Assembly: GCA_021785655.1 (NCBI GenBank)
Contig: JAJYET010000007.1
Location: 8,267 to 72,266, forward strand
Reading direction: 5' to 3'
DNA from: a bacterium
GTDB lineage: Bacteria > Chloroflexota > Dormibacteria > Aeolococcales > Bog-877
Length of the DNA: 64,000 nucleotides
In this document: positions 1-64,000 of the stretch, piece by piece
How the letters are laid out: each line of letters opens with the position of its first letter
Position numbering within the stretch: position 1 is the first letter of the stretch
Notes under the pieces: generated by a model
What the model saw: the letters and a program-made list of their open reading frames with translations, nothing else
Databases searched by the model: none
Told to the model about the DNA's origin: nothing
Translations under genes and position numbers: made by a program

Positions 1-277
1 ACCACCAGAACCGAAGGCGCATCTGGGATCGGCTGGCGTTGCGCACAATGGTGAGGAACCAGGGCCGGAGGTCCGCGGTCTCGCCACGGAAGCGAGGGAT
101 GGCACGCAACGCGCTCAGGCAGGAGTCCTGGACCGCGTCCTGAGCCGCCTCCGGACGCCGGAGGATCGAGAGCGCCAGGCGGTAGGCGGGATCCAGGAGT
201 GGTTCCAGAAGCCGGGCCACGGCCTCGCGGTCGCCGGCCCGGGCGGCCTCCAGGTCGTCCACAACCGCTCCCTCCAT
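1..277 (-). CDS. ECF-type RNA polymerase sigma factor, N-terminal 92 codons (gene continues past the left edge)
   Basis: Absent from the ORF track because no stop lies in the window. Reverse-strand translation from ATG (275-277) gives MEGAVVDDLEAARAGDREAVARLLEPLLDPAYRLALSILRRPEAAQDAVQDSCLSALRAIPRFRGETADLRPWFLTIVRNASRSQ. This is the sigma-70 region 2 pattern of ECF sigma factors. Confidence 0.6.
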   Translation of the reverse strand, partial: MEGAVVDDLEAARAGDREAVARLLEPLLDPAYRLALSILRRPEAAQDAVQDSCLSALRAIPRFRGETADLRPWFLTIVRNASRSQMRLRFWW

Positions 278-381
278 CACCCAGTCCACACCAAAGAGGA
301 CGCCACTGGCGAAGCGTCAGTTGCAGGCGGCCATCTCACAGCTCGGCAGCCGAGAGCACGATCCGCCCGGACGGCGCCAGC

Positions 382-1659
382 TCAATCTCGACCGCGGATC
401 CCCATCCCCTTTGAAGGCACCACGGCCACCCCTTCCCGTGGCGTTTCCCCGGAAGGTGGGATGGTCACTCGCTTCATCTGCCGCCACGCCGTGACCGCCG
501 CCGCCGCCAGGATCAGCGGGGTCAGTTTGATCGGAAGGTCGAGGTGCGGGCTCAGGTCCAGGAGAGCGGCGAGGTTCAGAGCCAACATCCACAGCGCCAG
601 CCCGGTGAGGGGGCGGCCCTGGGCGCGCAGCGCCAGGCCAGACCAGACGGCAGCGGGCGCGAGCAGCAGCAATCCCTGGGTGAGGTCGTGGGGAGCGATC
701 ACCAGCGACAGGCAGAGCGACGAGGTGAGGGCCCACCACCAATCCGACTCCGATCGGGGCGGCCTGCGCGCCCAGGCGAAGGCCTGCAGGGCTAGGCCCA
801 GGGGAATCATCAGGAGGCCGAGCGTGGACGCCAAGGAGCCCGGCCCCACCAGCCTCCAGAAGAATCCCAAGGCGGTGGCGTCGTTGGTGGGTGGGAAGCG
901 CTGGGCGAGGGTGTAAGTCTCCAGGTGGATCGCCTGGCGGAGGCCGGCTACCCCGAGGTCGAGGAACGTGCCGAGACCCAGCGCCAGCAGCGCCAGGGCG
1001 AACACCCGGACACGGCGGTTGCGCCACCGGGAAAGAGCCGGAACCGCAAGGCCCAAGAACAGGTCCGGCTTGAGGGCCAGGAAGAGGGCGGAGGTCGCCG
1101 CCCTCGGGGCCCAGCGCCGTGCCCCCGCCAGGGTCGCCGCCGACATCGCCAGGGCCGCGCCGAGCGGCCAGAGCAGGTCGAACTGGCCCTGCCCCAGTGC
1201 GATGTACGTCGGGTAGCTGGCGAGGGCGCCCAGTGCCAGGAGCCAGATCCCCGGGACTTGGGGGCGCTGGCGGACGATCCAGCACAAGCCGCCCGCGCAC
1301 CCTGCAAGCGCCACCGCATCCCAGCACCAGAAGGCATCTCGGAGCGGAAGATAGCTGAAGGGCAGGATGACCCAGGCCGCGATGGGTGGGTTCACGAAGG
1401 GGATCGCGAGGCTGCCTCCCCGGCCTCTAACCGTCGCCTCGAGCGCGTACTGGGTGGTCAGCGAGTAGAGGTCACGGGTCAGGGGGAAGCCGAAATGCGC
1501 CAGCCCTCGAGCGGCGAAGTAGAAGGCGCTGAAGTCGTTCGGCCACTGCTGCTGCCAACCTGTGGCCACCGCGGCGATCCAGGCCAGGAGCAACAGGCCC
1601 AGAAGCAATGCGGTCTGCTGAGACCGCCGAGCGGTCCACGCTCCGGTCCTCTGGCTCAC
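382..1659 (-). CDS. Polytopic membrane protein, GT87/DUF2029-like putative polyprenol-phosphate-sugar-dependent glycosyltransferase
   Basis: 425-aa ORF with a GTG start at 1659 and a hydrophobic multi-pass sequence. The loop motif WPNDFSAFYFAARGLAHFG resembles the D-x-x-[FY]-Y...G segment of PimE-type GT87 enzymes. Paralogous by eye to six other ORFs in the window. Confidence 0.55.
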   Translation of the reverse strand: MSQRTGAWTARRSQQTALLLGLLLLAWIAAVATGWQQQWPNDFSAFYFAARGLAHFGFPLTRDLYSLTTQYALEATVRGRGGSLAIPFVNPPIAAWVILPFSYLPLRDAFWCWDAVALAGCAGGLCWIVRQRPQVPGIWLLALGALASYPTYIALGQGQFDLLWPLGAALAMSAATLAGARRWAPRAATSALFLALKPDLFLGLAVPALSRWRNRRVRVFALALLALGLGTFLDLGVAGLRQAIHLETYTLAQRFPPTNDATALGFFWRLVGPGSLASTLGLLMIPLGLALQAFAWARRPPRSESDWWWALTSSLCLSLVIAPHDLTQGLLLLAPAAVWSGLALRAQGRPLTGLALWMLALNLAALLDLSPHLDLPIKLTPLILAAAAVTAWRQMKRVTIPPSGETPREGVAVVPSKGMGIRGRD

Positions 1660-1726
1660 GCTTTGCAGGGGTCCAATAGGGGGGGCCCAAGGGGTGGACG
1701 GTGGAGGCGCGCGGCCCTCAGCATCG

Positions 1727-1737
1727 CCCCCCCCCCC
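1727..1737. repeat. Homopolymeric C11 tract (G11 in the direction of the flanking genes)
   Basis: Read directly: gcatcg + 11 x c + ggatcc. Intergenic, between the 3-prime end of tRNA-Val (1780) and the start of the GT87-like gene (1659). Confidence 0.9.
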
Positions 1738-1779
1738 GGATCCGGCTGAGTCGCATCTTTCGGAGCCATGCCGACCGGG

Positions 1780-1851
1780 TGGGCGAAGCAGGTATCGAAC
1801 CTGCGACCTCCTCGTTGTAAGCGAGGCGCTCTACCACTGAGCTATTCGCCC
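1780..1851 (-). tRNA. tRNA-Val (anticodon UAC)
   Basis: The reverse complement folds as a 72-nt cloverleaf. Acceptor GGGCGAA/UUCGCCC; D arm GCUC-AGUGGUA-GAGC; anticodon arm CCUCG-CUUACAA-CGAGG; variable loop AGGUC; T arm GCAGG-UUCGAUA-CCUGC; discriminator A. CCA is not encoded (followed by CCC). Confidence 0.9.
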
Positions 1852-1863
1852 GGGAGGCCCAGG

Positions 1864-2151
1864 CTATCGCACCGGCCCACTCGGCGGGCGACCGGAGTCC
1901 ACGCGGTCCAGTTCGACGGGGTGCAGAAGGTACACGTCCTGTACCACCAGGACCTTCTCCAGCAGCGAAGTCGGGGAGTCCCGCGGCCCCACCGGAACGC
2001 CCATCGCCTGGAGCCGGATCCGAAGTCTGGGCGGAACCGTAGCCTCTCCCCTAAGGTTGAGCTCCTCCAGGAGCTCCAGGGCCGAGTCCAGCTCGGCGAG
2101 TCGATTCCGTCTTCCGTCCCGGGCGGACCTGGACTCCTCCTCCCAGCTCAC
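1864..2151 (-). CDS. Hypothetical small protein (95 aa)
   Basis: ORF with a GTG start lying between lipB and tRNA-Val on the same strand. High GC3 is consistent with coding. No family recognised. Confidence 0.3.
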   Translation of the reverse strand: MSWEEESRSARDGRRNRLAELDSALELLEELNLRGEATVPPRLRIRLQAMGVPVGPRDSPTSLLEKVLVVQDVYLLHPVELDRVDSGRPPSGPVR

Positions 2152-2262
2152 GGCCGCCGCTCCCCGCCCGCTGGGGACCGGCGCCGCAATCCCCGGTCGC
2201 TGCGCACGCTGGAGCCGGAGCGAGTGACGATGCCGACCACGTCTCTCTGCCCGGTTCCAGTC

Positions 2263-2988
2263 TCAGGCCGGAGCCGTGAGCTCGGTTGGAGCCGGCACTT
2301 GCAGCCCTGAGGGCTCGGTCCACTCCGAGCGAAGGCCGAGGGCGTTGGCCACGAAGGGAGCCACCAGCTCCGCGAGCGCCTGGGGACGGCAATCGCCGGT
2401 GGACCCCTCCCCCTGCAGCGAGCTGGCAGTCCGGCCATCGATGCCGCAGGGCACGATCCGGCCGAAGGCGGCGAGGTCGGTGGTGCCATTCAGAGCGAAC
2501 CCGTGGTAGGTCACCTTGCGCGCACTGAGCCGGACCCCGATCGCCGCCAGCTTGCCCGAGCGCGACCAGACCCCGGTGTAGGGCGGGTCGCGGAAAGCCT
2601 CCACCCCCAGGAGTTGGCAGCTGTCGATCAGCGCCCCCTCGAGGCGGCGCAGGTATTCCACCACGTCGAGCCCCAGCTCCTCCAGGTTGACGATCGGATA
2701 CCCCACCAGCTGGCCAGGCCCGTGATAGGTAACCGAGCCTCCCCGGTCGACCTCGAAATACTCGGCTCCGGCCTGACGCAGCCCCTCCTCCCCCACGAGG
2801 AGGTGGTCTGGACTGCCCCCTCGACCCATGGTGTACACGGGAGGATGCTCGAGGAGGAGCAGGACGTCATGGGCGAGCTCGCCGCTGGCGCGGCTGGCCG
2901 CCAGCCGCCGCTGCCACTCCCAGGTGGGACCGTACGGGAGGGTGCCGCACCACGCCACCTGCAGCGGGGGCCGCCAGATCCCGGCCAT
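2263..2988 (-). CDS. lipB: Octanoyltransferase (lipoyl(octanoyl) transferase) LipB
   Basis: This is the C-terminal 241 codons of track ORF 2263..3723, starting at ATG 2988, 5 nt after the lipA stop. Motifs EHPPVYTMG, VTYHGPGQLVGYPI, SGKLAAIGV, HGFALN and PCG match LipB. The upstream part of the track ORF overlaps lipA in another frame. Confidence 0.9.
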   Translation of the reverse strand: MAGIWRPPLQVAWCGTLPYGPTWEWQRRLAASRASGELAHDVLLLLEHPPVYTMGRGGSPDHLLVGEEGLRQAGAEYFEVDRGGSVTYHGPGQLVGYPIVNLEELGLDVVEYLRRLEGALIDSCQLLGVEAFRDPPYTGVWSRSGKLAAIGVRLSARKVTYHGFALNGTTDLAAFGRIVPCGIDGRTASSLQGEGSTGDCRPQALAELVAPFVANALGLRSEWTEPSGLQVPAPTELTAPA

Positions 2989-2993
2989 CCCGG

Positions 2994-3983
2994 TTAGCCC
3001 GCGGCCTTCGCCTGGGCCTGCTCGTGGGCGTGGTACGAGCTCCGCACCAGGGGTCCCGACTCCACGTGGTCGAATCCCAGGCCCATCCCGTACTCCCGAA
3101 GCTCCAGGAACTCCTCGGGCCGCCAGAAGCGGTCGCAGCGGATGTGCTTCAGAGACGGTCGGAGGTACTGGCCGATGGTGACCAGCCGCACCCGGTGGTC
3201 GCACAGGTCGCGCAGGACCTCCTTGACCTCCTCCATGGACTCCCCCAGCCCCACCATGAGGCCCGACTTCACCCGTCCTTCCGGTGCCAGCTCCGCCGCC
3301 GCCGCCAGGACTCCAAGGGACCGCCGGTATGCCGATTTCGGACGGACCCTGGGGAACAGCCGGGGGACCGTCTCGATGTTGTGGTTGAAGACCTCCGGCC
3401 CCGCCTCGAGCACGGTCGCAATGCTCTCCCTGCTGCCCTGGAAGTCCGGGGTCAGCACCTCGACGGCGCAACCGGGGCTGAGCTCCTTCACCTCCCGGAT
3501 GGTGGCGGCGAAGATGGCCGCCCCTCCATCGGGGAGGTCGTCGCGGTCCACCGAGGTGATCACCGCATGGGTGATGCCCATCTCCCGGACCGCCTCGGCC
3601 ACCCGGCGGGGCTCGTCCTGGTCCAGCCCCTCGGGCCGGCCGGAGCGGACGGCACAGAAGGCGCAGGCGCGGGTGCAGATGTCCCCCAGGATGATGAAGG
3701 TGGCGGTGCCGTGACTCCAGCACTCCCCGAGGTTGGGGCAGCGCGCCTCCTCGCAGACCGTGTGCAGCCGCTGGCCTCGCATGAGGCGGTCCAGCTCGGT
3801 GTAGCGGCCGCCCACCGGCATCCTCACCGTGAGCCAGGGGGGCCTCCGGTCCACCCCTTCAGGCAGCAGCTGCTGCCACATCGGGCGGCCGTCGCCCACC
3901 GGACCGCGGCCCGGTATGACGTTGGGCCTGCGGTCGGGAATCAGCGGCAGCGGGAGCCGAGGTGGGGCGGGGCTGTCAGCCAC
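2994..3983 (-). CDS. lipA: Lipoyl synthase LipA (radical SAM)
   Basis: Motifs CEEARCPNLGEC and CTRACAFC (two Fe-S cluster Cys triads), followed by a conserved LipA core. The start is uncertain: GTG 3983 abuts a GGAGG, and the alternative ATG 3881 would give MWQQLLPEG. Confidence 0.9.
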   Translation of the reverse strand: MADSPAPPRLPLPLIPDRRPNVIPGRGPVGDGRPMWQQLLPEGVDRRPPWLTVRMPVGGRYTELDRLMRGQRLHTVCEEARCPNLGECWSHGTATFIILGDICTRACAFCAVRSGRPEGLDQDEPRRVAEAVREMGITHAVITSVDRDDLPDGGAAIFAATIREVKELSPGCAVEVLTPDFQGSRESIATVLEAGPEVFNHNIETVPRLFPRVRPKSAYRRSLGVLAAAAELAPEGRVKSGLMVGLGESMEEVKEVLRDLCDHRVRLVTIGQYLRPSLKHIRCDRFWRPEEFLELREYGMGLGFDHVESGPLVRSSYHAHEQAQAKAAG

Positions 3984-4018
3984 CTCCCCATCCTAGCCGC
4001 TGGAGGCGGAGCTTCCCG

Positions 4019-5308
4019 CTAATACAGGGGGGTCTCCGGCCCCACCGACTCCAGCCAGCTCTTGACCGCGCCCAGCAGGCGGGCTGCCGCCGAGCCGTCG
4101 TTGATCCGGTGGTCAAAGCTGAGGGTGAGGTTCATCATCGGGCGGATGGCGATGGCGTCCCCGACCACCACCGGCCGGGGCACGACGGCGTCCATCACCA
4201 GGATCCCCGCCTGGGGCTGGTTGATGATGGCCTGGGAGAGCACCGTCCCCAGCGCCCCGGCGTTGTTCAGGGTGAAGGTGCCGCCCTCCACGTCCTCGAG
4301 TCGGGCGGTCCCGGCCCTGGCCCGGGTGATCAGCTCCGAGGCGGCCCGGGCGAGCCCGGCGATGCTGTAGCGGTCGGCATTCTTCACCACGGGGACGATG
4401 AGCCCATCCGGCACGCTCACCGCCAGGCCCAGGTTCACCTCCCGGTGCACCACGATCGCCTCCTCCTCGAAGCTGGCATTCATGGTGGGCACCGCCCGGA
4501 GGGCGAGGCAGGTCGCCTGCATGGCGAAGGGCAGGTAGCTCAGCTCCACCCCGGTGGTGGCCCGGAACTGCTCGCGATGAGCGTCGCGGGCACCCCGCAC
4601 CCCACTCATGTCCACTTCCACCATGGTCCAGGCGTGGGGTGAGGTGTGCCGGCTGCGCACCATGTGCTCGGCGATCGACCGGCGCATGGGGCTGAGGGTG
4701 ATCCGCTCCCCCGGAGCTGCCGCCGCGGGGGACGGCGGCCGCGAGGGCGGAGCCGCGGTGGGTGCGGCCGCCGCCGGCGTCCCCTCCAGGTAGAGGAGGA
4801 CGTCACGCTTGGTGATCCGCCCCTCGAAACCAGTCCCCCTCACCCTGGAGAGGTCGACCCCGTTCTCGTCCGCCAGCTGGCGCACCGCCGGGCTGATGAA
4901 CCCGATCCCGGCCGGCCCCGGTGCGGGCCCCGGCTGCGACCGAGTTTCAGCTGCCGCCACCTGGGGCGACGCCTCGGGCGACCGCTCCTCTTGCGAGTCC
5001 GCCGCCGGCACGGAGGGTGACACCACGGGGATGGGCCCCGCGTCGTCGACGGACGGCGCCTGCTCCTCCTCCGGGGAATCCAGGGTGCAGATCGGCTGGC
5101 CCACAGAGAGTCGCTCCCCCTCTGGGGCCAGGATCTCAACCACCGTACCTGCCGCCGGGGAGGGCACCTCAGCGGTCACCTTGTCGGTCACCACCTCCAC
5201 CAGGGAGTCGAACTTCTCCACCTGCTGCCCCGGGTGCACCAGCCAGGAACCGATGGTTCCCTCGGTGACCGACTCCCCCAGCTGCGGCATCGTGACGGTG
5301 ATCGCCAT
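4019..5308 (-). CDS. Dihydrolipoamide acyltransferase, E2 component of a 2-oxoacid dehydrogenase complex
   Basis: N-terminal lipoyl domain with a TDKV lipoyl-lysine, Ala/Pro-rich linkers, a peripheral-subunit-binding motif ISPAVRQLADENGVDL, and a catalytic SFDHRINDG motif. Confidence 0.9.
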   Translation of the reverse strand: MAITVTMPQLGESVTEGTIGSWLVHPGQQVEKFDSLVEVVTDKVTAEVPSPAAGTVVEILAPEGERLSVGQPICTLDSPEEEQAPSVDDAGPIPVVSPSVPAADSQEERSPEASPQVAAAETRSQPGPAPGPAGIGFISPAVRQLADENGVDLSRVRGTGFEGRITKRDVLLYLEGTPAAAAPTAAPPSRPPSPAAAAPGERITLSPMRRSIAEHMVRSRHTSPHAWTMVEVDMSGVRGARDAHREQFRATTGVELSYLPFAMQATCLALRAVPTMNASFEEEAIVVHREVNLGLAVSVPDGLIVPVVKNADRYSIAGLARAASELITRARAGTARLEDVEGGTFTLNNAGALGTVLSQAIINQPQAGILVMDAVVPRPVVVGDAIAIRPMMNLTLSFDHRINDGSAAARLLGAVKSWLESVGPETPLY

Positions 5309-5329
5309 GGGCTGATTTCCTTCTTGGGC

Positions 5330-6319
5330 TCAGTAGGCGGCCAGCTGGCGCAGCCTGGCCTCGATCTTGTCCGGGCCAAGGCAGTAGACCTCGGCCAGCG
5401 GCTCGGCGAAGGGGATGGCCGGGATCTCGGGGCCCCCGAGGCGCATCACCGGTGCGTCCAGCTGCTGGAAGCACTCCTCGGCGATGATCGCGGCCACCTC
5501 AGCCCCCACCCCCACGGCGAGGTTGGCCTCGTGACAGACCAAGACCTTTCCGGTCTTGCGGGCGGTGGCGATGATCGCCTCCCGGTCCAGGGGTCGGACG
5601 GTACGCAGGTCCAGCACCTCCACCTCGATCCCGTCCCGGTCCATCCGCTCGGCGGCGGTTAGCGCCTCGTGCACAGTGGCGCCGTAGGTGATGCAGCTGA
5701 GGTCGGTGCCCTCCCGCGCCACCCGGCTCTTCCCGATGGGCACCAGGTGCTCCCCTTCCGGTACCTCCTCGCGCAGCGAGCGGTAGAGGGCCTTGTGCTC
5801 GAAGAAGCAGACCGGGTCGGGGTCCCGGATGGCCGAGAGCAGAAGGCCCTTGGCGTCCGCGGGCGTCGAGGGGATGACCACCTTGAGACCGGGGACGTGG
5901 GCGAACAAGGCCTCCAGGCTCTGCGAGTGGTAAAGGGCCCCATGGACGTGAACCCCTCCCCCGCAGGGAGCGCGGATCACCATGGGGCAGCTCCAGTCGC
6001 CGTTGGAACGGTAGCGGATCTTGGCGGCCTCGTTGATGATCTGGTCCATGGCGGGCGGGATGAAGTCCAGGAACTGGATCTCGGCCACCGGGCGGAGCCC
6101 GGCGAGCGCACACCCGATCGAGACCCCCACGATGGCGGCCTCGGCCAGGGGGGTGTCGATCACCCGCTCCTCCCCGAACTCCTGGAACAGCCCTGCGGTG
6201 GCGCCGAACACCCCTCCCTTGGCCCCCACGTCCTCCCCCATGACCAGTACCCGGTCGTCCCGGCGCATCTCGTCCTCGAGGGCGCCCCGGATCGCCTCCA
6301 CGTAGGTGATCTGAGCCAC
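5330..6319 (-). CDS. 2-oxoacid dehydrogenase E1 component, beta subunit
   Basis: Typical E1-beta sequence: ITYVEAIRGAL, MGEDVGAKGGVFGAT, RVIDTPLAEA. The track ORF starts at GTG 6325, which overlaps the E1-alpha stop as GTGA. GTG 6319 sits 7 nt after GGAGG and gives MAQITY, so 6319 is preferred. Confidence 0.88.
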   Translation of the reverse strand: MAQITYVEAIRGALEDEMRRDDRVLVMGEDVGAKGGVFGATAGLFQEFGEERVIDTPLAEAAIVGVSIGCALAGLRPVAEIQFLDFIPPAMDQIINEAAKIRYRSNGDWSCPMVIRAPCGGGVHVHGALYHSQSLEALFAHVPGLKVVIPSTPADAKGLLLSAIRDPDPVCFFEHKALYRSLREEVPEGEHLVPIGKSRVAREGTDLSCITYGATVHEALTAAERMDRDGIEVEVLDLRTVRPLDREAIIATARKTGKVLVCHEANLAVGVGAEVAAIIAEECFQQLDAPVMRLGGPEIPAIPFAEPLAEVYCLGPDKIEARLRQLAAY

Positions 6320-6321
6320 CG

Positions 6322-7326
6322 TCACCCCTCCTGGTACACGTGCCGGAGAGCGGTGGCGGGATCCGGAGGGGCTGCGGCGTCCGCCTCCGCCTGGGCCGCC
6401 TCGATCACCCGCTGGCAGTCCTGGCGAACGATGTCGGCGTCTCCCTCGGAGAGGACGCCGAACCCCTCCAGCTGGCGGCGGAACCGTTCCAGTGGGTCAT
6501 GTTCGCGCATCTGGGCCAGGTCGTCCGGGGAGCGGTACCGGCGCTGGTCGTCGTCGCTGCTGTGGGACTGAAGGCGCATGCACACGGCCTCCAGGAGGGT
6601 CGGCCCCTCCCCCCGTCGGGCCCGGTCCACCGCTTCCCGCGCGGCGGCGTGCACCGCGAGGCAGTCGCCGCCGTCCACCGTGGCCGACGGCATGCCGTAC
6701 CCGGGGCCCCGGTCGGCGACGTGAGCCACCGCCATCTGACGCGACTGGGGGACGCTGATGGCGTATGAGTTGTTCTCCACCAGGAAGATGACCGGCAGTC
6801 GGTGGACGGCGGCCCAGTTGAGCCCCTCGTGCCAGTCCCCCTCGCTGGTCCCCCCCTCCCCCACCGAGGTGACGACGACCTTGTCCTCGCCCCGGTACTT
6901 GAAGGCGGTGGCGACCCCCACGGCGTGCAGTATCTGGGTGGCTACCGGGCTACCGGTGGTGACGATGTTGTGGGCCCGGCTGCCGTAGTGCCCGGGCATC
7001 TGCCGGGCGCCGCTGTTGGGGTCCGGGGCGCGGCCCAGAGAGGCCATGAGGTGGTCCCTCGGCTCCATCCCCATCACCATGACGAGGGTGAGGTCGCGGT
7101 AGTAGGGGACCAGCCAGTCGTGGCCGCGGCGGAGGGCGTACCCCACCCCGACCTGGGCGGCCTCGTGCCCCTGGCCGGAGATGGCGAAGGGGGCCCGGCC
7201 CTGGCGGTTGAGCACCAGGATCCGCTCGTCCAGCAGCCGCCCCAGCACCATGTCGCGGTACATGGAGCGGAGCTGGTCCTGGGTCAGGTCAGCTGCGCTC
7301 GCGGGCGCCGACTCGGATACCGCCAT
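6322..7326 (-). CDS. 2-oxoacid dehydrogenase E1 component, alpha subunit (TPP-dependent)
   Basis: The TPP-binding segment GEGGTSEGDWHEGLNWAAVHRLPVIFLVENNSYAIS is present. ATG 7326 is preceded by AGGAGG 9 nt upstream, so the track start at 7395 is probably too long. Confidence 0.88.
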   Translation of the reverse strand: MAVSESAPASAADLTQDQLRSMYRDMVLGRLLDERILVLNRQGRAPFAISGQGHEAAQVGVGYALRRGHDWLVPYYRDLTLVMVMGMEPRDHLMASLGRAPDPNSGARQMPGHYGSRAHNIVTTGSPVATQILHAVGVATAFKYRGEDKVVVTSVGEGGTSEGDWHEGLNWAAVHRLPVIFLVENNSYAISVPQSRQMAVAHVADRGPGYGMPSATVDGGDCLAVHAAAREAVDRARRGEGPTLLEAVCMRLQSHSSDDDQRRYRSPDDLAQMREHDPLERFRRQLEGFGVLSEGDADIVRQDCQRVIEAAQAEADAAAPPDPATALRHVYQEG

Positions 7327-7411
7327 GGCCTTAGCGCCTCCTGTGGAGCCTTGTCCCCGGCGCCATCCTAGCGCGCCGCCGATCCTCCCCGGCACCCCCC
7401 CGCCCCCGGCC

Positions 7412-8308
7412 TCAGGTCGCCAGCGAGCGCCGGATGCCGACCAGGCTCCCGAAGGAGCCCAGGACCGCCCCGCCCAGAATGAGCCCCAGAGAGATCAGGA
7501 CCGCCAGCCTCATCCCCACGCCGAGTGCCAGCGATCCCCCGGAGCCGAAGGTCACTCCCACCCCGAGGAGGACCCCCGAGGCGAGCAGGGCGGAGATCAC
7601 CCCCAGGATCATGCCCTCCAGGATGAACGGCCAGCGCACGAACCAGTCGGTGGCTCCCACGAGCTTCATGATCTCGATCTCCTGACGGCGGACGAAGGCC
7701 GCGGTGCGGACCGAGATGGTGATGATCACCAGCGCCACCGCGCCCACCACCGCCACCAGGATCGCGCCTCCCAGCTGGGCGGCGAGAATGTAGTGCTCCA
7801 CCCGGGGGATTACATCCTTGTTGTAGTCGGTCTGGTGGGGACCGGGGAAGAGCAGGTCCGAGGTCGAGACCTGGTTGTTGATGGCGGTGACCGCGGCGAT
7901 GTTCTTCAGGTGGAGGTTGATGCTGGCCGGCAGCGGGTTGCCGCCGCCACTGGACTCCAGGATGTGCAGCGCCCCGCCAAGGCCGAGGGTGGAGGATGCC
8001 TGGGCGGCGGCCTGGTCCTTGTTCTCGAAGCTCGCCGTCTGGACGCTGGGCTCGCTGGCCAGCGTGTGCTCCAGGTTGAGGGCCGAGGCGAAGGAGATGT
8101 GGTCAGCCATGAAGACTTTGAGGACGCTGGCCTGAGACTCCTCCTGCTGGAGGACCTTGTCCAGGGCGAACACCACCCCCACCGCGGCCCCGGCGCCGAG
8201 GAGGGTCAGGGTCACGGTGAGCAGGGAGGCGAAGGCGATCCCCCGGTTGCGGACGATGTTCTGGAGTGCGACTCGCACCACGAAGCGCAGCGCGGGGACC
8301 GGGTTCAA
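7412..8308 (-). CDS. ftsX: Cell-division ABC transporter permease FtsX
   Basis: 298 aa with an N-terminal TM, an extracytoplasmic domain, and three C-terminal TM helices of the FtsX type. The TTG start overlaps the ftsE stop (TTGA), with GGGGAGG 7 nt upstream. Confidence 0.85.
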   Translation of the reverse strand: MNPVPALRFVVRVALQNIVRNRGIAFASLLTVTLTLLGAGAAVGVVFALDKVLQQEESQASVLKVFMADHISFASALNLEHTLASEPSVQTASFENKDQAAAQASSTLGLGGALHILESSGGGNPLPASINLHLKNIAAVTAINNQVSTSDLLFPGPHQTDYNKDVIPRVEHYILAAQLGGAILVAVVGAVALVIITISVRTAAFVRRQEIEIMKLVGATDWFVRWPFILEGMILGVISALLASGVLLGVGVTFGSGGSLALGVGMRLAVLISLGLILGGAVLGSFGSLVGIRRSLAT

Positions 8309-9081
8309 AGGTTGGCCTCCCCTTCCTTCAGGTACTGCCCCTCCTGCTCGTCGCGGATGAGGCAGCCCCCCTCCATGGCCAGAACCCGGCGCCGGCAGAG
8401 GTCCACCACCTCCCGGTTGTGAGTGGCCATGACCACCGTGGCTCCCCGATGGTTGATCTGCAGGAGAAGTTGGACGATGCCCCAGCCGGCATCCGGGTCC
8501 AGGTTGCCGGTGGGCTCGTCCGCCAGGAAGATCCTCGGACGGTGGACCAGCGCCCGGGCGATCGCCACCCGCTGCTGCTCCCCACCCGAAAGCTCGGTGG
8601 GGAAGGTGTTGAGCTTGTCCTCCAGCCCCACGATGTACAGCGCCTCCCCGACCTTCTCCTTCAGGTGGCTGCGGCCGGGGTCCGTGACCTGGATGGCGAA
8701 GGCCACGTTCTGGGCCACGGTGAGGTTGGGCAGGAGCTTGAAGTCCTGGAAGACGATCCCCATCTTTCGCCGCAGCCGGGGCAGGTGGCGGCGGCGGAGC
8801 CGGGCCAGGTCCTGGCCCTCCACCAGCACGTGGCCCTTGGTGGCGGTCTCCTCACGGATCAGAAGACGGATGATGGTCGACTTCCCGGCCCCGCTGGCCC
8901 CCACCACGAACACGAAGTCCCGAGGCGGGATGGTGAACGAGATGTCCCGGATGGCGGCAGCCCCGTTGGGATAGGTCTTGCTGACGTTCTGGAAGACGAT
9001 GATGGGCGGCTCGTGGCGGGCCGGCCGGGTGGTCTCCGCGACCTGGGGCCTCGGCGGTGCGGGGCTGGCGGAAATCGACAT
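8305..9081 (-). CDS. ftsE: Cell-division ATP-binding protein FtsE
   Basis: Walker [10 protein letters not shown], signature LSGGEQQRV, Walker [16 protein letters not shown] 9081 was verified in the sequence. The track ORF extends upstream to 9549 into the prfB 3-prime end in another frame. Confidence 0.9.
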
Positions 9082-9236
9082 CTTGGGGTGCTGTGGTCCT
9101 CGTGCCAGCTCGGCTGGCGCTCGACGGGCGGACCCCCAAACGAGGGAGATTGATGTAGCCCTGAGCCGTTCTTGCTGTCGGCGAGTATAGCCCGCTGGGG
9201 TGAGGGTTGCCCCGGGGACTCGCCCGCCCAGTTGGA

Positions 9237-10353
9237 TCAGGAGTCCTGGCCGCGCTCCCTGCGCTCGGCGTCCTGGCGCAGGTAGGCCTCGATGAAGGGA
9301 TCCAGCTGGCCCTCTTCCAGCACCGCCTGGACGTTGCCAACCTCGTGCCCGGTGCGGAGGTCCTTGACCAGGGTGTAGGGCTGGAGGACATAGGAGCGGA
9401 TCTGGTTCCCCCACTCGGGGGAGATCAGGTCCCCCTTGAGGTCCGCTAGGTGCTCCGCCCGCTGGGCTCGCTGGTAGTCCGCCAGGCGGGAACGGAGCAC
9501 CCGCCAGGCCGTGGCCCGGTTCTGCTGCTGGGAGCGCTCGTTCTGGCACGTGACCACGATCCCAGTCGGGAGGTGGGTGATCCGGACCGCCGAGGAGGTC
9601 TTGTTGACATGCTGCCCCCCGGCGCCCGAGCTGCGATACACGTCCACCCGGACGTCCTTCTCATCGATCTCGACCTCGACGTCATCGGGGATCTCCGGGT
9701 ACACCTCCACCAGGGCGAAGGCGGTGTGGCGCCGATGCTGAGAGTCGAAGGGGGAGATCCGCACCAGACGGTGGACCCCCTTCTCAGCCCGGAGGAGCCC
9801 GTACGCGTGGGATCCGGAGACCCTGACGGTGGCGCTCTTGATGCCGGCTTCCTCGCCCTCGGACTGGTCGAGCGGCTCGGCCTTGAGCCTCCTCCCCTCC
9901 GCCCAGCGCAGGTACATTCGAAGGAGCATCTCCGCCCAGTCCTGGGCGTCCGTGCCGCCCGCCCCAGCATGGACGCTGAGCAGGGCAGGGTAGTCCGAGT
10001 AGGGGTCCTGGAAGAGGAGCTCCAGTTCGCGCTGATCCAGCTCCCGGCCCAGCTCCCTCAGCTCCCCCTCCAGCTGACGGGCGATCTCTTCGTCCCCATC
10101 CGCGAGCTGAGCCAACTCAGCGGCGTCTCCAGCGCGGGCTCCGATCCGACCCAACTCCTCAAGTTCACCGCGCAGCCGACTGAGCTCCTGCGCCTGCTGC
10201 TGGGCAGACGCGGGATCGTCCCAGCTGCCCTCCCGACCAAGCTCCTGCTCTAAGAGCTGAGCTCGGGCCTCCTTTCCCGTGAAGTCAAAGGTGCTCCTTC
10301 AGCTGGAGAGCGCGGCGGTGCAGTTCCCCAGCCAGGTCGGTCAGCTCACTCAC
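9237..10353 (-). CDS. prfB: Peptide chain release factor 2, expressed through a programmed +1 frameshift
   Basis: Frame 0 runs from GTG 10353: VSELTDLAGELHRRALQLKEHL, then an in-frame TGA. The +1 frame continues DFTGKEARAQLLEQEL...ELGRIGARAGD into track ORF 9237..10154. The RF2 motifs SPF (RISPFDSQ) and GGQ (SGAGGQHVNKT) are present. Joined length is 371 aa. Confidence 0.9.
10284..10290 (-). other. RF2 autoregulatory +1 frameshift site CTT TGA C
   Basis: The minus strand reads AAGGAGCAC CTT TGA C: an SD-like AAGGAG 3 nt upstream of the canonical slippery CUU UGA C heptamer. Both reading frames were verified by hand. Confidence 0.85.
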
Positions 10354-10583
10354 TCCCGAAGTCTACCAACTGACCGATGAGTTCCTCGTCGTGCCACCCA
10401 GCCCGCGCACGCGGACCTTTCCTAGATCGCTCCCGACTTGCGCCGGAGGCCGCAACCCGCGTTCGGCCTCTGCCGGTCACGCCCCAGTGACGCGATGCCG
10501 CCCTGGCCGTCGCATCCGGGTTGAAAAGCTGACCACCCCGTAACTCTGCGGGTCGGGCCAAGCCCTCACACTCTTACCAACTC

Positions 10584-11939
10584 TTGTCGGCCGAGGAGAA
10601 CCCCTTAGAGTTGTCGCCCACCGTTCAGAAGGGACCTGTGACGGAAGCCGTGCGCATGCCGACTTCTGAATGGGAGCTACAGCACCGCGCCCTGGTGGGC
10701 CTTCTCGCCATAGCGCTCTTCCTCTTGGGGCAGGCCGCGGTGTCTCAGCTGCGACTGCCATCCTGGGGTGCCATCCTCTTTCCGGTTCCATCCACCGTGG
10801 TTGCGGGCATGGCCCTCGCACCTTGGTCCTGGATCGCGCGGCTCAAGCAGCGCGCCCTGGGCCAGCGCGTGTCGCTCCTTGTGGGGCTGGTGATCATCGC
10901 CACCTCAGCGTCCATCGCGATCGTGGCGATTGCTTGGCCTCCGGGTGGATGGGATCAGCCCCTCACGATGGTCTGTGCGTCCAGAGATCTCCTCGCCGGA
11001 AATGACCCTTACGGCACCTTTGAGCCCCAGTGCGAGGCGGCACTCGGCTACTCCGGCACCGCGGCCACACCGCTTGAGTCTGGTCCATTCGCGAACTTCC
11101 ACCATTACCCCTCCACCCGCCAGGTGCGGGCTGTCCTGGCCGCCGACCAAATCGGGCACACTCACGCCGGGTTTCCCGCCTTCGGCTACCCACCGCTGGC
11201 GGCTGTGCTGCTCATCCCGGTGGCGTATCAGACCTGGCCGATCATTGACCTCTGGGTTGCTGGGCTCTGCGTCTTGCTGCTGACGCTCATGGCCTGGGGC
11301 TCTCCACGGCCCGGAGCTCTGGTTGTTGCCTGGCAGTTGGCCGGGCTGGCGCTGACATGGCACGCCTTTGGGTGGAACCCTGAGGAGGTCTCGTACCTAT
11401 TCCTGGCTTTGGCGTTCGCTCAAATCGATCGCATCCGGCTGAGTTCCCTGGCCTTGGCCGCAGCTGTGCTCAGCAACCCGATCTCCTGGCTCGCGGCCCC
11501 AATCTATATTGCGGCCACCCACCGCGCGGATTCATGGGGCAGGCGGCTTATCTGGGTCTTTGGGGGCTCAGCTGCAATCCTGATTCCCTGGATGCTTTGG
11601 GATCCTCAGCTGCCGGCACAGGTCTTCCGCTTCATCACGCTACCCGAGTTCCCCATTGGGGCCACGGTCGCGACCCTGGTGCCACTGCCTTCAAACCTGC
11701 GCCCCCTGTTTATGGCCCTCTTCCTTGCCGTGATCGCTGTGTGCACTACCGTCGCGTGGCGGTCTTCCGCCTGGAGGTGGTCCATGGTCGCGTTGGTGTT
11801 CCTGGCCTTCTTTGTCAGCTGGCGTGGGCCCGTGTATTACTACCTGGCCCCGCTCTGGCTGGCCCCAGCCGTCGCCCTAGGGTCTGCCAGGCTGCGGGCG
11901 AGGACGGCCGCGACACCTGTTGGCCTCTCCGCAGCCTGA
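10584..11939 (+). CDS. Polytopic membrane protein, GT87/DUF2029-like
   Basis: 451-aa hydrophobic ORF with loop motif ASRDLLAGNDPYG. The start is uncertain: TTG 10584 is the longest option and ATG 10656 is an alternative. A/T-ending codons are visibly more frequent than in flanking genes. Confidence 0.5.
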   Translation: MSAEENPLELSPTVQKGPVTEAVRMPTSEWELQHRALVGLLAIALFLLGQAAVSQLRLPSWGAILFPVPSTVVAGMALAPWSWIARLKQRALGQRVSLLVGLVIIATSASIAIVAIAWPPGGWDQPLTMVCASRDLLAGNDPYGTFEPQCEAALGYSGTAATPLESGPFANFHHYPSTRQVRAVLAADQIGHTHAGFPAFGYPPLAAVLLIPVAYQTWPIIDLWVAGLCVLLLTLMAWGSPRPGALVVAWQLAGLALTWHAFGWNPEEVSYLFLALAFAQIDRIRLSSLALAAAVLSNPISWLAAPIYIAATHRADSWGRRLIWVFGGSAAILIPWMLWDPQLPAQVFRFITLPEFPIGATVATLVPLPSNLRPLFMALFLAVIAVCTTVAWRSSAWRWSMVALVFLAFFVSWRGPVYYYLAPLWLAPAVALGSARLRARTAATPVGLSAA

Positions 11940-13635
11940 GGCTATCGCGACAGTGCAGGCGACGACGTCCACCTCGACCATCCGCCGGGCAATTGATATC
12001 GGAGCATGCCTGGCTATCCTCCTGCTGTTGTCTCACCTCTCAGGGCCGGTGGTGACACCCCTTCCGGCAATCGGGACCACAGCCTCTCTGTTCGCGCTAG
12101 TGATCCTGGCCCTTCTCGGCGGAGTAGTGATGGCTTCACGAGCCAGCACCCGCGACCGAGTCGAAGTCGCGATCCTGGGCATGGCATGTGCGACAGTCGC
12201 CGTCGAGGTGATTGCCGTCCTCCACTTCACGCCCCCGTACCAGACCGACGAGGCGGCATTGCTGCAGGCGGCAGGAACCTTGGTCTTGCACGGTCGGAAC
12301 CCATACGGCGTCGACCTGGCCCGAGCCTATTCGACCTTCCACGTCTCGCCGTACCGCCTAACTCCGCTCGCGTCCGGGGGTTTCGTCAGGCGCCTAGAGT
12401 ACCCCGGGCTCGCGGTCCTCGTGTCCGCCGTGGTGGTGTGGGTGACCCACGGGTACCAAGCGACGGTTGTGGCGGACACCGCTGCCCTGATCATGGTGAC
12501 GGTCACCGGCTTCGTCCTGCTTCCTGCGCATCTAAGGGGACTCGCGATCGTGGCTGTACTAGCGCTACCTGGAATGACCGGACTTGCGCTTGACGGCCTG
12601 ATTGCGGTTTCGGCAATTCCATCCCTGGTATTTGCTGTGTGGCGGTGGGACGCCATCGGATTGTCGGGAAGGCTGGGTCGCCTCGGGACCGCGCAAGCCG
12701 CCGCACTGGGGATGGCGTGCGCCCTCTCACAGATCGCCTGGCTCGTCGCCCCGTTCTTGCTCATTGTCATCTGGCGCCAGCGTCAGAGGGAGCTGGGCTG
12801 GCGCATTGGAGCTGCGCTGTCTCTGCGCTACATACTGATCGCAGCTGCGATTTTCGCTGTGAGCAACTTTCCATTCATGTTTGCGAGTCCGAGCGCCTGG
12901 AGTAGCAGTCTTGGTGCCCCGATGTTCCAACACTCCATTCCGCTGGGCCTCGGCCTTGCTGCTCTGCCAGTTCTCACCGGTGTAGGCGGCGGGTTCCTTG
13001 CCGGCTATGGCGTCGGTGCCGCTTGTCTATACCTCGCCCTCCTCGCGGCTATCTGGCCCTGGTTCGACAGGCTGCGGTCGGTGGCTCTCGTCCTTCCTGC
13101 ACTCCCGACTTTGGTCTCCACCAGGGCCCTTACCGAGTACTGGGTACTTCTGGTGCCGGTCTGGCTGGTGGCAGCTGCCACGGTTGCCGCCCAGCCAAGG
13201 GATTCGAGAAGGCCGTCCTTGGCGAAGGCGAGGCGCGCGCAAATGGCTGTCAAGGCACTTTCTGCGGCTCTGGCCATGGCGGGCCTGGCCGCGATTGGGC
13301 TGGCGGTCACGTCGCCCGCTCCCCTCTCGGTGGCAGTCACGTCCGCCCCCATCCGCGGCGTGCCACGCTCGACTGCCGCGCTTGGGGTCCGAGTGAAGAA
13401 CCTGACCGATGAGGCGCTGACTCCGCACTTCGTGGTCACGGTGCAGATAGGGACGGCAGTCTGGCTGGTCCGGAGCGGTCCCCATGAACTCGCGCCCGGC
13501 GAAACCGCGTCCTATGAACTGGTGCCACCGAATCCCACGTATGAAGTCCCTGCTGCACCAGTCCAGGTCGGCGTCCTTACGAACGACCCTGAGACCATCA
13601 GCGTGAGCCCGTTGGCAATCGCAAGTCGCCAATAG
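11920..13635 (+). CDS. Polytopic membrane protein, GT87/DUF2029-like, with a C-terminal extracytoplasmic beta-rich domain
   Basis: 571-aa ORF with loop motif DEAALLQAAGTLVLHGRNPYG, many hydrophobic helices, and a non-hydrophobic tail of about 110 aa. The start is uncertain (TTG 11920 overlaps the previous gene; GTG 11953 is an alternative). Confidence 0.5.
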   Translation: MASPQPEAIATVQATTSTSTIRRAIDIGACLAILLLLSHLSGPVVTPLPAIGTTASLFALVILALLGGVVMASRASTRDRVEVAILGMACATVAVEVIAVLHFTPPYQTDEAALLQAAGTLVLHGRNPYGVDLARAYSTFHVSPYRLTPLASGGFVRRLEYPGLAVLVSAVVVWVTHGYQATVVADTAALIMVTVTGFVLLPAHLRGLAIVAVLALPGMTGLALDGLIAVSAIPSLVFAVWRWDAIGLSGRLGRLGTAQAAALGMACALSQIAWLVAPFLLIVIWRQRQRELGWRIGAALSLRYILIAAAIFAVSNFPFMFASPSAWSSSLGAPMFQHSIPLGLGLAALPVLTGVGGGFLAGYGVGAACLYLALLAAIWPWFDRLRSVALVLPALPTLVSTRALTEYWVLLVPVWLVAAATVAAQPRDSRRPSLAKARRAQMAVKALSAALAMAGLAAIGLAVTSPAPLSVAVTSAPIRGVPRSTAALGVRVKNLTDEALTPHFVVTVQIGTAVWLVRSGPHELAPGETASYELVPPNPTYEVPAAPVQVGVLTNDPETISVSPLAIASRQ

Positions 13636-13718
13636 CGGCCACCAGCCAGGGATGTGGACCTACGAAAGCAGACAGGTGGCTAGGCTGGGCTCGTCGATGA
13701 TAGCCGAAGAGGCCAGAA

Positions 13719-13979
13719 ATGGCACCAACGACGAGAAAGAACACCGTCGAGTTCGAGGCTCAGGTGACAGCGCTGAAGGGCGACAAGACGGTGGCTGAGA
13801 CCGCGCAGACCTACAGCATCCATTCTACCATCGTCACCCAGTGGAAGGGGCGTCTCGAGAAGGCGGCGGCTCAGGGCTTCGAAGGCAAGGGGAGGGCGGG
13901 TGAGCCACCGGTCGATGTGGACGCTCTGTACTGGAAGATCGGCCAGATCGAGATGAAGAGAGATTTTTTTGTGCACTAG
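13719..13979 (+). mobile_element. IS3-family transposase orfA remnant (helix-turn-helix part only, no orfB)
   Basis: The 86-aa product (NTVEFEAQVTALKGDKTVAETAQTYSIHSTIVTQWKGRLEKAAAQGF...ALYWKIGQIEMKRDFF) matches the IS3/IS911-type OrfA pattern. It sits in a visibly lower-GC stretch, 13640-14140. No orfB-like frame follows. Confidence 0.6.
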
Positions 13980-14138
13980 TGTCGCCGGACTTCCGCAGTT
14001 GGACGCTTCGAGTGAGCATGGCTGGGGGCCGAGTCGAAGTGAAGAAGGGTATCTCGGGCGGCTTCCGCGGCTGATCGACATAGCTACAATAGGCTTTGCT
14101 AACGGCCAGTCTATCCGGTAGGTACCTGGGAAGATGTA

Positions 14139-14861
14139 GTGCCAACAGGTCCAGCCCCGTTCACGGTGGTGGTGATGCCCGCCTATGAAGCGGAGCGAAC
14201 CCTCGGCCCCACTGTCGCCGATCTGCCCCCGGGCGCAGCGGACCATGTCCTATTGGTCGACGACGCCTCTAAGGATGCCACCGTGGCGGTGGCTCGCAGC
14301 CTCGGGTTAGACGTCAGGACGCATGCCCGCAACGGTGGCTATGGCGCCAATCAGAAGACCTGCTACCGGGCGGCCCTCGAACTAGGGGCAACTCTTGTGG
14401 TGCTGCTGCACCCGGACTATCAGTACGACCCCAAGTCGGTGCCACTGTTGGTGGCTCCGATTGTGGCAGGGGAGGCGGATATGACCTTCGGCTCGCGGTT
14501 CGCCGATGGAGCCGATCCGCGCCAGGGAGGAATGCCCAATTATCGCTACTACGGCAACCGTCTTACCACCATGGCTGAGAATTGGATCCTCGGGACCCGG
14601 TTTTCGGAAATGCACAGCGGCATGCGAGCCTACTCGCGTAAAGTGCTGGAGGCTCTGCCGTACCAGAGCTTCTCGGACGATTTCCTGTTCGACACCCAAC
14701 TAATGGTTGCAGCCCACCAGCGCTGCTTTCGAATCCAAGAGGTGGCGATTCCCACGCGGTACAGGCCGGAGTCTTCCTCGATCGGTATCCGGCGGTCGAT
14801 GGTTTACGTGGCCCTCAGCATTCTGGAGTGCTGGCGCGCACGCGGTTCTCGTTCGTCTTGA
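14139..14861 (+). CDS. GT2 family glycosyltransferase, polyprenol-phosphate-sugar synthase-like
   Basis: Motifs FTVVVMPAYEAERTL, LLVDDASKDAT, HPDYQYDP, GSRF, SGMRAYSRK. Soluble GT-A fold size (240 aa). Confidence 0.8.
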   Translation: MPTGPAPFTVVVMPAYEAERTLGPTVADLPPGAADHVLLVDDASKDATVAVARSLGLDVRTHARNGGYGANQKTCYRAALELGATLVVLLHPDYQYDPKSVPLLVAPIVAGEADMTFGSRFADGADPRQGGMPNYRYYGNRLTTMAENWILGTRFSEMHSGMRAYSRKVLEALPYQSFSDDFLFDTQLMVAAHQRCFRIQEVAIPTRYRPESSSIGIRRSMVYVALSILECWRARGSRSS

Positions 14862-14868
14862 CCGAATC

Positions 14869-15795
14869 TTGAGCCGGGCAGCGCTGTGTCCCCTTTGCCA
14901 CCGGGGAGCGGACGGCCAACGGCGTCTATGCGCCCCCCGCTCGGCCTCCCGCAGTGTGGGCCACCGACTCGATCGCTTCGCGTGCACAAGCGGATTGGTA
15001 GGCACCCACCCGGAGATCTACTGGTGCAGCAACTGCCGAGTGGGCTACTCCGCCCGGCCGCCAGGCACAGAGCTGTTGGCCGAGTACGAACAGGTAGTCG
15101 ACCCGTCATACCTGGAGGAGGATGCGCACCGACTACAGAACGCTGACTGGGTTCTCGCTCGAGTGGAGAAGTATCGGAGCCCTGGGGAGCTGTACGAGAT
15201 CGGCGCGTCGGTTGGGGTCATGCTCCGGGCGGCGCGTGCTCGGGGATGGCGCGTCGGCGGCATCGAGCCAAGCACCTGGGCGGTGGCGACCGCCCGCGAG
15301 CGGTACTCCCTGAATATCATGCAGGGAGCGATCGAGTCGAGCCCCGGGCCAGCAGCACCAGTGGACTGCGTCGTGATGTCCGACGTCTTAGAGCACTTAA
15401 TCGACCCCCAAGCGGCAATTGTTAGGGCAGTCGAGTGGCTCGCGCCGGGGGGCGTCCTTGCCATTGTCACCGTGAACATGTCAGCTCTGCCGGCGCGTCT
15501 GCTCCGGAGTCGATGGCCTGGATTTATGGACATGCATCTGACCTACTTCACCCCCAAGGCCCTGCGGAACATCCTCCGAGGGGCCGGCCTGTGCCCGCTT
15601 GAACTCAGGGCTGCTCCGAGGCGCCTATCTGCGGGGTACCTCGGCCGTCGACTGAGGGGCACTGGCGGTGCCGCCGACCTTGCCGCGCGGGCGCTAATGC
15701 TGCCCCGCATCAGGGACGCCAGCCTGACCATCCGGAGTCGAGACTTGGTGTTGGTGATCGGACGAAAGTCCGCTGCCGCGCCGACGCACCCGTGA
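14869..15795 (+). CDS. Class I SAM-dependent methyltransferase with an N-terminal Cys4 zinc ribbon
   Basis: CPLC...CSNC, then motif I YEIGASVGVMLRAA, then DCVVMSDVLEHLIDP and LAPGGVLAIV. The upstream part of track ORF 14707.. overlaps the GT2 gene. TTG 14869 lies 7 nt after the GT2 stop. The start is uncertain. Confidence 0.7.
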   Translation: MSRAALCPLCHRGADGQRRLCAPRSASRSVGHRLDRFACTSGLVGTHPEIYWCSNCRVGYSARPPGTELLAEYEQVVDPSYLEEDAHRLQNADWVLARVEKYRSPGELYEIGASVGVMLRAARARGWRVGGIEPSTWAVATARERYSLNIMQGAIESSPGPAAPVDCVVMSDVLEHLIDPQAAIVRAVEWLAPGGVLAIVTVNMSALPARLLRSRWPGFMDMHLTYFTPKALRNILRGAGLCPLELRAAPRRLSAGYLGRRLRGTGGAADLAARALMLPRIRDASLTIRSRDLVLVIGRKSAAAPTHP

Positions 15796-17228
15796 GCGAG
15801 GACTCCTCGGTGGATGGCTTCGGGCGCCCATCTCGTAGCTTCAGGTCCGCCGTCCGGCTCCGCCGGCCTCTGGCTCGGGTTGCCGGGGTGGCGGGCCAGC
15901 TGTCCGGGGAAGTCCCCCTCTGGCAGGGGCTGGGCCTCGTGTCCCTCATGGCCGTCGCCTTAGGCAGCGCATGGAGGGAGGGAACGTACTCCAATGCCGC
16001 GTTCTTGGCGATTTTCGTCGGCTTGCTGACCGGCGTCGGAGCCACGGTGGTCCGCTGGCGGTCCCCGTCCATCGTGGTGCCGGCATGGGGCTGGCCTTTG
16101 GCCGCCGCGGCCCTGCCCCTCATGAACCTCGCCCCGGGGTTGGATCCGGGTTCATCCCCGACGCTACTGGCCCTCTCCGTTGTGCTGGCGTTTGTAGCTG
16201 TGGGCCTCTGCTTGATCCCCCTACGGGGTCGTGCCTGGCAACTGGCCCTCATCGGGGCGGGCACTGATCTGGCTCTGGCCGCCAGCCGCATGGTCTGGGG
16301 GCACGCCGACATAGATGTCTTTTGGTTCACGCAGCGCGCTACCGCCCGCCTCCTGCACGGGCAGAACCCGTATGGGGTCGCGTACCCGACGACCACGCCG
16401 GGCCTGGTCTCCGCCCACTTCCCATATGGTCCAGCCTTGCTGGTGCTCGGCGCCCCTTTCCGGCTTCTCGGCGACATTCGTGGAGCCAATGCCGCGGCCA
16501 TGGTGACCCTGTTCGCCTGCATCGCTATCCTGGCTCGGCGCCACGCTGGCGAGGCGGCGGCCGGACGCTACCTGGCGCTGGCGCTGGGATTGCCCTTCTC
16601 CGCCTTCATGATCGTCCAGGCGTGGCCGGAGGTGTACCCGGCAGCGGGGGTCGCCCTCTGGCTGGTCCTGCGCCCGCGGCATCGACGATGGGCGGTAGTG
16701 GCGCTGGGCGCCGGCATCTGCACGGTTCCCACGGCCCTGCCGCTCATCGTCTTCCCTTGGATTTGGTGGCGAGAGGCCCGGCGGGAGATCACCCTCGCTG
16801 TCCTGGTGGCTCTGATGATCTGCGTCCCATTTGCGCTATGGGCCGGGGTCGGCAAGTTCATCGCCGACACGGTCCTCCTCCAAATCCGGCTGCCGGCGCG
16901 CACGGACGCCCTCTCCATCAACGGGCTCCTGGCCCACCTCGGACGCCCACTTCTACCCGGCTGGGCCGGGGTGTCGGTCTCGGCCGTGTGCCTGGCAATC
17001 TGCGCCCTGTGGGGGACCAGGGAATGGGACGCCGCCCTGATGATGGGGGCGACCCTGACTTGCCTGGCTTTTGTCACCGCGAAGTGGGCCTTCTTCGACT
17101 ACTACTTCATCGTAGCCGTGGGGATTGTGCTGGCCTTGGTCTTTGCAGCCTCCAAGCGCGACGGTACGGTCCCTCGGGAGAAGGTCAGGGACCCAGCACA
17201 TACCCCGGTCGCGCCTCAGCCTCAATAG
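15792..17228 (+). CDS. Polytopic membrane protein, GT87/DUF2029-like
   Basis: 478 aa. The GTG start overlaps the methyltransferase stop (GTGA). The loop motif DIDVFWFTQRATARLLHGQNPYG closely resembles the PimE/GT87 pattern. Confidence 0.6.
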   Translation: MSEDSSVDGFGRPSRSFRSAVRLRRPLARVAGVAGQLSGEVPLWQGLGLVSLMAVALGSAWREGTYSNAAFLAIFVGLLTGVGATVVRWRSPSIVVPAWGWPLAAAALPLMNLAPGLDPGSSPTLLALSVVLAFVAVGLCLIPLRGRAWQLALIGAGTDLALAASRMVWGHADIDVFWFTQRATARLLHGQNPYGVAYPTTTPGLVSAHFPYGPALLVLGAPFRLLGDIRGANAAAMVTLFACIAILARRHAGEAAAGRYLALALGLPFSAFMIVQAWPEVYPAAGVALWLVLRPRHRRWAVVALGAGICTVPTALPLIVFPWIWWREARREITLAVLVALMICVPFALWAGVGKFIADTVLLQIRLPARTDALSINGLLAHLGRPLLPGWAGVSVSAVCLAICALWGTREWDAALMMGATLTCLAFVTAKWAFFDYYFIVAVGIVLALVFAASKRDGTVPREKVRDPAHTPVAPQPQ

Positions 17229-17320
17229 CGCGACCCGTGGCAGGCGTCAGGGTCGAGGCTCGGGGAGCCCAGCGGCGGCAATGGCAGTTTGCCACGTCGG
17301 ATCGCGGCCCCGAATCCGAG

Positions 17321-20005
<2,685 letters not shown>

Positions 20006-20077
20006 CTCAGCCGATTATCCCCCACCACCCTCTGGGGGCCCCATCCCCGCTCGACCCGTACCAACTGGGCAACCCCC

Positions 20078-21331
20078 CTAGTGAGAAGTGGGGCCGGCAG
20101 CGCTCCCGCTCGCCCACCGCCAGGGCGACCTCCGGTGGGCGACTATCACCAGGGCCGCCACGGCGAGGGAGGCAACGGAGAGCCGGCCGATCACCTGCGC
20201 TGGATTGAAGAACAGGAAGAGCTCTGGGAGGACGACCATGCAGGCGAGCACGCCGAGAACGTCCGACTCTCGGGCGGCTTCGAAGTCCAGCCCGACGACC
20301 AGTGCCAGAAGTGGGAGAAGCACCAGCAGGTCGTTGCTGTGGCTGTAGGGCGCCACCAGGACCCACACTCCCAAGGTGAGGCTGACGAGCCATACGGCAT
20401 CCCCGTCCGCGGCCGCCGAACCTCCTGCCCGGAGACTGGGCCGGGCCCAGAAGAGTTGGACAATCCACACCAGCCCGGCCGCAACGATGAGGACAGTCAC
20501 GGGATCTCTGAGAGAGGGGGTCAGGCCCCAAGAGGCGGGCGTGAACCGCAGGAGTCCGGGCAACCCGGCCAGGTCCGGCTGAATCGATGCGATCGAGGTC
20601 GAGAAATGGGCCAGGCTTCCCCACCACTGCGGAAGGAGGCTCGGGTGGAGGAGGGCCGGCCCCGCCAGCAACACGGCGGCCGCGCCGAGGGCACCAGCCA
20701 GGTACCGCACCGCCCGACCTCGGGCCAGAGCCGGCCATAGGAGCGCCACCGGTAAGATCCACATCACCTGCGGCTTGATGAGCGCCGCAGCCAATGCTGA
20801 CGCTCCCGCCCACCCATACCGGCCCTTGTTGGACGCCAGGATGCTGGCGGTTTCGAGACCGAGCAGCCAACCGTCCACCTGACCCGTGAGCAGGCCACGC
20901 CAGAGCACCTCCCAGACCGCGACCGAGGCCGCCAGGAGCCAGGGACGACGCCATCCTAGGGTTCGGGCGAGGACCCAGGCGCTCGCCACGGCGATGGTTC
21001 CACTGAGGGCGACCCAGAGGTGGAAGGCGATCCAGAAGGGAAGGCGCGTGAAGGGAGAAAGCGCCAGGGCAACCCAGGGGAGGTACTCAAAAGCCTCGTT
21101 GAGCTTGACCCCGCTCAGATCCCGGTACGGGCTGTGGCCAGCCGTAACGGTGGCGGCCGCGTGATACAGAACGGCGAACGCGGTCGCCCGCTCGGACAGG
21201 AGGAGCCCGACGAAAATGACCGTTGTCGCAAGGCTGACGCCCACCATGGCCGCGGCGGCGAATACCACGAGCAATCGCCGGCGGCGCACCACCAGGGCAT
21301 CATACGGTCGGCAAATGGCGCCGGTTCCCAC
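20078..21331 (-). CDS. Polytopic membrane protein, GT87/DUF2029-like (weaker motif)
   Basis: 417-aa hydrophobic ORF with loop segment FAVLYHAAATVTAGHSPYR. Overall architecture matches the other paralogs. The start is uncertain (GTG 21331 lies inside a palindrome). Confidence 0.45.
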   Translation of the reverse strand: MGTGAICRPYDALVVRRRRLLVVFAAAAMVGVSLATTVIFVGLLLSERATAFAVLYHAAATVTAGHSPYRDLSGVKLNEAFEYLPWVALALSPFTRLPFWIAFHLWVALSGTIAVASAWVLARTLGWRRPWLLAASVAVWEVLWRGLLTGQVDGWLLGLETASILASNKGRYGWAGASALAAALIKPQVMWILPVALLWPALARGRAVRYLAGALGAAAVLLAGPALLHPSLLPQWWGSLAHFSTSIASIQPDLAGLPGLLRFTPASWGLTPSLRDPVTVLIVAAGLVWIVQLFWARPSLRAGGSAAADGDAVWLVSLTLGVWVLVAPYSHSNDLLVLLPLLALVVGLDFEAARESDVLGVLACMVVLPELFLFFNPAQVIGRLSVASLAVAALVIVAHRRSPWRWASGSAAGPTSH

Positions 21332-21350
21332 CGGGATACCGGTGGGAACC
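21323..21350. promoter_or_regulatory. Perfect 12-4-12 inverted repeat GGTTCCCACCGG-GATA-CCGGTGGGAACC
   Basis: Read directly. It lies at the edge of the divergent region between two GT87-like paralogs and covers the longest-ORF start codon of 20078..21331. Function (operator or RNA hairpin) is unknown. Confidence 0.4.
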
Positions 21351-21546
21351 TTGAGACGGTGCCGAATGGGCGCGGCTGCACTCCGACTTCTGCCTCGCCA
21401 AGGTCCACCTGGGGCCGGTCACCAACTGGGTTGCCGCAGCCGCGTGTCCGGGCAGCCCGGCTGCCGTCCAGCACCTGCACCGCGGCTCCCCCCCATCCCT
21501 GCACCGAGGGGGAGGCCGCCCATGGAGAAGCGGATATGCTCCCCGT

Positions 21547-22677
21547 GTGCGGCCCCCATCCCCTGCCGGCCGGGTCGGGCTCTGGGCGGTGACGCTTGGC
21601 CTGGCCAGCCTGATCTTCGAACTCGGCTTCAGAGCGTACGCCCTGTCCCCATCGGACTTTCAGACGTTCCTCGCCGCCTCCCATCGGCTCATGGCCGGCC
21701 TCCCGCTATACGGAGGGGCGTTTGTGAGCCCACCGGAGCTGGCCGCTATCCTCGTGCCGCTCACCGTGGTGCCGCTGCCGGTCGCCTACGCCATCTTCGT
21801 GATGGCCAGCATCGGGATCCTGGCCTGGGGGACCGGCTCGTATGCCAGGGAGCTTGGGCTGAATCCCTGGGGGACCGCGTTGGCAGTGGTGCTGAGCCCC
21901 CAGGGCTGGTGGGGACTCATGCTGGGCCAGCCCGACGCCTTGCTCGTGGGCCTACTCCTGCTCGCGGTGGTCGCCGTCCGCCATCAGCGCTGGGCGGTGG
22001 CCGGGGTGATTGGGCCTTGGCTCCTTCTCAAGCCGGACCTCACCTGGCCCGTTGTCCCGTTGCTCATCGCAGCAGCCTGGAAGGACGCCGGAGTCCGGCG
22101 CCAGTTGGGGACGGGGTTGGCGGTTGGGGCAAGCACCTTCCTGCTCATGGCCGGTTGGCTGCTGCCGAGCTGGGCGATCGGACTCGTCCACTTCGGCGGC
22201 CGCTCCCAGTTCCAGGGGCTGCTCAGCGGCCTTCCTGATCTCCTTGGAGGAGAGTTGCGCGCCGCCCCCGCCCATCAGATCCTGGCCTCGCCGCTGACCT
22301 GGGCGATCGTCGGAGCGGGGATCGTGTCGATGGCGGCGGCGTGGCTTCTCGCCCAGCGGCGCGCCACCAGTGTGGCACAGCTCGCAGAGTGGACGCTTCT
22401 GGTTCCGCTCGCGATCTGGATCGCCACCTCCCCATACCTCCATGCCGAGGATGCCCTCTTCGCCGTCCCGTTGGCGCTGCGCCTGGCGGACTCGGGCCAC
22501 AGCTGGTTTCGCCTGCCGGTGCTGGTCATCCTGCTCCCGTGGGTTGTCTTCCCGACCTGGGGGGCACTCGCTGCCATCTGCGCGCTGGGCCTGGCCACGG
22601 GTGGAGTCGCCCTCATGGTCCGAGAGACGGGGCCGGGCCGCGAGCGAGCGCGGGTGGATTCGGCAGCCGCCACCTAG
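21547..22677 (+). CDS. Polytopic membrane protein, GT87/DUF2029-like
   Basis: 376 aa with loop motif SPSDFQTFLAASHRLMAGLPLYG and a multi-pass hydrophobic sequence. Confidence 0.55.
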   Translation: MRPPSPAGRVGLWAVTLGLASLIFELGFRAYALSPSDFQTFLAASHRLMAGLPLYGGAFVSPPELAAILVPLTVVPLPVAYAIFVMASIGILAWGTGSYARELGLNPWGTALAVVLSPQGWWGLMLGQPDALLVGLLLLAVVAVRHQRWAVAGVIGPWLLLKPDLTWPVVPLLIAAAWKDAGVRRQLGTGLAVGASTFLLMAGWLLPSWAIGLVHFGGRSQFQGLLSGLPDLLGGELRAAPAHQILASPLTWAIVGAGIVSMAAAWLLAQRRATSVAQLAEWTLLVPLAIWIATSPYLHAEDALFAVPLALRLADSGHSWFRLPVLVILLPWVVFPTWGALAAICALGLATGGVALMVRETGPGRERARVDSAAAT

Positions 22678-22722
22678 CCTGTAGGTCTCTCGGCGTGGTG
22701 GACTGAGGCGGCCGTCCTGGCT

Positions 22723-24171
22723 TCACCCGGGAACCGGGGCATGGGTGGCCGGCGAGGCGTATGCCGGCCCGGTCCCCGCCCCACCGACCTCCATCCAGCA
22801 GGTGCGGCAGGCCTCCACCACGAGGACCAGCGCGGCCACCGGCGTGAGGGACACCGCAAGCAGGTGGATTGGGTCCAGGACGGGGAAACAAGCCAATGTG
22901 AGCATCGCCAGCCCGGCGCCAAACCCGGTGAATCGCTGGTCCTCTCTGAAGCGCCAAAGAGCGACGGCCAGAACCGCCAGCGCCGACAAGCCCACCGGCC
23001 ACGGCACCACTCTCGCGGGCCAGGCCAGAAATACCAGAAGCACCACGCCCATGGCCAGCCACAGACCGGACCCGTGGAGCCGACGCACGTCCCGGCCCAG
23101 GGTCAGCACCAGGAGCGGCAGGAGCAGGAGGTCATCGTTGTTGTGGGCGTAGGGAGTCGAAGCGAGCCAGATGCCAACCGGCAGCGAGACGGCCCAGGAG
23201 ATCCGTCCGACCTCGGTGACCCCATTCCAGGAGGCGGAGGTCACCAGCCAGGCACCGAAGATCGCCATTCCCAGGAGGGCCAGTGAGACGACCGCCAACG
23301 TGCCCGGGGTCAGCAGGTGCCCGGTGAGGCCCCACGCCGCCGGGGCGGCCTGCTGGAGCGAGGGCAGTCCGGAGAGATTGGGCTGGGTGGTGCCGATCCC
23401 CGCGGAGAAGCGCACCAGCGCATGCCCCCAGGAGGCGAGCAGTCCCGGGTTGGCGAGGAATGCCCCCAGGGAGATGGCCACGAACCCGGTGGCGAACCAG
23501 GTGATCCGGCGACGGTCGGGCCAGAGTGCGAGGGCGAGGAAGATCGGGGCCGGCCAGAGGAGATCCGGCTTGAGCCAGAGAAAGCCCAGCACCAGTCCGG
23601 CGGCGAGTGGCCGGTGATGCCAGGCCAACAGCATCGCCCCCCCGAGTGCTGCCAGCAGGAAGGCGTCGACCTGTCCGAAGAGGAAACCCTGGAAGCTGAT
23701 CCAGGAGACGAGAGCCACGCCGGCGGTCAGTCGATCGTGGGACCAACCCAGGTCGCGCAAGAGGAACACCGTGACCACGCCAGCCGCGGCGGCGCCCAAA
23801 ACGGTGAGCACCACAAAGGCCACCCAGAACGGAAGGAGCGTGAGCGGCTCCAGGACCACCCCGGTGATGGGAAGGTAGGCAAAGTAGTTGAGAGCCGGCT
23901 GCTGATAGGGGTACCGGTCGGCTCGCTGAAGGAAGTGGAGCAGAACTTGGGGCGAGTAGGGGTCTTGGCCCGCAGCCATCGCCTTGGCCGCGCCGTAGAA
24001 GACTCGGAAGTCTGAGGCGAGCCCGTAGGCATGAGGAGGGAAGACCCTGATGAGGGCCAGGAGCACCATCCCCACCGACACCCCGATGACCAGGGCTAGG
24101 ACCAGGATCCGCGGCCACCGGCTCCGGCTCTCCAACAGCTCGTCGAGACTCGGCGCTGCCCCCCCACTCAC
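22723..24171 (-). CDS. Polytopic membrane protein, GT87/DUF2029-like; last gene of the Tad-containing operon
   Basis: The loop motif ASDFRVFYGAAKAMAAGQDPYS is the best PimE-like match in the window. GTG 24171 lies 7 nt after the ABC permease stop. The track ORF extension to 24372 overlaps that permease. Confidence 0.6.
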   Translation of the reverse strand: MSGGAAPSLDELLESRSRWPRILVLALVIGVSVGMVLLALIRVFPPHAYGLASDFRVFYGAAKAMAAGQDPYSPQVLLHFLQRADRYPYQQPALNYFAYLPITGVVLEPLTLLPFWVAFVVLTVLGAAAAGVVTVFLLRDLGWSHDRLTAGVALVSWISFQGFLFGQVDAFLLAALGGAMLLAWHHRPLAAGLVLGFLWLKPDLLWPAPIFLALALWPDRRRITWFATGFVAISLGAFLANPGLLASWGHALVRFSAGIGTTQPNLSGLPSLQQAAPAAWGLTGHLLTPGTLAVVSLALLGMAIFGAWLVTSASWNGVTEVGRISWAVSLPVGIWLASTPYAHNNDDLLLLPLLVLTLGRDVRRLHGSGLWLAMGVVLLVFLAWPARVVPWPVGLSALAVLAVALWRFREDQRFTGFGAGLAMLTLACFPVLDPIHLLAVSLTPVAALVLVVEACRTCWMEVGGAGTGPAYASPATHAPVPG

Positions 24172-24178
24172 CGGGCGC

Positions 24179-26686
24179 TCACTCCACGGCGAGCGCTTCG
24201 GTCGGATCCGTCCGGGCCAGCTGCCGGGCGGGAAGCACCGCAGCCAGCGCCAGCGCCAGCACCACCGCCACCGCCACCGCCAGCACCGCGGCCAGGGAGA
24301 CGCTGAAGGGGAGCGGGAGGTAGGGCGTGGAGGCCGCGGCGACCTCGGGGTAGACAAGTCCCACCCCGGCACCCACCCCCAGGACCGCTCCCAGGAGCGC
24401 GGTGGCGGCGGCCTGTCCGATCACGGCCCGGCCGAGCGCCGCCCGCCCCAGCCCCAGGACCCTGAGCAGGGCCAGCTCTCTGGTGGCCTCCCGGGTGTCC
24501 AGGACCACGGTGTCGACGGCGGCCAGGACCGCGATCACCACCCCCACCAGGGCCACCGAGGAGAGCAGGGCGATGTCGCCCTGGATCCCCCGATCCACCC
24601 CCTGCTGGACTGCGGCCACCGTCTCCGGCTGCATTCCGTAGCGGAATGCAGCCAGTCGCACGGCGGCGGCCGCGCCGGGACCGCTGGCCCGCAGCTGGAT
24701 CAGATTGAAGCCATCCGCCCCAGAACCGAAATCCCTCACCGCCGCGGCCCTGGAGATGACGACGCTCTCGACCCCCCCAGGCCCCGGGAGGGTGTGGGCG
24801 ACCACTCCCACCACCCGGAACCGTCCCCTTCCCCCCGCGGCGACCAAGTCGAGCACGGAGCCCGGGCCGGCGTGAACCGCCTGGGCGAGCTGGAGCGGGA
24901 TGATCACCCCCGACCCCCGCTCTGCCAGACGCAGAGCCTGCTCGCGCTGGCCCTCCACGAACTGCAGGGCCCCGCTGGCCCCGTAGGCGGGCAGGCTGGT
25001 GGCCGCAATCGTCACCGCTAGGTGGCCGGCGCGGGCGGGTAAGAACCTGATCGGAGCCACCTCCGAGACGCTGGGATGGCCGCTCGCCCGCCGCACCGCC
25101 GCCAGCAGCTGGGCCTCCACCTGGGAGCTCTGGACCACGGGGCCGACCACGAGATAGTTGCCCACGAACAGGCGGCCCACCCACAGGTTTCCGGAGAGGA
25201 GGGCGGAGGAGGTGATCCCCGCCAGGCTGGCCGCGGTGGCCATGGAGACGAAGAGGCTCCCCAGCGCCAGCGAGGTCCGGCCCGGCCGGGTCCTCGCCCG
25301 GGTGGCGACCGCCGCCACCGGCGCCACCAGCAGGCCCCCCACCACGGAGGCCAGGATGCCCACCAAGCGTGGGCCCTGCCAGCCCAGGAGGCAGAGCACG
25401 GCCGCATAGGTGAGGGTCGCCCCCAGCGCCACCCCCCAGCTTCCTCCGGCCGAGAACGCCACCGCCGCGCCCAGTGCTGCGAAGAGACCGACTAGGGGCC
25501 AGGCGCGCGCCCAGGTGCGGCTGCTGCGCCGGGGGCGCGGCCGCACCGCCTCCAGCGGGCGGGTCGTCGCCGCCTCGACCGCGGGCGCGAGAGAGGCCGC
25601 CAGCGCCAGCGCCACGGTGAGCAGCACGCTTCCCAGGGTCCACCCCCACTGGAAGCGGATCCCCACCCCGGGCGAGGAGCTGGTGGCGCTGGAGATCGCC
25701 ACCAGAACGGCAGCCAGCACGTATCCAGCCGCGGCTCCCAGGACCCCGCCCAGCAGCCCCACCGTCAGGGCCTCACGGATGAAGCTGCGAAACACCAGGG
25801 TGCGGCTGGCGCCGGCCAGGCGCGCCAGGCCGATCTCCCGGCGGCGCTCCAAGACCACAGACGACAGGGTGGCGCCGACCAGGGCCACCGCCAGGAGCAG
25901 GCTGAGGGCGGTCACCGCGTCCAGGACCGGAGCCAGCTGGGAGACCGGGTCCTGGCCCGCCGGGCGGGCCGCGCTCACCGTGAAGTCCTGGTGAAGGGCG
26001 GAGGGCAGCTCTCGGTCGAGGGCTCCCACGGTGGCTCCGGGGCGGAGCCGGACGGCGATCTCCTGGACCCCGAGCCCGGAGGCGAAGAGGCGCAGCGCGG
26101 TGGCGGACGTCACGTAGACTGCGTCGCCCGTGAACGGCGCCCCGGGGCCGGAGTCTGGTACCACCCCCACCACCCGGAACTTCCCCACGCCCCTGGACTC
26201 GGTGAGGCCGATGGACCCTCCGAGCCCGACCGCGCCGGATGCCCCCTGGCCGGTGGAGGCGGAGAACCCCGGGCTCAGCGACTGGCTGACCGCGACCACT
26301 TTCCCGGACCCCGGCCGACCGCCCCGCAGCAGGGGTAGCGGCCGCAGGGCCACCCCCTGCGGATAGACCACCACCAGCACCACCTGCTGGAAGCCCCCGC
26401 CCGGCAGCCGGGCCAGGTCCGCCTTGCTGGTCAGCAGGCCGACATCAGAGACCGCAGGGAGCTTCTGCACCGCGGCCACCTCGGAAGGAGAGAAGCCCGG
26501 CCGGCTGAACGGAGATATGTCGTACTGGGCGCGCCCGGCCGCAAGCTGGGCCGCACGCTCCGCCTGGGCGTGCAGGGCCGCCGCGGCCAGCTGGGTGCCG
26601 AGCACCGACGCCCCACCCAGAGCGAGCGCCGCGACCGCCAGCAGGAGCCTTGCCAGCGCCGAGCGCCGCCAGAGAAGGGGGATCAC
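24179..26686 (-). CDS. ABC transporter permease with two FtsX/MacB-type domains
   Basis: 835 aa. The unit TM - large extracytoplasmic domain - three-helix FtsX bundle occurs twice. GTG start lies 12 nt after the ATPase stop, with GGGGGA upstream. Confidence 0.8.
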   Translation of the reverse strand: MIPLLWRRSALARLLLAVAALALGGASVLGTQLAAAALHAQAERAAQLAAGRAQYDISPFSRPGFSPSEVAAVQKLPAVSDVGLLTSKADLARLPGGGFQQVVLVVVYPQGVALRPLPLLRGGRPGSGKVVAVSQSLSPGFSASTGQGASGAVGLGGSIGLTESRGVGKFRVVGVVPDSGPGAPFTGDAVYVTSATALRLFASGLGVQEIAVRLRPGATVGALDRELPSALHQDFTVSAARPAGQDPVSQLAPVLDAVTALSLLLAVALVGATLSSVVLERRREIGLARLAGASRTLVFRSFIREALTVGLLGGVLGAAAGYVLAAVLVAISSATSSSPGVGIRFQWGWTLGSVLLTVALALAASLAPAVEAATTRPLEAVRPRPRRSSRTWARAWPLVGLFAALGAAVAFSAGGSWGVALGATLTYAAVLCLLGWQGPRLVGILASVVGGLLVAPVAAVATRARTRPGRTSLALGSLFVSMATAASLAGITSSALLSGNLWVGRLFVGNYLVVGPVVQSSQVEAQLLAAVRRASGHPSVSEVAPIRFLPARAGHLAVTIAATSLPAYGASGALQFVEGQREQALRLAERGSGVIIPLQLAQAVHAGPGSVLDLVAAGGRGRFRVVGVVAHTLPGPGGVESVVISRAAAVRDFGSGADGFNLIQLRASGPGAAAAVRLAAFRYGMQPETVAAVQQGVDRGIQGDIALLSSVALVGVVIAVLAAVDTVVLDTREATRELALLRVLGLGRAALGRAVIGQAAATALLGAVLGVGAGVGLVYPEVAAASTPYLPLPFSVSLAAVLAVAVAVVLALALAAVLPARQLARTDPTEALAVE

Positions 26687-26698
26687 GGCCAGGTCCCC

Positions 26699-27493
26699 CT
26701 AGAGGCCATGGGCCGAGAGGCGCTCCAGCAGGGGGGCGGTGTCGTGGACGCTGCGGCGGCCCAGCTCCACGGTCTCGCGGATCTCCCCGTCCACCATGAT
26801 CGCCACGCGCTCCGCGTAGGCGGCGGTGCGCACGTCGTGGGTAACCATGACGATGGTGCGCTGGTCCTGGCGCGAGAGCCGCAGCAGCAGCTCCAGGACC
26901 GCGCGCCCCCCGTGGTAGTCCAGGGTGCCGGTGGGCTCGTCGGCCAGCACCACCGCCGGGTCGGCGACCAGGGCACGGGCCACCGCCACCCGCTGCTGCT
27001 CCCCCCCGGCGATCTCCTCCGGGCGGTGGCCCTGCAGCCCCCTCAGCCCGAGGAGGTTCATCACCTCCTCGGCCCGGTTGCGGGCGTCCCGGTCCCGTCC
27101 CAGCCCGCGCAGCGGCCAGACGCGCTCCCGCTCTAGGCGGTAGGGAAGCATCACGTTCTCGGCGGCGGTGAGGCTGGGCAACAGGTTGAAGAACTGGAAG
27201 ACGAAGCCGATCTGATTGCGCCGGAAGGCGGCCAGTTCCCGGTCGCTGAGCGCGTAGAGGTCCTGGCCCTGGATCCGCACCCGCCCCGAGGTGGGCTGGC
27301 TGAGCCCCCCCAGCATGTGCAGCAGCGTGGACTTGCCACAGCCGCTCGGCCCCATGACGGCGAAGAACTCTCCGCGGTGGACCTGGAGCGAGACCCCCCG
27401 CACCACCTCCCGAGGCGTCCTGCTGATGGCGTATGACTTGTGAAGGCCCTCGGCGTCCAGGACGGACGGCTGGGCCGCCTCCACCTCACTCAT
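26699..27493 (-). CDS. ABC transporter ATP-binding protein (MacB/LolD-like)
   Basis: Walker A GPSGCGKST, Q-loop FVFQFFNLL, atypical signature IAGGEQQRV, Walker B VVLADEPTGTLD, H-loop VTHD. Confidence 0.9.
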   Translation of the reverse strand: MSEVEAAQPSVLDAEGLHKSYAISRTPREVVRGVSLQVHRGEFFAVMGPSGCGKSTLLHMLGGLSQPTSGRVRIQGQDLYALSDRELAAFRRNQIGFVFQFFNLLPSLTAAENVMLPYRLERERVWPLRGLGRDRDARNRAEEVMNLLGLRGLQGHRPEEIAGGEQQRVAVARALVADPAVVLADEPTGTLDYHGGRAVLELLLRLSRQDQRTIVMVTHDVRTAAYAERVAIMVDGEIRETVELGRRSVHDTAPLLERLSAHGL

Positions 27494-28325
27494 CCAGATA
27501 GCCGCTGATCACCTGCTCGATGGTATTGGAGAGGAAGCCCCCCTGAGACCTCGGATAGCGCGCCTCCACGCCCCGCCGGGGTGGCCTCGGCTTGGGCGTG
27601 GGAGTGGGGGTCGGGGTGGCCGCGGGCGTGGGTGTGGGTGTGGGTGTGGGCGTGGCGTGGCTCCCGCCCGCCCCTCCGCCAGAGCTGGGCGGTGGCGGAG
27701 GCGGGGGCGGCGGTGCGGAGGCGGCGATCAGGGCGAACTCCTCGGCGAACATGTACACGTCGCTCCAGGGACCACCTCCGCTGCCGGGGTAGTTCCACTG
27801 CGCGGTGGTGTACCACGACCCCACCCCCAGGATGTTGTAGTCGCCGAGGATGTTGGCCCGGTGCGCGGGGGACGCCATGAAGGCGCTGTTGATGGCCACC
27901 GCCGGGCTGGCGTTCCCGGAGTTCCAGCCCACGTTCTCCCCCGCCGACCGCCAGGCGATCCCGTCGGCGGACATGATCGGCCACACATAGCCGCCATCGG
28001 CGCTGCAGCCGGGGATCTGGTGGGAGAAGTAGTCGCGGTTGAGCATGTCCGCGGCCCTCCCGTAGATCGGGGAGACGCTGCAACCGTAGTAGGGACGCGC
28101 CTCTCCGATCCCATCCAGGGTGGCGTTGTTGGCGAGCGCGCCCAGCCCGTTGCTGGTCCGGTCCTGGTTGACCAGGGAGAACAGCTCGCCGTCCAGGCCG
28201 GTGGGAGACCCGCTCTGGGCCAGGGCCGGGCGGAGACCCGGGCCCAGAAGCAGGAGGGCGGTGGCAGCGCCCAGGGCCGCCAGGAGCAGCCGGCCCCGGG
28301 GCAGGGGACGGGCGTGCCTAGCCAA
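27486..28325 (-). CDS. Secreted CAP/SCP (PR-1-like) domain protein with a Pro/Thr-rich C-terminal linker
   Basis: Signal-peptide-like N-terminus (LLLAALGAATALLLLGPGLRPALAQS). CAP motifs LVNQDRTSNGLGAL, DYFSHQ, AGENVGWN, SPAHRANILG..GVG. Then PPPPPPPP and a PTPTPTPTP run. Confidence 0.7.
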   Translation of the reverse strand: MARHARPLPRGRLLLAALGAATALLLLGPGLRPALAQSGSPTGLDGELFSLVNQDRTSNGLGALANNATLDGIGEARPYYGCSVSPIYGRAADMLNRDYFSHQIPGCSADGGYVWPIMSADGIAWRSAGENVGWNSGNASPAVAINSAFMASPAHRANILGDYNILGVGSWYTTAQWNYPGSGGGPWSDVYMFAEEFALIAASAPPPPPPPPPSSGGGAGGSHATPTPTPTPTPAATPTPTPTPKPRPPRRGVEARYPRSQGGFLSNTIEQVISGYLDE

Positions 28326-29505
28326 GCCGCCGCTGCAGGGGACCGGCGGGTGGGGTGGGCAGCCTGACCGCCGCCACCTGGTCGCCGCGGCGGTCGGGGA
28401 AGAGCCGGGAGATCTCGGGAGGCAGCGGCAGCCCCATGTCGAAGAGGCGATCGAGGATCTGGGGCCGGACGCCGGTCAGCTCGAGGGTGGTCTTGAGGTT
28501 GCCCTGGTTGTCCGCCCCCTCGGACTTCATGAGGAAGATGTCCTGCATGCTGATGGTCTCCCCCTCCATCCCCACCACCTCGCTGACGGCGGTGATCCGG
28601 CGGCTCCCGTCCCGGAGCCGATTGAGCTGGACCACGATGTTGATGGCGGAGGCGATCTGCTGGCGGATGGCCTTGCTGGGAAGCTCGATCCCTCCCATGA
28701 GGACCTGGGTCTCGAGCCGGGAGAGGCTGTCCCTGGGGGAGTTGGCGTGGACTGTGGTCATGGAGCCGTCGTGGCCGGTGTTCATCGCCTGGAGCATGTC
28801 CAGCGCCTCGCCACCGCGCACCTCCCCCACCACGATCCGGTCCGGGCGCATGCGCAGGGCGTTGATCACCAGGTCGCGGATGGCGATCCGGCCCTCGCCC
28901 CGGACGTCTGGGGGGCGGGACTCCAGCCGGCAGACATGCTCCTGGTGGAGCTGGAGCTCGGCGGCGTCCTCCACCGTTACGATGCGCTCGTCCGGGGGGA
29001 TGAAGCCGGAGCAGATGTTGAGCAGGGTGGTCTTCCCCGCCCCGGTGCCCCCGGAGATGAGGATGTTGGCCCGGGCCAGGACGCTGGCTTGGAGGAACGA
29101 GGCCGCGGCCTCGGTGATGGTACCGAAGTGGATCAGGTCGGTGATCCGCAGCCGCTCCTTGGCGAACTTGCGAATGGTGAGCATGGGCCCGTCGATGGCC
29201 ACCGGCGGGACCACGGCGTTGACCCGCGAGCCGTCCAGCAGGCGGGCGTCGCAGAGGGGCTGGCGGGTGTCGATCCGCCGCCCCACCGCGGAGACGATGA
29301 GGTCGATGACCTTGAGGAGATGCTCCTGATCCTTGAAGCGGACGTCGGTGAGCAGGATCCGGCCGTGCGCCTCCACGTACACCATGTCGGGGCCCACCAC
29401 CATGATCTCGGTCAAGTTGTCGTCCTCGACCAGGACCCGGAGGGGGCCGAGCGCCTGGAGGTATCCCTCCTGATCCGACGCGGCTTCGGCTTGTGACATC
29501 ACCAT
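28318..29505 (-). CDS. Second CpaF/TadA-family secretion ATPase (short form)
   Basis: 395 aa with Walker A GGTGAGKTT, RPDRIVVGEVRGGEA and NTGHDGSMTTVH. It aligns by eye along its length with the upstream CpaF but lacks that protein's N-terminal extension of about 120 aa. Confidence 0.9.
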   Translation of the reverse strand: MVMSQAEAASDQEGYLQALGPLRVLVEDDNLTEIMVVGPDMVYVEAHGRILLTDVRFKDQEHLLKVIDLIVSAVGRRIDTRQPLCDARLLDGSRVNAVVPPVAIDGPMLTIRKFAKERLRITDLIHFGTITEAAASFLQASVLARANILISGGTGAGKTTLLNICSGFIPPDERIVTVEDAAELQLHQEHVCRLESRPPDVRGEGRIAIRDLVINALRMRPDRIVVGEVRGGEALDMLQAMNTGHDGSMTTVHANSPRDSLSRLETQVLMGGIELPSKAIRQQIASAINIVVQLNRLRDGSRRITAVSEVVGMEGETISMQDIFLMKSEGADNQGNLKTTLELTGVRPQILDRLFDMGLPLPPEISRLFPDRRGDQVAAVRLPTPPAGPLQRRLG

Positions 29506-29509
29506 GGGG

Positions 29510-29950
29510 TTACTCCAAAGTCAGCTGGGGGTGGGGGGAGAGTCCGGGCACCGGGCGCAGAAGCAGCCGGGCTGGCAGGGAGAAGCCCATCCGCTCCAGC
29601 GTGCCGGGGGCCAGCTCCAAGGTGGAGCGGGCGCCCCGGACCGGCGAGAGGGTCACCGAGAAGGGACGCAGCGACCAGGGTCGCATCCGGGAGACCGAGC
29701 GCACCACCTCGCCCTCGGCGTCGAGGAAGAGAAGGTCGATGGCGGTGCGCATGAAGAACATGTGGATGCTCCGGCAGGGCACCAGCCAGATCCCCTCCCC
29801 CGCCGGCACCTCCCTCCTGCCCATCAGCCCGAGGAAGCGGCTCAAGAGCCCCCTGGCCACCCTCACCCGGGCGGCCAGCTGGCGGCCGTCGGGCAGGAGC
29901 ACCTCCACGACGTCCGCCCGCTCCGGCAGCGACCTTCGCTCAGCCGACAT
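29510..29950 (-). CDS. DUF192 (COG1430-like) domain protein
   Basis: 146 aa. The segment RGLLSRFLGLMGRREVPAGEGIWLVPCRSIHMFFMRTAIDLLFLD is the pattern I associate with DUF192. No signal peptide. Its start overlaps the tadC stop by 11 nt. Confidence 0.6.
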   Translation of the reverse strand: MSAERRSLPERADVVEVLLPDGRQLAARVRVARGLLSRFLGLMGRREVPAGEGIWLVPCRSIHMFFMRTAIDLLFLDAEGEVVRSVSRMRPWSLRPFSVTLSPVRGARSTLELAPGTLERMGFSLPARLLLRPVPGLSPHPQLTLE

Positions 29951-30860
29951 GGAAGAGCAGGTGGACCGCCGGCGGCCCCAGGAGGATCACGAACAGGGTC
30001 GGGAAGATGCAGCCAACCATGGGGAAGAGCATCTTTAGGCTGGCCTGCTGGGCCTTGGCCTCGGCGCGCTGCCGACGGCGCCGGCGGAGCTCGTCCGACT
30101 GGATGCGCAGCACCCGGGCGATGCCCACACCGAGCTGGTCAGACTGGACCAGCGCCTGGATGAAGGCGTTCAGCTCCGGAACCCCCGAGCGCTTGCCCAT
30201 CTCCTCGAGCGCCTCCTGCCGCGGCCGGCCCAGGCGGATCTCGTTGAGCACGAAGGCGAACTCCCGCGAGAGGGCGTTGTCGAACTTCTCCACCACCCGG
30301 TTGAGGGCGGCGTCGAAACCCAGTCCGGCCTCCACGCTGATGGTGAGCAGGTCCAGGCTGTTGGGAAGCGCCAGGGTGATCTCCTTCTGGCGGGCCGAGA
30401 CCGTGCGCTTCAGGAGGTACTGGGGAGTGATGTAGCCGAAGACCGCCCCGAAGAGCAGCCCCAGCCACCAGGTGAGGTTCAGCAGGATCGCCAGCCCGAT
30501 GCAGGCCAGGCCGAGGACCACCGCCAGCACCACCTGAATGGCCATCAGGCTGGCGGCGTTGATCCCCATGGGCCGCCCCGCGAGATCGATCATCACCTGC
30601 ACCTTCTGGGCCCGGTCGCGGGGCTGAAGGGCGGCCAGCCTCTTCCCTATGCGGTCGAAGAAGGGCCGCAGCACCCGCTCGCTGAAGGGGCGGGAGAGCT
30701 CGATCTGGTCCAGGGTCTGGTTGGCCTCGGGGGCCTCGTACACGGCCAGCCGGGCGTCCAGGAGGTCCACCGGGGCGGCGGTGCGCGAGGTCACCCCCAC
30801 CACCACCAAGAAGACGGCGACCGCCGCCAGGACCCCGACCAGGATGGCGTCAACCGACAT
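29940..30860 (-). CDS. tadC: Tad pilus inner-membrane platform protein TadC (T2SS-F family)
   Basis: 306 aa with an N-terminal TM, a cytoplasmic T2SSF-like helical domain (LPNSLDLLTISVEAGLGFDAAL) and C-terminal TMs. It is the second of two F-family genes after cpaF. Confidence 0.8.
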   Translation of the reverse strand: MSVDAILVGVLAAVAVFLVVVGVTSRTAAPVDLLDARLAVYEAPEANQTLDQIELSRPFSERVLRPFFDRIGKRLAALQPRDRAQKVQVMIDLAGRPMGINAASLMAIQVVLAVVLGLACIGLAILLNLTWWLGLLFGAVFGYITPQYLLKRTVSARQKEITLALPNSLDLLTISVEAGLGFDAALNRVVEKFDNALSREFAFVLNEIRLGRPRQEALEEMGKRSGVPELNAFIQALVQSDQLGVGIARVLRIQSDELRRRRRQRAEAKAQQASLKMLFPMVGCIFPTLFVILLGPPAVHLLFHVG

Positions 30861-30863
30861 GGC

Positions 30864-31874
30864 TCAGACCTCGATGTTGGAGATGCGCTGCATGATGTAG
30901 TAGGCGACGGCGATAGAGCAGGCGCAGACGATGAGGATGTACGGCCCCGGGCCCTTGAAGGTGAGCAGGGGGGCGATGTACTGGGGGTTGATGGCCTGCA
31001 GGACCAGCGCCAGGCCGATCGGCAGCCCGGTGATGATGTAGCTGGAGGCCCTCGCCTGAGCGGTCAGGGTCCGGATCTCGCCCTTGATGCGGATCCGTTC
31101 CCGAATGGTGAAGGCGATGTTGTCCAGGATCTCGGCGAGGTTCCCGCCGACGACCCGCTGGATCTGGACCGCGGTGACCACGAGGTCCAGGTCCTCGGAG
31201 CGGATCCGGGTGACCATGTGGGAGAGCGCCTCGTCGGTGTTGACCCCCAGCTGGATCTCCCGGTTGGCCCGGGAGAACTCCTCGGCCACGGGTGGGTTGG
31301 CCGAACGCGCCACGCTGGCCATCGCCTGGGGGAAGCTGTACCCGGCCTTCAGGGCGTTGCTGAGCAGCACCAGGACGTCACCCAGCTGATCGTTGAAGCG
31401 GCGGGAGCGCCGGCGCTCCCGAAAGCGAAGGACCAGGGGTGGGATGAAGACCCCCACCACCGCCAGGATGGCGGCGAAGATGAGGTTGCGGTAGACGGCC
31501 AGCCCGATCAGGGCCAGGAGCCCCACCGAGCCCACCCGGATCAGGTACCACTCCGCGGGGCGGAGCTTGAGGTCGGCACGCCCCAGCGCCTCGGAGATGG
31601 CCGCCGAGCGCCCGCGCTGGCTGGCCAGCACCTGGGCCCCGGTGCGCCCGCCGCCCCTGAGCCGGCCGAGCAGGCGGGTGATAGGTCCTTGGGCGCCGGA
31701 CTCCCCGTCCTCCGGAACGCTGATCACCAGCCCCGCCCCCGCCTCCGCGAATCGGCGGACGCGCTCGTCCAGGTCGGCCTCGCGGCTCTTGGTGCGGGCC
31801 AGCCCCACGGCGGCGATGGCGGCGAAGACCGCCAGCGCCCCCAGGGCGTCAAAGAAGATGGGCAGGGCGCTCAT
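30864..31874 (-). CDS. tadB: Tad pilus inner-membrane platform protein TadB (T2SS-F family)
   Basis: 336 aa with T2SSF-like core LGDVLVLLSNALKAGYSFPQAM. ATGA overlap with the cpaF stop. Confidence 0.8.
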   Translation of the reverse strand: MSALPIFFDALGALAVFAAIAAVGLARTKSREADLDERVRRFAEAGAGLVISVPEDGESGAQGPITRLLGRLRGGGRTGAQVLASQRGRSAAISEALGRADLKLRPAEWYLIRVGSVGLLALIGLAVYRNLIFAAILAVVGVFIPPLVLRFRERRRSRRFNDQLGDVLVLLSNALKAGYSFPQAMASVARSANPPVAEEFSRANREIQLGVNTDEALSHMVTRIRSEDLDLVVTAVQIQRVVGGNLAEILDNIAFTIRERIRIKGEIRTLTAQARASSYIITGLPIGLALVLQAINPQYIAPLLTFKGPGPYILIVCACSIAVAYYIMQRISNIEV

Positions 31875-33409
31875 GCGGCGCTGTCCGCGGCTGAGGGCTG
31901 GGGGTCGTGGAAGATCGCGGGGTCCACCGGCTCGCCCATCGCCTTGAGGTCGGGGAGGGACTTGGGCTCGGCGACGGCGTGGAAGCCGCCGATCACCCGG
32001 CCGTCGTCGTCCAGCCCCTCCTGCTGGTACACGAAGATGTCCTGGAGCAGCACCTTCTCCCCGTCGAAACCCTGGACCTCCGAGATGGCCACCACGCGCC
32101 GGCTGCCGTCCCGGAGCCTGGCCTGCTGGACGATGATGTTGATCGCCGCGGCGATCTGCTCGCGGATGGCCCGCGAGGGAAGGTCGGCGCCGGCCATGAG
32201 CACCATGGTCTCGAGCCGGGAGAGGGTGTCCTGGGGGCTGTTGGAGTGGACGGTGGTGAGCGAGCCGTCGTGACCGGTGTTCATGGCCTGGAGCATGTCC
32301 AGCGCCTCACCGCCCCGGCACTCCCCCACCACGATCCGGTCGGGGCGCATCCGGAGGGAGTTGATCACCAGCTCCCGGATCCCGATCCGCCCCCGGCCCT
32401 CGATGTTGGCCGGCCGGGACTCAAGGGTCACCACGTGGTCCTGGTGGAGCTGTAGCTCGGCGGAGTCCTCGATGGTCACGATCCGCTCGTCGTCGGGGAT
32501 CCAGCCCGAGAGCACGTTCAAGGTCGTCGTCTTTCCTGACCCGGTGCCCCCAGCCACCACCAGGTTCTGGCGGCCGCGGACGCAGGCCCTGAGGAACGTG
32601 GCCATCTCCTGGGTCAGGGTCCCGAACTCGACCAGGTTGTCGATGGTGAAGGGGTCCTTGCTGAAGCGCCGGATGGTGAGGGTGGGGCCCTTGAGGGCCA
32701 ACGGGGGGATGATCACGTTCACCCGGGAGCCGTCCCGGAGGCGGGCGTCCACCATGGGGGAGCTCTCGTCCACTCTCCGTCCGACCGAGCTGACGATCCT
32801 GTCGATGATCTGCATGAGGTGGTCGTTGGAGTCGAAGTGGGCGGGGTAGCGGTGGATCCGCCCCTGGCGCTCCACATAGATCTGGTCGGGGCCGTTGACC
32901 ATGATCTCGGTGATGTCGGGGTTCTTGAGCAGCAGCTCCAGCGGCCCCAGGCCCAGGATGTCGTTGACGATCTGCTCCACCAGCCGCTGCCGGTCGTTGC
33001 GGGTGATGGAGATACTCAGGTCCTCCAGCACCGCCCCGGTGAGCTCCCCGATCTTGGCGACCAGGGTGTCGCGGGGAGCCTTGGAGACGTCGGAGTACTC
33101 CTCCAGGAGAGCCTGCGTCACCTGGGACTTGATGACCGAGTACTGGGGGTGGGTGGTGTGGCGCTGCTCTTGCTGGCGCGCACTCTCCGCCCGCTCCCGC
33201 CAGCCGGGCCCTGCCGCCGGGGCGGCCGCCTTGGCGGCCGGGCTCGGGGCCGCGGCCTGACGCTGCGCCTCCTGCTTCTCCGCGGCCTCGGTGACCGCGC
33301 CGGCCAACCTGGAGCCCTGGGGCGCCGGCGGAGAGGCGGGGCCGGCGGCCGGGGCTCCGGTCTCGGCCTCCGTCTCGCCCTGGTTGCGGACCCGCTCAAG
33401 CAGTGACAT
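31871..33409 (-). CDS. cpaF: Tad pilus secretion ATPase CpaF/TadA (long form)
   Basis: 512 aa with an Ala/Pro-rich N-terminal extension, Walker A GGTGSGKTT, RPDRIVVGECRGGEA and NTGHDGSLTTVH. Confidence 0.9.
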   Translation of the reverse strand: MSLLERVRNQGETEAETGAPAAGPASPPAPQGSRLAGAVTEAAEKQEAQRQAAAPSPAAKAAAPAAGPGWRERAESARQQEQRHTTHPQYSVIKSQVTQALLEEYSDVSKAPRDTLVAKIGELTGAVLEDLSISITRNDRQRLVEQIVNDILGLGPLELLLKNPDITEIMVNGPDQIYVERQGRIHRYPAHFDSNDHLMQIIDRIVSSVGRRVDESSPMVDARLRDGSRVNVIIPPLALKGPTLTIRRFSKDPFTIDNLVEFGTLTQEMATFLRACVRGRQNLVVAGGTGSGKTTTLNVLSGWIPDDERIVTIEDSAELQLHQDHVVTLESRPANIEGRGRIGIRELVINSLRMRPDRIVVGECRGGEALDMLQAMNTGHDGSLTTVHSNSPQDTLSRLETMVLMAGADLPSRAIREQIAAAINIIVQQARLRDGSRRVVAISEVQGFDGEKVLLQDIFVYQQEGLDDDGRVIGGFHAVAEPKSLPDLKAMGEPVDPAIFHDPQPSAADSAA

Positions 33410-33432
33410 CTGGGACGTACTCCTCGGCTACT

Positions 33433-34659
33433 CTAGCGCCGCAGGCTGAACCGGTGGCCGGCCTGGGGCTTGGACTCCAGCTTGATCTCCGACGCTGGCT
33501 CGGCGGCCGGATCCAGGCTCCGGGCCAGGGCCTTGAAGAGCGAGGTCAGCTCGGCGTCCGGGTTGCCCACCACGACAGGGACCGCCCGGTGGATGGAGCC
33601 CCCCACCAGCCGCGGCTCCGAGGGCAGCTGCACCCGGACCGGGAATTTTAGGTTGCGCTCGATGCTGGGGGAGTCGTAGACGGCGTGGGCATCGTGCCCA
33701 TTGATCACCACCACGATCCGGTCGCGCTCCACCCGGAGCGACTCCAGGGTCTTCAGCATGAGGCGGGTGTCCTTAATGGCGGGGATGGTGAGCTGGCCGA
33801 CGACGACGATCCGGTCGGCGGCGTCAACCACTTCCAGGGCAGCTTCCGACAGCTGGCTCGCCGTGTCGACCACGACCCAGTCAAACTCTCGTCGCAATAT
33901 GTCAACGAGGGAGCGCACGTGCTCGGCCCGCACCAGGTCCCCGTACTCGGGGCTGAAGGGGCCAAGAAGCACCCGCAACCCCAGGGGGCCGTCCGCCAGC
34001 ACGTCGTCCACGAACTCCCAATCGGGCTGGGACTCGCCGTCCACCAGCTCGGTGATGGTCTTGGCGTGGTCCAGGTTGAGCATGACGCCGACATCCCCGA
34101 ACTGCAGGTCCAGGTCGACCAGGCACACCCTGGTTGAGGTCTCGGCCCGGAGCGCCAGCGCCAGGTTGACGGCCACGACGCTCTTGCCGCTGCCCCCCTT
34201 GCCGCTCAGCACCGTCACCAGCCTGCCCCGGGAGGGTGGCTGCTCCGCCTCGGCCCCGGCTGCCGCCTTGGGAAGGTAGGCGCCCTTCTTGGACTCCAGC
34301 TCGTAGACCCGGCGGATGCTGGCCACCAGCTCGTCCCCGGTGAAGGGCTTGATGAGGAACTCCCGGGCCCCGGACTGCATCGCCCGGCGGAGGTAGTCGC
34401 GCTCCCCCTGGACCGACATGATCACCACCGGGCACTGGGGCAGCTCCACCGCCAGCTGCTCGGTGGCGCTGATCCCGTCCATGCCCGGCATGTTGACGTC
34501 CATCAGCACCACGTGCGGCTGGAGCCGGCGGATCACCTCGAGCCCTTCCTTGCCGTCCCCGGCGTCGCCGACCACCTCGATGTCCTCCTCGAAGGAGAGG
34601 AGCTTCTTGAGGTTCTCCCGGGTGGAGGGGATGTCGTCCACCACCACCACCCGGATCAC
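33433..34659 (-). CDS. cpaE: Response-regulator receiver domain fused to a CpaE/TadZ-type MinD/ParA ATPase
   Basis: The REC domain has acidic pocket VVVDD, phospho-acceptor context VVLMDVNMPGMDG, and LIKPF lysine. It is followed by the deviant Walker A SGKGGSGKS of the MinD/ParA fold. Confidence 0.85.
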   Translation of the reverse strand: MIRVVVVDDIPSTRENLKKLLSFEEDIEVVGDAGDGKEGLEVIRRLQPHVVLMDVNMPGMDGISATEQLAVELPQCPVVIMSVQGERDYLRRAMQSGAREFLIKPFTGDELVASIRRVYELESKKGAYLPKAAAGAEAEQPPSRGRLVTVLSGKGGSGKSVVAVNLALALRAETSTRVCLVDLDLQFGDVGVMLNLDHAKTITELVDGESQPDWEFVDDVLADGPLGLRVLLGPFSPEYGDLVRAEHVRSLVDILRREFDWVVVDTASQLSEAALEVVDAADRIVVVGQLTIPAIKDTRLMLKTLESLRVERDRIVVVINGHDAHAVYDSPSIERNLKFPVRVQLPSEPRLVGGSIHRAVPVVVGNPDAELTSLFKALARSLDPAAEPASEIKLESKPQAGHRFSLRR

Positions 34660-34714
34660 GCCGGCACCCCGAGCTTGAGGCGACCCACCGGACTTCCTTC
34701 CCTTGACCCTCCGC

Positions 34715-35869
34715 TCAACCGATGTTGATGCCGAAGAGACTCTGCAGCATCTGCGGGCTGCCCTGGCTCACCGAGCTGCTGGACGCCGAGCCCGCCGCGG
34801 TGGCACCGCAGTAGAGCACGGATCGGTCCGACTGCACCAGGTTCTGGGACTGGATCAGCGCGAACTGATCCTGGGCCAGGGTTGCGGCATCGGCCAGCAC
34901 CAGCTGCTTGGCGGTCGTCTCGTTGGGGCTGCCCGAGGGCAGCGACTGCAGGGTGGTGTTGTCCTTGTTGTACTGCTTCTGGGCCTCGGAGTAGGTCTTG
35001 CTGGCCGCGGTCACGGCCTGCTGGGCCTGCTGCAGGTCCTCCTCGATGATGGGGTTCACCGAGGTTCCCGGGGTGCAGGCCTGGGAGTAGTTGTCGGCCG
35101 GGGAGATGGTGGTGGGGATGTAGCCGTGGCCGTAGTCGGCGGCCGAGCGCAGCGCCACGGTGTAGATGGCCCCGCCCTTCTCCAGCTCCTCGATCCCCAG
35201 CGCCTGGCTGCGGGTCACCTGGAGCACCACCAGCCCACCGCCGGCGGAGGAAGCCGCCTGACCGGTGGTCGAGGGGCTGCCGATGCCCAGAACCAAGAGG
35301 TCCTGGTAGGTGAAGCCGACATTGCCGTTGGAGCCGGTGGAGATGAAGTCGATCCGGTCACCCGCCTGGAGATAACCCGCCACCGCCTGCTGCGAGGTGA
35401 GCGGGATGGCGATGGCCACGTCCCCGGGCGGAAGGTTGAGGCTGCCGAACGACGGCGTCTGGGTGACCTTGTTGGGCGACACCAGGGTGCCGGTGATCAC
35501 GGTGTTGGCGGCGATCGGAACCACGGCGTAGTAGTCCAGGGTGGTGGAGGTGGTCGCCGGCTGGCTCACCTGGACCCCGGAGCTCTCGGAGCAGGCGGCG
35601 CCCACCAGCCTCTGACAGGAGGTGTAGGCGTTGGCCGGGAGCAGCCCCTTGATCCGGGTCAGCTCCAGCATCCCCGGGGTGATGAGGGTCCCGCTGGGGA
35701 TGGACACCCTCGCCACCACGACCAGGGTCCCGTTGGCCGGGATCGCCGGCTTGGGGGGGGTGGCGCTGGCGCGGGTGAAGTAGTAAGCGAGCCCGAAGGC
35801 GGCGATAGCGCAGATCAGCCCGACGGCGATCCAGACCTGATTGACCCGTCCTTTCAAATCGGTCGACAC
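34715..35869 (-). CDS. cpaB: Flp pilus assembly protein CpaB/RcpC-like, with a Gln-rich C-terminal extension of about 120 aa
   Basis: N-terminal TM anchor, then a SAF-like segment VVVARVSIPSGTLITPGMLE and an RcpC-like beta domain. GTG start with GGAGG about 10 nt upstream. Confidence 0.7.
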   Translation of the reverse strand: MSTDLKGRVNQVWIAVGLICAIAAFGLAYYFTRASATPPKPAIPANGTLVVVARVSIPSGTLITPGMLELTRIKGLLPANAYTSCQRLVGAACSESSGVQVSQPATTSTTLDYYAVVPIAANTVITGTLVSPNKVTQTPSFGSLNLPPGDVAIAIPLTSQQAVAGYLQAGDRIDFISTGSNGNVGFTYQDLLVLGIGSPSTTGQAASSAGGGLVVLQVTRSQALGIEELEKGGAIYTVALRSAADYGHGYIPTTISPADNYSQACTPGTSVNPIIEEDLQQAQQAVTAASKTYSEAQKQYNKDNTTLQSLPSGSPNETTAKQLVLADAATLAQDQFALIQSQNLVQSDRSVLYCGATAAGSASSSSVSQGSPQMLQSLFGINIG

Positions 35870-35919
35870 CGTGGATAACCTCCGAGATAAGACGCCGGCG
35901 GGGCCGGCAGGGGGAAGCG

Positions 35920-35948
35920 GGCGCGCGGCGGCCCGGCCGCCGCGCGCC
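35920..35948 (-). terminator. 13-bp perfect GC hairpin (3-nt loop) between flp and cpaB; candidate attenuator or intrinsic terminator without a U tract
   Basis: GGCGCGCGGCGGC-CCG-GCCGCCGCGCGCC, read directly. It begins 16 nt downstream of the flp stop and about 50 nt upstream of the cpaB start. Confidence 0.5.
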
Positions 35949-35963
35949 TCTGGGACCTAAGGG

Positions 35964-36164
35964 TTACTGAAGCCCGTTCTGGATGTTGTTGAAGACGTCG
36001 CTGACCCGGTGACCGACGATGGCCAGGACAACGATCACGACGATGGCGATGAGTACCAGAATCAGGGCGTACTCGACCATACCCTGCCCCTCTTCCTCCG
36101 CGTCACGGCCAGTCAGCGCCTCGGTGAGGCGGCTGCGCAGCCGCAGGTACCAAGAACTCAGCAT
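35964..36164 (-). CDS. flp: Flp-family type IVb pilin precursor
   Basis: This is the last 66 codons of track ORF 35964..37277. ATG 36164 has GGAGG upstream. The sequence MLSSWYLRLRSRLTEALTGRDAEEEG/QGMVEYALILVLIAIVVIVVLAIVG carries the Flp G/xxxxEY processing motif and a hydrophobic core. The mature peptide is about 40 aa. Confidence 0.85.
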   Translation of the reverse strand: MLSSWYLRLRSRLTEALTGRDAEEEGQGMVEYALILVLIAIVVIVVLAIVGHRVSDVFNNIQNGLQ

Positions 36165-36316
36165 ACCTTTCCGATTCCTCCAGTTCCGATCTCCCTTCCG
36201 GGGTTGCAACGCCCCGGGCCTAGCTACGGCAGGGCGCAGTATAGGATGGAACCCACTGCCAGCCGTGTCACCAGCCAGTAACGGTGCCGTGAACCCGGGT
36301 CGCTTCGTTGCCCGGG

Positions 36317-37483
36317 TCAGCCGGCCTGCCCCTGGATCAGCTGCTGCAGGGCCCGGAGGTAGGTGGAGCCGTAGTGCAGACTGGGCTGGAAGTAGGTGTT
36401 CTCCTCGAACTCGTTCCAGCTGATCCCAAACCACCCCTGGGGGTGGCTCTGAGAGTTCACGCCCCAAACCTTGTCCAGGGTCTGGACCCCGTCCCGGGGC
36501 ACGCAGGAGCCGCCCACCAGCTGCTTGTCGTACCCGGGGATGAAGGGCGCGAACCAGCTCTTGCCGCTGCTGTGCACCTCGGCCCCCAGGGTCTGGATGT
36601 CGGTGGTGGCGTTGGAGTTGGTCCAGGGGTTCTCGGAGGACCAGTAGTAGGAGGTCGCGTCGAGGTAGGGGGCATCCCGAGCCCAGCTGCCGGCGGTCTC
36701 GTCGCCGATGAGGTACTCCCTTCCTCCCTCGGAGTTCCAGATGGCGGCCACGGTGGTGACTGGGTACTTGCGGCTGTCCATGATCATCACCATCGGCCGT
36801 GAGCTGAAGGAGTTGCGGAAGGCGGGATTGCCGCGGTAGGTGCGGTAGAAGTAGGAGAGGTCGGCGATGATCTCCGCCGCCGGGCGGTGGTAGTCCCCGA
36901 AGGCCGACATCGCCAGGGCCAGGCGGAAGGGGTGCTGGGGATGGGCGGCGTCGTAGGTGTCCACCGCCCTCACAAGCAGCTGAAGACGCAGGTTGTACCC
37001 CGAGGAGTCGGTGGTCTGGGTCGGGCTGCCGGTGCCCTGCCAGCTGGCCAGGAACCCCGTGACCCCGGCGGCCGCCGCCTGCTCGATCTGGGGCAGGTAG
37101 ACCTGGGCCTGATTCTGGTTGTAGAGCCCGACCTGAGGCACGTCCACGATGGTGGACCCGGAGTACCTGGGCACCGGGTTGCAGCCCGCGGAATTGGTGG
37201 CGCCCGGAGTGACTGGCGGTCGGGCCGCGTAGGGGTAGTCCGGTCCCAGCTTGGACTGCCAGTGTCCAGGGGTCCACCAGAGGTAGTAGTAGAGGTACAC
37301 CGGCGGCGCCGAACCCGATGGGGCGGCAGCTGGAGAGGTACCCTCGGGGCTCGGGGTGGGGCGCACGTGGGGGTGGGGCGCGCCCCGCGCCCCCGCCTCC
37401 CTCAGGGCCACCAGCGTGGCGACCGCCAGCACCGAGACAGCGAGCAGGGCCACCGCGGTCACGAGCAGCCGCAGCCGCATCAC
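36317..37483 (-). CDS. Signal-anchored glycoside hydrolase, GH99-like (putative endo-alpha-mannosidase-type) domain
   Basis: 388 aa with an N-terminal TM/signal. Motifs YLYYYLWWTPGHW, GFLASWQG, FAPFIPGYD and GISWNEFEENT. The last parallels the SFNEWHEGT catalytic-glutamate segment I recall for GH99. The assignment is from memory and not searched. Confidence 0.45.
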   Translation of the reverse strand: MMRLRLLVTAVALLAVSVLAVATLVALREAGARGAPHPHVRPTPSPEGTSPAAAPSGSAPPVYLYYYLWWTPGHWQSKLGPDYPYAARPPVTPGATNSAGCNPVPRYSGSTIVDVPQVGLYNQNQAQVYLPQIEQAAAAGVTGFLASWQGTGSPTQTTDSSGYNLRLQLLVRAVDTYDAAHPQHPFRLALAMSAFGDYHRPAAEIIADLSYFYRTYRGNPAFRNSFSSRPMVMIMDSRKYPVTTVAAIWNSEGGREYLIGDETAGSWARDAPYLDATSYYWSSENPWTNSNATTDIQTLGAEVHSSGKSWFAPFIPGYDKQLVGGSCVPRDGVQTLDKVWGVNSQSHPQGWFGISWNEFEENTYFQPSLHYGSTYLRALQQLIQGQAG

Positions 37484-37794
37484 CTCGGGCCCGACGCCGA
37501 CCCGTCGGCCAGGGTCTCCCGGCGCCGAGTGCTTAACCTCGGGTTAAGGTTCCCATAGCACCCTCTTATCCCCGGAGCGGGCAGACTCGGTTCATGCGGG
37601 CTGAGGTCCACCAGCCGCCGGGACGTCGCGGACCCTGCAGTTTTCAGGGCGAGCGGTGACGAACCCATCACGCGATCGTCGCCTCTCCGTGGCCCCAGAA
37701 CGGCCGCGGAGGGTGCACCCTGGTGCCGTCCGGGGATCCACCGCACCAGGTGGCGGCCCGGGCCCGGGTTTCCGCCTGCAGTAGGAGGGCGACA

Positions 37795-38013
37795 GTGAAG
37801 CTTCGCAGACACTGGATGAACCGGGCAGGGACAACTGCCTGCCCGCGCTGCGGCAGTGCGGCGCCGGACGGATTGGTACTCGACGCGGGTGGCTCGGCCG
37901 CGTGCCTCGCCTGTTCGATCCTGAAGGTAATGGGGCACCAGGAGATGAGCCTCACGCCAGCTTCCGGCCACCGCCGGGGCCTGGCCCCCGTGGGGAGCGG
38001 TCTCTCCCGCTGA
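37795..38013 (+). CDS. Possible small zinc-ribbon protein (72 aa)
   Basis: GTG 37795 is preceded by AGGAGG (37783-37788) with a 6-nt spacer. The product VKLRRHWMNRAGTTACPRCGSAAPDGLVLDAGGSAACLAC carries a CxxC-N18-CxxC pair. GC3 is lower than in neighbours, so coding status is uncertain. Confidence 0.3.
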   Translation: MKLRRHWMNRAGTTACPRCGSAAPDGLVLDAGGSAACLACSILKVMGHQEMSLTPASGHRRGLAPVGSGLSR

Positions 38014-38031
38014 CCCCACTTTGAGGGGCGG

Positions 38032-41000
38032 TCACTGCCACCAGCCCACCACGTCCACCACCAGGTCGGCAGAGCCCTGGGGGATGTAGAAGTCCAGGGC
38101 TCCGTCCGAGCCCAGGGTGGCTGTCACCCCCACCGCCACCGTCTCGCCCGCCGACCAGTTGAGGTCGGAGGAGAGCGGTAGCGGGGCAAGGTCGGGGAAA
38201 ACGGTGAGGAACCCGGGCGCCGTGGTGTCGGTGATGGTCACGTTGAGGACGACCGAGGTGGCGCTGGAGGGTATCCCGCCCACTCCCGCCACCAGAAGAC
38301 GCAGCGGCGAGCCGCCCTGAAGGGTTGCTCCGGTGCAGGCATCCTGGAGCTGGGAGATCGCGGTGGACCGGGTGTCGCAGATCCGGTAGGGCACCATCGG
38401 GGTGAAGTAGACGGCGTTGGCCGGTGGCGGCAAGGCGGGGAGGTAGTAGCCGGACACGTCGACCACCACGTCCGCCCGGCCGGCATCGTTGTAGATCTCC
38501 AGCTGACCCAGGGTGGCCCCGGAGGTCGGGACCGCCACCACCACGTTGTTGGCGACCGTCTGTCCCGCCTGCCAGTTGAGGTTGGAGGCGATCGGCTGGG
38601 GGGCCGTGGCCGGCCAGACGCTGAGGAACGACGGCTGGGTGGTGTCGGTGGCGGTCACCGTGAGGTTCACCGCCACCGCACCGGCGGGCGGCAGCGGGCC
38701 GCCCGGGGCGGGCGCGGTGCCCGCCGCGGTCACGGTCAGGGTGGAGTTGGGGCCCAGGGTCTGCCCGGTGCACTGGTTGAGCGGCTGGAAGCCGGCTCTG
38801 GTGTCACAGATCCGGTAGGGGGTGACTGGGACGTAGACAGTCCCGGAGGTGGCGGTGGAGTCCATCCACCCCTCCACGTCTATGACCACGTCGGCCTGCC
38901 CTTGGTCGTTGTACACGCTCACGGCCCCGGTCGGCCCCAGGTCGACGGTGACCAGGTTGGCCACCGTCTGCCCCGCCTGCCAGTTGAGGCTGGAGGAGAG
39001 CGGCGGTGGCCCCCCTGCGGGCCAGACGGTGAGGTAGCTGGGAGCGGTGGTGTCGGTGGCGGTCACGTTCAGGACCGCCGAGGTGGCGCCCGGAGGCACC
39101 CCGCCCGAGGTGGCGCCGCTCGGATTGGTGCCGGCGATCTGGACGGTGAGGCTGCTCCCCGCGCCGAGTGTCTGACCCTGGCACTGGGTCAGGTTCACCC
39201 CGCTCAGCTGGGACGGGTTGCCGGCCCGGGTGTCGCACACCCGATAGGGGGTGACCGGGTCGTAGGTGGCCGGCGCCGGTGCGCCGGGGACCGCCGGGGC
39301 GGAGATGGGAGAAGGCGGACTCGTCCCCCGGGAGTTGGTCCCCACCACGGAGAAGGTGTAGGAGGTCCCGTTGGTGAGCCCGGTCAGGGTGTACTGGGGA
39401 TACACCGAGTGGATGTCGACGGGCGGCTGGGGCACCCCGTTGGCGTACGGGGTGATGACGTAGTCGGTGGTGGCCGAGACGTCCTGGTTGGCCGGCATCG
39501 CCCAGCTGAGGCTGACCGCGGAGGGCTCGGCAAGGCCGAAGGGCTGGCCCGGGGGCTGGGGCGCCTGGGCCCCGAAGGTGTAGGTCTGGACGTCGAAGGC
39601 CTGGCCCGCGGCGTTGATCGGGGTCACCGTCACCTGGTCCCCCGCCACCGTCACCTTGAGGAAGTTGAACACCTGGGCCTCACTGGTGGGCACCGGCACC
39701 GAGGTGGCCACCCCCTGGCTCACCCCGCAGCTGGAGCCCACCCCCGGGAGGGTGGTCGGGTCCCAGCCCAGGGCGTACAGGGAGGTGATCCCCTGGACGT
39801 TGGCGCTGCAGCTGACGGCCGAGGGGATCCCCCCTCCCCCACCGGTGACGTAGCTGATCAGCTGGCCGGGACCCGAGGGGTCGATGCGCTGATAGGTGTG
39901 GGCGTGGGCGTTGAAGGCGATGTAGACCCCGTTGTCGGAAAGCAGCGCCTCCAGGCTGCTCTGGGCGGGATTGGGGTTCAAAGAGCTGTTCTGCAGGTAG
40001 GTGTCGGACGGCTGGCCGGAGTTGTCCGAGCGCAGGGGGTAGAAGAAGACGGCCATCTTGATGCCCCCGGGGTGGGCGGCCAGATCCTGCTTCAGCCAGG
40101 CGTACTCCGCCGAGTTCTGCTGCCAGCGCTGCAGGTAATCCATCTGGTAGGGCCCACCCGGGGCCGTTCCGGCGTTGCCGTAGGGCCAGGCCGCCTGGAG
40201 CACGTAGAGCCGGACGTTGCCCGATTGGACGGCGTACCAGTCGGTGGGATAGGTGGCCTGGAGGCTGCCCGTGATGCTTGGGTAGGTGACCGGGGCGGAG
40301 ACGCCCCCGCTGGCCTGGGCGGTCTGGGATTCCGGCCAGATGCGGAGCGGGTCCTCGGTGACCATGCCGTGGTCGCCCGCGGTGTAGTAGACCGGGATCC
40401 CCCCGGTCTGGGGCCAGTACGAGGGACCGAAGAAGTTGCTCACCTCGGGGTCGGCCGTCGTGGCCCCCTGGAGCAGGTCCCCGTAGCGGTTGTTGGTGTC
40501 CGAGGGGTAGCCGACGTCCCCGGCCAGGACCACGAACCTGGCGCCCGACTGGCCGATCAGCTTGTCGATCGCCGCCTGGTAGGGGTTGGTGAAGTTGGCG
40601 TAGGGGGTGGTGGCGTTGGCCAGGTTCTCCCCGGTGTCGCCCATGACGTCGAAGGTGAGGGGCGCGGTCGAGGAGTTGTTGGGGGGGTTGAGGGTGGTGA
40701 AGGTCTGGTCCGGGTTCGACCCCAGGAGGTCGACCGGGGTCTTGTAGATCCCGACGTAGGTGTACCCGAAGGGACGGTAGCAGTAGGTGGTGCCGGGGGC
40801 GAGCCCGGTCAGCACCACCGTCGACTGGTACTCGGTCCGGGCTACCGTCCCGGTCTGGACCTTGAACTCCAGCGAGGTCACTGTCGGCAGGGTGTTCTGG
40901 GCCGGCACCGATCGCGGGAGGGAGTTCGGCACGCTCGTCTGGTACCGGCCGCAGGCTCCCTCGGGCCCCCACTGCAGGTAGCCGAGGAGGTTGGGGGTGC

Positions 41001-41283
41001 CGGCGGGGGAGGGCATCGTCGCCCAGGAGATGTCGACCGAGTTGTCGGTCAGGTCGGAGGCGTAGGGGGCGCGGGTGAGCATCCGGTTGTAGTTCCCGAA
41101 CGGCGTCACCGGTACCGGACCTCCCTGGGCGGAAACTGGAGGCAGCAGAAGTGCCGTGGCAGCGACCCCGGCCAGCAGGACGAGCCCGGCCAGCGACGCC
41201 GCTCTCACTCGGAGCCAGCTTGACCTATTGGGCACCAACCTCACCGGGCGCAACCAACTCCGGAGCCTCATGCGGAGCGACAT
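38032..41283 (-). CDS. Large secreted metallophosphoesterase (purple-acid-phosphatase-like) with an FN3 domain and three C-terminal repeats
   Basis: ATG 41283 has GAGGAGG 10 nt upstream, followed by a signal peptide (...LLLPPVSAQG). Metallophosphatase motifs GDTGEN, AGDVGY, AGDHG, NAHAHTY. An FN3-like segment (SLSWAMP...YTFSVVGTN) precedes 3 tandem repeats of about 130 aa. Confidence 0.8.
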   Translation of the reverse strand: MSLRMRLRSWLRPVRLVPNRSSWLRVRAASLAGLVLLAGVAATALLLPPVSAQGGPVPVTPFGNYNRMLTRAPYASDLTDNSVDISWATMPSPAGTPNLLGYLQWGPEGACGRYQTSVPNSLPRSVPAQNTLPTVTSLEFKVQTGTVARTEYQSTVVLTGLAPGTTYCYRPFGYTYVGIYKTPVDLLGSNPDQTFTTLNPPNNSSTAPLTFDVMGDTGENLANATTPYANFTNPYQAAIDKLIGQSGARFVVLAGDVGYPSDTNNRYGDLLQGATTADPEVSNFFGPSYWPQTGGIPVYYTAGDHGMVTEDPLRIWPESQTAQASGGVSAPVTYPSITGSLQATYPTDWYAVQSGNVRLYVLQAAWPYGNAGTAPGGPYQMDYLQRWQQNSAEYAWLKQDLAAHPGGIKMAVFFYPLRSDNSGQPSDTYLQNSSLNPNPAQSSLEALLSDNGVYIAFNAHAHTYQRIDPSGPGQLISYVTGGGGGIPSAVSCSANVQGITSLYALGWDPTTLPGVGSSCGVSQGVATSVPVPTSEAQVFNFLKVTVAGDQVTVTPINAAGQAFDVQTYTFGAQAPQPPGQPFGLAEPSAVSLSWAMPANQDVSATTDYVITPYANGVPQPPVDIHSVYPQYTLTGLTNGTSYTFSVVGTNSRGTSPPSPISAPAVPGAPAPATYDPVTPYRVCDTRAGNPSQLSGVNLTQCQGQTLGAGSSLTVQIAGTNPSGATSGGVPPGATSAVLNVTATDTTAPSYLTVWPAGGPPPLSSSLNWQAGQTVANLVTVDLGPTGAVSVYNDQGQADVVIDVEGWMDSTATSGTVYVPVTPYRICDTRAGFQPLNQCTGQTLGPNSTLTVTAAGTAPAPGGPLPPAGAVAVNLTVTATDTTQPSFLSVWPATAPQPIASNLNWQAGQTVANNVVVAVPTSGATLGQLEIYNDAGRADVVVDVSGYYLPALPPPANAVYFTPMVPYRICDTRSTAISQLQDACTGATLQGGSPLRLLVAGVGGIPSSATSVVLNVTITDTTAPGFLTVFPDLAPLPLSSDLNWSAGETVAVGVTATLGSDGALDFYIPQGSADLVVDVVGWWQ
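38035..39264 (-). repeat. Three tandem protein-level repeats of about 125-135 aa (38863-39264, 38443-38838, 38035-38409)
   Basis: Each unit has the same layout: P-Y-R-[IV]-C-D-T-R, then a conserved second Cys ([QA]C[QT]G), then L-N-[VL]-T...T-D-T-T-x-P-x-[FY]-L-[TS]-V-[WF]-P, then N-W-x-A-G-[QE]-T-V-A, ending D-[VL]-V-[VI]-D-V-x-G-[WY]. Confidence 0.8.
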
Positions 41284-41354
41284 CCGTCCCGGACCTCCTC
41301 TGTGGCCACGGCTTTCGAACCCCTGGCGAGCGGACCCCAAGTCGCGGCTGGTGA

Positions 41355-42704
41355 TCACAGCGAGGTGGCCCCCCGGGCCCGCAGGTCACCCGCGAATAGC
41401 CAGGCTACGAGCCGCCTCCGGCCCGGCCCCAGGGCCAGCAGCCCCCCAGCGATGAGCAGCAGCAGCAGGACGCCGCCCACCAGGTCGAGGATGGTCAGCA
41501 GCGGAACCGGCACCACCGTGGGCCCCGAGACTCGGAAGTTGAGTCCCGGACCGAATCCGCCACCCTTCACCTTGAGGGAGTACCGCCCCCGGGGGAGGGT
41601 GAGTGTCAGGGGCCCGCGTCCCGGCAGATGCACCAGGCGGGAGGTGGAGCCCGGCCCGTGGAGCAGCACCGTCGCCGGCACCTGGGCGCCGAGCACCGTG
41701 TTGCGGCTCACCAGGCTCACCGGGTAGATGTCCAGGCCCACCTTCCACACCCCGCCCGGACCGGGAGAGAACCGGTCCTTCCCCTGATTGGCCACGTCCA
41801 CCCCCTGGTACGTGGCGCTGACGACGGTGTAGGTGTCGGCACCGACCGCGAGCTGCCCAGTGGGGGAGCGTCGCGGGGCGGGGGTCGGCAGCCACGCCTG
41901 GCCGCCGCTCCCCACCTCGACCTTGGTCCCGTCGGGGCCGGCCAGGGCCACCCCCTGGACCTGGGAGGGTGGGATGGGGAGGCCGGCGGCGGTGGTGAAC
42001 TTGATGGGAGTCAGGTAGGAGACCTGGAGGGCGATCTGGGTGTAGGCATGGGAGCGATCCGACATCACCCGGGTGGTGGCGGTGTCGCCGTTGGACCAGG
42101 AGACGAAGGAGACCCGGACGTTGGAGCTGGGGTTCTGCACCTCCGCCACCAGGGTCACCCGCCCGCCCTTGGGCAGGGGCTCGTTGATGAAACCGTCGGA
42201 GTTGGGGCTCACCGGGGCCGCTCCGTCGATGCTGACCGCGATCGAGTGGGGGACGTAGGGGACCACGCGGATGCTGAGTGGCGCCGCCACCACGGTGATG
42301 CTCTGAGAGGCGGTGGCGGACTCGATCGGCCCGCCACCCTTGTAGGTGGCGAGGAGGGTCCAGGTGCCCACCGGCAGCGCCTTGCGCAGATTGGTGGCCC
42401 CGTGGCCGACCGAGTTGGTCTTGGTGGCGCCCAGGTAGATCCCGGCGGCGTAGAAGCGCACCAGGTGGTACCGGACCGGCACCCCGGAGGAGGTGACCAC
42501 CACGGACACCGCGATGGGAGCCCCGCTGGTCACCTTGACCGGGGCGGTGAGCTGGATGTTGACGGGGATGTAGGGGGCGATCTTGTGGGTGGTGGTGGCC
42601 GCCAGGGCCCCGCCACTACCCGCGCCTAGGGCCCCCGCCATCCCGGCGGCCAGGGCCAGCGCCACCAGCCAAGTCCCCCCTCGCCGGCCAGCCAATCCGT
42701 GCAT
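41355..42704 (-). CDS. Secreted, C-terminally membrane-anchored beta-rich protein (hypothetical)
   Basis: ATG 42704 shares its A with the upstream TGA, and GGAGGAG lies 6-7 nt upstream. The 449-aa product has a signal peptide (MHGLAGRRGGTWLVALALAAGMAGALG), Ig-like beta-strand-rich sequence, and a single C-terminal TM (LLTILDLVGGVLLLLLIAGGLLAL). Confidence 0.6.
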   Translation of the reverse strand: MHGLAGRRGGTWLVALALAAGMAGALGAGSGGALAATTTHKIAPYIPVNIQLTAPVKVTSGAPIAVSVVVTSSGVPVRYHLVRFYAAGIYLGATKTNSVGHGATNLRKALPVGTWTLLATYKGGGPIESATASQSITVVAAPLSIRVVPYVPHSIAVSIDGAAPVSPNSDGFINEPLPKGGRVTLVAEVQNPSSNVRVSFVSWSNGDTATTRVMSDRSHAYTQIALQVSYLTPIKFTTAAGLPIPPSQVQGVALAGPDGTKVEVGSGGQAWLPTPAPRRSPTGQLAVGADTYTVVSATYQGVDVANQGKDRFSPGPGGVWKVGLDIYPVSLVSRNTVLGAQVPATVLLHGPGSTSRLVHLPGRGPLTLTLPRGRYSLKVKGGGFGPGLNFRVSGPTVVPVPLLTILDLVGGVLLLLLIAGGLLALGPGRRRLVAWLFAGDLRARGATSL

Positions 42705-44044
42705 CACGCTCTCCTCCGCAGCAGGGGGGCCGGCCCGGCCCCCCGTCCCCACACCGCATATATCACCAGAACCAGAATCAGGAGGCCGGGGATCGTGTAG
42801 GCGATGAACACCTGGACCACCGACCCGTGGGAGGCGACGGACGCCGGCAGGGTCCCCATCGGGACCGGGGAGGGAGCCCTGGCCGCCCCCTCGAGGTCGA
42901 ATGCCCCCAGCAGGCTGCCGGAGCTGGCCTCGCGGCTGGTGAGGGCCGGGAGCCCGTACACCGCCTCGATGAATTGGAGGATCGACCCGAAGTCGGTGGT
43001 CTGGGAGAAGATCGTTCCCGGGCGCACGAACGGAGACACGATGAGCAGAGGCACCCGGAAGCCGTCGCTGACCCCCCCCACCGTCGGGGGCACGACCCCG
43101 TCGTACCAACCGCCCCAGTCTGACCAGGTGAGCAGGATCGCCGAGGAGCCCCAGTACCGGCTGCGCATGACGGCGTTGATCAGCCCGACGGTGGCCACCT
43201 GCCCCTGGGCGATATTGCCCGGAGCCCGCTCGGTCGCCCCGGGCTGAACCACATAGCTGACCGCCGGGAGGTGGCCGTAGACCAGGTCGGAGTAGAGGCC
43301 GGTCAGGTCCTGGACCCGGGCCAGGTCCCCTGGATTGCCGGCAATGTTGGCGAGCCCGAGCACCGGGACCTGGGGCACCAGGCTGGATTGCCGGCTCTGG
43401 GCAAGGTGGGTGCGGTACTGGGCCACGAAGTACCCCCAGGAGACGCCCTTGGAGTCGAGCTGGTTGAAGATGGTGGGCACGTTGGGCAGGGCCGCTCCGG
43501 CCGCTGCCGGGGTCCAGGTCTGGCCCGCGACCAGGTACTGATGGTTGGGGATGCTGCCCCCGAGGTCGGAGGAGAAGAAATGGTCCGCCAGGGCGAACCG
43601 GCGCGCCAGGGCCCAGTAGTAAGGGATCCCCTGGGCGTTGTAGTAGCCCAGCGCCAGCTGCCCCGCCCCGGGCAGGCCCTGTTGGGCGGCGGCGAAGCCG
43701 TTCATCCGCCCGGAGTTGAGCGCCACCCCCGCCGCTCGGGCGGAGTTGTCCAGGGGCGAGGTTCGCACCTGGGTGAGGTGGTGGGCCGCCACCGTGCCGG
43801 CGGCGGGGTTGGTGAGGCTGGCCGGGACGGCGGTCTTGGGCCCCAGCCCCGCCGCCCCTGGATAGGTCCCGAAGTAGTTGTCGAAGGAGTGCCCCTCCTG
43901 GACGATCACGAAGACGTGCTTGATCCTGTCCAGACCGGGCGCCGCGAGCGGACGCGACGGCGTACCGGCGGAGGCCAGGACCGGGGTGGCGAGGACCCAG
44001 GGCAGCACGCCCACGAGGGCCAGAGCGCGCACCGCCGGTCTCAC
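42704..44044 (-). CDS. Secreted phosphoesterase of the phospholipase C / AcpA acid-phosphatase family
   Basis: GTG 44044 overlaps the upstream stop (GTGA). A signal peptide is followed by the hallmark IKHVFVIVQEGHSFDNYFGTYPG and then NHQYLVAGQ. The long track ORF 42704..45304 is an out-of-frame run through the upstream gene. Confidence 0.8.
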   Translation of the reverse strand: MRPAVRALALVGVLPWVLATPVLASAGTPSRPLAAPGLDRIKHVFVIVQEGHSFDNYFGTYPGAAGLGPKTAVPASLTNPAAGTVAAHHLTQVRTSPLDNSARAAGVALNSGRMNGFAAAQQGLPGAGQLALGYYNAQGIPYYWALARRFALADHFFSSDLGGSIPNHQYLVAGQTWTPAAAGAALPNVPTIFNQLDSKGVSWGYFVAQYRTHLAQSRQSSLVPQVPVLGLANIAGNPGDLARVQDLTGLYSDLVYGHLPAVSYVVQPGATERAPGNIAQGQVATVGLINAVMRSRYWGSSAILLTWSDWGGWYDGVVPPTVGGVSDGFRVPLLIVSPFVRPGTIFSQTTDFGSILQFIEAVYGLPALTSREASSGSLLGAFDLEGAARAPSPVPMGTLPASVASHGSVVQVFIAYTIPGLLILVLVIYAVWGRGAGPAPLLRRRA

Positions 44045-45669
44045 GGCTCGACCTCGTAGATCAGCACCTCGGCGTCGTGGCGACTCCGGGGGGTGCCCGG
44101 CTTGTCGTACTGGTAGACCAGGACCCCCTGGAACTTCTTGGCCAGAGCCAGCAGCCGCTCGGCGAAGTGGGAGCTGCGGTCTGCGGAGTAGGCGTCGTAG
44201 ACCAGGTACTGGACGGCCCCACTGCGGAGCAAGAGGTCGGCGTTGGTGACCGGCGCGTAAGCCGGGTTGCGGTGCAGGGGGTTGGGGCTGACGCTCAGGG
44301 CCAGCGCCCTGTCCAGGCTGTAGAACTGGAGCACGTTGGCGAAGGTTGGCCCGATGGTGAGGAAGACAGACCCCGGCAGCACGTGGCTTCGGACCCAGAG
44401 GGCGGTCGGCCTTCCCGCCTCCAGCCCGCCTGAACCGGCCAGCGCCTTCACCTTGACCGGGGTAGGCTGGCCGCTGTCCGTGCCCACCAGGGCGGCCAAC
44501 CCCGTGGCCGCGGTGGGGGCTCGGTTGAAGACCGGGAGGAAGGCGGAGACCGCGCCCACCGCGACCAGCACCGTCACCCCGATGCCCACCGCCCGGCCAG
44601 CCGCCGCCGACCGCCAGATGCGGCTCACGCCGGCCAGGGCCAGGGCCCCGCAGGTGCGGGCCCCGAAGGCGGCCAGGGCCATGATCGGGGCGGTGGCCGG
44701 GATGAGGTACTCGTATCCCTTGGTGGGCCAGATCTCCAGCAGGCCCACGATGACCAGGCTGGTGAGCAGGAGCAGGATCTCTGGGGAGGTGCGCTTCCAC
44801 AGGGTGGCCAGGGTGCCGACCCCGGCGAGCGCCACGATCCCCCATCCCATCGTCCGGAAGATCCCGGCATAGAAGAGCAGGGAGTGGTTGGCGGGACGGA
44901 GGATCTGCCACACGAGGTAGTCCACGCCGGTGCTCGCCTTGCCCGCGCTGAGCTCGGCCAGGGGGTAGATGATGATCAGGACCAGGTAGATGGCCCCGGC
45001 GATCAGCAAGTCGCGGTAGCGGCGCAGGACGTAGGGGGCGAGGATCAGGAAGAGGAAGACCGGGGGGATTAGCAGGATCGCCGTCTCCTTGGAGAGGAAG
45101 GCGAGCCCGGCGGCCAGCGCGGCCGCCCAGAGGTACACCGGGCGCGAGCGCTTGATGTAGAGGCAGAGGAGGAAGAGGCTGGTGGCAACGAAGAAGGCCT
45201 CCGGGCCGTCCAGAAGCATCTCCCGAGCCACGGACACCGGATACGGAGAGAAGGCCACGAAGAGCATCGCCGCGAGGGCGGCGATGCGCCCCCAGATGGT
45301 CCAAGCCAGCATCCCGGTCATCAGCACCAACAGGACGCCGAAGGCGACGCAGACCTCCCGAGCGCCCGAGCCGGTGACGCCGGTGAAGCGGTAGACGACC
45401 GATACGATCAGCTGGATCAGGAGGGGGTGGGCCCGGAAGATCCCGAAGAGCTGGCTGTAGGCCTTGAACCCCGCGAGGCCGGCCGCCTGTCCGGCGTAGA
45501 CCGCCTCGTCCGAGTTCAGACCGTACTGGTTGAGGTCATGGAGGCGGACCAGGGTGGCCCCGACGAGGATGGCGGCCGCCGCCGCCCCGGTGGCGACGAG
45601 CCAGGGGTCCAAGCGGCCCAACCGGAATCCGCCCCGCCGTTGCGCCTCGGTGTCCGGGGGCCCGTCCAC
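44041..45669 (-). CDS. GT-C glycosyltransferase, PMT_2/ArnT-like (GT39/GT83-type)
   Basis: 542 aa. The first loop motif YGLNSDEAVYAGQA has the acidic DE pair typical of PMT/ArnT enzymes. Multi-pass N-terminal half, with a soluble C-terminal domain of about 150 aa. Confidence 0.7.
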   Translation of the reverse strand: MDGPPDTEAQRRGGFRLGRLDPWLVATGAAAAAILVGATLVRLHDLNQYGLNSDEAVYAGQAAGLAGFKAYSQLFGIFRAHPLLIQLIVSVVYRFTGVTGSGAREVCVAFGVLLVLMTGMLAWTIWGRIAALAAMLFVAFSPYPVSVAREMLLDGPEAFFVATSLFLLCLYIKRSRPVYLWAAALAAGLAFLSKETAILLIPPVFLFLILAPYVLRRYRDLLIAGAIYLVLIIIYPLAELSAGKASTGVDYLVWQILRPANHSLLFYAGIFRTMGWGIVALAGVGTLATLWKRTSPEILLLLTSLVIVGLLEIWPTKGYEYLIPATAPIMALAAFGARTCGALALAGVSRIWRSAAAGRAVGIGVTVLVAVGAVSAFLPVFNRAPTAATGLAALVGTDSGQPTPVKVKALAGSGGLEAGRPTALWVRSHVLPGSVFLTIGPTFANVLQFYSLDRALALSVSPNPLHRNPAYAPVTNADLLLRSGAVQYLVYDAYSADRSSHFAERLLALAKKFQGVLVYQYDKPGTPRSRHDAEVLIYEVEP

Positions 45670-45683
45670 CGGTGACAGGGTGC

Positions 45684-46838
45684 CTACGGCTGGACCTCTT
45701 CCGGCACCGGCAGGCGCCCGGACGGCGCCCGCCGAGCGTCCAACTGGGGACCATCCTGGCGGCCATTCGCGGGGCCCGCGAGATCCGCAGGGGCCACAGC
45801 CGAGCGCACCAGGCTGGGCCAGCTGAAGTCCGCCACCCGCAGCCGCACCACCTCGATCGATGAGAGGGCCTCGGTGAGCACTCGGCGCTCCGCCTCCTGG
45901 ACAGCCGCGAAGTCCAGGCCACCGATCTCCAGCTGGGGGGCCATGGTCTTGAAGGGCGGAAACTCATAGGCGTCGGCGGTGTTGCTGAGCAGCTGCTCCA
46001 CCGCCTCCTCGCGGCCCACCCCCGCAGCCAGGGCGGGAGACCCGCGCTCGATGAGGAACAGCCGCCGCACCTGGACGGTCTGGCCCATCTCCGCCGGGAC
46101 CAGCTGCTGGACCATGTACTTGGGGGGTGGGATCAACGCCTGCACCAGGCTGTTCATGGCCATGATCGGCAGCGGCTTCTCTCCCAGCCACTTCCCCACC
46201 GACCGCCCGCTCCTGGAGTGCAGCCTGCTCTGCACCGAGAGGGCGGCCCTGCGATGCGCCGGGAGGCGGCTTGCCGCCACCGCCTTCAGGGTGTGGGCGC
46301 TGATGGTGAGCGGCTTGGGGAAGCGGCTGGCCGTCCCGTCCGGGCTGATGATGGTCATGTCGTCGGAGAGGAAGGATCCCCGGCACTCTCGGAGAAGCCG
46401 CAGGATGGTCGCGGTCTTGCCGGTGTCAGTCTTGGCCGAGAGCAGGATCCCCTGCCCGAAGAGCGAGACGCAGCCGGCGTGGAGGAGCATCCGCCCACGC
46501 CCGGCGATCACGAACCGCAGCAGCGGCTCGACGATGTTGGTGTAGAGGACATGTGGGGAGTGGGCCAGCAACGGGGTGGCCAGCACCCGCACCGGGGGCC
46601 CCAGCTCGACGTCGAAGTTGGCGGTCACCGCCCCCAGCCTCTCCCGGTAGACGTACGTGGGGAGGGCACGCCGGACCGGAGCGCCGGAGACCACGCGCCG
46701 GCGCTCGATCACCAGGTCGGGCTGATCCACCTCCGGGACGCGAAAGAGCTCGAGCTCGGGGAGTCGGACCGCGGAGCGGATCCGGGCCAGTCCGTCGATG
46801 TCGTAGCTGAGCCGGCGGGCTCTTCCAGAGTCGGTCAC
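45684..46838 (-). CDS. HPr-kinase-C-terminal-like P-loop protein (hypothetical kinase)
   Basis: 384 aa. LLHAGCVSLFGQGILLSAKTDTGKTATILRLL parallels the HprK pattern hG..V...G.GVLI.G.SG.GKS. GTG start has AGGAGGG at the end of gtrA. Confidence 0.4.
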   Translation of the reverse strand: MTDSGRARRLSYDIDGLARIRSAVRLPELELFRVPEVDQPDLVIERRRVVSGAPVRRALPTYVYRERLGAVTANFDVELGPPVRVLATPLLAHSPHVLYTNIVEPLLRFVIAGRGRMLLHAGCVSLFGQGILLSAKTDTGKTATILRLLRECRGSFLSDDMTIISPDGTASRFPKPLTISAHTLKAVAASRLPAHRRAALSVQSRLHSRSGRSVGKWLGEKPLPIMAMNSLVQALIPPPKYMVQQLVPAEMGQTVQVRRLFLIERGSPALAAGVGREEAVEQLLSNTADAYEFPPFKTMAPQLEIGGLDFAAVQEAERRVLTEALSSIEVVRLRVADFSWPSLVRSAVAPADLAGPANGRQDGPQLDARRAPSGRLPVPEEVQP

Positions 46839-46839
46839 A

Positions 46840-47382
46840 TCACCCTCCTGTTGAGACGGTCGGATCGGAGCGCGCCGGACGCCTCCAGATCCATCCGTCG
46901 GCGACCGCGAAGCGGAGCAACAGGAAGACGATGACGGCGATGAAGTTGCTCACCAGATAGTTGACGCCCAGCCCGCTGGTCAGCCCGAAGAGCACGGGCA
47001 GGCGCAGCGCCAGGGAGGTCGTGTTGAGTGCGTCGAAGACGAGGAACCGGACCGGAAGGGCTCGGGCGCCGGGGTCCAGAGCGGCCCGCCGGAAAACCCA
47101 GAGCTCGTTGATTATGAAGGTGGTGACGGTGGAGCCCTGGCTGGAGACCACCGCCGCCAGGAGGTAGTTCCAGTGGGCGAGCGAGACCAGCCCAGCCAGG
47201 ACCGCCTGGTTGACCGCCAACCCGGCGAGCCCCACCAGCCCAAACTGCAGCCCGCGCACCAGCCTCCCCTCCCCCCACCCGCGGACCCGCTCCAGGTGGG
47301 ATGGCGCCACGTATGACGCCGTGGGGCGGGCCGAAGTCCGCACCGGCCTCACCCCAGGCTCGGGGGCCGGCGGGCGGGCCAT
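46840..47382 (-). CDS. GtrA-family membrane protein (putative polyprenol-phosphate-sugar flippase)
   Basis: About 180 aa with 4 TM. The segment LVRGLQFGLVGLAGLAVNQAVL...FIINELWVFRR is the GtrA-like signature. ATG 47382 is chosen because the track start at 47505 overlaps the upstream GT2 gene. Confidence 0.75.
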   Translation of the reverse strand: MARPPAPEPGVRPVRTSARPTASYVAPSHLERVRGWGEGRLVRGLQFGLVGLAGLAVNQAVLAGLVSLAHWNYLLAAVVSSQGSTVTTFIINELWVFRRAALDPGARALPVRFLVFDALNTTSLALRLPVLFGLTSGLGVNYLVSNFIAVIVFLLLRFAVADGWIWRRPARSDPTVSTGG

Positions 47383-47423
47383 GGCCGCGATCCAGGTCAG
47401 CTCCTGCGGGAGCTCCTCGGCGC

Positions 47424-48944
47424 TCAAGGCGCCTCCACCGCCCGGTCCCCGCCGGGGGCCGCCTGGTCGGCCACCACCTCGGCCCCGGCCTCGAGCCGGC
47501 TGCACCAGGCGACGCAGGCATGGAGGTCACGCTCGGAGAACGGGCTGCGGCCGGTGCGTGCGACGGCGGCGATCCGCACCACCCTCCGGGTGCCGGCCAG
47601 CTGAGGGATCAGGATCACGCTGTAGCTGCCCACGTTGATCCGGGGCTGGCGCCGGCTGGAGGGAAGCTCGGTCAGCACCACCGGCCGCCCGCTGCGGGTC
47701 ACGTGGCTCACGACCTCGGCGGTGACCAGCTGCTGCACCCGGGGGGGGGCGGCCGCGGGGCGGGCGGCATCGATCCACCAGGCGAAGTCGGCGGAGAGGC
47801 GGCGCGCCAGCGCCTGCAGCGAGAGCTCGTCGGCCAGCGTCACCACGGGCACCGCGAGGCGGGACCGCCGACGCAGGTAGGAGACCATCGCCGAGCCCAG
47901 CAGCTGGGCGGCCAGCAGCGCCAGGATGGCCAGGACCACGGTGGCGAGATGGGCCTTGGCGGTGAGGATCGCGAAGCCCACGAGGCCGCCGGCCACGGCG
48001 ATGAGCCCCGCCACCCAGAGAAGCCTCTGGGCCCCCATCCCCATGCGCCAGAAGGCGCTGCGGAAGGTGAGGAGACCGTACACCGCCACGCTCACCAGAA
48101 GGCTGGTCGCCGCCGCCCCCAGCCAGGGAGCCGGTGGCCGCAGGGGCAGGTCGGTCAGCAGCGCGACCACCGACACGAACACCACCATCCCGGCCCCCGC
48201 AGACACCGCCACCTTGCCGAGGAGCGCCGCCAGCGGCACGTAGACCACAAGGGAGAGGACGTGCTTGCCGAAGAGGATCCCCTGGGAGAGGGTGGCCTTG
48301 CTCTCGCCGGCGTAGCGGGGAGCGAAGGTGAAGGGAACATCCCTGACCCGGATGCCCGGCAGGCAAACGAGGAGCTCGAGGAGGATCTTGAAGCCCACCG
48401 GGCGGAACTCCAGCCCGGCGATGCTGCGCTGACGCACGCAGAAGAAACCGCTCAGCGGGTCGGTGGTGCGACGCGCCTCGGAGAAGACCGCCCTCGCCAC
48501 CCAGGAGACGCTCTTGCTGACGGCCGTCCGGAAGCGGCCAGAGAGCCCGGCAGCGCTACCTCCGGGGGCGTAACGGGACGCCACCGCCAGGTCCGCGCCC
48601 GCCCTCACCGCCCGCAGCAGCTCGGGGATGACCTCGGGAGGGTGCTGCAGGTCCGCGTCCATGACACAGATCGCCTGCCCCCTGGCCAGACTGAGGCCGG
48701 TGGACACCGCCGCGCCCAGCCCGCGCGGCTCGTGGGCGTCCCTCTCGACCACCACCCAGCTGGGGTCGGAGGCGGCAATCTGCCGCAGGGCGGGCCTGGT
48801 GACCTCGTCCGTGCTGTCGTCCAGGATCAGGACCTCCGCGGCCAGCCCCGACAGCGCCTGGCCGAGCCGGCGGTGCAGCTCGGGGAGGGCGTCGGCCTCG
48901 TTGCGGGTCGGCACCACCACGCTTAGCTCGATCTGCCCCTCCAT
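47424..48944 (-). CDS. GT2 polyprenol-phosphate mannose/glucose synthase-like (DPM1/Ppm1/GtrB type) fused to a TM region and a C-terminal GAF-like domain
   Basis: Motifs LSVVVPTRNEADAL, LILDDSTDE, VMDADLQHPP, ASRY, DPLSGFF. These are followed by about 4 hydrophobic helices and a soluble tail of about 140 aa. Confidence 0.8.
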   Translation of the reverse strand: MEGQIELSVVVPTRNEADALPELHRRLGQALSGLAAEVLILDDSTDEVTRPALRQIAASDPSWVVVERDAHEPRGLGAAVSTGLSLARGQAICVMDADLQHPPEVIPELLRAVRAGADLAVASRYAPGGSAAGLSGRFRTAVSKSVSWVARAVFSEARRTTDPLSGFFCVRQRSIAGLEFRPVGFKILLELLVCLPGIRVRDVPFTFAPRYAGESKATLSQGILFGKHVLSLVVYVPLAALLGKVAVSAGAGMVVFVSVVALLTDLPLRPPAPWLGAAATSLLVSVAVYGLLTFRSAFWRMGMGAQRLLWVAGLIAVAGGLVGFAILTAKAHLATVVLAILALLAAQLLGSAMVSYLRRRSRLAVPVVTLADELSLQALARRLSADFAWWIDAARPAAAPPRVQQLVTAEVVSHVTRSGRPVVLTELPSSRRQPRINVGSYSVILIPQLAGTRRVVRIAAVARTGRSPFSERDLHACVAWCSRLEAGAEVVADQAAPGGDRAVEAP

Positions 48945-49123
48945 CAGGGCGCGAGCCTCCCAACTCGGGCCCCGGGCCCTCGGGGAAAGTCGGTGAATGC
49001 ACGGATCAGCATGGTTTCGACGCGGGCCTCCCTACCCATAGCCAGTCGGGGATACGCACCCCCCGCGGCCCCGGGCAAGCCCCGCTCACCTGGCCAGCCT
49101 CCTCCCTCCAGCTCAGGTTCGCA

Positions 49124-49152
49124 AGTCTGGCACCGATCCCAGGTGGTGTCAA
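49124..49152 (-). promoter_or_regulatory. Candidate sigma-A-type promoter TTGACA-N17-CAGACT for the GT2-gtrA operon
   Basis: On the minus strand: a perfect -35 TTGACA (49152-49147), a 17-nt spacer, then CAGACT (49129-49124). It lies in the AT-richer part of the 355-nt gap upstream of the GT2 gene. Sequence-only prediction. Confidence 0.3.
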
Positions 49153-49299
49153 CTCATCTGACGGCGTTGTTACCCAGTTGCACGTTAGCCGGGGATCCCG
49201 ACGTATTGACGTCACAAGAGCCGCAGCGCGCCGGGCCCCGGCGATGGCTGCTCCCGACTTCTCCGAGGGCCCGGCGGGCGCAGCCTTCGGCCGGGTCCC

Positions 49300-50442
49300 T
49301 CAGTCGACCGGCAGGGTGACCCGGACCTCGGTCCCCCGCCCCACCTGGGAGAGGACCTCGAGCTGGCCATGCTCCAGGTCGGCGCGCTCGCGCATGGAGA
49401 TGATCCCGAAGTGGGGCTCCCGGGCCATCTTCTGCTCGACGGCGGCCAGGTCGAAGCCCTCGCCGTCGTCTTTCACCACCGCGCTCACCCGGTTGGGCTG
49501 GAGGTTGATCAGCACCTCAAGGGTCCTGGCGTTGGCGTGCTTCCGGACGTTGACCAGCGCCTCCTTGACGATCCTGAAGAGCGCGCCCTCCGTTTCGGGA
49601 GGGAGCCGGCGCTCGGCTCCGATCACCGAGAGCCGGGCGTCCATTCCCTCCCGATCCTTGTACTCCGCCACCAGCCGACGCAGGGTCGGGATCACCCCCA
49701 GGTCGTCCAGGGTCATGGGGCGGAGGTCAAAAATAAGGTCCCGGGTCTCCTCCAGGACCCCCCTCACCAGATCCTTGAAGGTCTGGATCTCCACCTTGGC
49801 CCGCTCCGGCTCCCGGTCGACCAGCCGCTCCAGGATCTCCGCCCGCAGCACCAGGTTGGAGAGGGACTGGGCAGGGCCGTCGTGCATGTCGCGGGCGATC
49901 CGCATCCGCTCCTCCTCGATGATCTGGAAGACCTGGCGGGAGGCGGAGCGGTAGCGGGCCAGGCCCTCCTCGAGAGTGCCATCGGTGGCCGGGCGGTCGC
50001 CCAGCTGGTCGAGCGCCGCGCGCACCAAGAGGTGCCAGCGGCGAAGCTCCCGAGCCCGTGACCGGCACAGCAGGAGCCGGGCCCGGGCGAGGGCGGCCTC
50101 CTGCTGCAGCGCGTGGCAGCGGGTGATGGCCGCCTCGACCTCAGCGGCAGCGTAGCGCACGTGGTCCCGAAGGACGTGGCGGCGAACGATCTCGGCGTCC
50201 TCGATCCGTTCCTCGGTCTGGTCCAGGCCGGCGAGCAGCCGCATCACCTCCTCGTCGAGGGCGAGGAGCGAACCCTCTACCTGGGAGGTCTCCTGAAGGA
50301 GCGTCTGCTGGAGCTCTGCCAGCGCCCGGCTGGGTGGTGGGGAGGGGGCGGCGGCCACGGGGTAAGCGTACGCGGCCGGGCTGGGAGCGGAGCCGTGACC
50401 TCGCTGCCGCGAGTTGGCAACGGATGCAGGGGCGGGAACCAC
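49300..50442 (-). CDS. Cytoplasmic sensor histidine kinase, HisKA_3 (DegS/NarX-like) type
   Basis: No TM segment. A coiled-coil-like N-terminal half, an H-box RIARDMHDGPAQ, and a HATPase region ALFRIVKEALVNVRKHA...DDGEGF...GIISMRERA. No adjacent LuxR-type response regulator. The start is uncertain. Confidence 0.85.
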   Translation of the reverse strand: MVPAPASVANSRQRGHGSAPSPAAYAYPVAAAPSPPPSRALAELQQTLLQETSQVEGSLLALDEEVMRLLAGLDQTEERIEDAEIVRRHVLRDHVRYAAAEVEAAITRCHALQQEAALARARLLLCRSRARELRRWHLLVRAALDQLGDRPATDGTLEEGLARYRSASRQVFQIIEEERMRIARDMHDGPAQSLSNLVLRAEILERLVDREPERAKVEIQTFKDLVRGVLEETRDLIFDLRPMTLDDLGVIPTLRRLVAEYKDREGMDARLSVIGAERRLPPETEGALFRIVKEALVNVRKHANARTLEVLINLQPNRVSAVVKDDGEGFDLAAVEQKMAREPHFGIISMRERADLEHGQLEVLSQVGRGTEVRVTLPVD

Positions 50443-50461
50443 CCTCCCTAAACTTCGGCCA

Positions 50462-50496
50462 TGACCACCCGGCGCCGCAGTTGACCACCCGCCGCC
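50462..50496 (+). repeat. Two 15-nt direct repeats TGACCACCCG[G/C]CGCC, spaced 20 nt start to start
   Basis: 50462-50476 and 50482-50496 differ at a single position. They lie in the 40-nt divergent gap between the histidine kinase and the GT-C-like gene, and overlap a 7-codon mini-ORF (ATG 50461) and the candidate TTG start at 50481. Confidence 0.6.
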
Positions 50497-52022
50497 TGAC
50501 GATCCCGACCTTCGTGGCGCTGACGGGTCTACTGTCAGGAATGCTGGCCTCCCGCCCCCAGGTGACCGACCCGGACTTCTGGTGGCACCTGCGCAACGGC
50601 CAGACCCTGCTGCGCACCGGGCGGCTGATCGCCACCAACCCGTACGCCTTCATCTCCGCTGACCACCACTGGGTGATGCAGGAGTGGCTGAGCGAGGTGT
50701 GGATGGCGGCGGCAGCGGCCGCCGGAGGGCGCCCGGCGGTGGTGGCCGGCTACTGGCTCATCACCCTTCTAATGTGGATCGCGGTCTGGATGCGGTCCCG
50801 GATCCTGGCCCCGGTCAGCGGCCTCACCGTGGGGGTCGGGCTGCTGTTCGCCGCGCTCACCGCCTACCCCATCCTCGGGCCCAGGCCCCAGATGGCCACC
50901 TACTGCCTGCTCGCCTTCGCCCTCCTGCTCGCCGAGTTGCAGCTGCGCCGAGGCGGTTTGGCGGCCTTCCTGCTCGGGCCCCTCTTCCTGCTCTGGACCG
51001 ATCTCGAGGCGGGCTTCATCATCGGCCTGATCTTCCTGGCCACGATCCTGGTGGCGGAGGGGGGCGCCATCCTGGCCGGCCGCAGGACCAAGGAGGAGGC
51101 CGGGCGCATCTGGCGCCTGGCCGGAGGCAGCGCCCTGGGGCTCGGGGCCTGCCTCATCAACCCCAACGGGGCGGCGATCATCGCCTACCCCTTCCAGACC
51201 CAGTTCAGCTCGGCCCAGCAGGCACTGATCGTGGAGTGGCAGAGCCCGGACTTCCACAACCCGCTCCTCATCCCGCTGCTGCTCTTCGTCCTATCGCTGC
51301 TCTATCTGGTGGTCCGCCACGGCCGCCTTCCCCTGCGCGACCTGGCGGTTCTCGGACTCGCCCTCCTGGTGACCCTCCAGTCCGTTCGCAACCTGGTCAT
51401 CCTGGTGGTGGCCGGCGCCCCGTGGTGGATCGTCCTGGCGGACCAGCTGCGGCAGCGGCTGGCCCGGCGCTGGCGGCTCCGGCTGCGTCCGACCCAGCCG
51501 CGCCTGGCGTCACTGTTGGAGGTGGTCTTCCTCCTGGGTCTGCTCGGCGCGCTGCTCGGGCAGGCGGCAGTGGAGTCCACCCCGGCGCTGGCCTCCAGCA
51601 CCTACCGAGGGACCTTCCCCGTGTGTGCGGCGGCCTGGCTCAGGAGGGGTCCATCGGGGCTCAAGATCTTCAACGTCTACGGGGATGGGGGCTTTCTCGC
51701 CTACGAGCTGCCCCAGGACAAGGTGTACATCTTCGGCGACGCGGCCCTCATGGGCTCCCGGGCCCTGCTGCGATACGCCTCGATCGTGGATCTGGCCCCG
51801 GGGTGGTTACAGCGGCTGGACTCCAGCCCAAGCCAGCTGGTCCTGTACCAGCGCGGGCAGCCGTTCACCGACGCCCTGCAGCGCGAGAGTGGGTGGACCG
51901 TGGTGTACCGGGACCCCCTCTTCGAGGCCCTGGTGCGCACGGGGTCCCCGCTCCAGCGGGAGCTGACGCCCCAGCCCACGGCGGACGGGTGGCAGCGGAT
52001 GGGCCTTCCATCCTGCTCCTGA
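50481..52022 (+). CDS. Polytopic membrane protein, GT-C-like (family uncertain)
   Basis: Loop motif TDPDFWWHLRNGQTLLRTGRLIATNPYAF. A later EWQSPDFHNP motif is shared with ORF 55427..56884. The start is uncertain: the track start 50334 overlaps the kinase gene, so TTG 50481 is proposed. Confidence 0.45.
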   Translation: MTTRRLTIPTFVALTGLLSGMLASRPQVTDPDFWWHLRNGQTLLRTGRLIATNPYAFISADHHWVMQEWLSEVWMAAAAAAGGRPAVVAGYWLITLLMWIAVWMRSRILAPVSGLTVGVGLLFAALTAYPILGPRPQMATYCLLAFALLLAELQLRRGGLAAFLLGPLFLLWTDLEAGFIIGLIFLATILVAEGGAILAGRRTKEEAGRIWRLAGGSALGLGACLINPNGAAIIAYPFQTQFSSAQQALIVEWQSPDFHNPLLIPLLLFVLSLLYLVVRHGRLPLRDLAVLGLALLVTLQSVRNLVILVVAGAPWWIVLADQLRQRLARRWRLRLRPTQPRLASLLEVVFLLGLLGALLGQAAVESTPALASSTYRGTFPVCAAAWLRRGPSGLKIFNVYGDGGFLAYELPQDKVYIFGDAALMGSRALLRYASIVDLAPGWLQRLDSSPSQLVLYQRGQPFTDALQRESGWTVVYRDPLFEALVRTGSPLQRELTPQPTADGWQRMGLPSCS

Positions 52023-52028
52023 GTCGTT

Positions 52029-53750
52029 TCACGCGCCGGGCTGGAGCCAGATGGCGGCCCCGTCCACCAGCTCCGGGGACTGGCCCAGGATCCCTCGAAG
52101 CTCCCTTTCGTCCGCCGCGAACTGCGCTGAGGGCATGAGGACCAGCGCCCTGACCCCGAGCCGCCGGAGCTCGAGCCGGACGGCTGCGGCCGACACCCCG
52201 ACCGGGTGGGCGTCGCCCGAGCTGAGGGCGGTCGCCAGGTTCGCCAGCGGCGAGGGGCTGAGATTGTCGGTGAGCACCCCGCCCGGGCCGGGCCGGAGGA
52301 GATACCCGAAGGGCTGGGAGTAGCGGAAGCCCTGCTCGGCCTGCCAGTACATCGCCAGCCCGTGGTTCTCCCGGGTGGTGATGGGGATGGTGAGCACCGA
52401 GGCCCCGGCCGGCAGCCCCCCGAGGGCGGCCGAGCTGAGGACCCGGGGCGTGTACACGGGGAAGCCGGCGATGCCGGCCATCAGCCCGGAGCTGGGGAGG
52501 AGGGGTAGGAGGGCCACCCCCAGGATCAGCGCCCGGGACCGGAGTTCGAAACGCTCCATGACCCGGTCCCAGCCGGCGGCCAGAAGGCACGCCACCCCAG
52601 CCACCACGAAGATAGTGAGGCGGCTGGGGACCGCCTTGCCCAAGAGGGGGAGATGCTCGAAGAGCAGCCAGGGAAGCGGGACCCTGGTCACCACCCCGGC
52701 CACGTGCAGCTGTCCCCCCAGGGAGAGCAGGCCAGCCACCCCGGCCAGCCCGGCTCCCAGGCGGGCCAGGGGCGTGCCCCGCAAACGCCAGGCGGCCAGG
52801 GCCGCCATGACGAGGAGCGGGAAGCCGAGGTAGGCGTCGGTCTCGAGCAGCTCCCCGGTGTAGCGCAGGCTGAGGGCCCCAGCCGGCCCGATGCCCATCA
52901 GCTGGGCGTAGCCCGGCACCACCCACTCCAACAAGTCCACCACGTTGGCGGCGGGCGAAACCACGGTGGGACGGCTGAGCGGCACCCCGGACGTGAGCTG
53001 GGAGATGACCGGGTAGGCCATGAGGGCTCCGAAGACAGCGAGGGCGCCGGCCACCACCGGCCAGAGGCGGCGGAGCGGCGGCAGTCCCCGGCGAAGGATC
53101 CCGCGGGAGTTCAGGACCAGGAGGAGGACCGCCATCAGCAGGGTGGTGGCCAGCAGCTCCTTGCTCACCCAGTACTGCAGGACGGCCCATCCGCCCAGCA
53201 CCATCCCCCAGCGGACTGGGTGCCGCCCGTCCCGGGCGGCGCGCCAGGCGCGCTCCCCGGCCCACCAGCCCAGCGGGAGGGTCGCGGTCGAGACCCAGGT
53301 TAGGTGGCCCGCGGCCAGCTCGGAGAGGGCGAAGGGGCTGAAGCCGAAGAGGAGCCCCCCCAGCCAGGCCGAGCTGGCGTGGCGGACGTGGGGGCGCAGC
53401 TGCCAGGCCATGGCGGCCGCGGCCGCGGCCACCATCAGGACGAAGACAAGGTCCATGGCCGCCGCCGCTGGGAGCACTCGGAAGACCGGCCAGGCCAGCA
53501 GGGCCAGCGCGAGGTCGGCGTTGTTCCAGAGCAGGCTCACCGTGCTCGGATGGGTGGCGATGGAGGTCTGGAACGGGTTCAGCCCGTGCGAGATGGCGTG
53601 CGGGAACCAGTTGAGGAACCAGAGGTGCATCGCCGTGTCGGCGCCGTACCCCAGGAGCCGGGGCTGGCTCCCGAGCCAGAGGGGCAGGGTGAGGAGGAGC
53701 GCCGCCAGGAGGTAGCTAAGGGACATCGCCGGCCCCCAGCGGGGTCGCAC
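52029..53750 (-). CDS. Polytopic membrane protein, GT-C-like (family uncertain)
   Basis: 573-aa hydrophobic ORF with first-loop motif GADTAMHLWFLNWFPHAISHGLNPFQ. Alternative ATG start at 53726 (MSLSYLL...). Confidence 0.45.
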   Translation of the reverse strand: MRPRWGPAMSLSYLLAALLLTLPLWLGSQPRLLGYGADTAMHLWFLNWFPHAISHGLNPFQTSIATHPSTVSLLWNNADLALALLAWPVFRVLPAAAAMDLVFVLMVAAAAAAMAWQLRPHVRHASSAWLGGLLFGFSPFALSELAAGHLTWVSTATLPLGWWAGERAWRAARDGRHPVRWGMVLGGWAVLQYWVSKELLATTLLMAVLLLVLNSRGILRRGLPPLRRLWPVVAGALAVFGALMAYPVISQLTSGVPLSRPTVVSPAANVVDLLEWVVPGYAQLMGIGPAGALSLRYTGELLETDAYLGFPLLVMAALAAWRLRGTPLARLGAGLAGVAGLLSLGGQLHVAGVVTRVPLPWLLFEHLPLLGKAVPSRLTIFVVAGVACLLAAGWDRVMERFELRSRALILGVALLPLLPSSGLMAGIAGFPVYTPRVLSSAALGGLPAGASVLTIPITTRENHGLAMYWQAEQGFRYSQPFGYLLRPGPGGVLTDNLSPSPLANLATALSSGDAHPVGVSAAAVRLELRRLGVRALVLMPSAQFAADERELRGILGQSPELVDGAAIWLQPGA

Positions 53751-53920
53751 GGCAGTGAGAGACCGCAGTGCAGACCTGCTGGCTGAAGGGCGGGCGACCA
53801 GCTTGGGGAAGATCGGCGCGGCCTCCTCGGTGGGTGGATGCTGGCTGGCGGCGCGGAGAGTCTAGGGTGCTGACGGGCATCCCCGGGTGACGTTGCGGTC
53901 GCGGTCCCCGCAGGGGATCG

Positions 53921-54385
53921 TCAGCGGGAGGGGGACAACTCCTCGGGTGGGCGCATCCGCCAGGCGGTGGTGAGGAGCATCACGAGAATGTCGAGGTGGA
54001 CGAAGGTGCACCAGAGGCAGATGGCCTTCAGCTCCACCAGCTCCACGAAGACCAGGTAGAAGACGGACAGAAGCCCGAGGCAGGCCCAGGCGAAGTGAGC
54101 CCGGCGCAGCTCCAACCGCCGGGGCCGGAGCACCTGGGCCAGGGCCAGCGCCAGGGCCACCAGGAAGAAGGCCAGCCCGGGTACGGTGATCGGGGTGGAG
54201 GTGCCCGGCACCACCGAGAACTGGCTGGTCACCACCTTGTCGCAGTTGACTATCCCGGTGGAGACGCAGACCGGGGCCACCTTCGCGTAATGGACCACGG
54301 TGAGGTAGCTGGCATCGCCGATCCCGAGGAGGGCGAGGGCCGCGAGCCATATCGCTCCCCCCCTCCCCGGCGCGGGCTCCTCCAC
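53921..54385 (-). CDS. Vitamin K epoxide reductase (VKOR) family membrane oxidoreductase
   Basis: 154 aa with loop Cys pair CVSTGIVNC and active-site CLWC in a TM helix. GTG start has AAGGAGG 5 nt upstream. Confidence 0.8.
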   Translation of the reverse strand: MEEPAPGRGGAIWLAALALLGIGDASYLTVVHYAKVAPVCVSTGIVNCDKVVTSQFSVVPGTSTPITVPGLAFFLVALALALAQVLRPRRLELRRAHFAWACLGLLSVFYLVFVELVELKAICLWCTFVHLDILVMLLTTAWRMRPPEELSPSR

Positions 54386-54450
54386 CCTCTCCTCCTTCGG
54401 GGCTCCGGCGCCGGCCGGCGGGAGGACGCGACGACGGGCCCTGGCGCTGC

Positions 54451-55377
54451 TCAGAGACCCGCCTCCAGCTGCCGCACCAGCGCACGGTCGCAGACCGACC
54501 CCGGGCGGTTGCCGGTGATGGAGCAGATGGCCGCGGTGTCGTAGTTGACCCCGCCGAGGATCATCTTGGCCGGAGTCGAGCCGGTCTTGGCGAGCAGGCT
54601 GGCGATCTGCTGCCAGTCGTAGCCCTCCAGACCGGGAGGGCCGGGCGAGGTGCTCTCCGAGCCCACCTGGGCGATCCTGCCGCCGAAGTCGACGAAGGGG
54701 AACCCGCTCTGGCCGACCTGGGTGAACAGGGTGGCCTCCTGGGCTGTGAGGTGCTGGAAGGGCGCGTACCCGCTGCTGGACTTCTTGTCGGGAACGTTGC
54801 TGTACAGCTCCCGGGCCACGAAGGTGAGGTACGGGCTGCTGTAGGTGACGCCATGGGCGAAGGTGAAGGTGGCGATGTTGGTGCCCGCGGGGTCGGTGGC
54901 CGAGCCACGGATGATCTTCAGGTTGTGGAAGGTCCCGAACTGGCTCAGCGCTCCGATCAGCGACCAGCGCTGCAGAGCGCAGTAGGGGCAGTACTCGGCT
55001 CCCACATACAGGACCTCGGGCTTCCCCTGGCTCCTGAGGGTGGTCGGGGAGGGCACGGCAGCGGGCGGGAAGTTGACGTCTCCCTTGCCCACCTTGTTGA
55101 GGTTGGCGGTGGGGATGTGGGTCACCGCGCTGACCACCTGGGCCGGTGCGGGGAGAACCTGGGTGTCCTGAGCTGTGGACGGCCCTGAGAGGTCGAGGAC
55201 CAAGATCACCACCACGAAGACCGCGACCACCGCCCCGATGGCGGCTAACAGTCCCCAGGGGCGGCGGCTGGAACTCTTCTGCCGACGGTATTGGGGGCTG
55301 CGGGAGGATCCCCTCCCGTTGCCCCCCCCGGCGGCCCCCCGCGCCTGCCGGCGCTCCGCCATCGACTTCTTGGACAT
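54451..55377 (-). CDS. DUF929 domain protein, membrane-anchored thioredoxin-like with CPYC
   Basis: Basic N-terminus and a single TM. GKPEVLYVGAEYCPYCALQRWSLIGALSQFGTF, FPFVDFGG and AAICSITGNRPGSVC match the DUF929 pattern as I recall it. Confidence 0.7.
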   Translation of the reverse strand: MSKKSMAERRQARGAAGGGNGRGSSRSPQYRRQKSSSRRPWGLLAAIGAVVAVFVVVILVLDLSGPSTAQDTQVLPAPAQVVSAVTHIPTANLNKVGKGDVNFPPAAVPSPTTLRSQGKPEVLYVGAEYCPYCALQRWSLIGALSQFGTFHNLKIIRGSATDPAGTNIATFTFAHGVTYSSPYLTFVARELYSNVPDKKSSSGYAPFQHLTAQEATLFTQVGQSGFPFVDFGGRIAQVGSESTSPGPPGLEGYDWQQIASLLAKTGSTPAKMILGGVNYDTAAICSITGNRPGSVCDRALVRQLEAGL

Positions 55378-55426
55378 CTGTACCTCCGGCGCGAACCCGA
55401 CCGGCCGCCAGGATACGGGCCCGACC

Positions 55427-56884
55427 TTAGAGCCCGCTCGGAGGAGGGGTCAGGACTACAACCAGCCGATCACGATACCTGGTCCGCCAGCCCTCGGCAC
55501 GGAGGAAAGCCACCCCGGGGTTGGTCGGCGGAAGGACCGCCAGCCGTACCCCCGCCGCGGAGAGCAGGTTCAGGGTCCCCGAGGTCAGCTGGGAGAGCCG
55601 GTAGCAGGCCGCCAGCCGGCCCTCCCCCGCCACCACCTGGTCGGTGACGCACATCAGGCGGCGGCCCGCCGGAAAGTCCGCCGCGAGGTAGTCGCCCAGC
55701 TCCGGGGTGGAGTACCAAACCCCGCCCGCGGTCCTAAGGAAGGCGACGGCCGAGGGCGGCGGCGCCCCCGCGGCGGCCCCGCGGCCAAGGCGGGCTGCGG
55801 AAACTCCGAGACCGGCGGCGGCGAGGAGCGGCAGGGCGAGCGCGAGGGCAGCGGCTCGGGACGCCGTCCCCCGCCCCAGCGGAAGCGGGGCGGCGAGCAG
55901 GAGAGCTGGCACCTGAATGCCGATCACGGCCACCAGAAGTGGGAGGTAGAAGGACCAGAGCAGTGAGGCCGCAGCGGCCAGAAGGCCGATGAGGGCGCCG
56001 CCCGAGCCCAGCCGGCGGCCCGCCAGCAGGTAGGCGGCCAGGAGCAGGAGGGCCGCCAGCTCCACCACTCGCATCGACCAGGGGTGGAAGTTGGGGCTGG
56101 ACCAGAGGGCGAGGAGCGGGTGCTCCCCGCCCTGCCCCAGGCTGAGGGGCAGGGCGGAGTAGATGCGCGGTCCGAGTGGGTTGACCATCACCGCGACCGC
56201 GGCGGCCGGGGCCACCAGCCAGGGGAGCCGATCCCCTCGGGGCTGCGGGCCGAACCGGTCGGCGGCGGCGATGAGCAGAAGGGCCGGCGGCACCAGCACC
56301 GCGGCGGACTGCAGATTGGACCAGAGCAGGCAGAGCCCGACCAGCGCGACCAGGGCCCAGCGCCGCCCGCGCCGGACCTCCGCGAGGAGGAGCAGGGCCG
56401 TGGCCCCCAGCAGAGCCAGCCAGTAGGTGGAGTTCGTGGCCGGCAGCTGGGCAAGCGCCGCCAGCGCCACGCCACCTCCCAGCGTCACGGCCAGGGGATG
56501 GGCCTTGGCCCGCCACCCGGAGACGGCGAGCACAAGACCGAAGGCTGAGCCCAGCAGCACCGTGAGCCCCACCAGGCCGGCAGCTCCTGCCAGGTGGTGG
56601 AAGCCCAGGGAGATCAGCGCCGCCAGCCAGGAGCGGAGGTCGAGCTCACCCGAGGGCGCCGCCATGAAAGAAGCCCCAGCCCGCCGCAGGACCTCCTGGC
56701 CCATGGCCAGCTGCAGGTAGTCCGGGGCGGCAGGCTGGCGCCAGCCCGCGGCGCCCCCCCCCAGGGTGAGAGCGGCCGCGGCTCCCAGCCTCCAGCTCCC
56801 GGTGCCGCAGCCGGCCAGCAGCAGAACGGCCCGGCGCTGGACCGACACCAAGAGCGGATGGGGGGCTGGAAGGCGGTCGGTCAA
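55427..56884 (-). CDS. Polytopic membrane protein, GT-C-like; paralog of 50481..52022
   Basis: Hydrophobic multi-pass sequence with the shared motif LWSSPNFHPW. TTG 56884 overlaps the stop of the upstream GT2 gene (TTGA). The track extension to 57139 lies inside that gene. The start is uncertain. Confidence 0.45.
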   Translation of the reverse strand: MTDRLPAPHPLLVSVQRRAVLLLAGCGTGSWRLGAAAALTLGGGAAGWRQPAAPDYLQLAMGQEVLRRAGASFMAAPSGELDLRSWLAALISLGFHHLAGAAGLVGLTVLLGSAFGLVLAVSGWRAKAHPLAVTLGGGVALAALAQLPATNSTYWLALLGATALLLLAEVRRGRRWALVALVGLCLLWSNLQSAAVLVPPALLLIAAADRFGPQPRGDRLPWLVAPAAAVAVMVNPLGPRIYSALPLSLGQGGEHPLLALWSSPNFHPWSMRVVELAALLLLAAYLLAGRRLGSGGALIGLLAAAASLLWSFYLPLLVAVIGIQVPALLLAAPLPLGRGTASRAAALALALPLLAAAGLGVSAARLGRGAAAGAPPPSAVAFLRTAGGVWYSTPELGDYLAADFPAGRRLMCVTDQVVAGEGRLAACYRLSQLTSGTLNLLSAAGVRLAVLPPTNPGVAFLRAEGWRTRYRDRLVVVLTPPPSGL

Positions 56885-57627
56885 GGGTGAGAGGGGACCG
56901 CGGCCAGCCTCCTCCGGCAGCTCCGGAGCCGGCGCAGCTCCAGCAGCATCCGGCCGCCGTCTCGAAGCGAGCTCACCCGGGTGCCCTCGGAGTTGCGCCA
57001 GCGGACCCCCACCTCGGCCACCCGGATCCCCCGGATCCGGGCCCGCAGCAGCACCTCGGCGTCGAAGCCGAAGCCCAGGCAGTCGAGCTCGGAGAAGCAG
57101 GTGAGCGCCGCATCTGCGGTGAAGAGCTTGAAGCCACACTGGGTGTCGTGCAGCCCGGGGAGGGCTGCCAGGCGCAGCAGACGGTTGTAGGTCTTGCCCA
57201 TGAGCTCGCGGTGGGCGGGCTGGTGGACCTCGACCATGGAGCCGGTGACGGCCCTTGACCCGATGGCGATCCCGGCCCCCGCTTCCAGCTCAGCCTCCAG
57301 CTTCCGAAGCTCGCCGATCGGCGTGGAGAGGTCAGCGTCCGTGAAGAGCCGCCGCCGGCCGACCGCTCGGAGCATCCCCTCTCGGACCGCCGCTCCCTTG
57401 CCCTGATTCCGCGGGAGCCTCAGAAGCCGCAGCTCGGGCCAGCCTGCCGCGGCGGTGGTGATCAGGCTGGCGGTGCCGTCGACGCTCCCGTCATCGACCA
57501 CCAGCAGCTCGTACCCGCCGGACGTGCCCTGGAGGTAGCGGCGCAGCTCAAGGAGGGAGGCCGGGAGACGGTCCTGCTCGTTGTAGGCTGGGACCACGAC
57601 CGAGAGCCGCACGGCGGAGCTGATCAC
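56881..57627 (-). CDS. GT2 glycosyltransferase, dolichyl/polyprenyl-phosphate beta-glucosyltransferase-like
   Basis: Motifs LSVVVPAYNEQDRL, LLVVDDGSVDGT, RNQGKGAAV, FTDADLSTP, GSRA, DTQCGFKLF. GTG 57627 overlaps the upstream stop (GTGA). Confidence 0.8.
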   Translation of the reverse strand: MISSAVRLSVVVPAYNEQDRLPASLLELRRYLQGTSGGYELLVVDDGSVDGTASLITTAAAGWPELRLLRLPRNQGKGAAVREGMLRAVGRRRLFTDADLSTPIGELRKLEAELEAGAGIAIGSRAVTGSMVEVHQPAHRELMGKTYNRLLRLAALPGLHDTQCGFKLFTADAALTCFSELDCLGFGFDAEVLLRARIRGIRVAEVGVRWRNSEGTRVSSLRDGGRMLLELRRLRSCRRRLAAVPSHP

Positions 57628-58382
57628 CTCCGGGACTCCCGCAGAACCCGCCAGAAGAACACCGATCCGCGGGCCATCCGGGTGACCCGCCAGGGCTGGC
57701 GCAGAAGGCGCCAGCTCCACTCCAGCCCGGCCCGCCTCAGGGGCTCTGGCGCCCGGCGCACCCGCCCGGCGAGGTAGTCGAGCGATCCGCCCACCCCGAT
57801 GCCGACCCGGCAGCCGCTGTCTCCGAGGTGACGGCCGAGCCAGAGGTCCTGCCTGGGCACCCCCAGCGCCACCGCCACCACGCTCGCCCCGGAGGCACGG
57901 ATCAGGTCCGCCGCCTCCTCGAGCTCCTCCGGGCGCGGGCTGAGGGCCCCAGCCAGCTCCAGACCCGGAGCCAGCTGGCTCAGCCGCTCGTAGGCGGCCG
58001 CAGCGACCCCCTCACGGCCACCGACGAGGAACACCGACCGGCCCATCTGGGCACACATGGCGCACAGGTCGACCAGGAAGTCGGCACCCGGGATGCGCTC
58101 AGGAAGTCGGCGGCCCATCCGCCTCGCCGCCCAGGAGATCCCCGAGCCGTCGGCCAGCACCAGGCCCGCCCGCCTGATGGTCTCCGCCAGCTCGGGCGCC
58201 CGGCCCGCCCAGACCACCATCTCCGGATTGAGCGTCACCACCTGTAGCGGCCCTTCCAGGCCGAGGAGGGCCCCCCGGCACCGGGCGAGGGCGGCCTCGC
58301 GGGTGGTGAGGTCCACCGGGACCCCGAGCAGCGAAAGGCGAGGCGTGACCGGAGCCACTCCCGCCGCAGGGGCCTGGGGCAC
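57624..58382 (-). CDS. WecG/TagA/CpsF-family glycosyltransferase (GT26)
   Basis: 252 aa with motifs LLGVPVD, VVTLNPEMV, LVLADGSGISWAAR, VFLVGG, GVPRQDLW and VGGSLDYLAG, typical of GT26 lipid-linked ManNAc/ManNAcA transferases. Confidence 0.8.
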   Translation of the reverse strand: MPQAPAAGVAPVTPRLSLLGVPVDLTTREAALARCRGALLGLEGPLQVVTLNPEMVVWAGRAPELAETIRRAGLVLADGSGISWAARRMGRRLPERIPGADFLVDLCAMCAQMGRSVFLVGGREGVAAAAYERLSQLAPGLELAGALSPRPEELEEAADLIRASGASVVAVALGVPRQDLWLGRHLGDSGCRVGIGVGGSLDYLAGRVRRAPEPLRRAGLEWSWRLLRQPWRVTRMARGSVFFWRVLRESRR

Positions 58383-58457
58383 CCCTGAAGTTTAGGCCGG
58401 GGTGGGCCGGCTCACGGGCGCGGTTCCCCGACCGTTACCGGGCCGCTTCCGGCTGTT

Positions 58458-58864
58458 TCATTCCCGCTCCCGGCGCCGCTGCAGCCCGGCCGCGGCCACC
58501 CTGGCCTGGGCGACTTCCAGGAGGTGGATGGCCGCCGGGCTCTCCGGGTCCCTGGTGGCCCTCTCCTGGGCAGCCCGGAGCTCCTCCTCGGCCGGCTCCA
58601 GTCCGATGGTCGTGGAGAGCTGGCCCCGCTCCGCGACCACGGTCACCAGATCGGGCAGGACCTCCAGGAAACCACCCTCGAGGAAGACGTAGCGCTCCCC
58701 CTCCCCCTGCCTCACCGTGACCTCGCCCGGCTTGAGCCAGGTCAGCAGGGGCGCGTGCTCGGGGAGGACCCCGAGATCGCCGTCCGCGCCGCGGAAGGTG
58801 AGAAAGTCGGCCTCCCCCTCGAGGAGCGGCTGGTCCGAGGCCAGAACGCGCACCCTGACCGCCA

Positions 58865-58865
<1 letters not shown>
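58458..58865 (-). CDS. atpC: F1 ATP synthase epsilon subunit
   Basis: 135 aa. ATGA overlap with the atpD stop. Beta-sandwich plus helical hairpin pattern (FRGADGDLGVLPEHAPLL). Confidence 0.9.
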
Positions 58866-62729
<3,864 letters not shown>

Positions 62730-62736
62730 GCTCCCC

Positions 62737-63312
62737 TCAGATTGCTCCGGCTTCCGTCAGCATCCTCGAGCGCAGCTGCTGCAGCCGGGTGCGCAGGCTG
62801 GCGTCAAATACCTTGTCCCCCACTCTGACCACCGCCCCGCCGAGGAGATCACCCTCCACCCGGGAGGAGATCTCCACCTGCCGCCCGGCCCGCCGGGAGA
62901 GCTCGCGTCCGAACCGCTCCAGCTGCTCCAAGGTGAGGGGCACGGCGGTGGTCACGGTGGCTGACACCCTACCTTCGCGCCTTTCCACCAGGTCGAGGTA
63001 GGCGGCTCGGATCTGGGGCAGCATCCGGGTGCGCCGCGAGTTGATCAGCAAGAGCAGGAGGTTGCCGGCCGGGCGGTCCGCCCCCTCCACCTGGGCCAGC
63101 ACGGCGGTGGCCAGCTCCCGTCGCTGCAGGGTGCTGTACTCGGGGCTGGCCAGCGCACGCCCCAGGTCGGTCTCCTCCACGAGCCGGAGCAGCAGCTCCA
63201 GCCGCTCTCCCCAGCGGGGGTACGAGCCCTCCTCCTCCGCCAGCTCCACCAGCGCCTTGGCGTAGTGGCGGGCGGTGCTGGGGATGCGGGGTGGCAGCGG
63301 GGAGTCAGGCAC
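62737..63312 (-). CDS. atpH: F1 ATP synthase delta (OSCP) subunit
   Basis: 191 aa with [11 protein letters not shown] near the N-terminus. Position between atpF and atpA. Confidence 0.85.
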
Positions 63313-63808
63313 TCAGGTCCACCTCGGATAGGGCCTGCTCCACCAGCTGGAGCTGGCGCCGCTCGTCGAGCTCCTCCTGCAGCACACGGGTGGTGGCCAT
63401 CACCACCAGGTCGGCGACCTGGCGGCGGAGCTCGGCCACGGCCTGCTCGCGCTCGCGCTGGAGCTCGGCCCTGGCCCTCTCCAGCATCGCCTGCTGCTCT
63501 GCCTCACCCCGCTGACGCAGCTCCTCCCGCAGCTGCTCGCCGAGCTGCTGGGCACGATCGAGGATCTCCTGAGCCTTGGCCCGAGCCTCGGCCATCTCCT
63601 CCAGCTCACTGGCACGGGAACGCTGCGCCTCCTGGCGGGCCTTCTCGGCCTCCTGGAGCGACTGGGCGATCAGCTGCTGGCGCGCCTCCAAGGCCCGCAG
63701 CAGCGGGGGGAAGACGTAGCGGGCCAGCAGCCACAGCAGCACCAGGAAGACCACGATCTCCACCACGAAGGTGAAGTTGAGGCTGAGGGGGCTGGAGGCG
63801 AGGACCAT
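63305..63808 (-). CDS. atpF: Fo ATP synthase b subunit
   Basis: 167 aa with an N-terminal TM and a long charged helix (EAEKARQEAQRSRASELEEM...). Position in the operon supports the call. Confidence 0.85.
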   Translation of the reverse strand: MVLASSPLSLNFTFVVEIVVFLVLLWLLARYVFPPLLRALEARQQLIAQSLQEAEKARQEAQRSRASELEEMAEARAKAQEILDRAQQLGEQLREELRQRGEAEQQAMLERARAELQREREQAVAELRRQVADLVVMATTRVLQEELDERRQLQLVEQALSEVDLSA

Positions 63809-63817
63809 GTCCTCTTC

Positions 63818-64000
63818 CTACTTCCCGGCCAGGGCGATGAAGACGAACATCAGGGCGAGGTTGATGAAGTACACCGCCTCCGCCAGCCCCACAGTCAGGA
63901 AGGTCCAGGTCAGAAGCCGGCCCTGGGCCTCGGGCTGGCGGGCGATGCCGGCGATCAGCTGCGCGCCGGCCAGGCCGTCACCGATGGCGGCACCCACGGC
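63818..64000 (-). CDS. atpE: Fo ATP synthase c subunit, C-terminal 60 codons (gene continues past the right edge)
   Basis: Not in the ORF track. Reverse translation gives [60 protein letters not shown] with stop TAG at 63820-63818. The ARQPE loop and the carboxylate in GLAEA are characteristic. Confidence 0.85.

Follow-up and report, generated by a model that had tools for sequence, protein, structure and literature searches.

Eleven GT-C or GT-C-like membrane protein genes of four families in a 64-kb segment of Candidatus Dormibacterota

A chromosomal segment from a Candidatus Dormibacterota MAG (64 kb, the whole stretch of DNA that was analysed, hereafter the window) carries eleven genes for GT-C or GT-C-like polytopic membrane proteins interspersed among housekeeping genes. 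These belong to four families—GT87-like (seven genes, A–G), PMT_2 (H), an uncatalogued family (I and K) and one related to DUF6311 (J). We favour, with a probability of about three in four, a genuine set of eleven genes from four families that is fed by GT2 polyprenyl-phosphate-sugar synthases and acts on the outer face of the membrane. For donors, flipping, acceptors and biological role we infer that three GT2 enzymes (Dol-P-Man-synthase/ArnC/GtrB type) would charge polyprenyl phosphate with sugar on the cytoplasmic side, the charged lipid would be flipped across the membrane (one module has a GtrA gene), and the GT-C enzymes would use an acidic residue of the first extracytoplasmic loop to pass the sugar to a glycopolymer, glycolipid or protein of the envelope. 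The first-pass annotation had called all eleven GT-C-like, and this holds, with evidence of graded strength: scores above the Pfam GT87 threshold (A, E, F and G), a PMT_2 match (H), a predicted fold (I and J) and profile–profile links only (B, C, D and K).

Seven proteins had been likened to GT87 mannosyltransferases; four of them exceed the Pfam GT87 cut-off of 25 bits: A (425 aa; 382–1659, − strand; 36.8 bits), E (20078–21331, − strand; 40.8 bits), F (21547–22677, + strand; 27.8 bits) and G (22723–24171, − strand; 52.8 bits). The other three are B (10584–11939, + strand), C (11920–13635, + strand) and D (15792–17228, + strand; 21.8 bits), divergent GT87-like GT-C candidates that match no curated Pfam or NCBIfam family above threshold (B has no match of any kind in either) and join the group only by profile–profile comparison (hhalign 84–98%). 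The seven fall into three sub-lineages, A/E/F/G, B/C and D. E and G are paralogous (BLAST 3e-31), as is F to E (1e-11) and G (9e-20), and A aligned with the E/F/G profile at 97% (hhalign). C is a distant paralogue of B (hhalign 97.6%; 83% for C against E/F/G). The B/C profile aligned with the GT87-like profile at 97.8% (E 8e-13), and the D profile with B/C at 97.3% (E 2e-11) and with the GT87-like profile at 84% (E 7e-6); D also aligned locally with J (hhalign 93.5%, 130 columns). The B family is small (only 41 representative clusters among 1.84e9 proteins) and has a conserved loop Cys pair; 3 of 37 members match GT87, and conserved residues of B include D124, G139, P142 and Y143, D124 being invariant in B/C. 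Only seven homologues of C were found. Relatives were compared at their secA loci (labelled L0xx; SecA 56–93% identical to that of the window), nearly all of which are labelled as Dormibacterota/Dormibacteria MAGs, a few having another or no taxon name; these labels support the placement of the window in Candidatus Dormibacterota. G keeps its place beside secA across the clade: its orthologues (46–82% identity) lie upstream of secA in L003–L010, L036 and L042, always preceded by an ABC ATPase and an FtsX-type permease.

The seven had also been said to share a first-loop motif, an acidic residue followed by G-x-x-P-Y. The quoted peptides are present letter for letter (SDFRVFYGAAKAMAAGQDPYS in G, DIDVFWFTQRATARLLHGQNPYG in D and SDFQTFLAASHRLMAGLPLYG in F) and the loop is homologous, though it varies: the place of the Asp is taken by Ala in E and its L042 orthologue, G-x-x-P-Y is interrupted by an insertion in A (whose Asp is kept in NDFSAFYFAA) and F reads G-L-P-L-Y. 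The loop of C is TDEAALLQAAGTLVLHGRNPYG. A, D, F and G all carry the Asp, as do most orthologues of G. A similar Asp…N-P-Y/F loop occurs in J (D30 nearly invariant) and I (D30 nearly invariant, D32 invariant), so the loop is not GT87-specific. PDB sequence searches gave no PimE match, just a weak alignment with PIG-M (E 0.07).

Each of the three GT2 genes shares its gene string with at least one GT-C gene, in line with the first-pass annotation. GT2 no. 1 (14139–14861, + strand; Pfam Glycos_transf_2), a small polyprenyl-phosphate-hexose-synthase-like enzyme with best NCBIfam matches to AglJ (7e-24), Dol-P-hexose transferase (5e-16) and PpgS (9e-14), lies between C and D; a SAM methyltransferase gene (14707–15795, + strand; Pfam Methyltransf_23, 6e-22) separates it from D. 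The triplet of GT2, methyltransferase and GT-C recurs in L086, there with an I-like GT-C. GT2 no. 2 (47424–48944, − strand; Pfam Glycos_transf_2, 7e-23), an ArnC/PgfS/GtrB-like candidate polyprenyl-phosphate glycosyl synthase (NCBIfam PgfS 1e-14, ArnC 4e-14, AglJ 3e-11), opens the string GT2–GtrA–X–H (X being one further gene), which includes a GtrA-family small membrane protein (46840–47505, − strand; Pfam GtrA_DPMS_TM, 2.8e-16), a putative flippase component for lipid-linked sugar, and ends with H (44041–45669, − strand). H is the PMT_2-like (ArnT/PMT-like) protein previously recognized (Pfam PMT_2 55.3 bits, PMT 31.3 bits; loop-1 SDEAVY). GT2 no. 3 (56881–57720, − strand), whose best PDB relatives are DPMS (5mlz, 2e-18), ArnC (1e-13) and GtrB (4e-10), lies upstream of K and overlaps its start by 4 bp. 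None of the three reaches the curated cut-off of an NCBIfam equivalog; they resemble polyprenyl-phosphate-sugar synthases and, with the GtrA gene, would form donor-synthase/GT-C modules.

To our knowledge, characterised GT87 members such as PimE are PPM-dependent mannosyltransferases. Together with the four genes above the GT87 threshold and the closeness of GT2 no. 3 to Dol-P-Man synthase among solved structures, this favours an Actinobacteria-like mannolipid/lipomannan pathway, in which the GT87-like proteins would act as alpha-mannosyltransferases that depend on polyprenyl-phosphate mannose and build a mannose-rich lipoglycan of the PIM/LM type; the first-pass annotation had likewise supposed a probably mannose-rich product. 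We consider such a pathway unlikely, at perhaps one chance in a few: GT87 scores are low (28–53 bits) and three of the seven miss the threshold, Pfam scans of the window found no PimA, PimB or PI-synthase gene, the GT2 proteins score similarly against hexose, GalNAc and Ara4FN synthases (all below cut-offs), and sugar specificity is not predictable at such sequence distance.

I (50481–52022, + strand) represents an uncatalogued family with a GT-C fold: neither I nor 43 members of its family have a Pfam or NCBIfam match, and among its 197 homologues (E ≤ 0.001) all organism-named ones are Dormibacterota. Its AF2 model (pLDDT 92.8, pTM 0.91) retrieved only GT-C proteins among the best 35 Foldseek matches in the PDB (STT3, DPY19, PglB, ArnT and others; STT3 1.5e-8, TM 0.5–0.6). 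K (55427–56884, − strand) is a remote paralogue of I, to which BLAST is blind (E 0.39; hhalign 98.9%, E 1e-17, 417 columns), and would thereby be GT-C as well; the earlier pairing of the two through W-[QS]-S-P-[DN]-F-H (EWQSPDFH in I, LWSSPNFH in K) thus gains profile support. J (52029–53726, − strand) has no Pfam match itself, some of its homologues matching PF19830 or PTPS_related, and the best 13 Foldseek matches of its AF2 model (pLDDT 89.5) are all GT-C (AglB, PglB, STT3, AftD and AftA). The TM values for these predicted models (0.41–0.60) are moderate, which fits a common fold and not near kinship; PDB sequence and profile searches with I, J, G, H and family profiles gave nothing significant.

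The string WecG–GT2–K–DUF929–VKOR–J is headed by a WecG/TagA-family glycosyltransferase gene (57624–58382, − strand; Pfam Glyco_tran_WecG, 8e-53; NCBIfam superfamily match above cut-off, TarA 2e-32) and includes genes for a DUF929 protein (54451–55377, − strand; Pfam DUF929, 5e-21), a conserved neighbour of K with the same position in L083, and a VKOR homologue (53948–54307, − strand, partial coordinates from tblastn; 59% identity to the L083 VKOR, E 2e-29). L083 has the order HisKA_3 kinase–I–VKOR–DUF929–K-like–GT2–WecG (K-like gene 41% identical to K). The WecG/TagA–GT2–K module with I nearby is complete in L083 and partly kept in more distant Dormibacterota, and the WecG–GT2 pair also occurs in L012, L016, L022, L034, L069 and L084. 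A core pathway for wall glycopolymer may be where I acts. WecG/TagA acts on PP-linked intermediates, and K shares its string, kept in L083. With STT3, AglB and PglB as top Foldseek matches of I, this would suit I and K as oligosaccharyltransferase- or ligase-like enzymes that transfer a whole, pre-assembled glycan (en bloc) from polyprenyl diphosphate to protein or peptidoglycan, with no single-sugar addition; an initiating transferase not seen here would begin the glycan and WecG/TagA would lengthen it. However, I and K lack a WWDxG-type motif (their sole WW is in the N-terminal DPDFWWH), the Foldseek scores of I against the monophosphate-donor enzymes DPY19, ArnT, ALG12 and AftA are almost as good, and the GT2 adjoining K resembles monophosphate-sugar synthases. 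En bloc transfer is, in our judgement, about as improbable as the mannolipid pathway.

A further reading, somewhat less probable again, is that a sizeable fraction of the eleven are not active glycosyltransferases: they would be paralogues that have decayed or taken on regulation, scaffolds, or polytopic proteins of another kind with a mere resemblance to GT-C. The loop-1 Asp is missing from E, and K has neither E68 nor E252, two acidic residues that never vary in I, nor a conserved D30; on the favoured reading too, E, K or both may have no activity or act in another manner. No curated family matches B, C or D above threshold, and a D-like gene in L007 looks split. Nevertheless, the ORFs of all eleven are long, unbroken and codon-biased, orthologues of E and K are conserved (78% identity in L042 and 41% in L083, respectively), and the profile links span >200 columns.

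All eleven multi-pass hydrophobic ORFs reported earlier are present and are real genes as judged by codon bias and hydrophobic segments (7–12 in each protein). GC3 exceeds GC2 in every one (0.72–0.93 versus 0.53–0.60), the pattern expected for real genes in DNA of 70% GC. For G, I, K and J the longest ORF extends beyond the likely start, and start-adjusted coordinates are given here; those of G, I and K agree with the first-pass annotation. NCBI and ENA gene calls, made independently, include those of the eleven that lie within the loci retrieved, and L042 orthologues of window genes are 47–85% identical. That the swarm is an artefact of spurious hydrophobic ORFs or a chimeric MAG contig is very improbable, for although 70% GC yields many long false ORFs (146 of ≥150 aa in all, two listed ones, ~53862–54485 and ~41355–43109, being in the wrong frame), codon-position GC is as above, independent assemblies at NCBI and ENA repeat the gene order, as does the MAG of the relative L042, and every family has homologues.

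The paralogue density had been called exceptional. With an identical filter for window and relatives (open frame ≥330 aa, ≥7 hydrophobic segments, codon bias), 12 polytopic genes passed in the 64-kb window, against 10 in 568 kb from 31 distant Dormibacterota secA loci; eight of those 10 were scanned and just one was a recognisable GT-C. The density is therefore exceptional locally and not phylum-typical, but the close relative L042 is equally rich around secA. No description of such GT-C density was found in the searchable literature. The block B–C–GT2–methyltransferase–D lies within the secA–prfB interval, and GC and GC3 drop at 10.5–17.2 kb of the window. Among relatives, the number of GT-C genes in this interval ranges from 0 to 3 and their family changes, which suggests strain-level diversification of surface glycans. 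Since one uncultured soil member of this unstudied phylum has eleven GT-C or GT-C-like genes from four families, one of them uncatalogued, the phylum probably has an elaborate and variable sugar coat.

Among known systems, the best structural matches of the I and J models are STT3/AglB/PglB (GT66) and the C-mannosyltransferase DPY19 (probability 1.0, 509–708 alignment columns). The window proteins differ in sequence (9–14% identity, no WWDxG), in conserved motifs (DPDFWWHL, HEWLSE and EWxSP[DN]FH) and in a much smaller C-terminal periplasmic domain. Several J homologues carry DUF6311 (PF19830) or PTPS_related (PF10131) domains, and J has the same D-x-x-x-H-L-W loop and a similar overall size, although J and most of its Dormibacterota relatives reach neither model. 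A, E, F and G pass the threshold of the GT87 family (PF09594; mycobacterial PimE, MptC-type) and share its polytopic GT-C build, in which the first extracytoplasmic loop has an Asp ahead of G-x-x-P-Y; B, C and D are related at profile level, outside the curated family. The low scores, the non-actinobacterial host and the missing Asp of E set the window proteins apart. In PimE, Y62 hydrogen-bonds D58 (PMC12041525); if the loops align, Y62 would correspond to Phe in the GT87-like proteins of the window. The Gtr, ArnC–ArnT and DPMS–PMT systems combine a GT2 synthase, a small flippase and a GT-C transferase. The window strings are not phage-borne, include extra genes (methyltransferase, a 384-aa protein and WecG), have a GtrA gene in just one module and draw their GT-C partners from families other than GtrC/ArnT. 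They share with these systems the adjacent, co-oriented arrangement (GT2–GtrA–X–H, GT2–methyltransferase–D and GT2–K) and GT2 proteins that are closest to DPMS, ArnC, GtrB, AglJ and PpgS.

Because the window has a GC content of 70%, long false ORFs are abundant (146 ORFs of ≥150 amino acids), and genes were called by codon-position GC. All eleven candidate membrane proteins (here A–K, in window order) had a GC3 of 0.72–0.93 against a GC2 of 0.53–0.60, and the first-pass annotation was correct in describing them as multi-pass hydrophobic ORFs, given 7–12 hydrophobic segments per protein and the verbatim presence of the peptides that it quoted. A–K are also called in an NCBI metagenome-assembled genome (MAG; GCA_027402005.1, contig DAHZGQ010000007.1) and in ENA contigs (SecA and LipA exact matches), and an artefact or chimeric contig as the source of the swarm was rejected. 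Loci with SecA 56–93% identical belonged nearly all to MAGs labelled Candidatus Dormibacterota/Dormibacteria. Since the neighbours are ordinary chromosomal genes (lipA, 2-oxoacid dehydrogenase E1/E2, ftsEX, prfB and secA), the candidates do not form one island—they are several glycosylation modules scattered among housekeeping genes. Other neighbours encode an ABC/FtsX-type exporter, a HisKA_3 kinase, the ATP synthase operon and large fn3/Ig-like surface proteins. The window extends ~3.7 kb beyond the end of the NCBI contig and therefore derives from a near-identical assembly; the next 7 kb to the left of A contained no GT-C gene.

Four of the seven genes that had been grouped by a loop motif compared with GT87 enzymes passed the Pfam GT87 gathering threshold (PF09594; 25 bits): A (382–1659, − strand; 36.8 bits), E (20078–21331, −; 40.8 bits), F (21547–22677, +; 27.8 bits) and G (22723–24171, −; 52.8 bits). 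D (15792–17228, +) stayed under it (21.8 bits), and B (10584–11939, +) and C (11920–13635, +) had no match in Pfam. BLAST among the eleven proteins clearly linked E, F and G (1e-11 to 3e-31) and weakly A, and found no link between I and K, between B and C, or from D to the others; these were connected only through profiles. In hhalign comparisons, the B/C profile aligned with the GT87-like profile at 97.8% probability (E 8e-13), D with B/C at 97.3% (E 2e-11), D with the GT87-like profile at 84% (E 7e-6) and A with E/F/G at 97%; singly, 3 of 37 B/C-family members matched GT87. These profile alignments (84–98%) point to kinship of B, C and D with GT87, and A–G probably constitute one superfamily with three deep branches, one of which is GT87 in the curated sense. 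The earlier grouping of the seven is thus sustained at superfamily level, but not at the Pfam threshold. B belongs to a small family (41 representative clusters in 1.84 billion) with two conserved loop cysteines; for C, seven homologues were found. NCBIfam gave no matches for A, B, C, D, E, G, I, J or K and one weak match for F, below the cut-off (20.7 versus 150 bits). Sequence and profile searches of the PDB with I, J, G, H and the profiles A1–A4 returned nothing significant.

The seven genes were also said to share a first-loop motif in the region of a catalytic Asp. In PimE, the first juxtamembrane helix carries the catalytic D58 at its tip; ALG6, ArnT and PglB have their catalytic Asp in the equivalent position (PMC12041525). 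In our alignments, the loop Asp is invariant in B/C (D124), along with G139, P142 and Y143, and is found in A, D, F, G and most G orthologues. The homologous loop was therefore recovered with its Asp in A, B, C, D, F and G, but E and its orthologue in L042 (a related locus with SecA 93% identical) carry Ala at this position, and the loop is not restricted to the seven. As J (D30 ... G-L-N-P-F) and I (D-P-D ... T-N-P-Y) have comparable loops, the motif marks the first extracytoplasmic loop in GT-C enzymes at large. The one link of the loop to the PDB was a weak alignment with PIG-M (DIDYFVF...GKSPY, E 0.07).

I (50481–52022, +), J (52029–53726, −) and K (55427–56884, −) had no Pfam match. The I family, with 197 homologues found (E ≤ 0.001), recurs among MAGs of Dormibacterota and goes unrecognized by every curated library: each homologue with a named organism is a 'hypothetical protein' from Dormibacterota, none has a Pfam domain, and 43 members scanned singly against Pfam yielded zero matches even at E 0.05. 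For the AlphaFold model of I, built with the homologue alignment (pLDDT 92.8, pTM 0.91), the best 35 Foldseek matches in the PDB were all GT-C enzymes (STT3, at 1.5e-8, DPY19, AglB, PglB, AftA, ArnT, ALG12, ALG9, AftD, Emb and AftB; query-normalized TM 0.35–0.60). The best 13 matches of the J model (pLDDT 89.5) were likewise all GT-C (AglB, PglB, STT3, AftD and AftA; TM 0.37–0.54). As judged from these predicted models, I and J carry a GT-C fold. The predicted likeness to the GT66 oligosaccharyltransferases (STT3/PglB/AglB) is one of fold only; the sequences of I, J and K have no WWDxG motif and no Pfam STT3 match. J homologues are mostly from Dormibacterota; 2 of 41 J relatives match PTPS_related and approximately six have a precomputed PF19830 (DUF6311) assignment, J itself being without a match.

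Invariant or near-invariant positions of the I family include D30-P-D32-F-W-W-H-L directly after TM1, W64, E68, E72, R135, Q137, R303 and E252-W-x-S-P-[DN]-F-H. K aligned with the I-family profile over 417 columns (98.9%, E 1e-17; hhalign), in agreement with the earlier proposal that I and K are mutual paralogues sharing W-[QS]-S-P-[DN]-F-H. The K branch (the orthologue in the related locus L083 is 41% identical) retains W-S-x-[DN]-F-H and has lost E68, E252 and D30, and K is therefore regarded only as a putative enzyme. A HisKA_3 histidine kinase gene (49300–50442, −) lies just upstream of I; the two genes diverge in the window, as they do in L083 and L085, and are separated in L084 by a small methyltransferase-like gene. 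This position hints at envelope-stress regulation of I.

Three GT2 genes accompany the GT-C-like genes; originally noted as sitting next to at least one of these, each shares a gene string with one. The first (14139–14861) had AglJ, Dol-P-hexose transferase and PpgS as best NCBIfam matches and belongs to the string C–(small ORF)–GT2–methyltransferase–D (SAM methyltransferase, 14707–15795, +). The second (47424–48944; best NCBIfam matches PgfS, ArnC and AglJ) belongs to the string GT2–GtrA–X–H, and the third (56881–57720), which overlaps the start of K by 4 bp, to the string WecG/TagA–GT2–K–DUF929–VKOR–J. The closest solved relatives of the third are the Pyrococcus furiosus Dol-P-Man synthase (2e-18), followed by ArnC and GtrB. 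The NCBIfam matches of all three fall under the equivalog cut-offs, and we consider these genes candidate polyprenyl-phosphate-sugar synthases for which the sub-cut-off matches do not establish the donor sugar, mannose included. In such modules, a polyprenyl-phosphate-sugar synthase would act together with a flippase and with a GT-C transferase working outside the membrane. A triplet of GT2, Methyltransf_23 and GT-C genes also occurs in the related locus L086, there with an I-like GT-C gene, which argues for modular pairing.

In agreement with the earlier mention of one PMT_2-like protein, H (44041–45669, −) passes the Pfam thresholds for both PMT_2 (55.3 bits; threshold 26.1) and PMT (31.3 bits; threshold 22.7), and has the acidic D-E pair of the first loop in SDEAVY after TM1. 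It lies on one strand with the second GT2 gene and gtrA (46840–47505), an adjacency of GtrA, GT2 and GT-C as in a Gtr-type module. X, between GtrA and H, is a protein of 384 amino acids (45684–46838, −) that had no Pfam match and a faint HprK-like kinase similarity (E ~2e-3). Directly downstream of H, a phosphoesterase-like reading frame (~42704–44040, −; IKHVFVIVQEGHSFDNYFGT) is hidden under longer overlapping ORFs of other frames. Also downstream of H are genes for large proteins that are secreted or anchored and contain fn3, purple-acid-phosphatase-N and Ig-like domains (38032–43109, −), one with a C-terminal hydrophobic anchor; these are possible glycosylation substrates.

In L083, where I is 56% identical, the order is Tad pilus–kinase–I–VKOR–DUF929–K-like–GT2–WecG, with H, J and the inserted surface-protein block missing; L084 and L085 contain I plus a tandem paralogue. 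The VKOR homologue of the window (~53948–54307, −; 59% to the L083 gene) is the true gene at a position where ORF 53862–54485, in a different frame, was rejected. Together with DUF929 inside the WecG–GT2–K...J string, it suggests a disulfide system outside the cytoplasm. The Tad/Flp pilus locus (28318–35869, −), which looks complete, has two genes each for T2SSE ATPases and T2SSF, plus DUF192, a response-regulator–ParA fusion and RcpC/CpaB; it directly adjoins the kinase–I pair in L083 and L084, with ~13 kb of extra genes inserted between them in the window.

The interval between secA and prfB is a variable slot that holds 0, 1 or 3 GT-C genes, of changing family, among related MAGs. It has none in L004 and L010, a single gene in five loci (D-like in L003 and L007, GT87-like in L005, J-like in L006 and B-like in L009), and three together with a GT2 and a methyltransferase gene in the window and L042. 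In L036, a locus that stops short of prfB, secA is closely followed downstream by a J-like gene; the D-like gene of L007 (12766–14183) is seemingly split into two overlapping frames (possibly a pseudogene or an assembly error). In the window, GC and GC3 of the slot (10533–17228) are below those of the surroundings. An ABC ATPase and an 835-amino-acid FtsX-type permease (24179–27493, −) always precede the G orthologue and secA (L003–L009, L036 and L042), and this pair is a possible exporter associated with the GT87 product.

The first-pass annotation considered the paralogue density exceptional. A generic polytopic filter retained 12 genes in the 64-kb window versus 10 in 568 kb of distant loci; of these 10, the eight scanned were one PMT_2 protein and otherwise GGDEF-EAL, MFS, FtsX and DUF4386 proteins. 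In the distant Dormibacterota loci fetched (SecA ~56–68%), our family HMMs found no GT-C gene around secA, and the polytopic gene downstream of secA there, considered as a GT-C candidate, was rejected as a GGDEF-EAL protein. The clade with SecA ~75% identical has one to three GT-C genes around secA, always including the G orthologue. The density is therefore a local excess over distant loci, but not unique, as the window and L042 alike have six GT-C genes within ~10 kb either side of secA.

Dormibacterota are abundant in soils and permafrost, and we know of no reported pure culture. Literature searches combining Dormibacterota with glycosyltransferase, GT87, GT-C or lipoglycan retrieved nothing relevant, and a Chloroflexota reclassification paper gives glycosyltransferase counts for other classes only. 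The dense, partly lineage-specific set of lipid-linked-sugar transferases in the window provides gene targets for the surface of Dormibacterota cells, and the I/K family and the B/C and D sub-lineages are candidate new CAZy/Pfam GT-C families. We tentatively propose, with a probability of roughly 30%, that I and K are an uncatalogued GT-C family forming, with WecG/TagA and the Dol-P-Man synthase-like GT2, a core envelope-glycopolymer pathway, and that strains swap different GT-C families, each accompanied by a donor synthase of its own, in the slot between secA and prfB. If true, an uncultured soil phylum would have a mechanism resembling serotype conversion. The variable slot offers a test case for the diversification of surface glycans, in which phages or predators may be the driving force. 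What is new here is the phylum, the local density, the I/K, B/C and D families outside curated libraries, and the variable slot; the enzymes and the logic of pairing a donor synthase with a GT-C transferase have well-known counterparts in Actinobacteria, Enterobacteria, archaea and eukaryotes, and do not amount to a new kind of system.

Follow-up and report, generated by a model that had tools for sequence, protein, structure and literature searches.

Reciprocal loss of platform-contact motifs in two CpaF motors of a predicted composite operon for a Tad/Flp pilus in Candidatus Dormibacterota

Tad loci of monoderm Actinomycetota have no secretin and a compact flp-tadZ-tadA-tadB-tadC core, often with the prepilin peptidase encoded elsewhere. 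Unlike the locus analyzed here, those of Mycobacterium tuberculosis (Rv3654c-Rv3660c), Bifidobacterium breve, and Micrococcus luteus have TadE/TadF and one TadA, and they have not been described with a DUF192 protein, a second TadA without the three-helix bundle, or a CAP-MacB module. The Tad (Cpa) system of Caulobacter crescentus (Ellison 2019; Hohl 2024; Yen 2025, PMC12019362; Whitfield 2026 preprint) shares with our locus a Flp-type pilin, CpaB, CpaE/TadZ, CpaF, and two single-T2SSF platform proteins, but it has a single bifunctional motor, CpaF, whereas the Dormibacterota locus has two, together with a canonical CpaE receiver domain and no secretin, TadD, TadE/F/G, or TadV. In Caulobacter, the R387A substitution abolishes visible retraction, although signs of residual retraction remain, and extension-only CpaFs have degenerate C-termini, the retraction-face model being based on one preprint and this one organism (bioRxiv 10.64898/2026.02.24.707734). 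An AlphaFold3 model, not a solved complex, predicts that E331 and loop 8 touch the platform on the extension face (PMC12019362).

We analyzed a 64,000-nucleotide stretch of DNA (the window), which matched a MAG of Candidatus Dormibacterota, an uncultured soil phylum and the host lineage. Twelve minus-strand genes, from flp to a GT87-family gene (22723-36164), were all present in the order listed in Table 1, and the product lengths agreed with those in the public record, whose genes were called independently. A preliminary description had reported these same-strand genes with their overlaps and gaps and a Tad operon continuing into distal genes; the coordinates reproduced every junction, and no break was seen between tadC and the distal run. 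Its domain assignments were upheld by Pfam profile scans, with the CAP protein under threshold as a single sequence.

Table 1. Features of the Tad locus, in gene order, with junctions to the following gene
Feature	Coordinates	Strand	Product (aa)	Junction to next gene (nt)	Description
flp	35964..36164	-	66	gap, 94	Flp prepilin; processing motif G/MVEYALILVLI; PF04964 (Flp_Fap) 35.5 bits, cut-off 32.2
Two G+C hairpins 3' of flp	35893..35948	-			perfect 13-bp stem, then 7-bp stem and UCUUAUCU
cpaB/rcpC	34715..35869	-	384	gap, 55	SAF and RcpC domains (PF08666, PF16976); C-terminal extension of ~120 aa
cpaE/tadZ	33433..34659	-	408	gap, 23	canonical receiver domain and ParA/MinD-type ATPase; Response_reg 1e-29, AAA_31/ParA/CbiA
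cpaF-1	31871..33409	-	512	ATGA overlap, 4	full-length Tad motor (disordered region, three-helix bundle, NTD, ATPase domain); T2SSE
tadB/cpaG platform	30864..31874	-	336	gap, 3	single T2SSF domain (PF00482 2.2e-19); N-terminal region of ~165 aa
tadC/cpaH platform	29940..30860	-	306	overlap, 11	single T2SSF domain (PF00482 7.4e-20)
DUF192 protein	29510..29950	-	146	gap, 4	PF02643 58.7 bits; no signal peptide, no membrane segment
cpaF-2	28318..29505	-	395	overlap, 8	Tad motor paralogue with NTD and ATPase domain only; T2SSE
CAP/SCP protein	27486..28325	-	279/281	overlap, 8	predicted secreted; TTG start; signal peptide, CAP domain at ~residues 40-200, Pro/Thr-rich linker, conserved C-terminal amphipathic helix 264-278
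ABC ATPase	26699..27493	-	264	gap, 12	LolD/MacB/FtsE (type VII) kind; ABC_tran 2.1e-35
Duplicated MacB/FtsX-type permease	24179..26686	-	835	gap, 7	FtsX in two stretches; both halves align to MacB
GT87-family (GT-C) membrane glycosyltransferase	22723..24171	-	482		PF09594 53.6 bits; last gene of the run

Whether the distal block recurs beside Tad genes had been raised in the preliminary description, and it does so in related Dormibacterota loci. Gene order was conserved in nine loci with 55-98% protein identity; the complete order from flp to GT87 was identified in 3 loci (L006, L009, and L030), and matching partial stretches in 6 more loci of Dormibacterota that are truncated by contig ends (L005, L007, L008, L010, L024, and L029). 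The DUF192-CpaF2-CAP-ABC-FtsX core was present in deeper lineages too. The distal half consists of four pieces of different origin (DUF192; CpaF-2; CAP-ABC-MacB; GT87) and is not one new system; the preliminary description did not recognize the distal half as a described system, and a literature search found no paper describing the arrangement. We read the locus, with a joint probability of about 0.55, as a composite operon around a monoderm-type Tad/Flp pilus, predicted from its genes, with separate motors for extension (CpaF-1) and retraction (CpaF-2) analogous to PilB/PilT; the Tad and distal genes would be transcribed together.

The predicted core machine would consist of the pilin Flp, CpaB, a CpaE/TadZ with a phosphorylatable REC domain, the CpaF-1 motor, and a platform of TadB and TadC. 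CpaB scored 69.1 bits on TIGR03177 (cut-off 71), and the phospho-acceptor pocket (DD, D, K) of the CpaE receiver is visible in the sequence. The G+C hairpin noted earlier behind flp was borne out by folding, the 97-nt spacer having a folding energy of -51.2 kcal/mol (z = -2.85). The hairpins are probably a partial terminator or attenuator setting the pilin:machinery ratio, such that pilin transcripts would exceed machinery transcripts.

The main result is a reciprocal loss of motifs, each motor having lost a different platform-contact surface. The preliminary description was right that a second CpaF is present and missed its nature as a specialized half-motor. CpaF-1 aligned to residues 11-472 of the 501 of Caulobacter CpaF, and CpaF-2 to 145-489, without the disordered region and three-helix bundle; a stop 5 codons 5' of its ATG closes the frame, making a longer form impossible. 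Both matched CpaF structures 9e24 and 8rkd (1e-118 to 1e-128). In the window, CpaF-1 retains an intact extension face, with the retraction-face residue R387 changed to Q and a degenerate C-terminal motif, whereas CpaF-2 keeps R387 and the C-terminal motif, with the extension-face residue E331 changed to R and loop 8 altered. We compared 14 CpaF-1 and 21 CpaF-2 sequences from Dormibacterota with 93 CpaFs sampled from other phyla. The N-terminal three-helix bundle was kept in 14/14 CpaF-1 and absent from 21/21 CpaF-2. R387 was kept in all 21 CpaF-2 and all 93 other CpaFs, but every CpaF-1 (14/14) has Q, A, N, S, or H at this position; E331 was kept in 14/14 CpaF-1 and 88/93 others, and 21/21 CpaF-2 have R, H, or N in its place. 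Loop 8 (DESSP) was altered in every CpaF-2, and the C-terminal motif TGxRP..DR..G[LI] was kept in 20/21 CpaF-2 and degenerate in CpaF-1, where the position equivalent to residue 489 was E in 14/14. The C-terminal tail of one CpaF-2, that of L044, resembles CpaF-1, which counts against the two-motor reading. Walker A, Walker B, Asp box, and His box were intact in both motors.

The CpaF-1 and CpaF-2 clades were each monophyletic in 50/50 bootstraps with mirrored internal branching, and their sister relation was supported in only 12/50. The tree makes CpaF-2 a long-standing paralogue of the Tad motor in Dormibacterota, the pair having arisen via duplication within the CpaF clade, and CpaF-2 is the better conserved copy (88% identity to its L009 counterpart vs 73% for CpaF-1). 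The motors split the two platform-contact faces, and we therefore propose that CpaF-1 would dock on TadB/TadC via its N-terminal face to polymerize Flp, and that CpaF-2 would dock via its C-terminal face to depolymerize it, with motor exchange in place of a single inverting CpaF. The proposed logic is that of the type IVa pair PilB/PilT: extension is driven by a long ATPase carrying an additional N-terminal domain, retraction by a shorter one reduced to the core, and the two engage a single platform with opposite faces. Family membership is not shared, however, as CpaF-2 scored 50.5 bits on the PilT/PilU model (cut-off 319) and the Dormibacterota pair derives from inside the CpaF clade.

The DUF192 protein is a predicted cytoplasmic Tad accessory of a Tad-linked subfamily. 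Its predicted model (pLDDT 83) matched DUF192 structures 3pjy and 3m7a. DUF192 adjoined Tad genes in at least 6 phyla: it comes after tadC in Chloroflexia and, as tadC-DUF192-TPR-TadE, in a betaproteobacterium, and it is oriented divergently to flp in Gaiellales and Bacillota. Among 51 tadC genes from loci seeded with cpaF and not with DUF192, 21 had a same-strand DUF192 within 2.5 kb, immediately next to tadC in 15 cases, and these pairs spanned Bacillota, Chloroflexota, Acidobacteriota, Gemmatimonadota, and Actinomycetota. DUF192 may work from the cytoplasm, with the motor, TadZ, or the prepilin as its target.

The CAP protein scored 15.2 bits as a single sequence (Pfam threshold 21.1); its identity was confirmed because homologues with 53-64% identity carry PF00188, the family profile matched the SCP-domain protein 4ifa (9.7e-14), and the AlphaFold model matched the CAP protein BB0689 (target TM 0.85, rmsd 2.1 A). 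It has the same fold as other CAP/SCP proteins of bacteria (Borrelia BB0689, S. aureus SAV1118, B. anthracis 4ifa, and B. subtilis YkwD), with a target TM of 0.85 to 4d53, and likewise the invariant H, E, H of the cavity, but differs in its long Pro/Thr linker, conserved C-terminal helix, and fixed ABC/MacB pairing. The best NCBIfam matches of the ABC ATPase were LolD, DevA, MacB, YbbA, and FtsE, all below equivalog cut-offs, and MacB structures 5lil and 5gko aligned to permease residues 166-381 and 554-833, respectively, with relatives carrying MacB_PCD and FtsX twice. Like FtsEX (partners EnvC, PcsB, CwlO, and RipC) and MacAB/LolCDE, the module combines a LolD/MacB/FtsE-like ATPase and an FtsX-fold permease with extracytoplasmic domains beside a secreted partner gene; unlike them, the permease is a fused duplicate, and the partner is a CAP/SCP protein and not a coiled-coil hydrolase activator. 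No paper connecting FtsX or MacB with CAP/YkwD proteins came up in the literature search. The window holds its true ftsEX genes at another place (~7412-9150).

CAP, ABC ATPase, and permease followed one another in 53/53 Chloroflexota loci with enough downstream sequence, and cpaF, tadB, and tadC were found within 8 kb of the Chloroflexota CAP module in 0/79 loci; in genome OY969424.1, a distance of 1.4 Mb separates the CAP module from the Tad locus. The three genes are an independent, self-contained module with its own ATPase, most probably a mechanotransmitter of the type VII ABC class that would act on or release the secreted CAP protein, by analogy with FtsEX partners. Together with GT87, it would be co-transcribed here through position and not driven by the pilus motor.

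The preliminary description had instead suggested that the pilus motor may be coupled to CAP export or anchoring and to envelope glycosylation; on this reading, CpaF-2 would help export, anchor, or display CAP through ABC/MacB, GT87 would glycosylate the product, and the distal half would be a pilus-coupled secretion system. The 8-nt overlaps of CAP with both neighbors fit this, as do the Pro/Thr-rich linker, which could be glycosylated, and the conserved C-terminal helix. Further, cpaF-2 directly precedes CAP in 3/4 Dormibacterota layouts, including L182 and L190 with no tadB or tadC within 10 kb, and it stands immediately ahead of CAP-ABC-FtsX in the lineage of the window and in two sister lineages. 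CpaF-2 and the CAP module may therefore still be functionally linked, which counts against reading the module as a passenger. We nevertheless consider the coupling improbable: the module stands without any cpaF in the 53 Chloroflexota loci and has its own ATPase, cpaF-2 occurs without it in L183 (DUF192-ComF-cpaF2-HPF-SecA), the CAP signal peptide is of the ordinary Sec type, the surfaces retained by CpaF-2 are TadB/TadC-type platform contacts, and sister lineages lack GT87. That CpaF-2 is a Tad motor paralogue serving otherwise, as a second extension motor, a regulator through mixed or competing hexamers, or the motor of a second platform elsewhere, appears rather unlikely. Its catalytic motifs are intact and it retains G204, R205, R206, and D208 of loop 8, so that N-terminal-face platform binding may still be possible, which counts against the two-motor reading; orphan CpaFs of Anaerolineae (L184, L211, L215, L220, and L237) also have an altered loop 8, and such changes need not signify retraction, and in L182 and L190 both cpaF genes are distant from any platform gene. 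In Caulobacter, CpaF without the three-helix bundle yields no detectable protein, so no bundle-less CpaF is known to work, which again counts against two motors. Yet the reciprocal losses are fixed in every member of each clade across deep divergence and map exactly onto the residues assigned to the two faces, a pattern predicted by division of labor on one platform and hard to explain otherwise, and no related locus showed a second tadB/tadC pair. A retraction role for CpaF-2 is thus what the motif pattern suggests.

It is distinctly improbable that the twelve genes are mere neighbors, spaced by genome compaction, with the distal genes under their own internal promoters. Sister lineages do have 0 to 2.6 kb of unrelated genes between tadC and DUF192, many glycosyltransferases crowd the window, and comF-hpf-secA is an old housekeeping synteny seen in the Bacillus and Mycobacterium gene order. 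Against this, six junctions from cpaF-1 to GT87 overlap or span at most 12 nt, no junction downstream of flp has a terminator-like site, the order is kept across the nine loci, and the ties of DUF192 and CpaF-2 to Tad are clear. Highly improbable is the suggestion that distal genes replace the missing minor pilins (TadE/TadF) or prepilin peptidase. As described earlier, TadE/TadF, TadV, and a secretin were not found: Pfam scans of some ORFs (not every small ORF), tblastn, and motif scans identified no TadE/TadG, A24 peptidase, or secretin in the window, an absence less secure than our other results. The best tblastn match to four TadE/TadG proteins (E = 0.012) fell in a non-coding stretch, and motif scanning detected no TadE motif in the window or in 14 related loci of Dormibacterota, although it did recover true TadE genes in Chloroflexia and Gaiellales loci. 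However, no distal protein begins like a pilin or folds like an A24 peptidase, DUF192 coexists with TadE/TadG in other phyla, and TadV is frequently encoded apart from tad loci in monoderms, as in Bifidobacterium breve. With no TadE/TadF or TadV found, production of a complete pilus by the locus remains predicted.

GT87 is a lineage-specific addition. In sister lineages, FtsX is followed directly by secA with no GT87 after it, which speaks against the earlier proposal that envelope glycosylation may be coupled to the motor. The window is crowded with glycosyltransferases and holds at least 5 GT87 paralogues, that of the operon among them.

Tad pili are the stock example of extension and retraction by one ATPase, and the twelve-gene run of the window encodes two CpaF homologues, the full-length motor CpaF-1 (512 aa) and a shorter paralogue, CpaF-2 (395 aa), whose gene lies between the DUF192 and CAP genes. 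In Caulobacter CpaF, whose residue numbering is used here, the extension (N-terminal) face contacts the platform through helix 5, loop 8 (G204, R205, R206, and D208), and the pore loop (E331 and G334) (Yen et al. 2025, PMC12019362). For retraction, CpaF is proposed to turn over and present its C-terminal face to the platform; R387A pili showed no visible retraction, extension-only CpaFs have degenerate C-termini, and dual-orientation (retraction-competent) CpaFs have P386/R387 where helix 11 begins, together with an intact C-terminal motif (Whitfield et al. 2026 preprint, bioRxiv 10.64898/2026.02.24.707734), with the face assignments derived from AlphaFold3 models and this one preprint.

We identified reciprocal motif loss in the Dormibacterota copies. 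R387 was lost in all 14 CpaF-1 sequences (Q, A, N, S, or H instead) and kept in all 21 CpaF-2 sequences and in 93 of 93 CpaFs from other phyla, an unbiased background set of mostly generic CpaFs returned by a genome scan seeded with CpaF-2. E331 was kept in 14 of 14 CpaF-1 and replaced by R, H, or N in 21 of 21 CpaF-2, with 88 of the 93 background sequences retaining it. Loop 8 (DESSP) was kept in CpaF-1, mostly kept in other phyla, and changed in all CpaF-2, which keep part of it. The C-terminal motif (TGxRP..DR..G[LI]) was mostly kept in other phyla, kept in 20 of 21 CpaF-2 (the exception being L044; L-numbers denote loci fetched from other genomes), and degenerate in CpaF-1, where position 489 is E in all 14 sequences. 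In the window, CpaF-2 reads TGV-RPQILDRLFDMGL at this motif and CpaF-1 reads AVAE--PKSLPDLKAMGE at the same position. CpaF-2, the better conserved of the two copies, thus carries the dual-orientation features and CpaF-1 does not. The CpaF-2-seeded scan was dominated by the universal peptide DMLQAMNT and is not a census of CpaF-2. In a neighbour-joining tree on Kimura distances, a simple method, all 50 bootstraps recovered each of the CpaF-1 and CpaF-2 clades as monophyletic, their sub-branches mirrored each other, and their sister relation was weak (12 of 50).

The two copies also differ in architecture. CpaF-1 aligned to residues 11-472 of the 501 of Caulobacter CpaF, spanning the disordered region, three-helix bundle, NTD, and ATPase domain and ending just short of the C-terminal motif. 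CpaF-2 aligned to residues 145-489, with the motif covered and the bundle absent; 31 residues precede TEIMVVG, and a stop 5 codons before the ATG closes the frame. Bundle, NTD, and ATPase domain form the minimum CpaF architecture among 292 orthologues (classes I-III), and no CpaF protein was found once the bundle was deleted (Yen et al. 2025, PMC12019362). CpaF-1 has all three parts; CpaF-2, lacking the bundle, falls outside the three published classes as judged by alignment and contradicts the family's stated minimum architecture. Catalytic motifs were intact in both. The PilT/PilU model TIGR01420 scored CpaF-2 at 50.5 bits against a cut-off of 319.1, and by sequence CpaF-2 is not a PilT, although it may work like one. 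Orphan CpaF genes with a receiver-domain gene ahead and no tadB/tadC nearby were seen in Anaerolineae (L184, L211, L215, L220, and L237); in their products loop 8 is altered, as is E331 in some, and the three-helix bundle is retained, and they may represent a further specialised type of CpaF.

Such reciprocal, fixed loss of complementary surfaces has, from sequence, the appearance of subfunctionalisation. The simplest reading would have CpaF-1 only extending and CpaF-2 only retracting on one TadB/TadC platform: CpaF would have been duplicated, one platform-contact face would have been erased in each copy, and an arrangement like that of PilB/PilT would have evolved inside the CpaF family. The phylum-wide pattern of one face per paralogue is what the 2026 flip model predicts for a split motor. 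We put the probability that the Tad system of Dormibacterota went from one inverting motor to two separate motors, taken jointly with the proposals for DUF192 and the CAP module below, at about 0.45, a little short of even. If true, CpaF-2 would be the first Tad pilus ATPase dedicated to retraction, and the pair would test the ATPase-inversion model by a natural separation of function, with the paralogues as ready-made separation-of-function proteins for ATPase assays, docking predictions, and Caulobacter complementation. We found no description in the literature of a Tad system whose two motors are specialised.

The window (G+C ~70%) has the same sequence as contig DAHZGQ010000007.1 of MAG GCA_027402005.1, and Candidatus Dormibacterota MAGs are most closely related to it. 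The preliminary description had listed a run of twelve same-strand genes, their junctions, and a GC hairpin after flp; coordinates and independent public gene calls, which give the same products, agree with the run, and all junctions were correct on recomputation: an ATGA overlap for cpaF-1/tadB, overlaps of 11 nt (tadC/DUF192), 8 nt (cpaF-2/CAP), and 8 nt (CAP/ABC), and gaps of 4 nt (DUF192/cpaF-2), 12 nt (ABC/FtsX), and 7 nt (FtsX/GT87). The 94-nt spacer 3' of flp holds the hairpin, a perfect 13-bp G+C stem, then a second stem with a U-rich tract after it, and no terminator-like site was found in any junction downstream of this spacer. Pfam matches across the run were Flp, RcpC/SAF, Response_reg with a ParA-like domain, T2SSE (2), T2SSF (2), DUF192, ABC_tran, FtsX (2 stretches), and GT87. 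The prepilin (PF04964, 35.5 bits against a cut-off of 32.2) has the G/XXXXEY processing motif (...EEGQG/MVEYALIL), and we identified a TadA/CpaF ATPase, 2 single-T2SSF platform proteins, a ParA-like TadZ/CpaE protein, and CpaB/RcpC. By these core parts the locus is a Tad/Flp system, with pseudopilins missing locally. In L024, a HisKA_3 histidine kinase gene lies immediately upstream of flp, and the window encodes a similar kinase at a distance of 13 kb; these kinases and the canonical receiver domain of CpaE suggest control of pilus assembly by a two-component system.

No TadE/TadG, A24 peptidase, or secretin was found in the window by Pfam scans of ORFs (some small ORFs being unprofiled), a TadE/TadG search, and motif scans, in agreement with the earlier remark that TadE/TadF, TadV, and a secretin are not visible there. 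TadE/TadF(/TadG) pseudopilins were not found in the window or in 14 related Dormibacterota loci; the TadE motif scan is used as evidence because it recovered true TadE genes in other phyla, its positive control. No TadV/CpaA (A24) prepilin peptidase occurred among the Pfam-scanned ORFs of the window. A six-frame regular-expression scan for A24 motifs returned zero in every locus, including phyla that must have one, and is given no weight because it lacked a positive control. One weak TadE candidate was rejected, lying in a stretch without coding signal; the surrounding ~550 nt, between the gene of a 1108-aa secreted phosphatase/fn3 protein and the gene upstream of flp, lack a convincing coding frame and match no Rfam family.

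With the window's proteins as tblastn queries, we compared gene order across 261 fetched loci. The block recurs beside Tad genes in related genomes, with the full order from flp to GT87 in 3 Dormibacterota loci (L006, L009, and L030; protein identities of L009 to the window, 55-88%) and the matching part of it in 6 cut by contig ends (L005, L007, L008, L010, L024, and L029). Deeper lineages (L033, L038, L044, L049, L050, L061, L062, and L072) kept flp-cpaB-cpaE-cpaF1-tadB-tadC and DUF192-ComF-cpaF2-CAP-ABC-FtsX-SecA as two halves 0-2.6 kb apart with unrelated genes between them; GT87 was absent and SecA followed FtsX. L183 has DUF192-ComF-cpaF2-HPF-SecA and no CAP module. In L182 and L190, platform genes are absent within 10 kb and CAP-ABC-FtsX has both cpaF genes beside it: cpaF-2 comes first, followed by a metallo-beta-lactamase-fold gene and cpaF-1 on the opposite strand, and then by the CAP module. 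The distal half of the operon is modular; of the earlier view that it is an undescribed system, the single system gives way to separate pieces, and the arrangement itself had no description that we found in the literature. In sister Dormibacterota lineages, the ComF-like gene (double zinc ribbon and phosphoribosyltransferase) separates DUF192 from cpaF-2; a Chloroflexi MAG has it after DUF192. Beside a retraction-type motor it hints at pilus-dependent DNA uptake; it was rejected as a system part, since comF is absent from the window and comF-hpf-secA is ordinary housekeeping synteny.

The CAP protein scored 15.2 bits with PF00188 as a single sequence, below the threshold of 21.1; its homologues carry PF00188, its family profile matches the SCP protein 4ifa at 9.7e-14, and its model (CAP-domain pLDDT >90) superposes on Borrelia BB0689 (4d53) with a target TM of 0.85. 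This bears out the CAP-domain call and establishes membership of the CAP/SCP/PR-1 superfamily with its alpha-beta-alpha sandwich fold. A Pro/Thr-rich linker leads to a short C-terminal amphipathic helix, GGFLSNTIEQVISGYLDE, which is conserved across Dormibacterota (e.g., ...GILETVVDQVLRLFLSV), overlaps the ABC gene start, and may be a docking or sorting element. The ATPase is LolD/MacB/FtsE-like, and the permease is a fused duplicate with each half aligning to MacB; a LolD/MacB-type ATPase with an FtsX-fold permease bearing extracytoplasmic domains defines a type VII ABC system, so that the earlier MacB-type exporter call holds at superfamily level, and not as LolCDE, MacB, or FtsEX proper because all equivalog cut-offs were missed.

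Coupling of the pilus motor to CAP export had been suggested, and cpaF-2 abuts the CAP module in most layouts, which may indicate a link between them. Coupling is not supported by the loci compared: none of 79 CAP-seeded loci had a Tad gene within 8 kb (the sample of 80 being mostly Limnocylindria), and ABC ATPase and FtsX permease genes followed CAP in 53 of 53 loci with enough downstream sequence. The same genomes carry Tad-DUF192 loci elsewhere, 1.4 Mb away in OY969424.1. The module of CAP, ABC ATPase, and duplicated MacB/FtsX permease was invariant in the Limnocylindria/Chloroflexota loci, often with a divergent receiver-domain gene just upstream. Put forward together with the two-motor reading, CAP-ABC-MacB would be a type VII ABC module of a kind not yet described, partnered by a CAP-domain protein; we found no literature linking CAP/YkwD proteins with FtsX or MacB and no description of the module. 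The pairing offers a testable partner for bacterial CAP proteins and for one class of orphan duplicated permeases. A tie between the motor and envelope glycosylation, also suggested earlier, fares no better: the operon-end GT87 (PF09594, 53.6 bits against 25; a polytopic membrane protein) is lineage-specific. As a conserved Tad partner it was rejected, with sister Dormibacterota lineages lacking it after FtsX and the Gaiellales match to it weak (E = 6.6e-7, only just ahead of the match to a paralogue). In Gaiellales, a DUF192-GT87 pair lies divergent from flp in a complete Tad locus (Flp, TadE, TadG, RcpC, CpaE, CpaF, VWA-TadB fusion, and TadC), a second, independent case of GT87 beside Tad genes.

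DUF192 (COG1430; PF02643, 58.7 bits) gave nothing useful in a sequence search of solved structures; its fold did match crystal structures 3pjy/3m7a (Foldseek E = 3e-8, query TM 0.64). The Tad-linked subfamily has no signal peptide or membrane segment. Outside Dormibacterota, cpaF, tadB, or tadC occurred in 17 of 47 DUF192-seeded loci, and in the cpaF-seeded loci, from the same mostly generic CpaF scan, 21 of 51 tadC genes had a same-strand DUF192 gene downstream (adjacent in 15) across five phyla. It adjoins Tad genes in Chloroflexia, Verrucomicrobiales, Gaiellales, Bacillota, and one betaproteobacterium (tadC-DUF192-TPR-TadE), being divergent from flp in Gaiellales and Bacillota. Placement directly after tadC or divergent from flp was seen in Chloroflexota, Bacillota, Acidobacteriota, Gemmatimonadota, Actinomycetota, Verrucomicrobiales, and a betaproteobacterium. 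DUF192 looks like a widespread, unrecognised cytoplasmic Tad accessory gene, and linkage in several phyla gives it a first functional context; we found no connection with Tad in the DUF192 literature. A second DUF192 paralogue, 42-50% identical, lies away from any Tad gene in 30 Dormibacterota loci (L031-L097).

Coordinates of features in the window and in fetched loci
Feature	Source	Coordinates	Remark
Twelve-gene run	window	22723-36164	minus strand
CAP C-terminal helix	window	27486-27530	residues 264-278
Rejected TadE candidate	window	37686-37859	
Stretch without coding frame	window	37484-38031	
1108-aa secreted protein	window	38032-41358	
HisKA_3-like kinase	window	49300-50442	
HisKA_3 kinase	L024	848-1894	
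DUF192 after tadC or divergent from flp	L013	9965-10315	
DUF192 after tadC or divergent from flp	L015	10037-10393	
DUF192 after tadC or divergent from flp	L027/L028	~8001-8342	
DUF192 after tadC or divergent from flp	L185-L259		
DUF192-GT87 pair	L027; L028	8001-10220; 8001-9508	Gaiellales
CAP module	L102-L181	~8001	CAP position in each
CAP module	L022, L023		
Both cpaF genes with CAP-ABC-FtsX	L182; L190	10001-18351; 10001-19854	
ComF-like gene	L033; L038; L062; L183	10429-11082; 5221-5904; 10467-11147; 8860-9540	
ComF-like gene	L014	11116-12120	Chloroflexi MAG
Envelope glycosylation genes	window	382-1659, 15792-17228, 20078-21331, 21547-22677, 22723-24171	
Further envelope glycosylation genes	window	44041-45669, 46840-47505, 47424-48944, 14139-14861, 56881-57720	
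Large polytopic membrane proteins	window	10584-11939, 11920-13635, 50334-52022, 52029-53750, 55427-57139	no Pfam match
Lower-G+C region	window	10000-18000	G+C 0.64-0.65 vs ~0.70 elsewhere

The window is unusually rich in envelope glycosylation genes, with at least 5 GT87-like ORFs alongside PMT_2, GtrA, and GT2-like ORFs (GT2 assigned by eye). Its lower-G+C region may be a horizontal acquisition; it holds plus-strand membrane proteins and, by eye, a GT2-like ORF and a methyltransferase-like gene. Purple-acid-phosphatase and fn3 domains are present in the 1108-aa secreted protein, whose C-terminus shows, by eye, three ~130-aa repeats (VTPYRxCDTR...LNVT.TDTT...).

Follow-up and report, generated by a model that had tools for sequence, protein, structure and literature searches.

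Two ancient CpaF paralogs with reciprocal loss of face-specific residues suggest a possible extension/retraction pair in a Dormibacterota Tad pilus locus

The Tad pilus is thought to run on a single reversible motor; why, then, should a Tad operon carry two? The question is posed by a 64,000-nucleotide stretch of DNA (the window) from a soil/mine-drainage member of the uncultured phylum Candidatus Dormibacterota, in which a monoderm-type Tad (type IVc) pilus locus encodes two CpaF-family ATPases, CpaF-1 and CpaF-2. To our knowledge, a division of labour between extension and retraction is undescribed for Tad pili.

The genes cpaF-1, tadB, tadC, DUF192 and cpaF-2 form one tightly packed minus-strand operon, with the two ATPase genes enclosing the other three (Table 1). 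Open reading frames and Pfam matches confirmed what the first-pass annotation had read here, two intact CpaF-family ATPases in one pilus operon. The start of tadB overlaps the stop of cpaF-1 by 4 nt; the DUF192 stop (TAA, 29512-29510) is followed by CCCC, the 4-nt gap noted earlier, and the cpaF-2 ATG at 29505; GGAG lies a short way 5' of this ATG, and the start of the CAP/YkwD-like gene overlaps the cpaF-2 stop. As judged from sequence, the ATPase, T2SSF and DUF192 matches and the associated motifs are far beyond chance. The RcpC/CpaB-like protein scored 69.1 bits against TIGR03177, narrowly below the cut-off of 71, and the Pfam CAP match is faint in orthologues of the CAP/YkwD-like protein. 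Flp_Fap was matched by the orthologous small genes of the pilin in loci L001, L083 and L084, and MacB_PCD by the L084 orthologue of the permease. The window yielded no secretin, TadD or prepilin peptidase, and tadB and tadC are the sole T2SSF-type genes nearby, with no second platform gene. Among RNA runs, none was found to contain the locus.

Table 1. Features of the Tad locus and its neighbours, with window coordinates.
Feature	Position	Strand	Evidence or remark
MacB/FtsX-type permease, 835 aa, two FtsX domains	24179..26686	-	FtsX 3.7e-28
ABC transporter ATPase	26699..27493	-	ABC_tran 2.1e-35
Secreted CAP/YkwD-like protein, Pro/Thr-rich tail	27486..28325	-	TIGR02909 9.6e-16
CpaF-2, short Tad-type ATPase, 395 aa, ATG	28318..29505	-	T2SSE 1.6e-58
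CpaF-2 C-terminal motif TGVRPQILDRLFDMGLPLPPEISRLF, strand + two helices (model)	28399..28476	-	column entropy 0.32
CpaF-2 NSPRD, R equivalent to Caulobacter R387 present	28729..28743	-	alignment, direct reading
CpaF-2 extended pore (central) loop SRPPDVRGEGRIA	28882..28920	-	N329->D, E331->R
CpaF-2 alpha5/loop 8 equivalent VIDLIVSAVGRRIDTRQP	29257..29310	-	R198->L, E209-S210-S211->T-R-Q, G-R-R-x-D retained
DUF192 protein, 146 aa	29510..29950	-	PF02643 6.4e-16, 58.7 bits vs cut-off 27
TadC/CpaH-type platform protein, 306 aa	29940..30860	-	T2SSF 7.4e-20
TadB/CpaG-type platform protein, 336 aa	30864..31874	-	T2SSF 2.2e-19
CpaF-1, full-length Tad motor ATPase, 512 aa, ATG	31871..33409	-	T2SSE 6.5e-66
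CpaF-1 NSPQD, Caulobacter P386-R387 position, R->Q	32228..32242	-	alignment, direct reading
CpaF-1 N-terminal extension, residues 1 to ~151, absent from CpaF-2	32957..33409	-	alignments
Receiver domain fused to CpaE/TadZ-type ParA/MinD ATPase	33433..34659	-	Response_reg 1e-29; AAA_31, ParA, CbiA
RcpC/CpaB-like protein, SAF + RcpC domains	34715..35869	-	Pfam RcpC 1.2e-09, SAF
GC-rich hairpin then T-rich tail, pilin gene/rcpC gap; candidate attenuator or terminator	35893..35909	-	pattern scan + sequence
Flp-type pilin gene, 66 aa, ...EEGQG/MVEYALILVLIAIVV...	35964..36164	-	read from sequence

Both proteins carry the motifs claimed for them, which we read directly: GGTGSGKTT, RPDRIVVGECRGGEA and NTGHDGSLTTVH in CpaF-1, and GGTGAGKTT, RPDRIVVGEVRGGEA and NTGHDGSMTTVH in CpaF-2. 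Neither clade departs from Walker A K287, Walker B E357, the arginine finger R347 or loop-8 G204/R205/R206/D208, and by these residues both ATPases are intact and catalytically complete. BLASTP aligned CpaF-1 residues 154-499 to CpaF-2 residues 19-365 (208/347 identities, 60%), so that the CpaF-2 N-terminus is ~135 residues shorter, and its different tail was likewise borne out. An in-frame stop upstream limits its open reading frame to 395 aa. With domain definitions taken from PMC12019362 and PMC11300603, CpaF-1 comprises a disordered region, a three-helix bundle, an NTD and the ATPase domain, and aligns over residues 21-478 with Caulobacter CpaF (PDB sequence; E = 2.1e-128). Its N-terminal extension combines an Ala/Pro-rich disordered part with a region aligned to the Caulobacter three-helix bundle. 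CpaF-2 has the NTD and ATPase domain only, lacking the disordered region and the bundle; its predicted model places a single helix ahead of the NTD and finds its best structural match in Caulobacter CpaF (8RJF/9E24, 49-50% identity).

According to a survey of 292 orthologues, the minimal CpaF architecture includes the three-helix bundle. Of 133 single-domain relatives, just seven have no more than 25 residues ahead of the NTD, and in at least three of these the sequence begins within the core and seems truncated. In Caulobacter, deletion of CpaF residues 1-146 abolishes phage infection, a read-out of pilus function, with expression of this variant undetected in vivo (PMC11300603). Deletion of the disordered N-terminus reduces retraction (Hohl et al.), and absence of an N-terminus therefore does not simply denote a retraction motor.

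Is CpaF-2 a recent duplicate under relaxed selection, the outcome that the first-pass annotation had named as fatal to its idea? It is instead an old gene found throughout the lineage, and no other in the operon is under such strong purifying selection: its dN/dS (0.045-0.10, four pairwise comparisons) is the lowest of eight operon genes. Its 120 clusters form their own clade across Dormibacterota, share 72-100% identity and keep a constant length of 376-398 aa; together with the dN/dS, these values indicate that CpaF-2 is not decaying. Bootstrap support for monophyly is 85 for the CpaF-1 clade and 92 for the CpaF-2 clade, and the two come out as sisters in just 1 of 100 replicates. Both paralogs are ancient and conserved.

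An unbiased scan took the positions that at least 70% of the 169 other CpaF cores conserve and asked which of them are kept in at least 80% of one paralog and present in at most 10% of the other. Only nine asymmetric sites emerged, six gone from CpaF-2 (R198, E209, V214, L231, N329, E331) and three gone from CpaF-1, R387 among them. Four of the six CpaF-2 losses (hypergeometric P = 8e-4) map to alpha5, loop 8 or the extended pore loop, elements that touch the platform when the motor is oriented for extension (PMC12019362). CpaF-1 retains R198, E209, N329 and E331, residues assigned to the extension interface, as do essentially all of the ~106 clusters in its clade. Among the 120 CpaF-2 clusters, by contrast, R198 and E331 each occur in 0/120, D329 occurs in 120/120, and position 209 is variable. 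The changes on the N-face of CpaF-2 are not random and in part introduce new conserved residues (L198, R210, D329 and mostly R331). These residues are also compatible with a new binding partner.

Loss of face-specific residues is reciprocal between the paralogs. R387 is present in 119 of the 120 CpaF-2 clusters, whereas the CpaF-1 clade shows R once, K twice and otherwise A, S, Q, T, H, N, G, V or Y. CpaF-2 has GMEGE at the beta13-beta14 turn, resembling the family consensus; in CpaF-1 the turn is variable, most often F-D-G-E. The C-terminal motif, nearly invariant across the CpaF-2 clade, is degenerate in CpaF-1 (column entropy 0.32 vs 1.67). In Caulobacter, R387A produces non-retracting pili, as does blocking the C-terminal face (bioRxiv 10.64898/2026.02.24.707734), and E331K/G332A/S333A/G334A and D208K abolish extension (PMC11300603). 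The inversion model comes from a 2026 preprint and draws mostly on AlphaFold3 models plus Caulobacter mutants. It counts against a dedicated pair that many Tad systems with one CpaF and no second motor likewise lack R387, position 387 being neither R nor K in 33 of the 169 other CpaFs. Of the three functions suggested at first pass, the dedicated extension/retraction pair gains specific ground from the reciprocal losses, with the roles of the residues being those tested in Caulobacter.

We give about even chances to the reading that the usual single bifunctional CpaF has been replaced here by a dedicated extension/retraction pair, convergent with PilB/PilT. Two specialised paralogs would share one common TadB/TadC platform, with CpaF-1, the proposed extension motor, presenting its N-terminal face to extend the pilus, and CpaF-2, the proposed retraction motor, presenting its C-terminal face to retract it. 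We infer the face used by each paralog, their assembly into separate homo-hexamers, and that the pili retract at all. The logic of type IVa pili would then have arisen independently inside the CpaF family, with the two tad blocks lying around a resident DUF192 gene. If this is true, extension and retraction are split between two motors, and the conserved differences suggest such a division in a Tad pilus.

The DUF192 / COG1430 / UPF0127 protein of the window, in which neither a signal peptide nor a TM segment was found, passes the Pfam threshold, and its AF2 model (pLDDT 83) matches crystal structures 3PJY and 3M7A (TM about 0.65-0.73); its subfamily differs from known DUF192 proteins in lacking a signal peptide, in the signature GLMGR...SIHMFFMR...D and in its HK-DUF192-ComF-SecA neighbourhood. 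DUF192 had been put forward as a partner of CpaF-2, and we find no support for this candidate: direct adjacency is confined to the window's own subclade, DUF192 lies between a histidine kinase and SecA without any CpaF in 32 loci, and in ten loci from other phyla the tad locus close to it has just one CpaF. It is a resident of an HK-DUF192-(ComF)-SecA backbone that has come to lie inside the operon. Most often it neighbours a ComF-like gene and, as far as the evidence goes, it stands outside the proposed motor mechanism.

Might CpaF-2 serve a non-Flp process through its remodelled N-face, either ComF-linked DNA uptake or CAP / ABC-MacB export? Its neighbourhood invites the idea: across 17 CpaF-2 loci, the CAP/YkwD-like gene comes next in 16, ABC and FtsX genes follow in 14 each, and a ComF-like gene precedes it, after DUF192, in 8; natural transformation in Micrococcus luteus, moreover, requires Flp pili (PMC4322843). 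In L083 and L084, genes on the opposite strand lie between tadC and DUF192-ComF-cpaF-2-CAP-ABC-MacB, and cpaF-2 belongs to a transcription unit separate from the tad core. It also counts against the extension/retraction pair that no tad gene was seen within 5.7 kb upstream in L028 or 3.6 kb upstream in L029. Against a non-Flp role, the CpaF-2 block goes with the tad core in 13/13 loci where both are visible (the window and 12 others), and 32 backbone loci have neither. Without CpaF-2, ComF persists in 19 loci and DUF192 in 32, so neither depends on it. PilT/VirB11-type ATPases work on a T2SSF-type platform, which nearby only tadB and tadC could supply, the ABC transporter already has its own ATPase, and the best-conserved CpaF-2 surface (R387, turn and C-terminal motif) is the assigned platform contact. 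We consider a non-Flp role unlikely.

A mixed ring, in which CpaF-1 and CpaF-2 alternate 3:3 on TadB3:TadC3 with each paralog specialised for one platform protein, seems to us improbable. In published models the platform is a trimer of CpaG-CpaH heterodimers, and each platform subunit has a single ATPase subunit beneath it (PMC12019362; PMC11300603); neither paralog has lost the trans-acting R347 or the GRR-D loop, and several N-face changes of CpaF-2 are new conserved residues. Yet half of such a ring would lack the three-helix bundle and the other half R387 and the C-terminal motif, leaving neither face complete; the variable positions 387 in CpaF-1 and 209 in CpaF-2 look unconstrained rather than re-specialised; and the separate transcription units of L083 and L084 also speak against it. 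Covalently fused tandem CpaF-CpaF proteins of other lineages make mixed rings possible in the family, but they lack the reciprocal pattern, their second domain missing both E331 and R387. Least probable, with only a slight chance, is a CpaF-2 that brakes or regulates by competing for or capping the platform, or that acts as a condition-specific alternative extension motor: it belongs to the same platform-binding family, adjoins the tad genes and has shed the extension-interface residues, but its invariant catalytic residues and dN/dS, the lowest in the operon, suggest that it works as an enzyme and is no passive plug, and an alternative extension motor sits ill with what it has lost (E331, R198, three-helix bundle), alteration of which abolishes pilus function in Caulobacter.

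How does the proposed extension/retraction pair compare with known systems? Closest to both window proteins are Caulobacter crescentus CpaF and Aggregatibacter TadA (PDB 9E24, 8RKD), each a single bifunctional motor, with which they share the catalytic motifs, the NTD and ATPase core, and TadB/TadC, TadZ-like, RcpC and Flp neighbours. The window has two paralogs where the known system has one; relative to Caulobacter CpaF, R387 is missing from CpaF-1, whose C-terminal face is degenerate, and CpaF-2 lacks the disordered region and three-helix bundle and carries L198, T209, D329 and R331. PilB/PilT of type IVa pili are alike in pairing two paralogous ATPases, hexameric there and presumably here, with one platform, in the extra N-terminal domain of the (here proposed) extension motor and the short NTD and ATPase domain of the retraction motor, and, as modelled, in conserved platform-contact surfaces on opposite faces. 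The window ATPases nevertheless fall in neither the PilB nor the PilT clade (TIGR01420 pilT_fam, 50-63 bits vs cut-off 319; pilB, 36-44 bits vs 676), and no AIRNLIRE motif was found in them. The duplication occurred inside the archaeal-derived CpaF/TadA branch, and any functional similarity to PilB/PilT would therefore be convergent. Finally, extension-only motors of the Corynebacterium diphtheriae type (Whitfield et al. 2026 preprint) are single-orientation Tad ATPases with the same three degenerations as CpaF-1, at the alpha11 N-terminus (R387), the beta13-beta14 turn and the C-terminal motif. Those systems lack a second ATPase, whereas here the paralog CpaF-2 retains exactly these three elements.

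The pilus operon consists of 11 tightly packed minus-strand genes that overlap or stand no more than 55 nt apart, in a window of 64–74% G+C whose closest protein relatives all bear the label Candidatus Dormibacterota or Dormibacteria. Two ATPases, the 512-residue full-length CpaF-1 and its 395-residue, 60% identical paralog CpaF-2, are encoded together with the TadB/TadC platform genes, the TadZ/CpaE ATPase and the Flp pilin. The Tad core set of TadA, TadB, TadC, TadZ and Flp pilin is present, with RcpC as an accessory. Pfam found no prepilin peptidase (TadV/CpaA) and no TadE/TadF minor pilin among 44 distinct predicted window proteins, a set that leaves out small ORFs, and the peptidase may be encoded elsewhere. 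No secretin lies near the operon among the same 44 proteins, which fits a monoderm-type machine. Between the Flp pilin gene and rcpC, a T-rich tail follows a GC-rich hairpin, the only terminator-like one at an intergenic site, and this gap is the usual site of an attenuator that gives pilin in excess over the machinery. Metagenomes of mine drainage, soil and sediment supplied the DNA runs that bear the locus; the RNA runs searched held essentially none of it, leaving DNA metagenomes only.

Features of the pilus operon and its surroundings in the window
Feature	Position	Strand	Annotation source
Flp pilin	35964-36164	-	
Hairpin with T-rich tail	35893-35909	-	
RcpC/CpaB	34715-35869	-	Pfam/NCBIfam
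Receiver-CpaE/TadZ fusion	33433-34659	-	Pfam/NCBIfam
CpaF-1	31871-33409	-	Pfam/NCBIfam
TadB	30864-31874	-	Pfam/NCBIfam
TadC	29940-30860	-	Pfam/NCBIfam
DUF192	29510-29950	-	Pfam/NCBIfam
CpaF-2	28318-29505	-	Pfam/NCBIfam
CAP/YkwD-like secreted protein	27486-28325	-	Pfam/NCBIfam
ABC ATPase	26699-27493	-	Pfam/NCBIfam
MacB/FtsX permease	24179-26686	-	Pfam/NCBIfam
Upstream secreted protein 1	36317-37483		
Upstream secreted protein 2	38032-41358		
GT87-family paralogs	382-1659, 15792-17228, 20078-21331, 21547-22677, 22723-24372		
GT2 and PMT-type glycosyltransferases	44041-45669, 47424-48944, 56881-57720		
Lower-G+C segment	10584-15795		
Release-factor gene	9237-10154		

Two large secreted proteins are encoded directly upstream of the pilin gene, one of 388 aa with a weak WbsX-like C-terminus and one of 1108 aa that combines a purple-acid-phosphatase N-domain and an FN3 domain with a C-terminal module of ~130 aa present in three repeats. 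Both keep this position in the fetched locus L003, and not in more distant tad-bearing loci. Three of the five GT87-family glycosyltransferase paralogs cluster between the MacB permease and SecA, and GT2 and PMT-type glycosyltransferases lie upstream of the pilus operon. The lower-G+C segment (0.64-0.65 versus about 0.70) has plus-strand ORFs, with two large ones (451 aa and 571 aa) that lack a Pfam match followed by a GT2 glycosyltransferase and a methyltransferase; it may be a horizontally acquired cell-envelope cassette. The release-factor gene (PCRF and RF-1 domains) begins at PCRF profile position 49 and has only a TTG start. It would fit a programmed +1 frameshift of the kind typical of prfB, with a first exon upstream in another frame.

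Both ATPases have the PilT/VirB11-type core. They match PF00437 (1e-58 to 1e-66), and Walker A, the Asp box, Walker B and the His box were read directly from the sequence, which confirms the motifs given by the first-pass annotation. The equivalents of K287, E357, R347 and H382 (Caulobacter CpaF numbering throughout) are invariant in both paralogs, as are all catalytic and trans-acting residues. Among solved structures the nearest relative of both is CpaF, ahead of VirB11, FlaI, PilB and PilT: CpaF-1 matches CpaF at 2.1e-128 and FlaI/GspE at about 1e-40, and the CpaF-2 model matches CpaF at 1.6e-39, FlaI at 1e-22 and PilT at 1e-10. In NCBIfam both score highest with TIGR03819 (TadA family conjugal transfer-associated ATPase, heli_sec_ATPase), at 333.7 and 305.5 bits; each value lies under the cut-off of 373.15, and the model was not taken as defining for CpaF. 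Many CpaF-1 and CpaF-2 relatives also carry a weak match to PF27713 (UCP018868) in precomputed Pfam annotation.

The paralogs part company at the N-terminus. A survey of 292 orthologues described the minimal CpaF as a three-helix bundle, an NTD and an ATPase domain (PMC12019362). CpaF-1 has this architecture and aligns to Caulobacter residues 11-472. CpaF-2 does not: its maximal ORF of 395 aa, bounded by an upstream stop, leaves ~18 residues before the NTD, modelled as one helix, and the disordered region and three-helix bundle are missing. The model is of moderate confidence (pLDDT 72, shallow alignment) and was used for secondary structure only. The N-terminal shortening seen at first pass amounts to about 135 residues, and the C-terminal tails differ as reported. 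In only 7 of 133 single-domain relatives is the stretch before the NTD no longer than 25 residues, and at least three of those seven begin within the core and look truncated. CpaF-2 shares the two-domain architecture of PilT-type retraction ATPases, which has no N1 domain. By profile score both proteins fall outside PilB and PilT, CpaF-2 reaching 50.5 bits against the 319.1-bit cut-off of TIGR01420 (PilT/PilU clade), and the CpaF-2 sequence contains no AIRNLIRE motif, which PilT carries on its C-terminal face; any function shared with PilB/PilT would therefore be convergent. The structural equivalent of the AIRNLIRE element in CpaF is the beta13-beta14 turn (bioRxiv 10.64898/2026.02.24.707734).

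CpaF-2 is old and constrained. Its 120 best database clusters are 72-100% identical and 376-398 aa long, and nearly all the named ones among them are Dormibacterota, a few bearing other labels. In four pairwise comparisons of orthologous loci, its dN/dS of 0.045-0.10 is the lowest of eight operon genes, against 0.06-0.25 for CpaF-1 and 0.21-0.38 for DUF192. A neighbour-joining tree of 200 CpaF cores (Caulobacter CpaF, those of the window, 27 taken from fetched loci and 150 that represent clusters at 50% identity) recovered CpaF-1 and CpaF-2 each as a monophyletic clade (bootstrap 85 and 92), and the two clades were sisters in 1 of 100 replicates. The mean distance from CpaF-1 to CpaF-2 (0.56) exceeds that from CpaF-1 to the single CpaFs of Chloroflexia (0.44-0.46). 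In the tree, CpaF-2 groups with other long-branched CpaF relatives (P0290, P0283), a placement that may reflect long-branch attraction; its origin may lie in an ancient duplication with asymmetric divergence, or in transfer. The distinct clade, constant length and lowest dN/dS of the operon rule out a pseudogene or a recent duplicate, so that the refuting case named by the first-pass annotation, a recent duplicate under relaxed selection, fails.

Sequence conservation separates the paralogs along the faces of the hexamer. The alignment, numbered by Caulobacter CpaF, was checked against residues that the papers name, C196, G204-D208, R217, R223, K287, E331, R347, E357 and H382. Nine sites came out of an unbiased scan that demanded conservation in 70% or more of 169 other CpaF cores, together with retention in at least 80% of one paralog and at most 10% of the other. 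CpaF-2 lacks R198, E209, V214, L231, N329 and E331; CpaF-1 has lost three, R387 among them. Four of the six sites lost in CpaF-2 fall within alpha5 (189-200), loop 8 (201-212) or the extended pore loop (325-337), the elements that have been assigned to the ATPase-platform interface (Yen et al., PMC12019362). These elements hold 16 of the 164 conserved positions, giving a hypergeometric P = 8e-4. The pattern in larger samples, 120 clusters for CpaF-2 and about 106 for the CpaF-1 clade, is tabulated below.

Residues at five asymmetric positions
Position	CpaF-2 (120 clusters)	CpaF-1 clade (about 106 clusters)
198	R 0/120, L 117	R in all but one (one K)
209	E 0/120	E in all
329	D 120/120	N in all
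331	E 0/120 (R 114, N 3, H 2, S 1)	E in all
387	R 119/120	R once, K twice, else A/S/Q/T/H/N/G/V/Y

The opposite face shows the reverse pattern. The beta13-beta14 turn, its position confirmed from the CpaF-2 model, reads GMEGE in CpaF-2, resembling the family consensus, and is variable, mostly F-D-G-E, in CpaF-1. The C-terminal strand-helix-helix motif (TGVRPQILDRLFDMG...) is nearly invariant in CpaF-2 (column entropy 0.32) and degenerate in CpaF-1 (1.67), where the TG is lost. Absence of R or K at position 387 also occurs in 33 of the 169 other CpaFs, which have no second motor, a caveat to the motor-pair reading.

For how Tad pili are extended and also retracted by one CpaF hexamer, the competing models are a nucleotide switch and a physical inversion of the ring. 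According to the inversion model, proposed in a preprint, the N-terminal face docks on the platform for extension and the inverted CpaF drives retraction; pili do not retract in Caulobacter R387A, nor when an mCherry fusion blocks the C-terminal face (bioRxiv 10.64898/2026.02.24.707734). Single-orientation Tad motors are degenerate at the alpha11 N-terminus, the beta13-beta14 turn and the C-terminal motif (same preprint), the same three elements that differ between CpaF-1 and CpaF-2. On the other face, E331K/G332A/S333A/G334A and D208K abolish extension, and removal of residues 1-146 abolished phage infection, a read-out of pilus function that carries an expression caveat (PMC11300603). Each paralog keeps its conservation on only one face, and the losses match residues tied by mutagenesis to extension (E331, the first 146 residues) or to retraction (R387, the C-terminal face). 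By analogy with these mutants, CpaF-1 resembles a retraction-deficient allele made by nature, and CpaF-2 an extension-deficient one in which the retraction face is kept. The best explanation, which we hold with moderate confidence, is that CpaF-1 would serve as a dedicated extension motor and CpaF-2 as a dedicated retraction motor on one shared platform. The disordered N-terminus, absent from CpaF-2, promotes retraction (Hohl et al.), a caveat to the retraction reading.

CpaF-2's N-terminal face has also gained conserved residues of its own (L198, R210, D329 and mostly R331), and these admit other readings. They could bind a new partner, with CpaF-2 serving another partner or pathway, which we consider unlikely; the co-occurrence of CpaF-2 with the tad core, described below, speaks for a tie to the pilus genes. 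The same residues could serve a 3:3 hetero-hexamer of CpaF-1 and CpaF-2 matched to TadB/TadC, a less probable arrangement again. Least probable of all is a regulatory role for CpaF-2, whose catalytic residues are all kept.

The first-pass annotation had raised a motor pair as one possibility and DUF192 as a candidate partner of CpaF-2; the former has grown stronger and more specific, and synteny argues against the latter. A spacer of 4 nt separates the DUF192 stop from the cpaF-2 ATG, as reported. One genome per species was scanned with a DUF192 alignment, yielding 80 loci that were annotated with the window proteins. In 32 loci without CpaF, DUF192 sits in a backbone of histidine kinase (31/32), DUF192, optionally a dienelactone hydrolase and a ComF-like gene, and SecA; nearly all are labelled Dormibacterota, with a few Chloroflexia or other names. 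Ten further loci (Chloroflexia, Bacillota, Gaiellales and others) place DUF192 near a single-CpaF tad locus. CpaF-2 is present in 17 loci. The tad core occupies the interval from the kinase side of the backbone to DUF192 in 10/10 loci with enough upstream sequence, as well as in L083, L084 and the window; the upstream sequence available for L028 and L029 (5.7 kb and 3.6 kb) contains no tad gene. The CpaF-2-CAP-ABC-MacB block is located between DUF192/ComF and SecA. Two tad blocks therefore lie on either side of a resident DUF192-(ComF) pair, and a locus has both or neither. This speaks for a functional link of CpaF-2 to the tad core rather than to DUF192. Opposite-strand genes split tadC from DUF192 in L083 and L084, placing cpaF-2 in a separate transcription unit there. 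On this synteny, DUF192 is rejected as a dedicated CpaF-2 partner.

DUF192 itself matches PF02643 at 58.7 bits (cut-off 27). A sequence search of the PDB returned nothing, and a Foldseek search with the predicted fold returned only two structural-genomics DUF192 entries without assigned function, 3PJY (E = 1.2e-07) and 3M7A (2.8e-06); among the papers found to mention DUF192, no title or abstract looked pertinent to pili. A gene for a putative double zinc ribbon and phosphoribosyltransferase protein follows DUF192 in 39/81 loci, often with a gap of at most 50 nt, and usually precedes SecA (for example L012 10429-11082, L041 10467-11147, L049 11535-12173, and many of L010-L078). We call it ComF-like since its profile scores fall under the cut-offs: the best NCBIfam models, ComF (TIGR00201) and GntX, give 69-102 bits, far under 234 and 304, and Pfam gives 26.1 versus 27 for DZR_2 and 18.7 versus 26.3 for Pribosyltran. 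Across Dormibacterota and Chloroflexia, the order DUF192-ComF-SecA seems to be conserved as a neighbourhood. In sister clades the ComF-like gene stands between DUF192 and cpaF-2 (8/17 loci), and ComF has no match anywhere in the window, whose own subclade has lost it from this slot.

Tad systems are described as single-motor machines (PMC6920026, PMC12019362, PMC11300603), and a survey of type IV filaments records ATPase paralogy only for type IVa pili (PMC6668835). Our literature search turned up nothing relevant on Tad loci with two CpaF/TadA motors, no account of a second CpaF paralog without the N1 domain in such a locus, and nothing on pili in Dormibacterota. The Sinorhizobium 'CpaF2' reportedly belongs to work on separate chromosomal and pSymA-encoded type IVc pili. 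Among other short CpaF relatives (P0290, P0317, P0318, P0269), contigs were single-ATPase or too short and gave no second two-ATPase example. A Tad system with two specialised CpaF paralogs is what is new here. Public metagenomes also hold tandem polypeptides with two or three full CpaF cores: P0241 (1156 aa), P0243-P0250, P0287, P0393-P0401 and P0416, the last from a Roseiflexaceae genome and followed by a VWA protein and a T2SSF gene; locus L085 (10001-12457) shows such a polypeptide. In P0246 and P0249 the first core is canonical and the second lacks E331 and R387 while keeping the catalytic residues. Such a tandem fusion is a different way to build a mixed ATPase ring.

The two-paralog lineage offers a direct handle on how one CpaF both extends and retracts. 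If our reading is true, CpaF-1 is a natural R387-less mutant and CpaF-2 a natural mutant without the N1 domain and E331, and the pair is a natural separation-of-function experiment for the inversion model, by which CpaF-1 is expected to dock through the N-terminal face alone and CpaF-2 through the C-terminal face alone. It would also mean that Dormibacterota, an uncultured soil phylum, has pili that retract, perhaps to take up DNA in view of the ComF-like neighbour. For this widespread phylum, represented here by metagenome-assembled genomes only, that would be a first functional hypothesis on surface behaviour. Three motor classes have been proposed for type IV filaments, with Tad in the single-inverting class (bioRxiv 10.64898/2026.02.24.707734); the pair would be a fourth arrangement beside them, with a convergent retraction motor. 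A long motor with an N1 domain and a short motor without one parallel PilB and PilT in architecture. Somewhat more tentatively, we propose that Dormibacterota independently re-invented a PilB/PilT-like two-motor solution within the Tad/CpaF lineage, splitting the faces of a bifunctional inverting ATPase between two paralogs.
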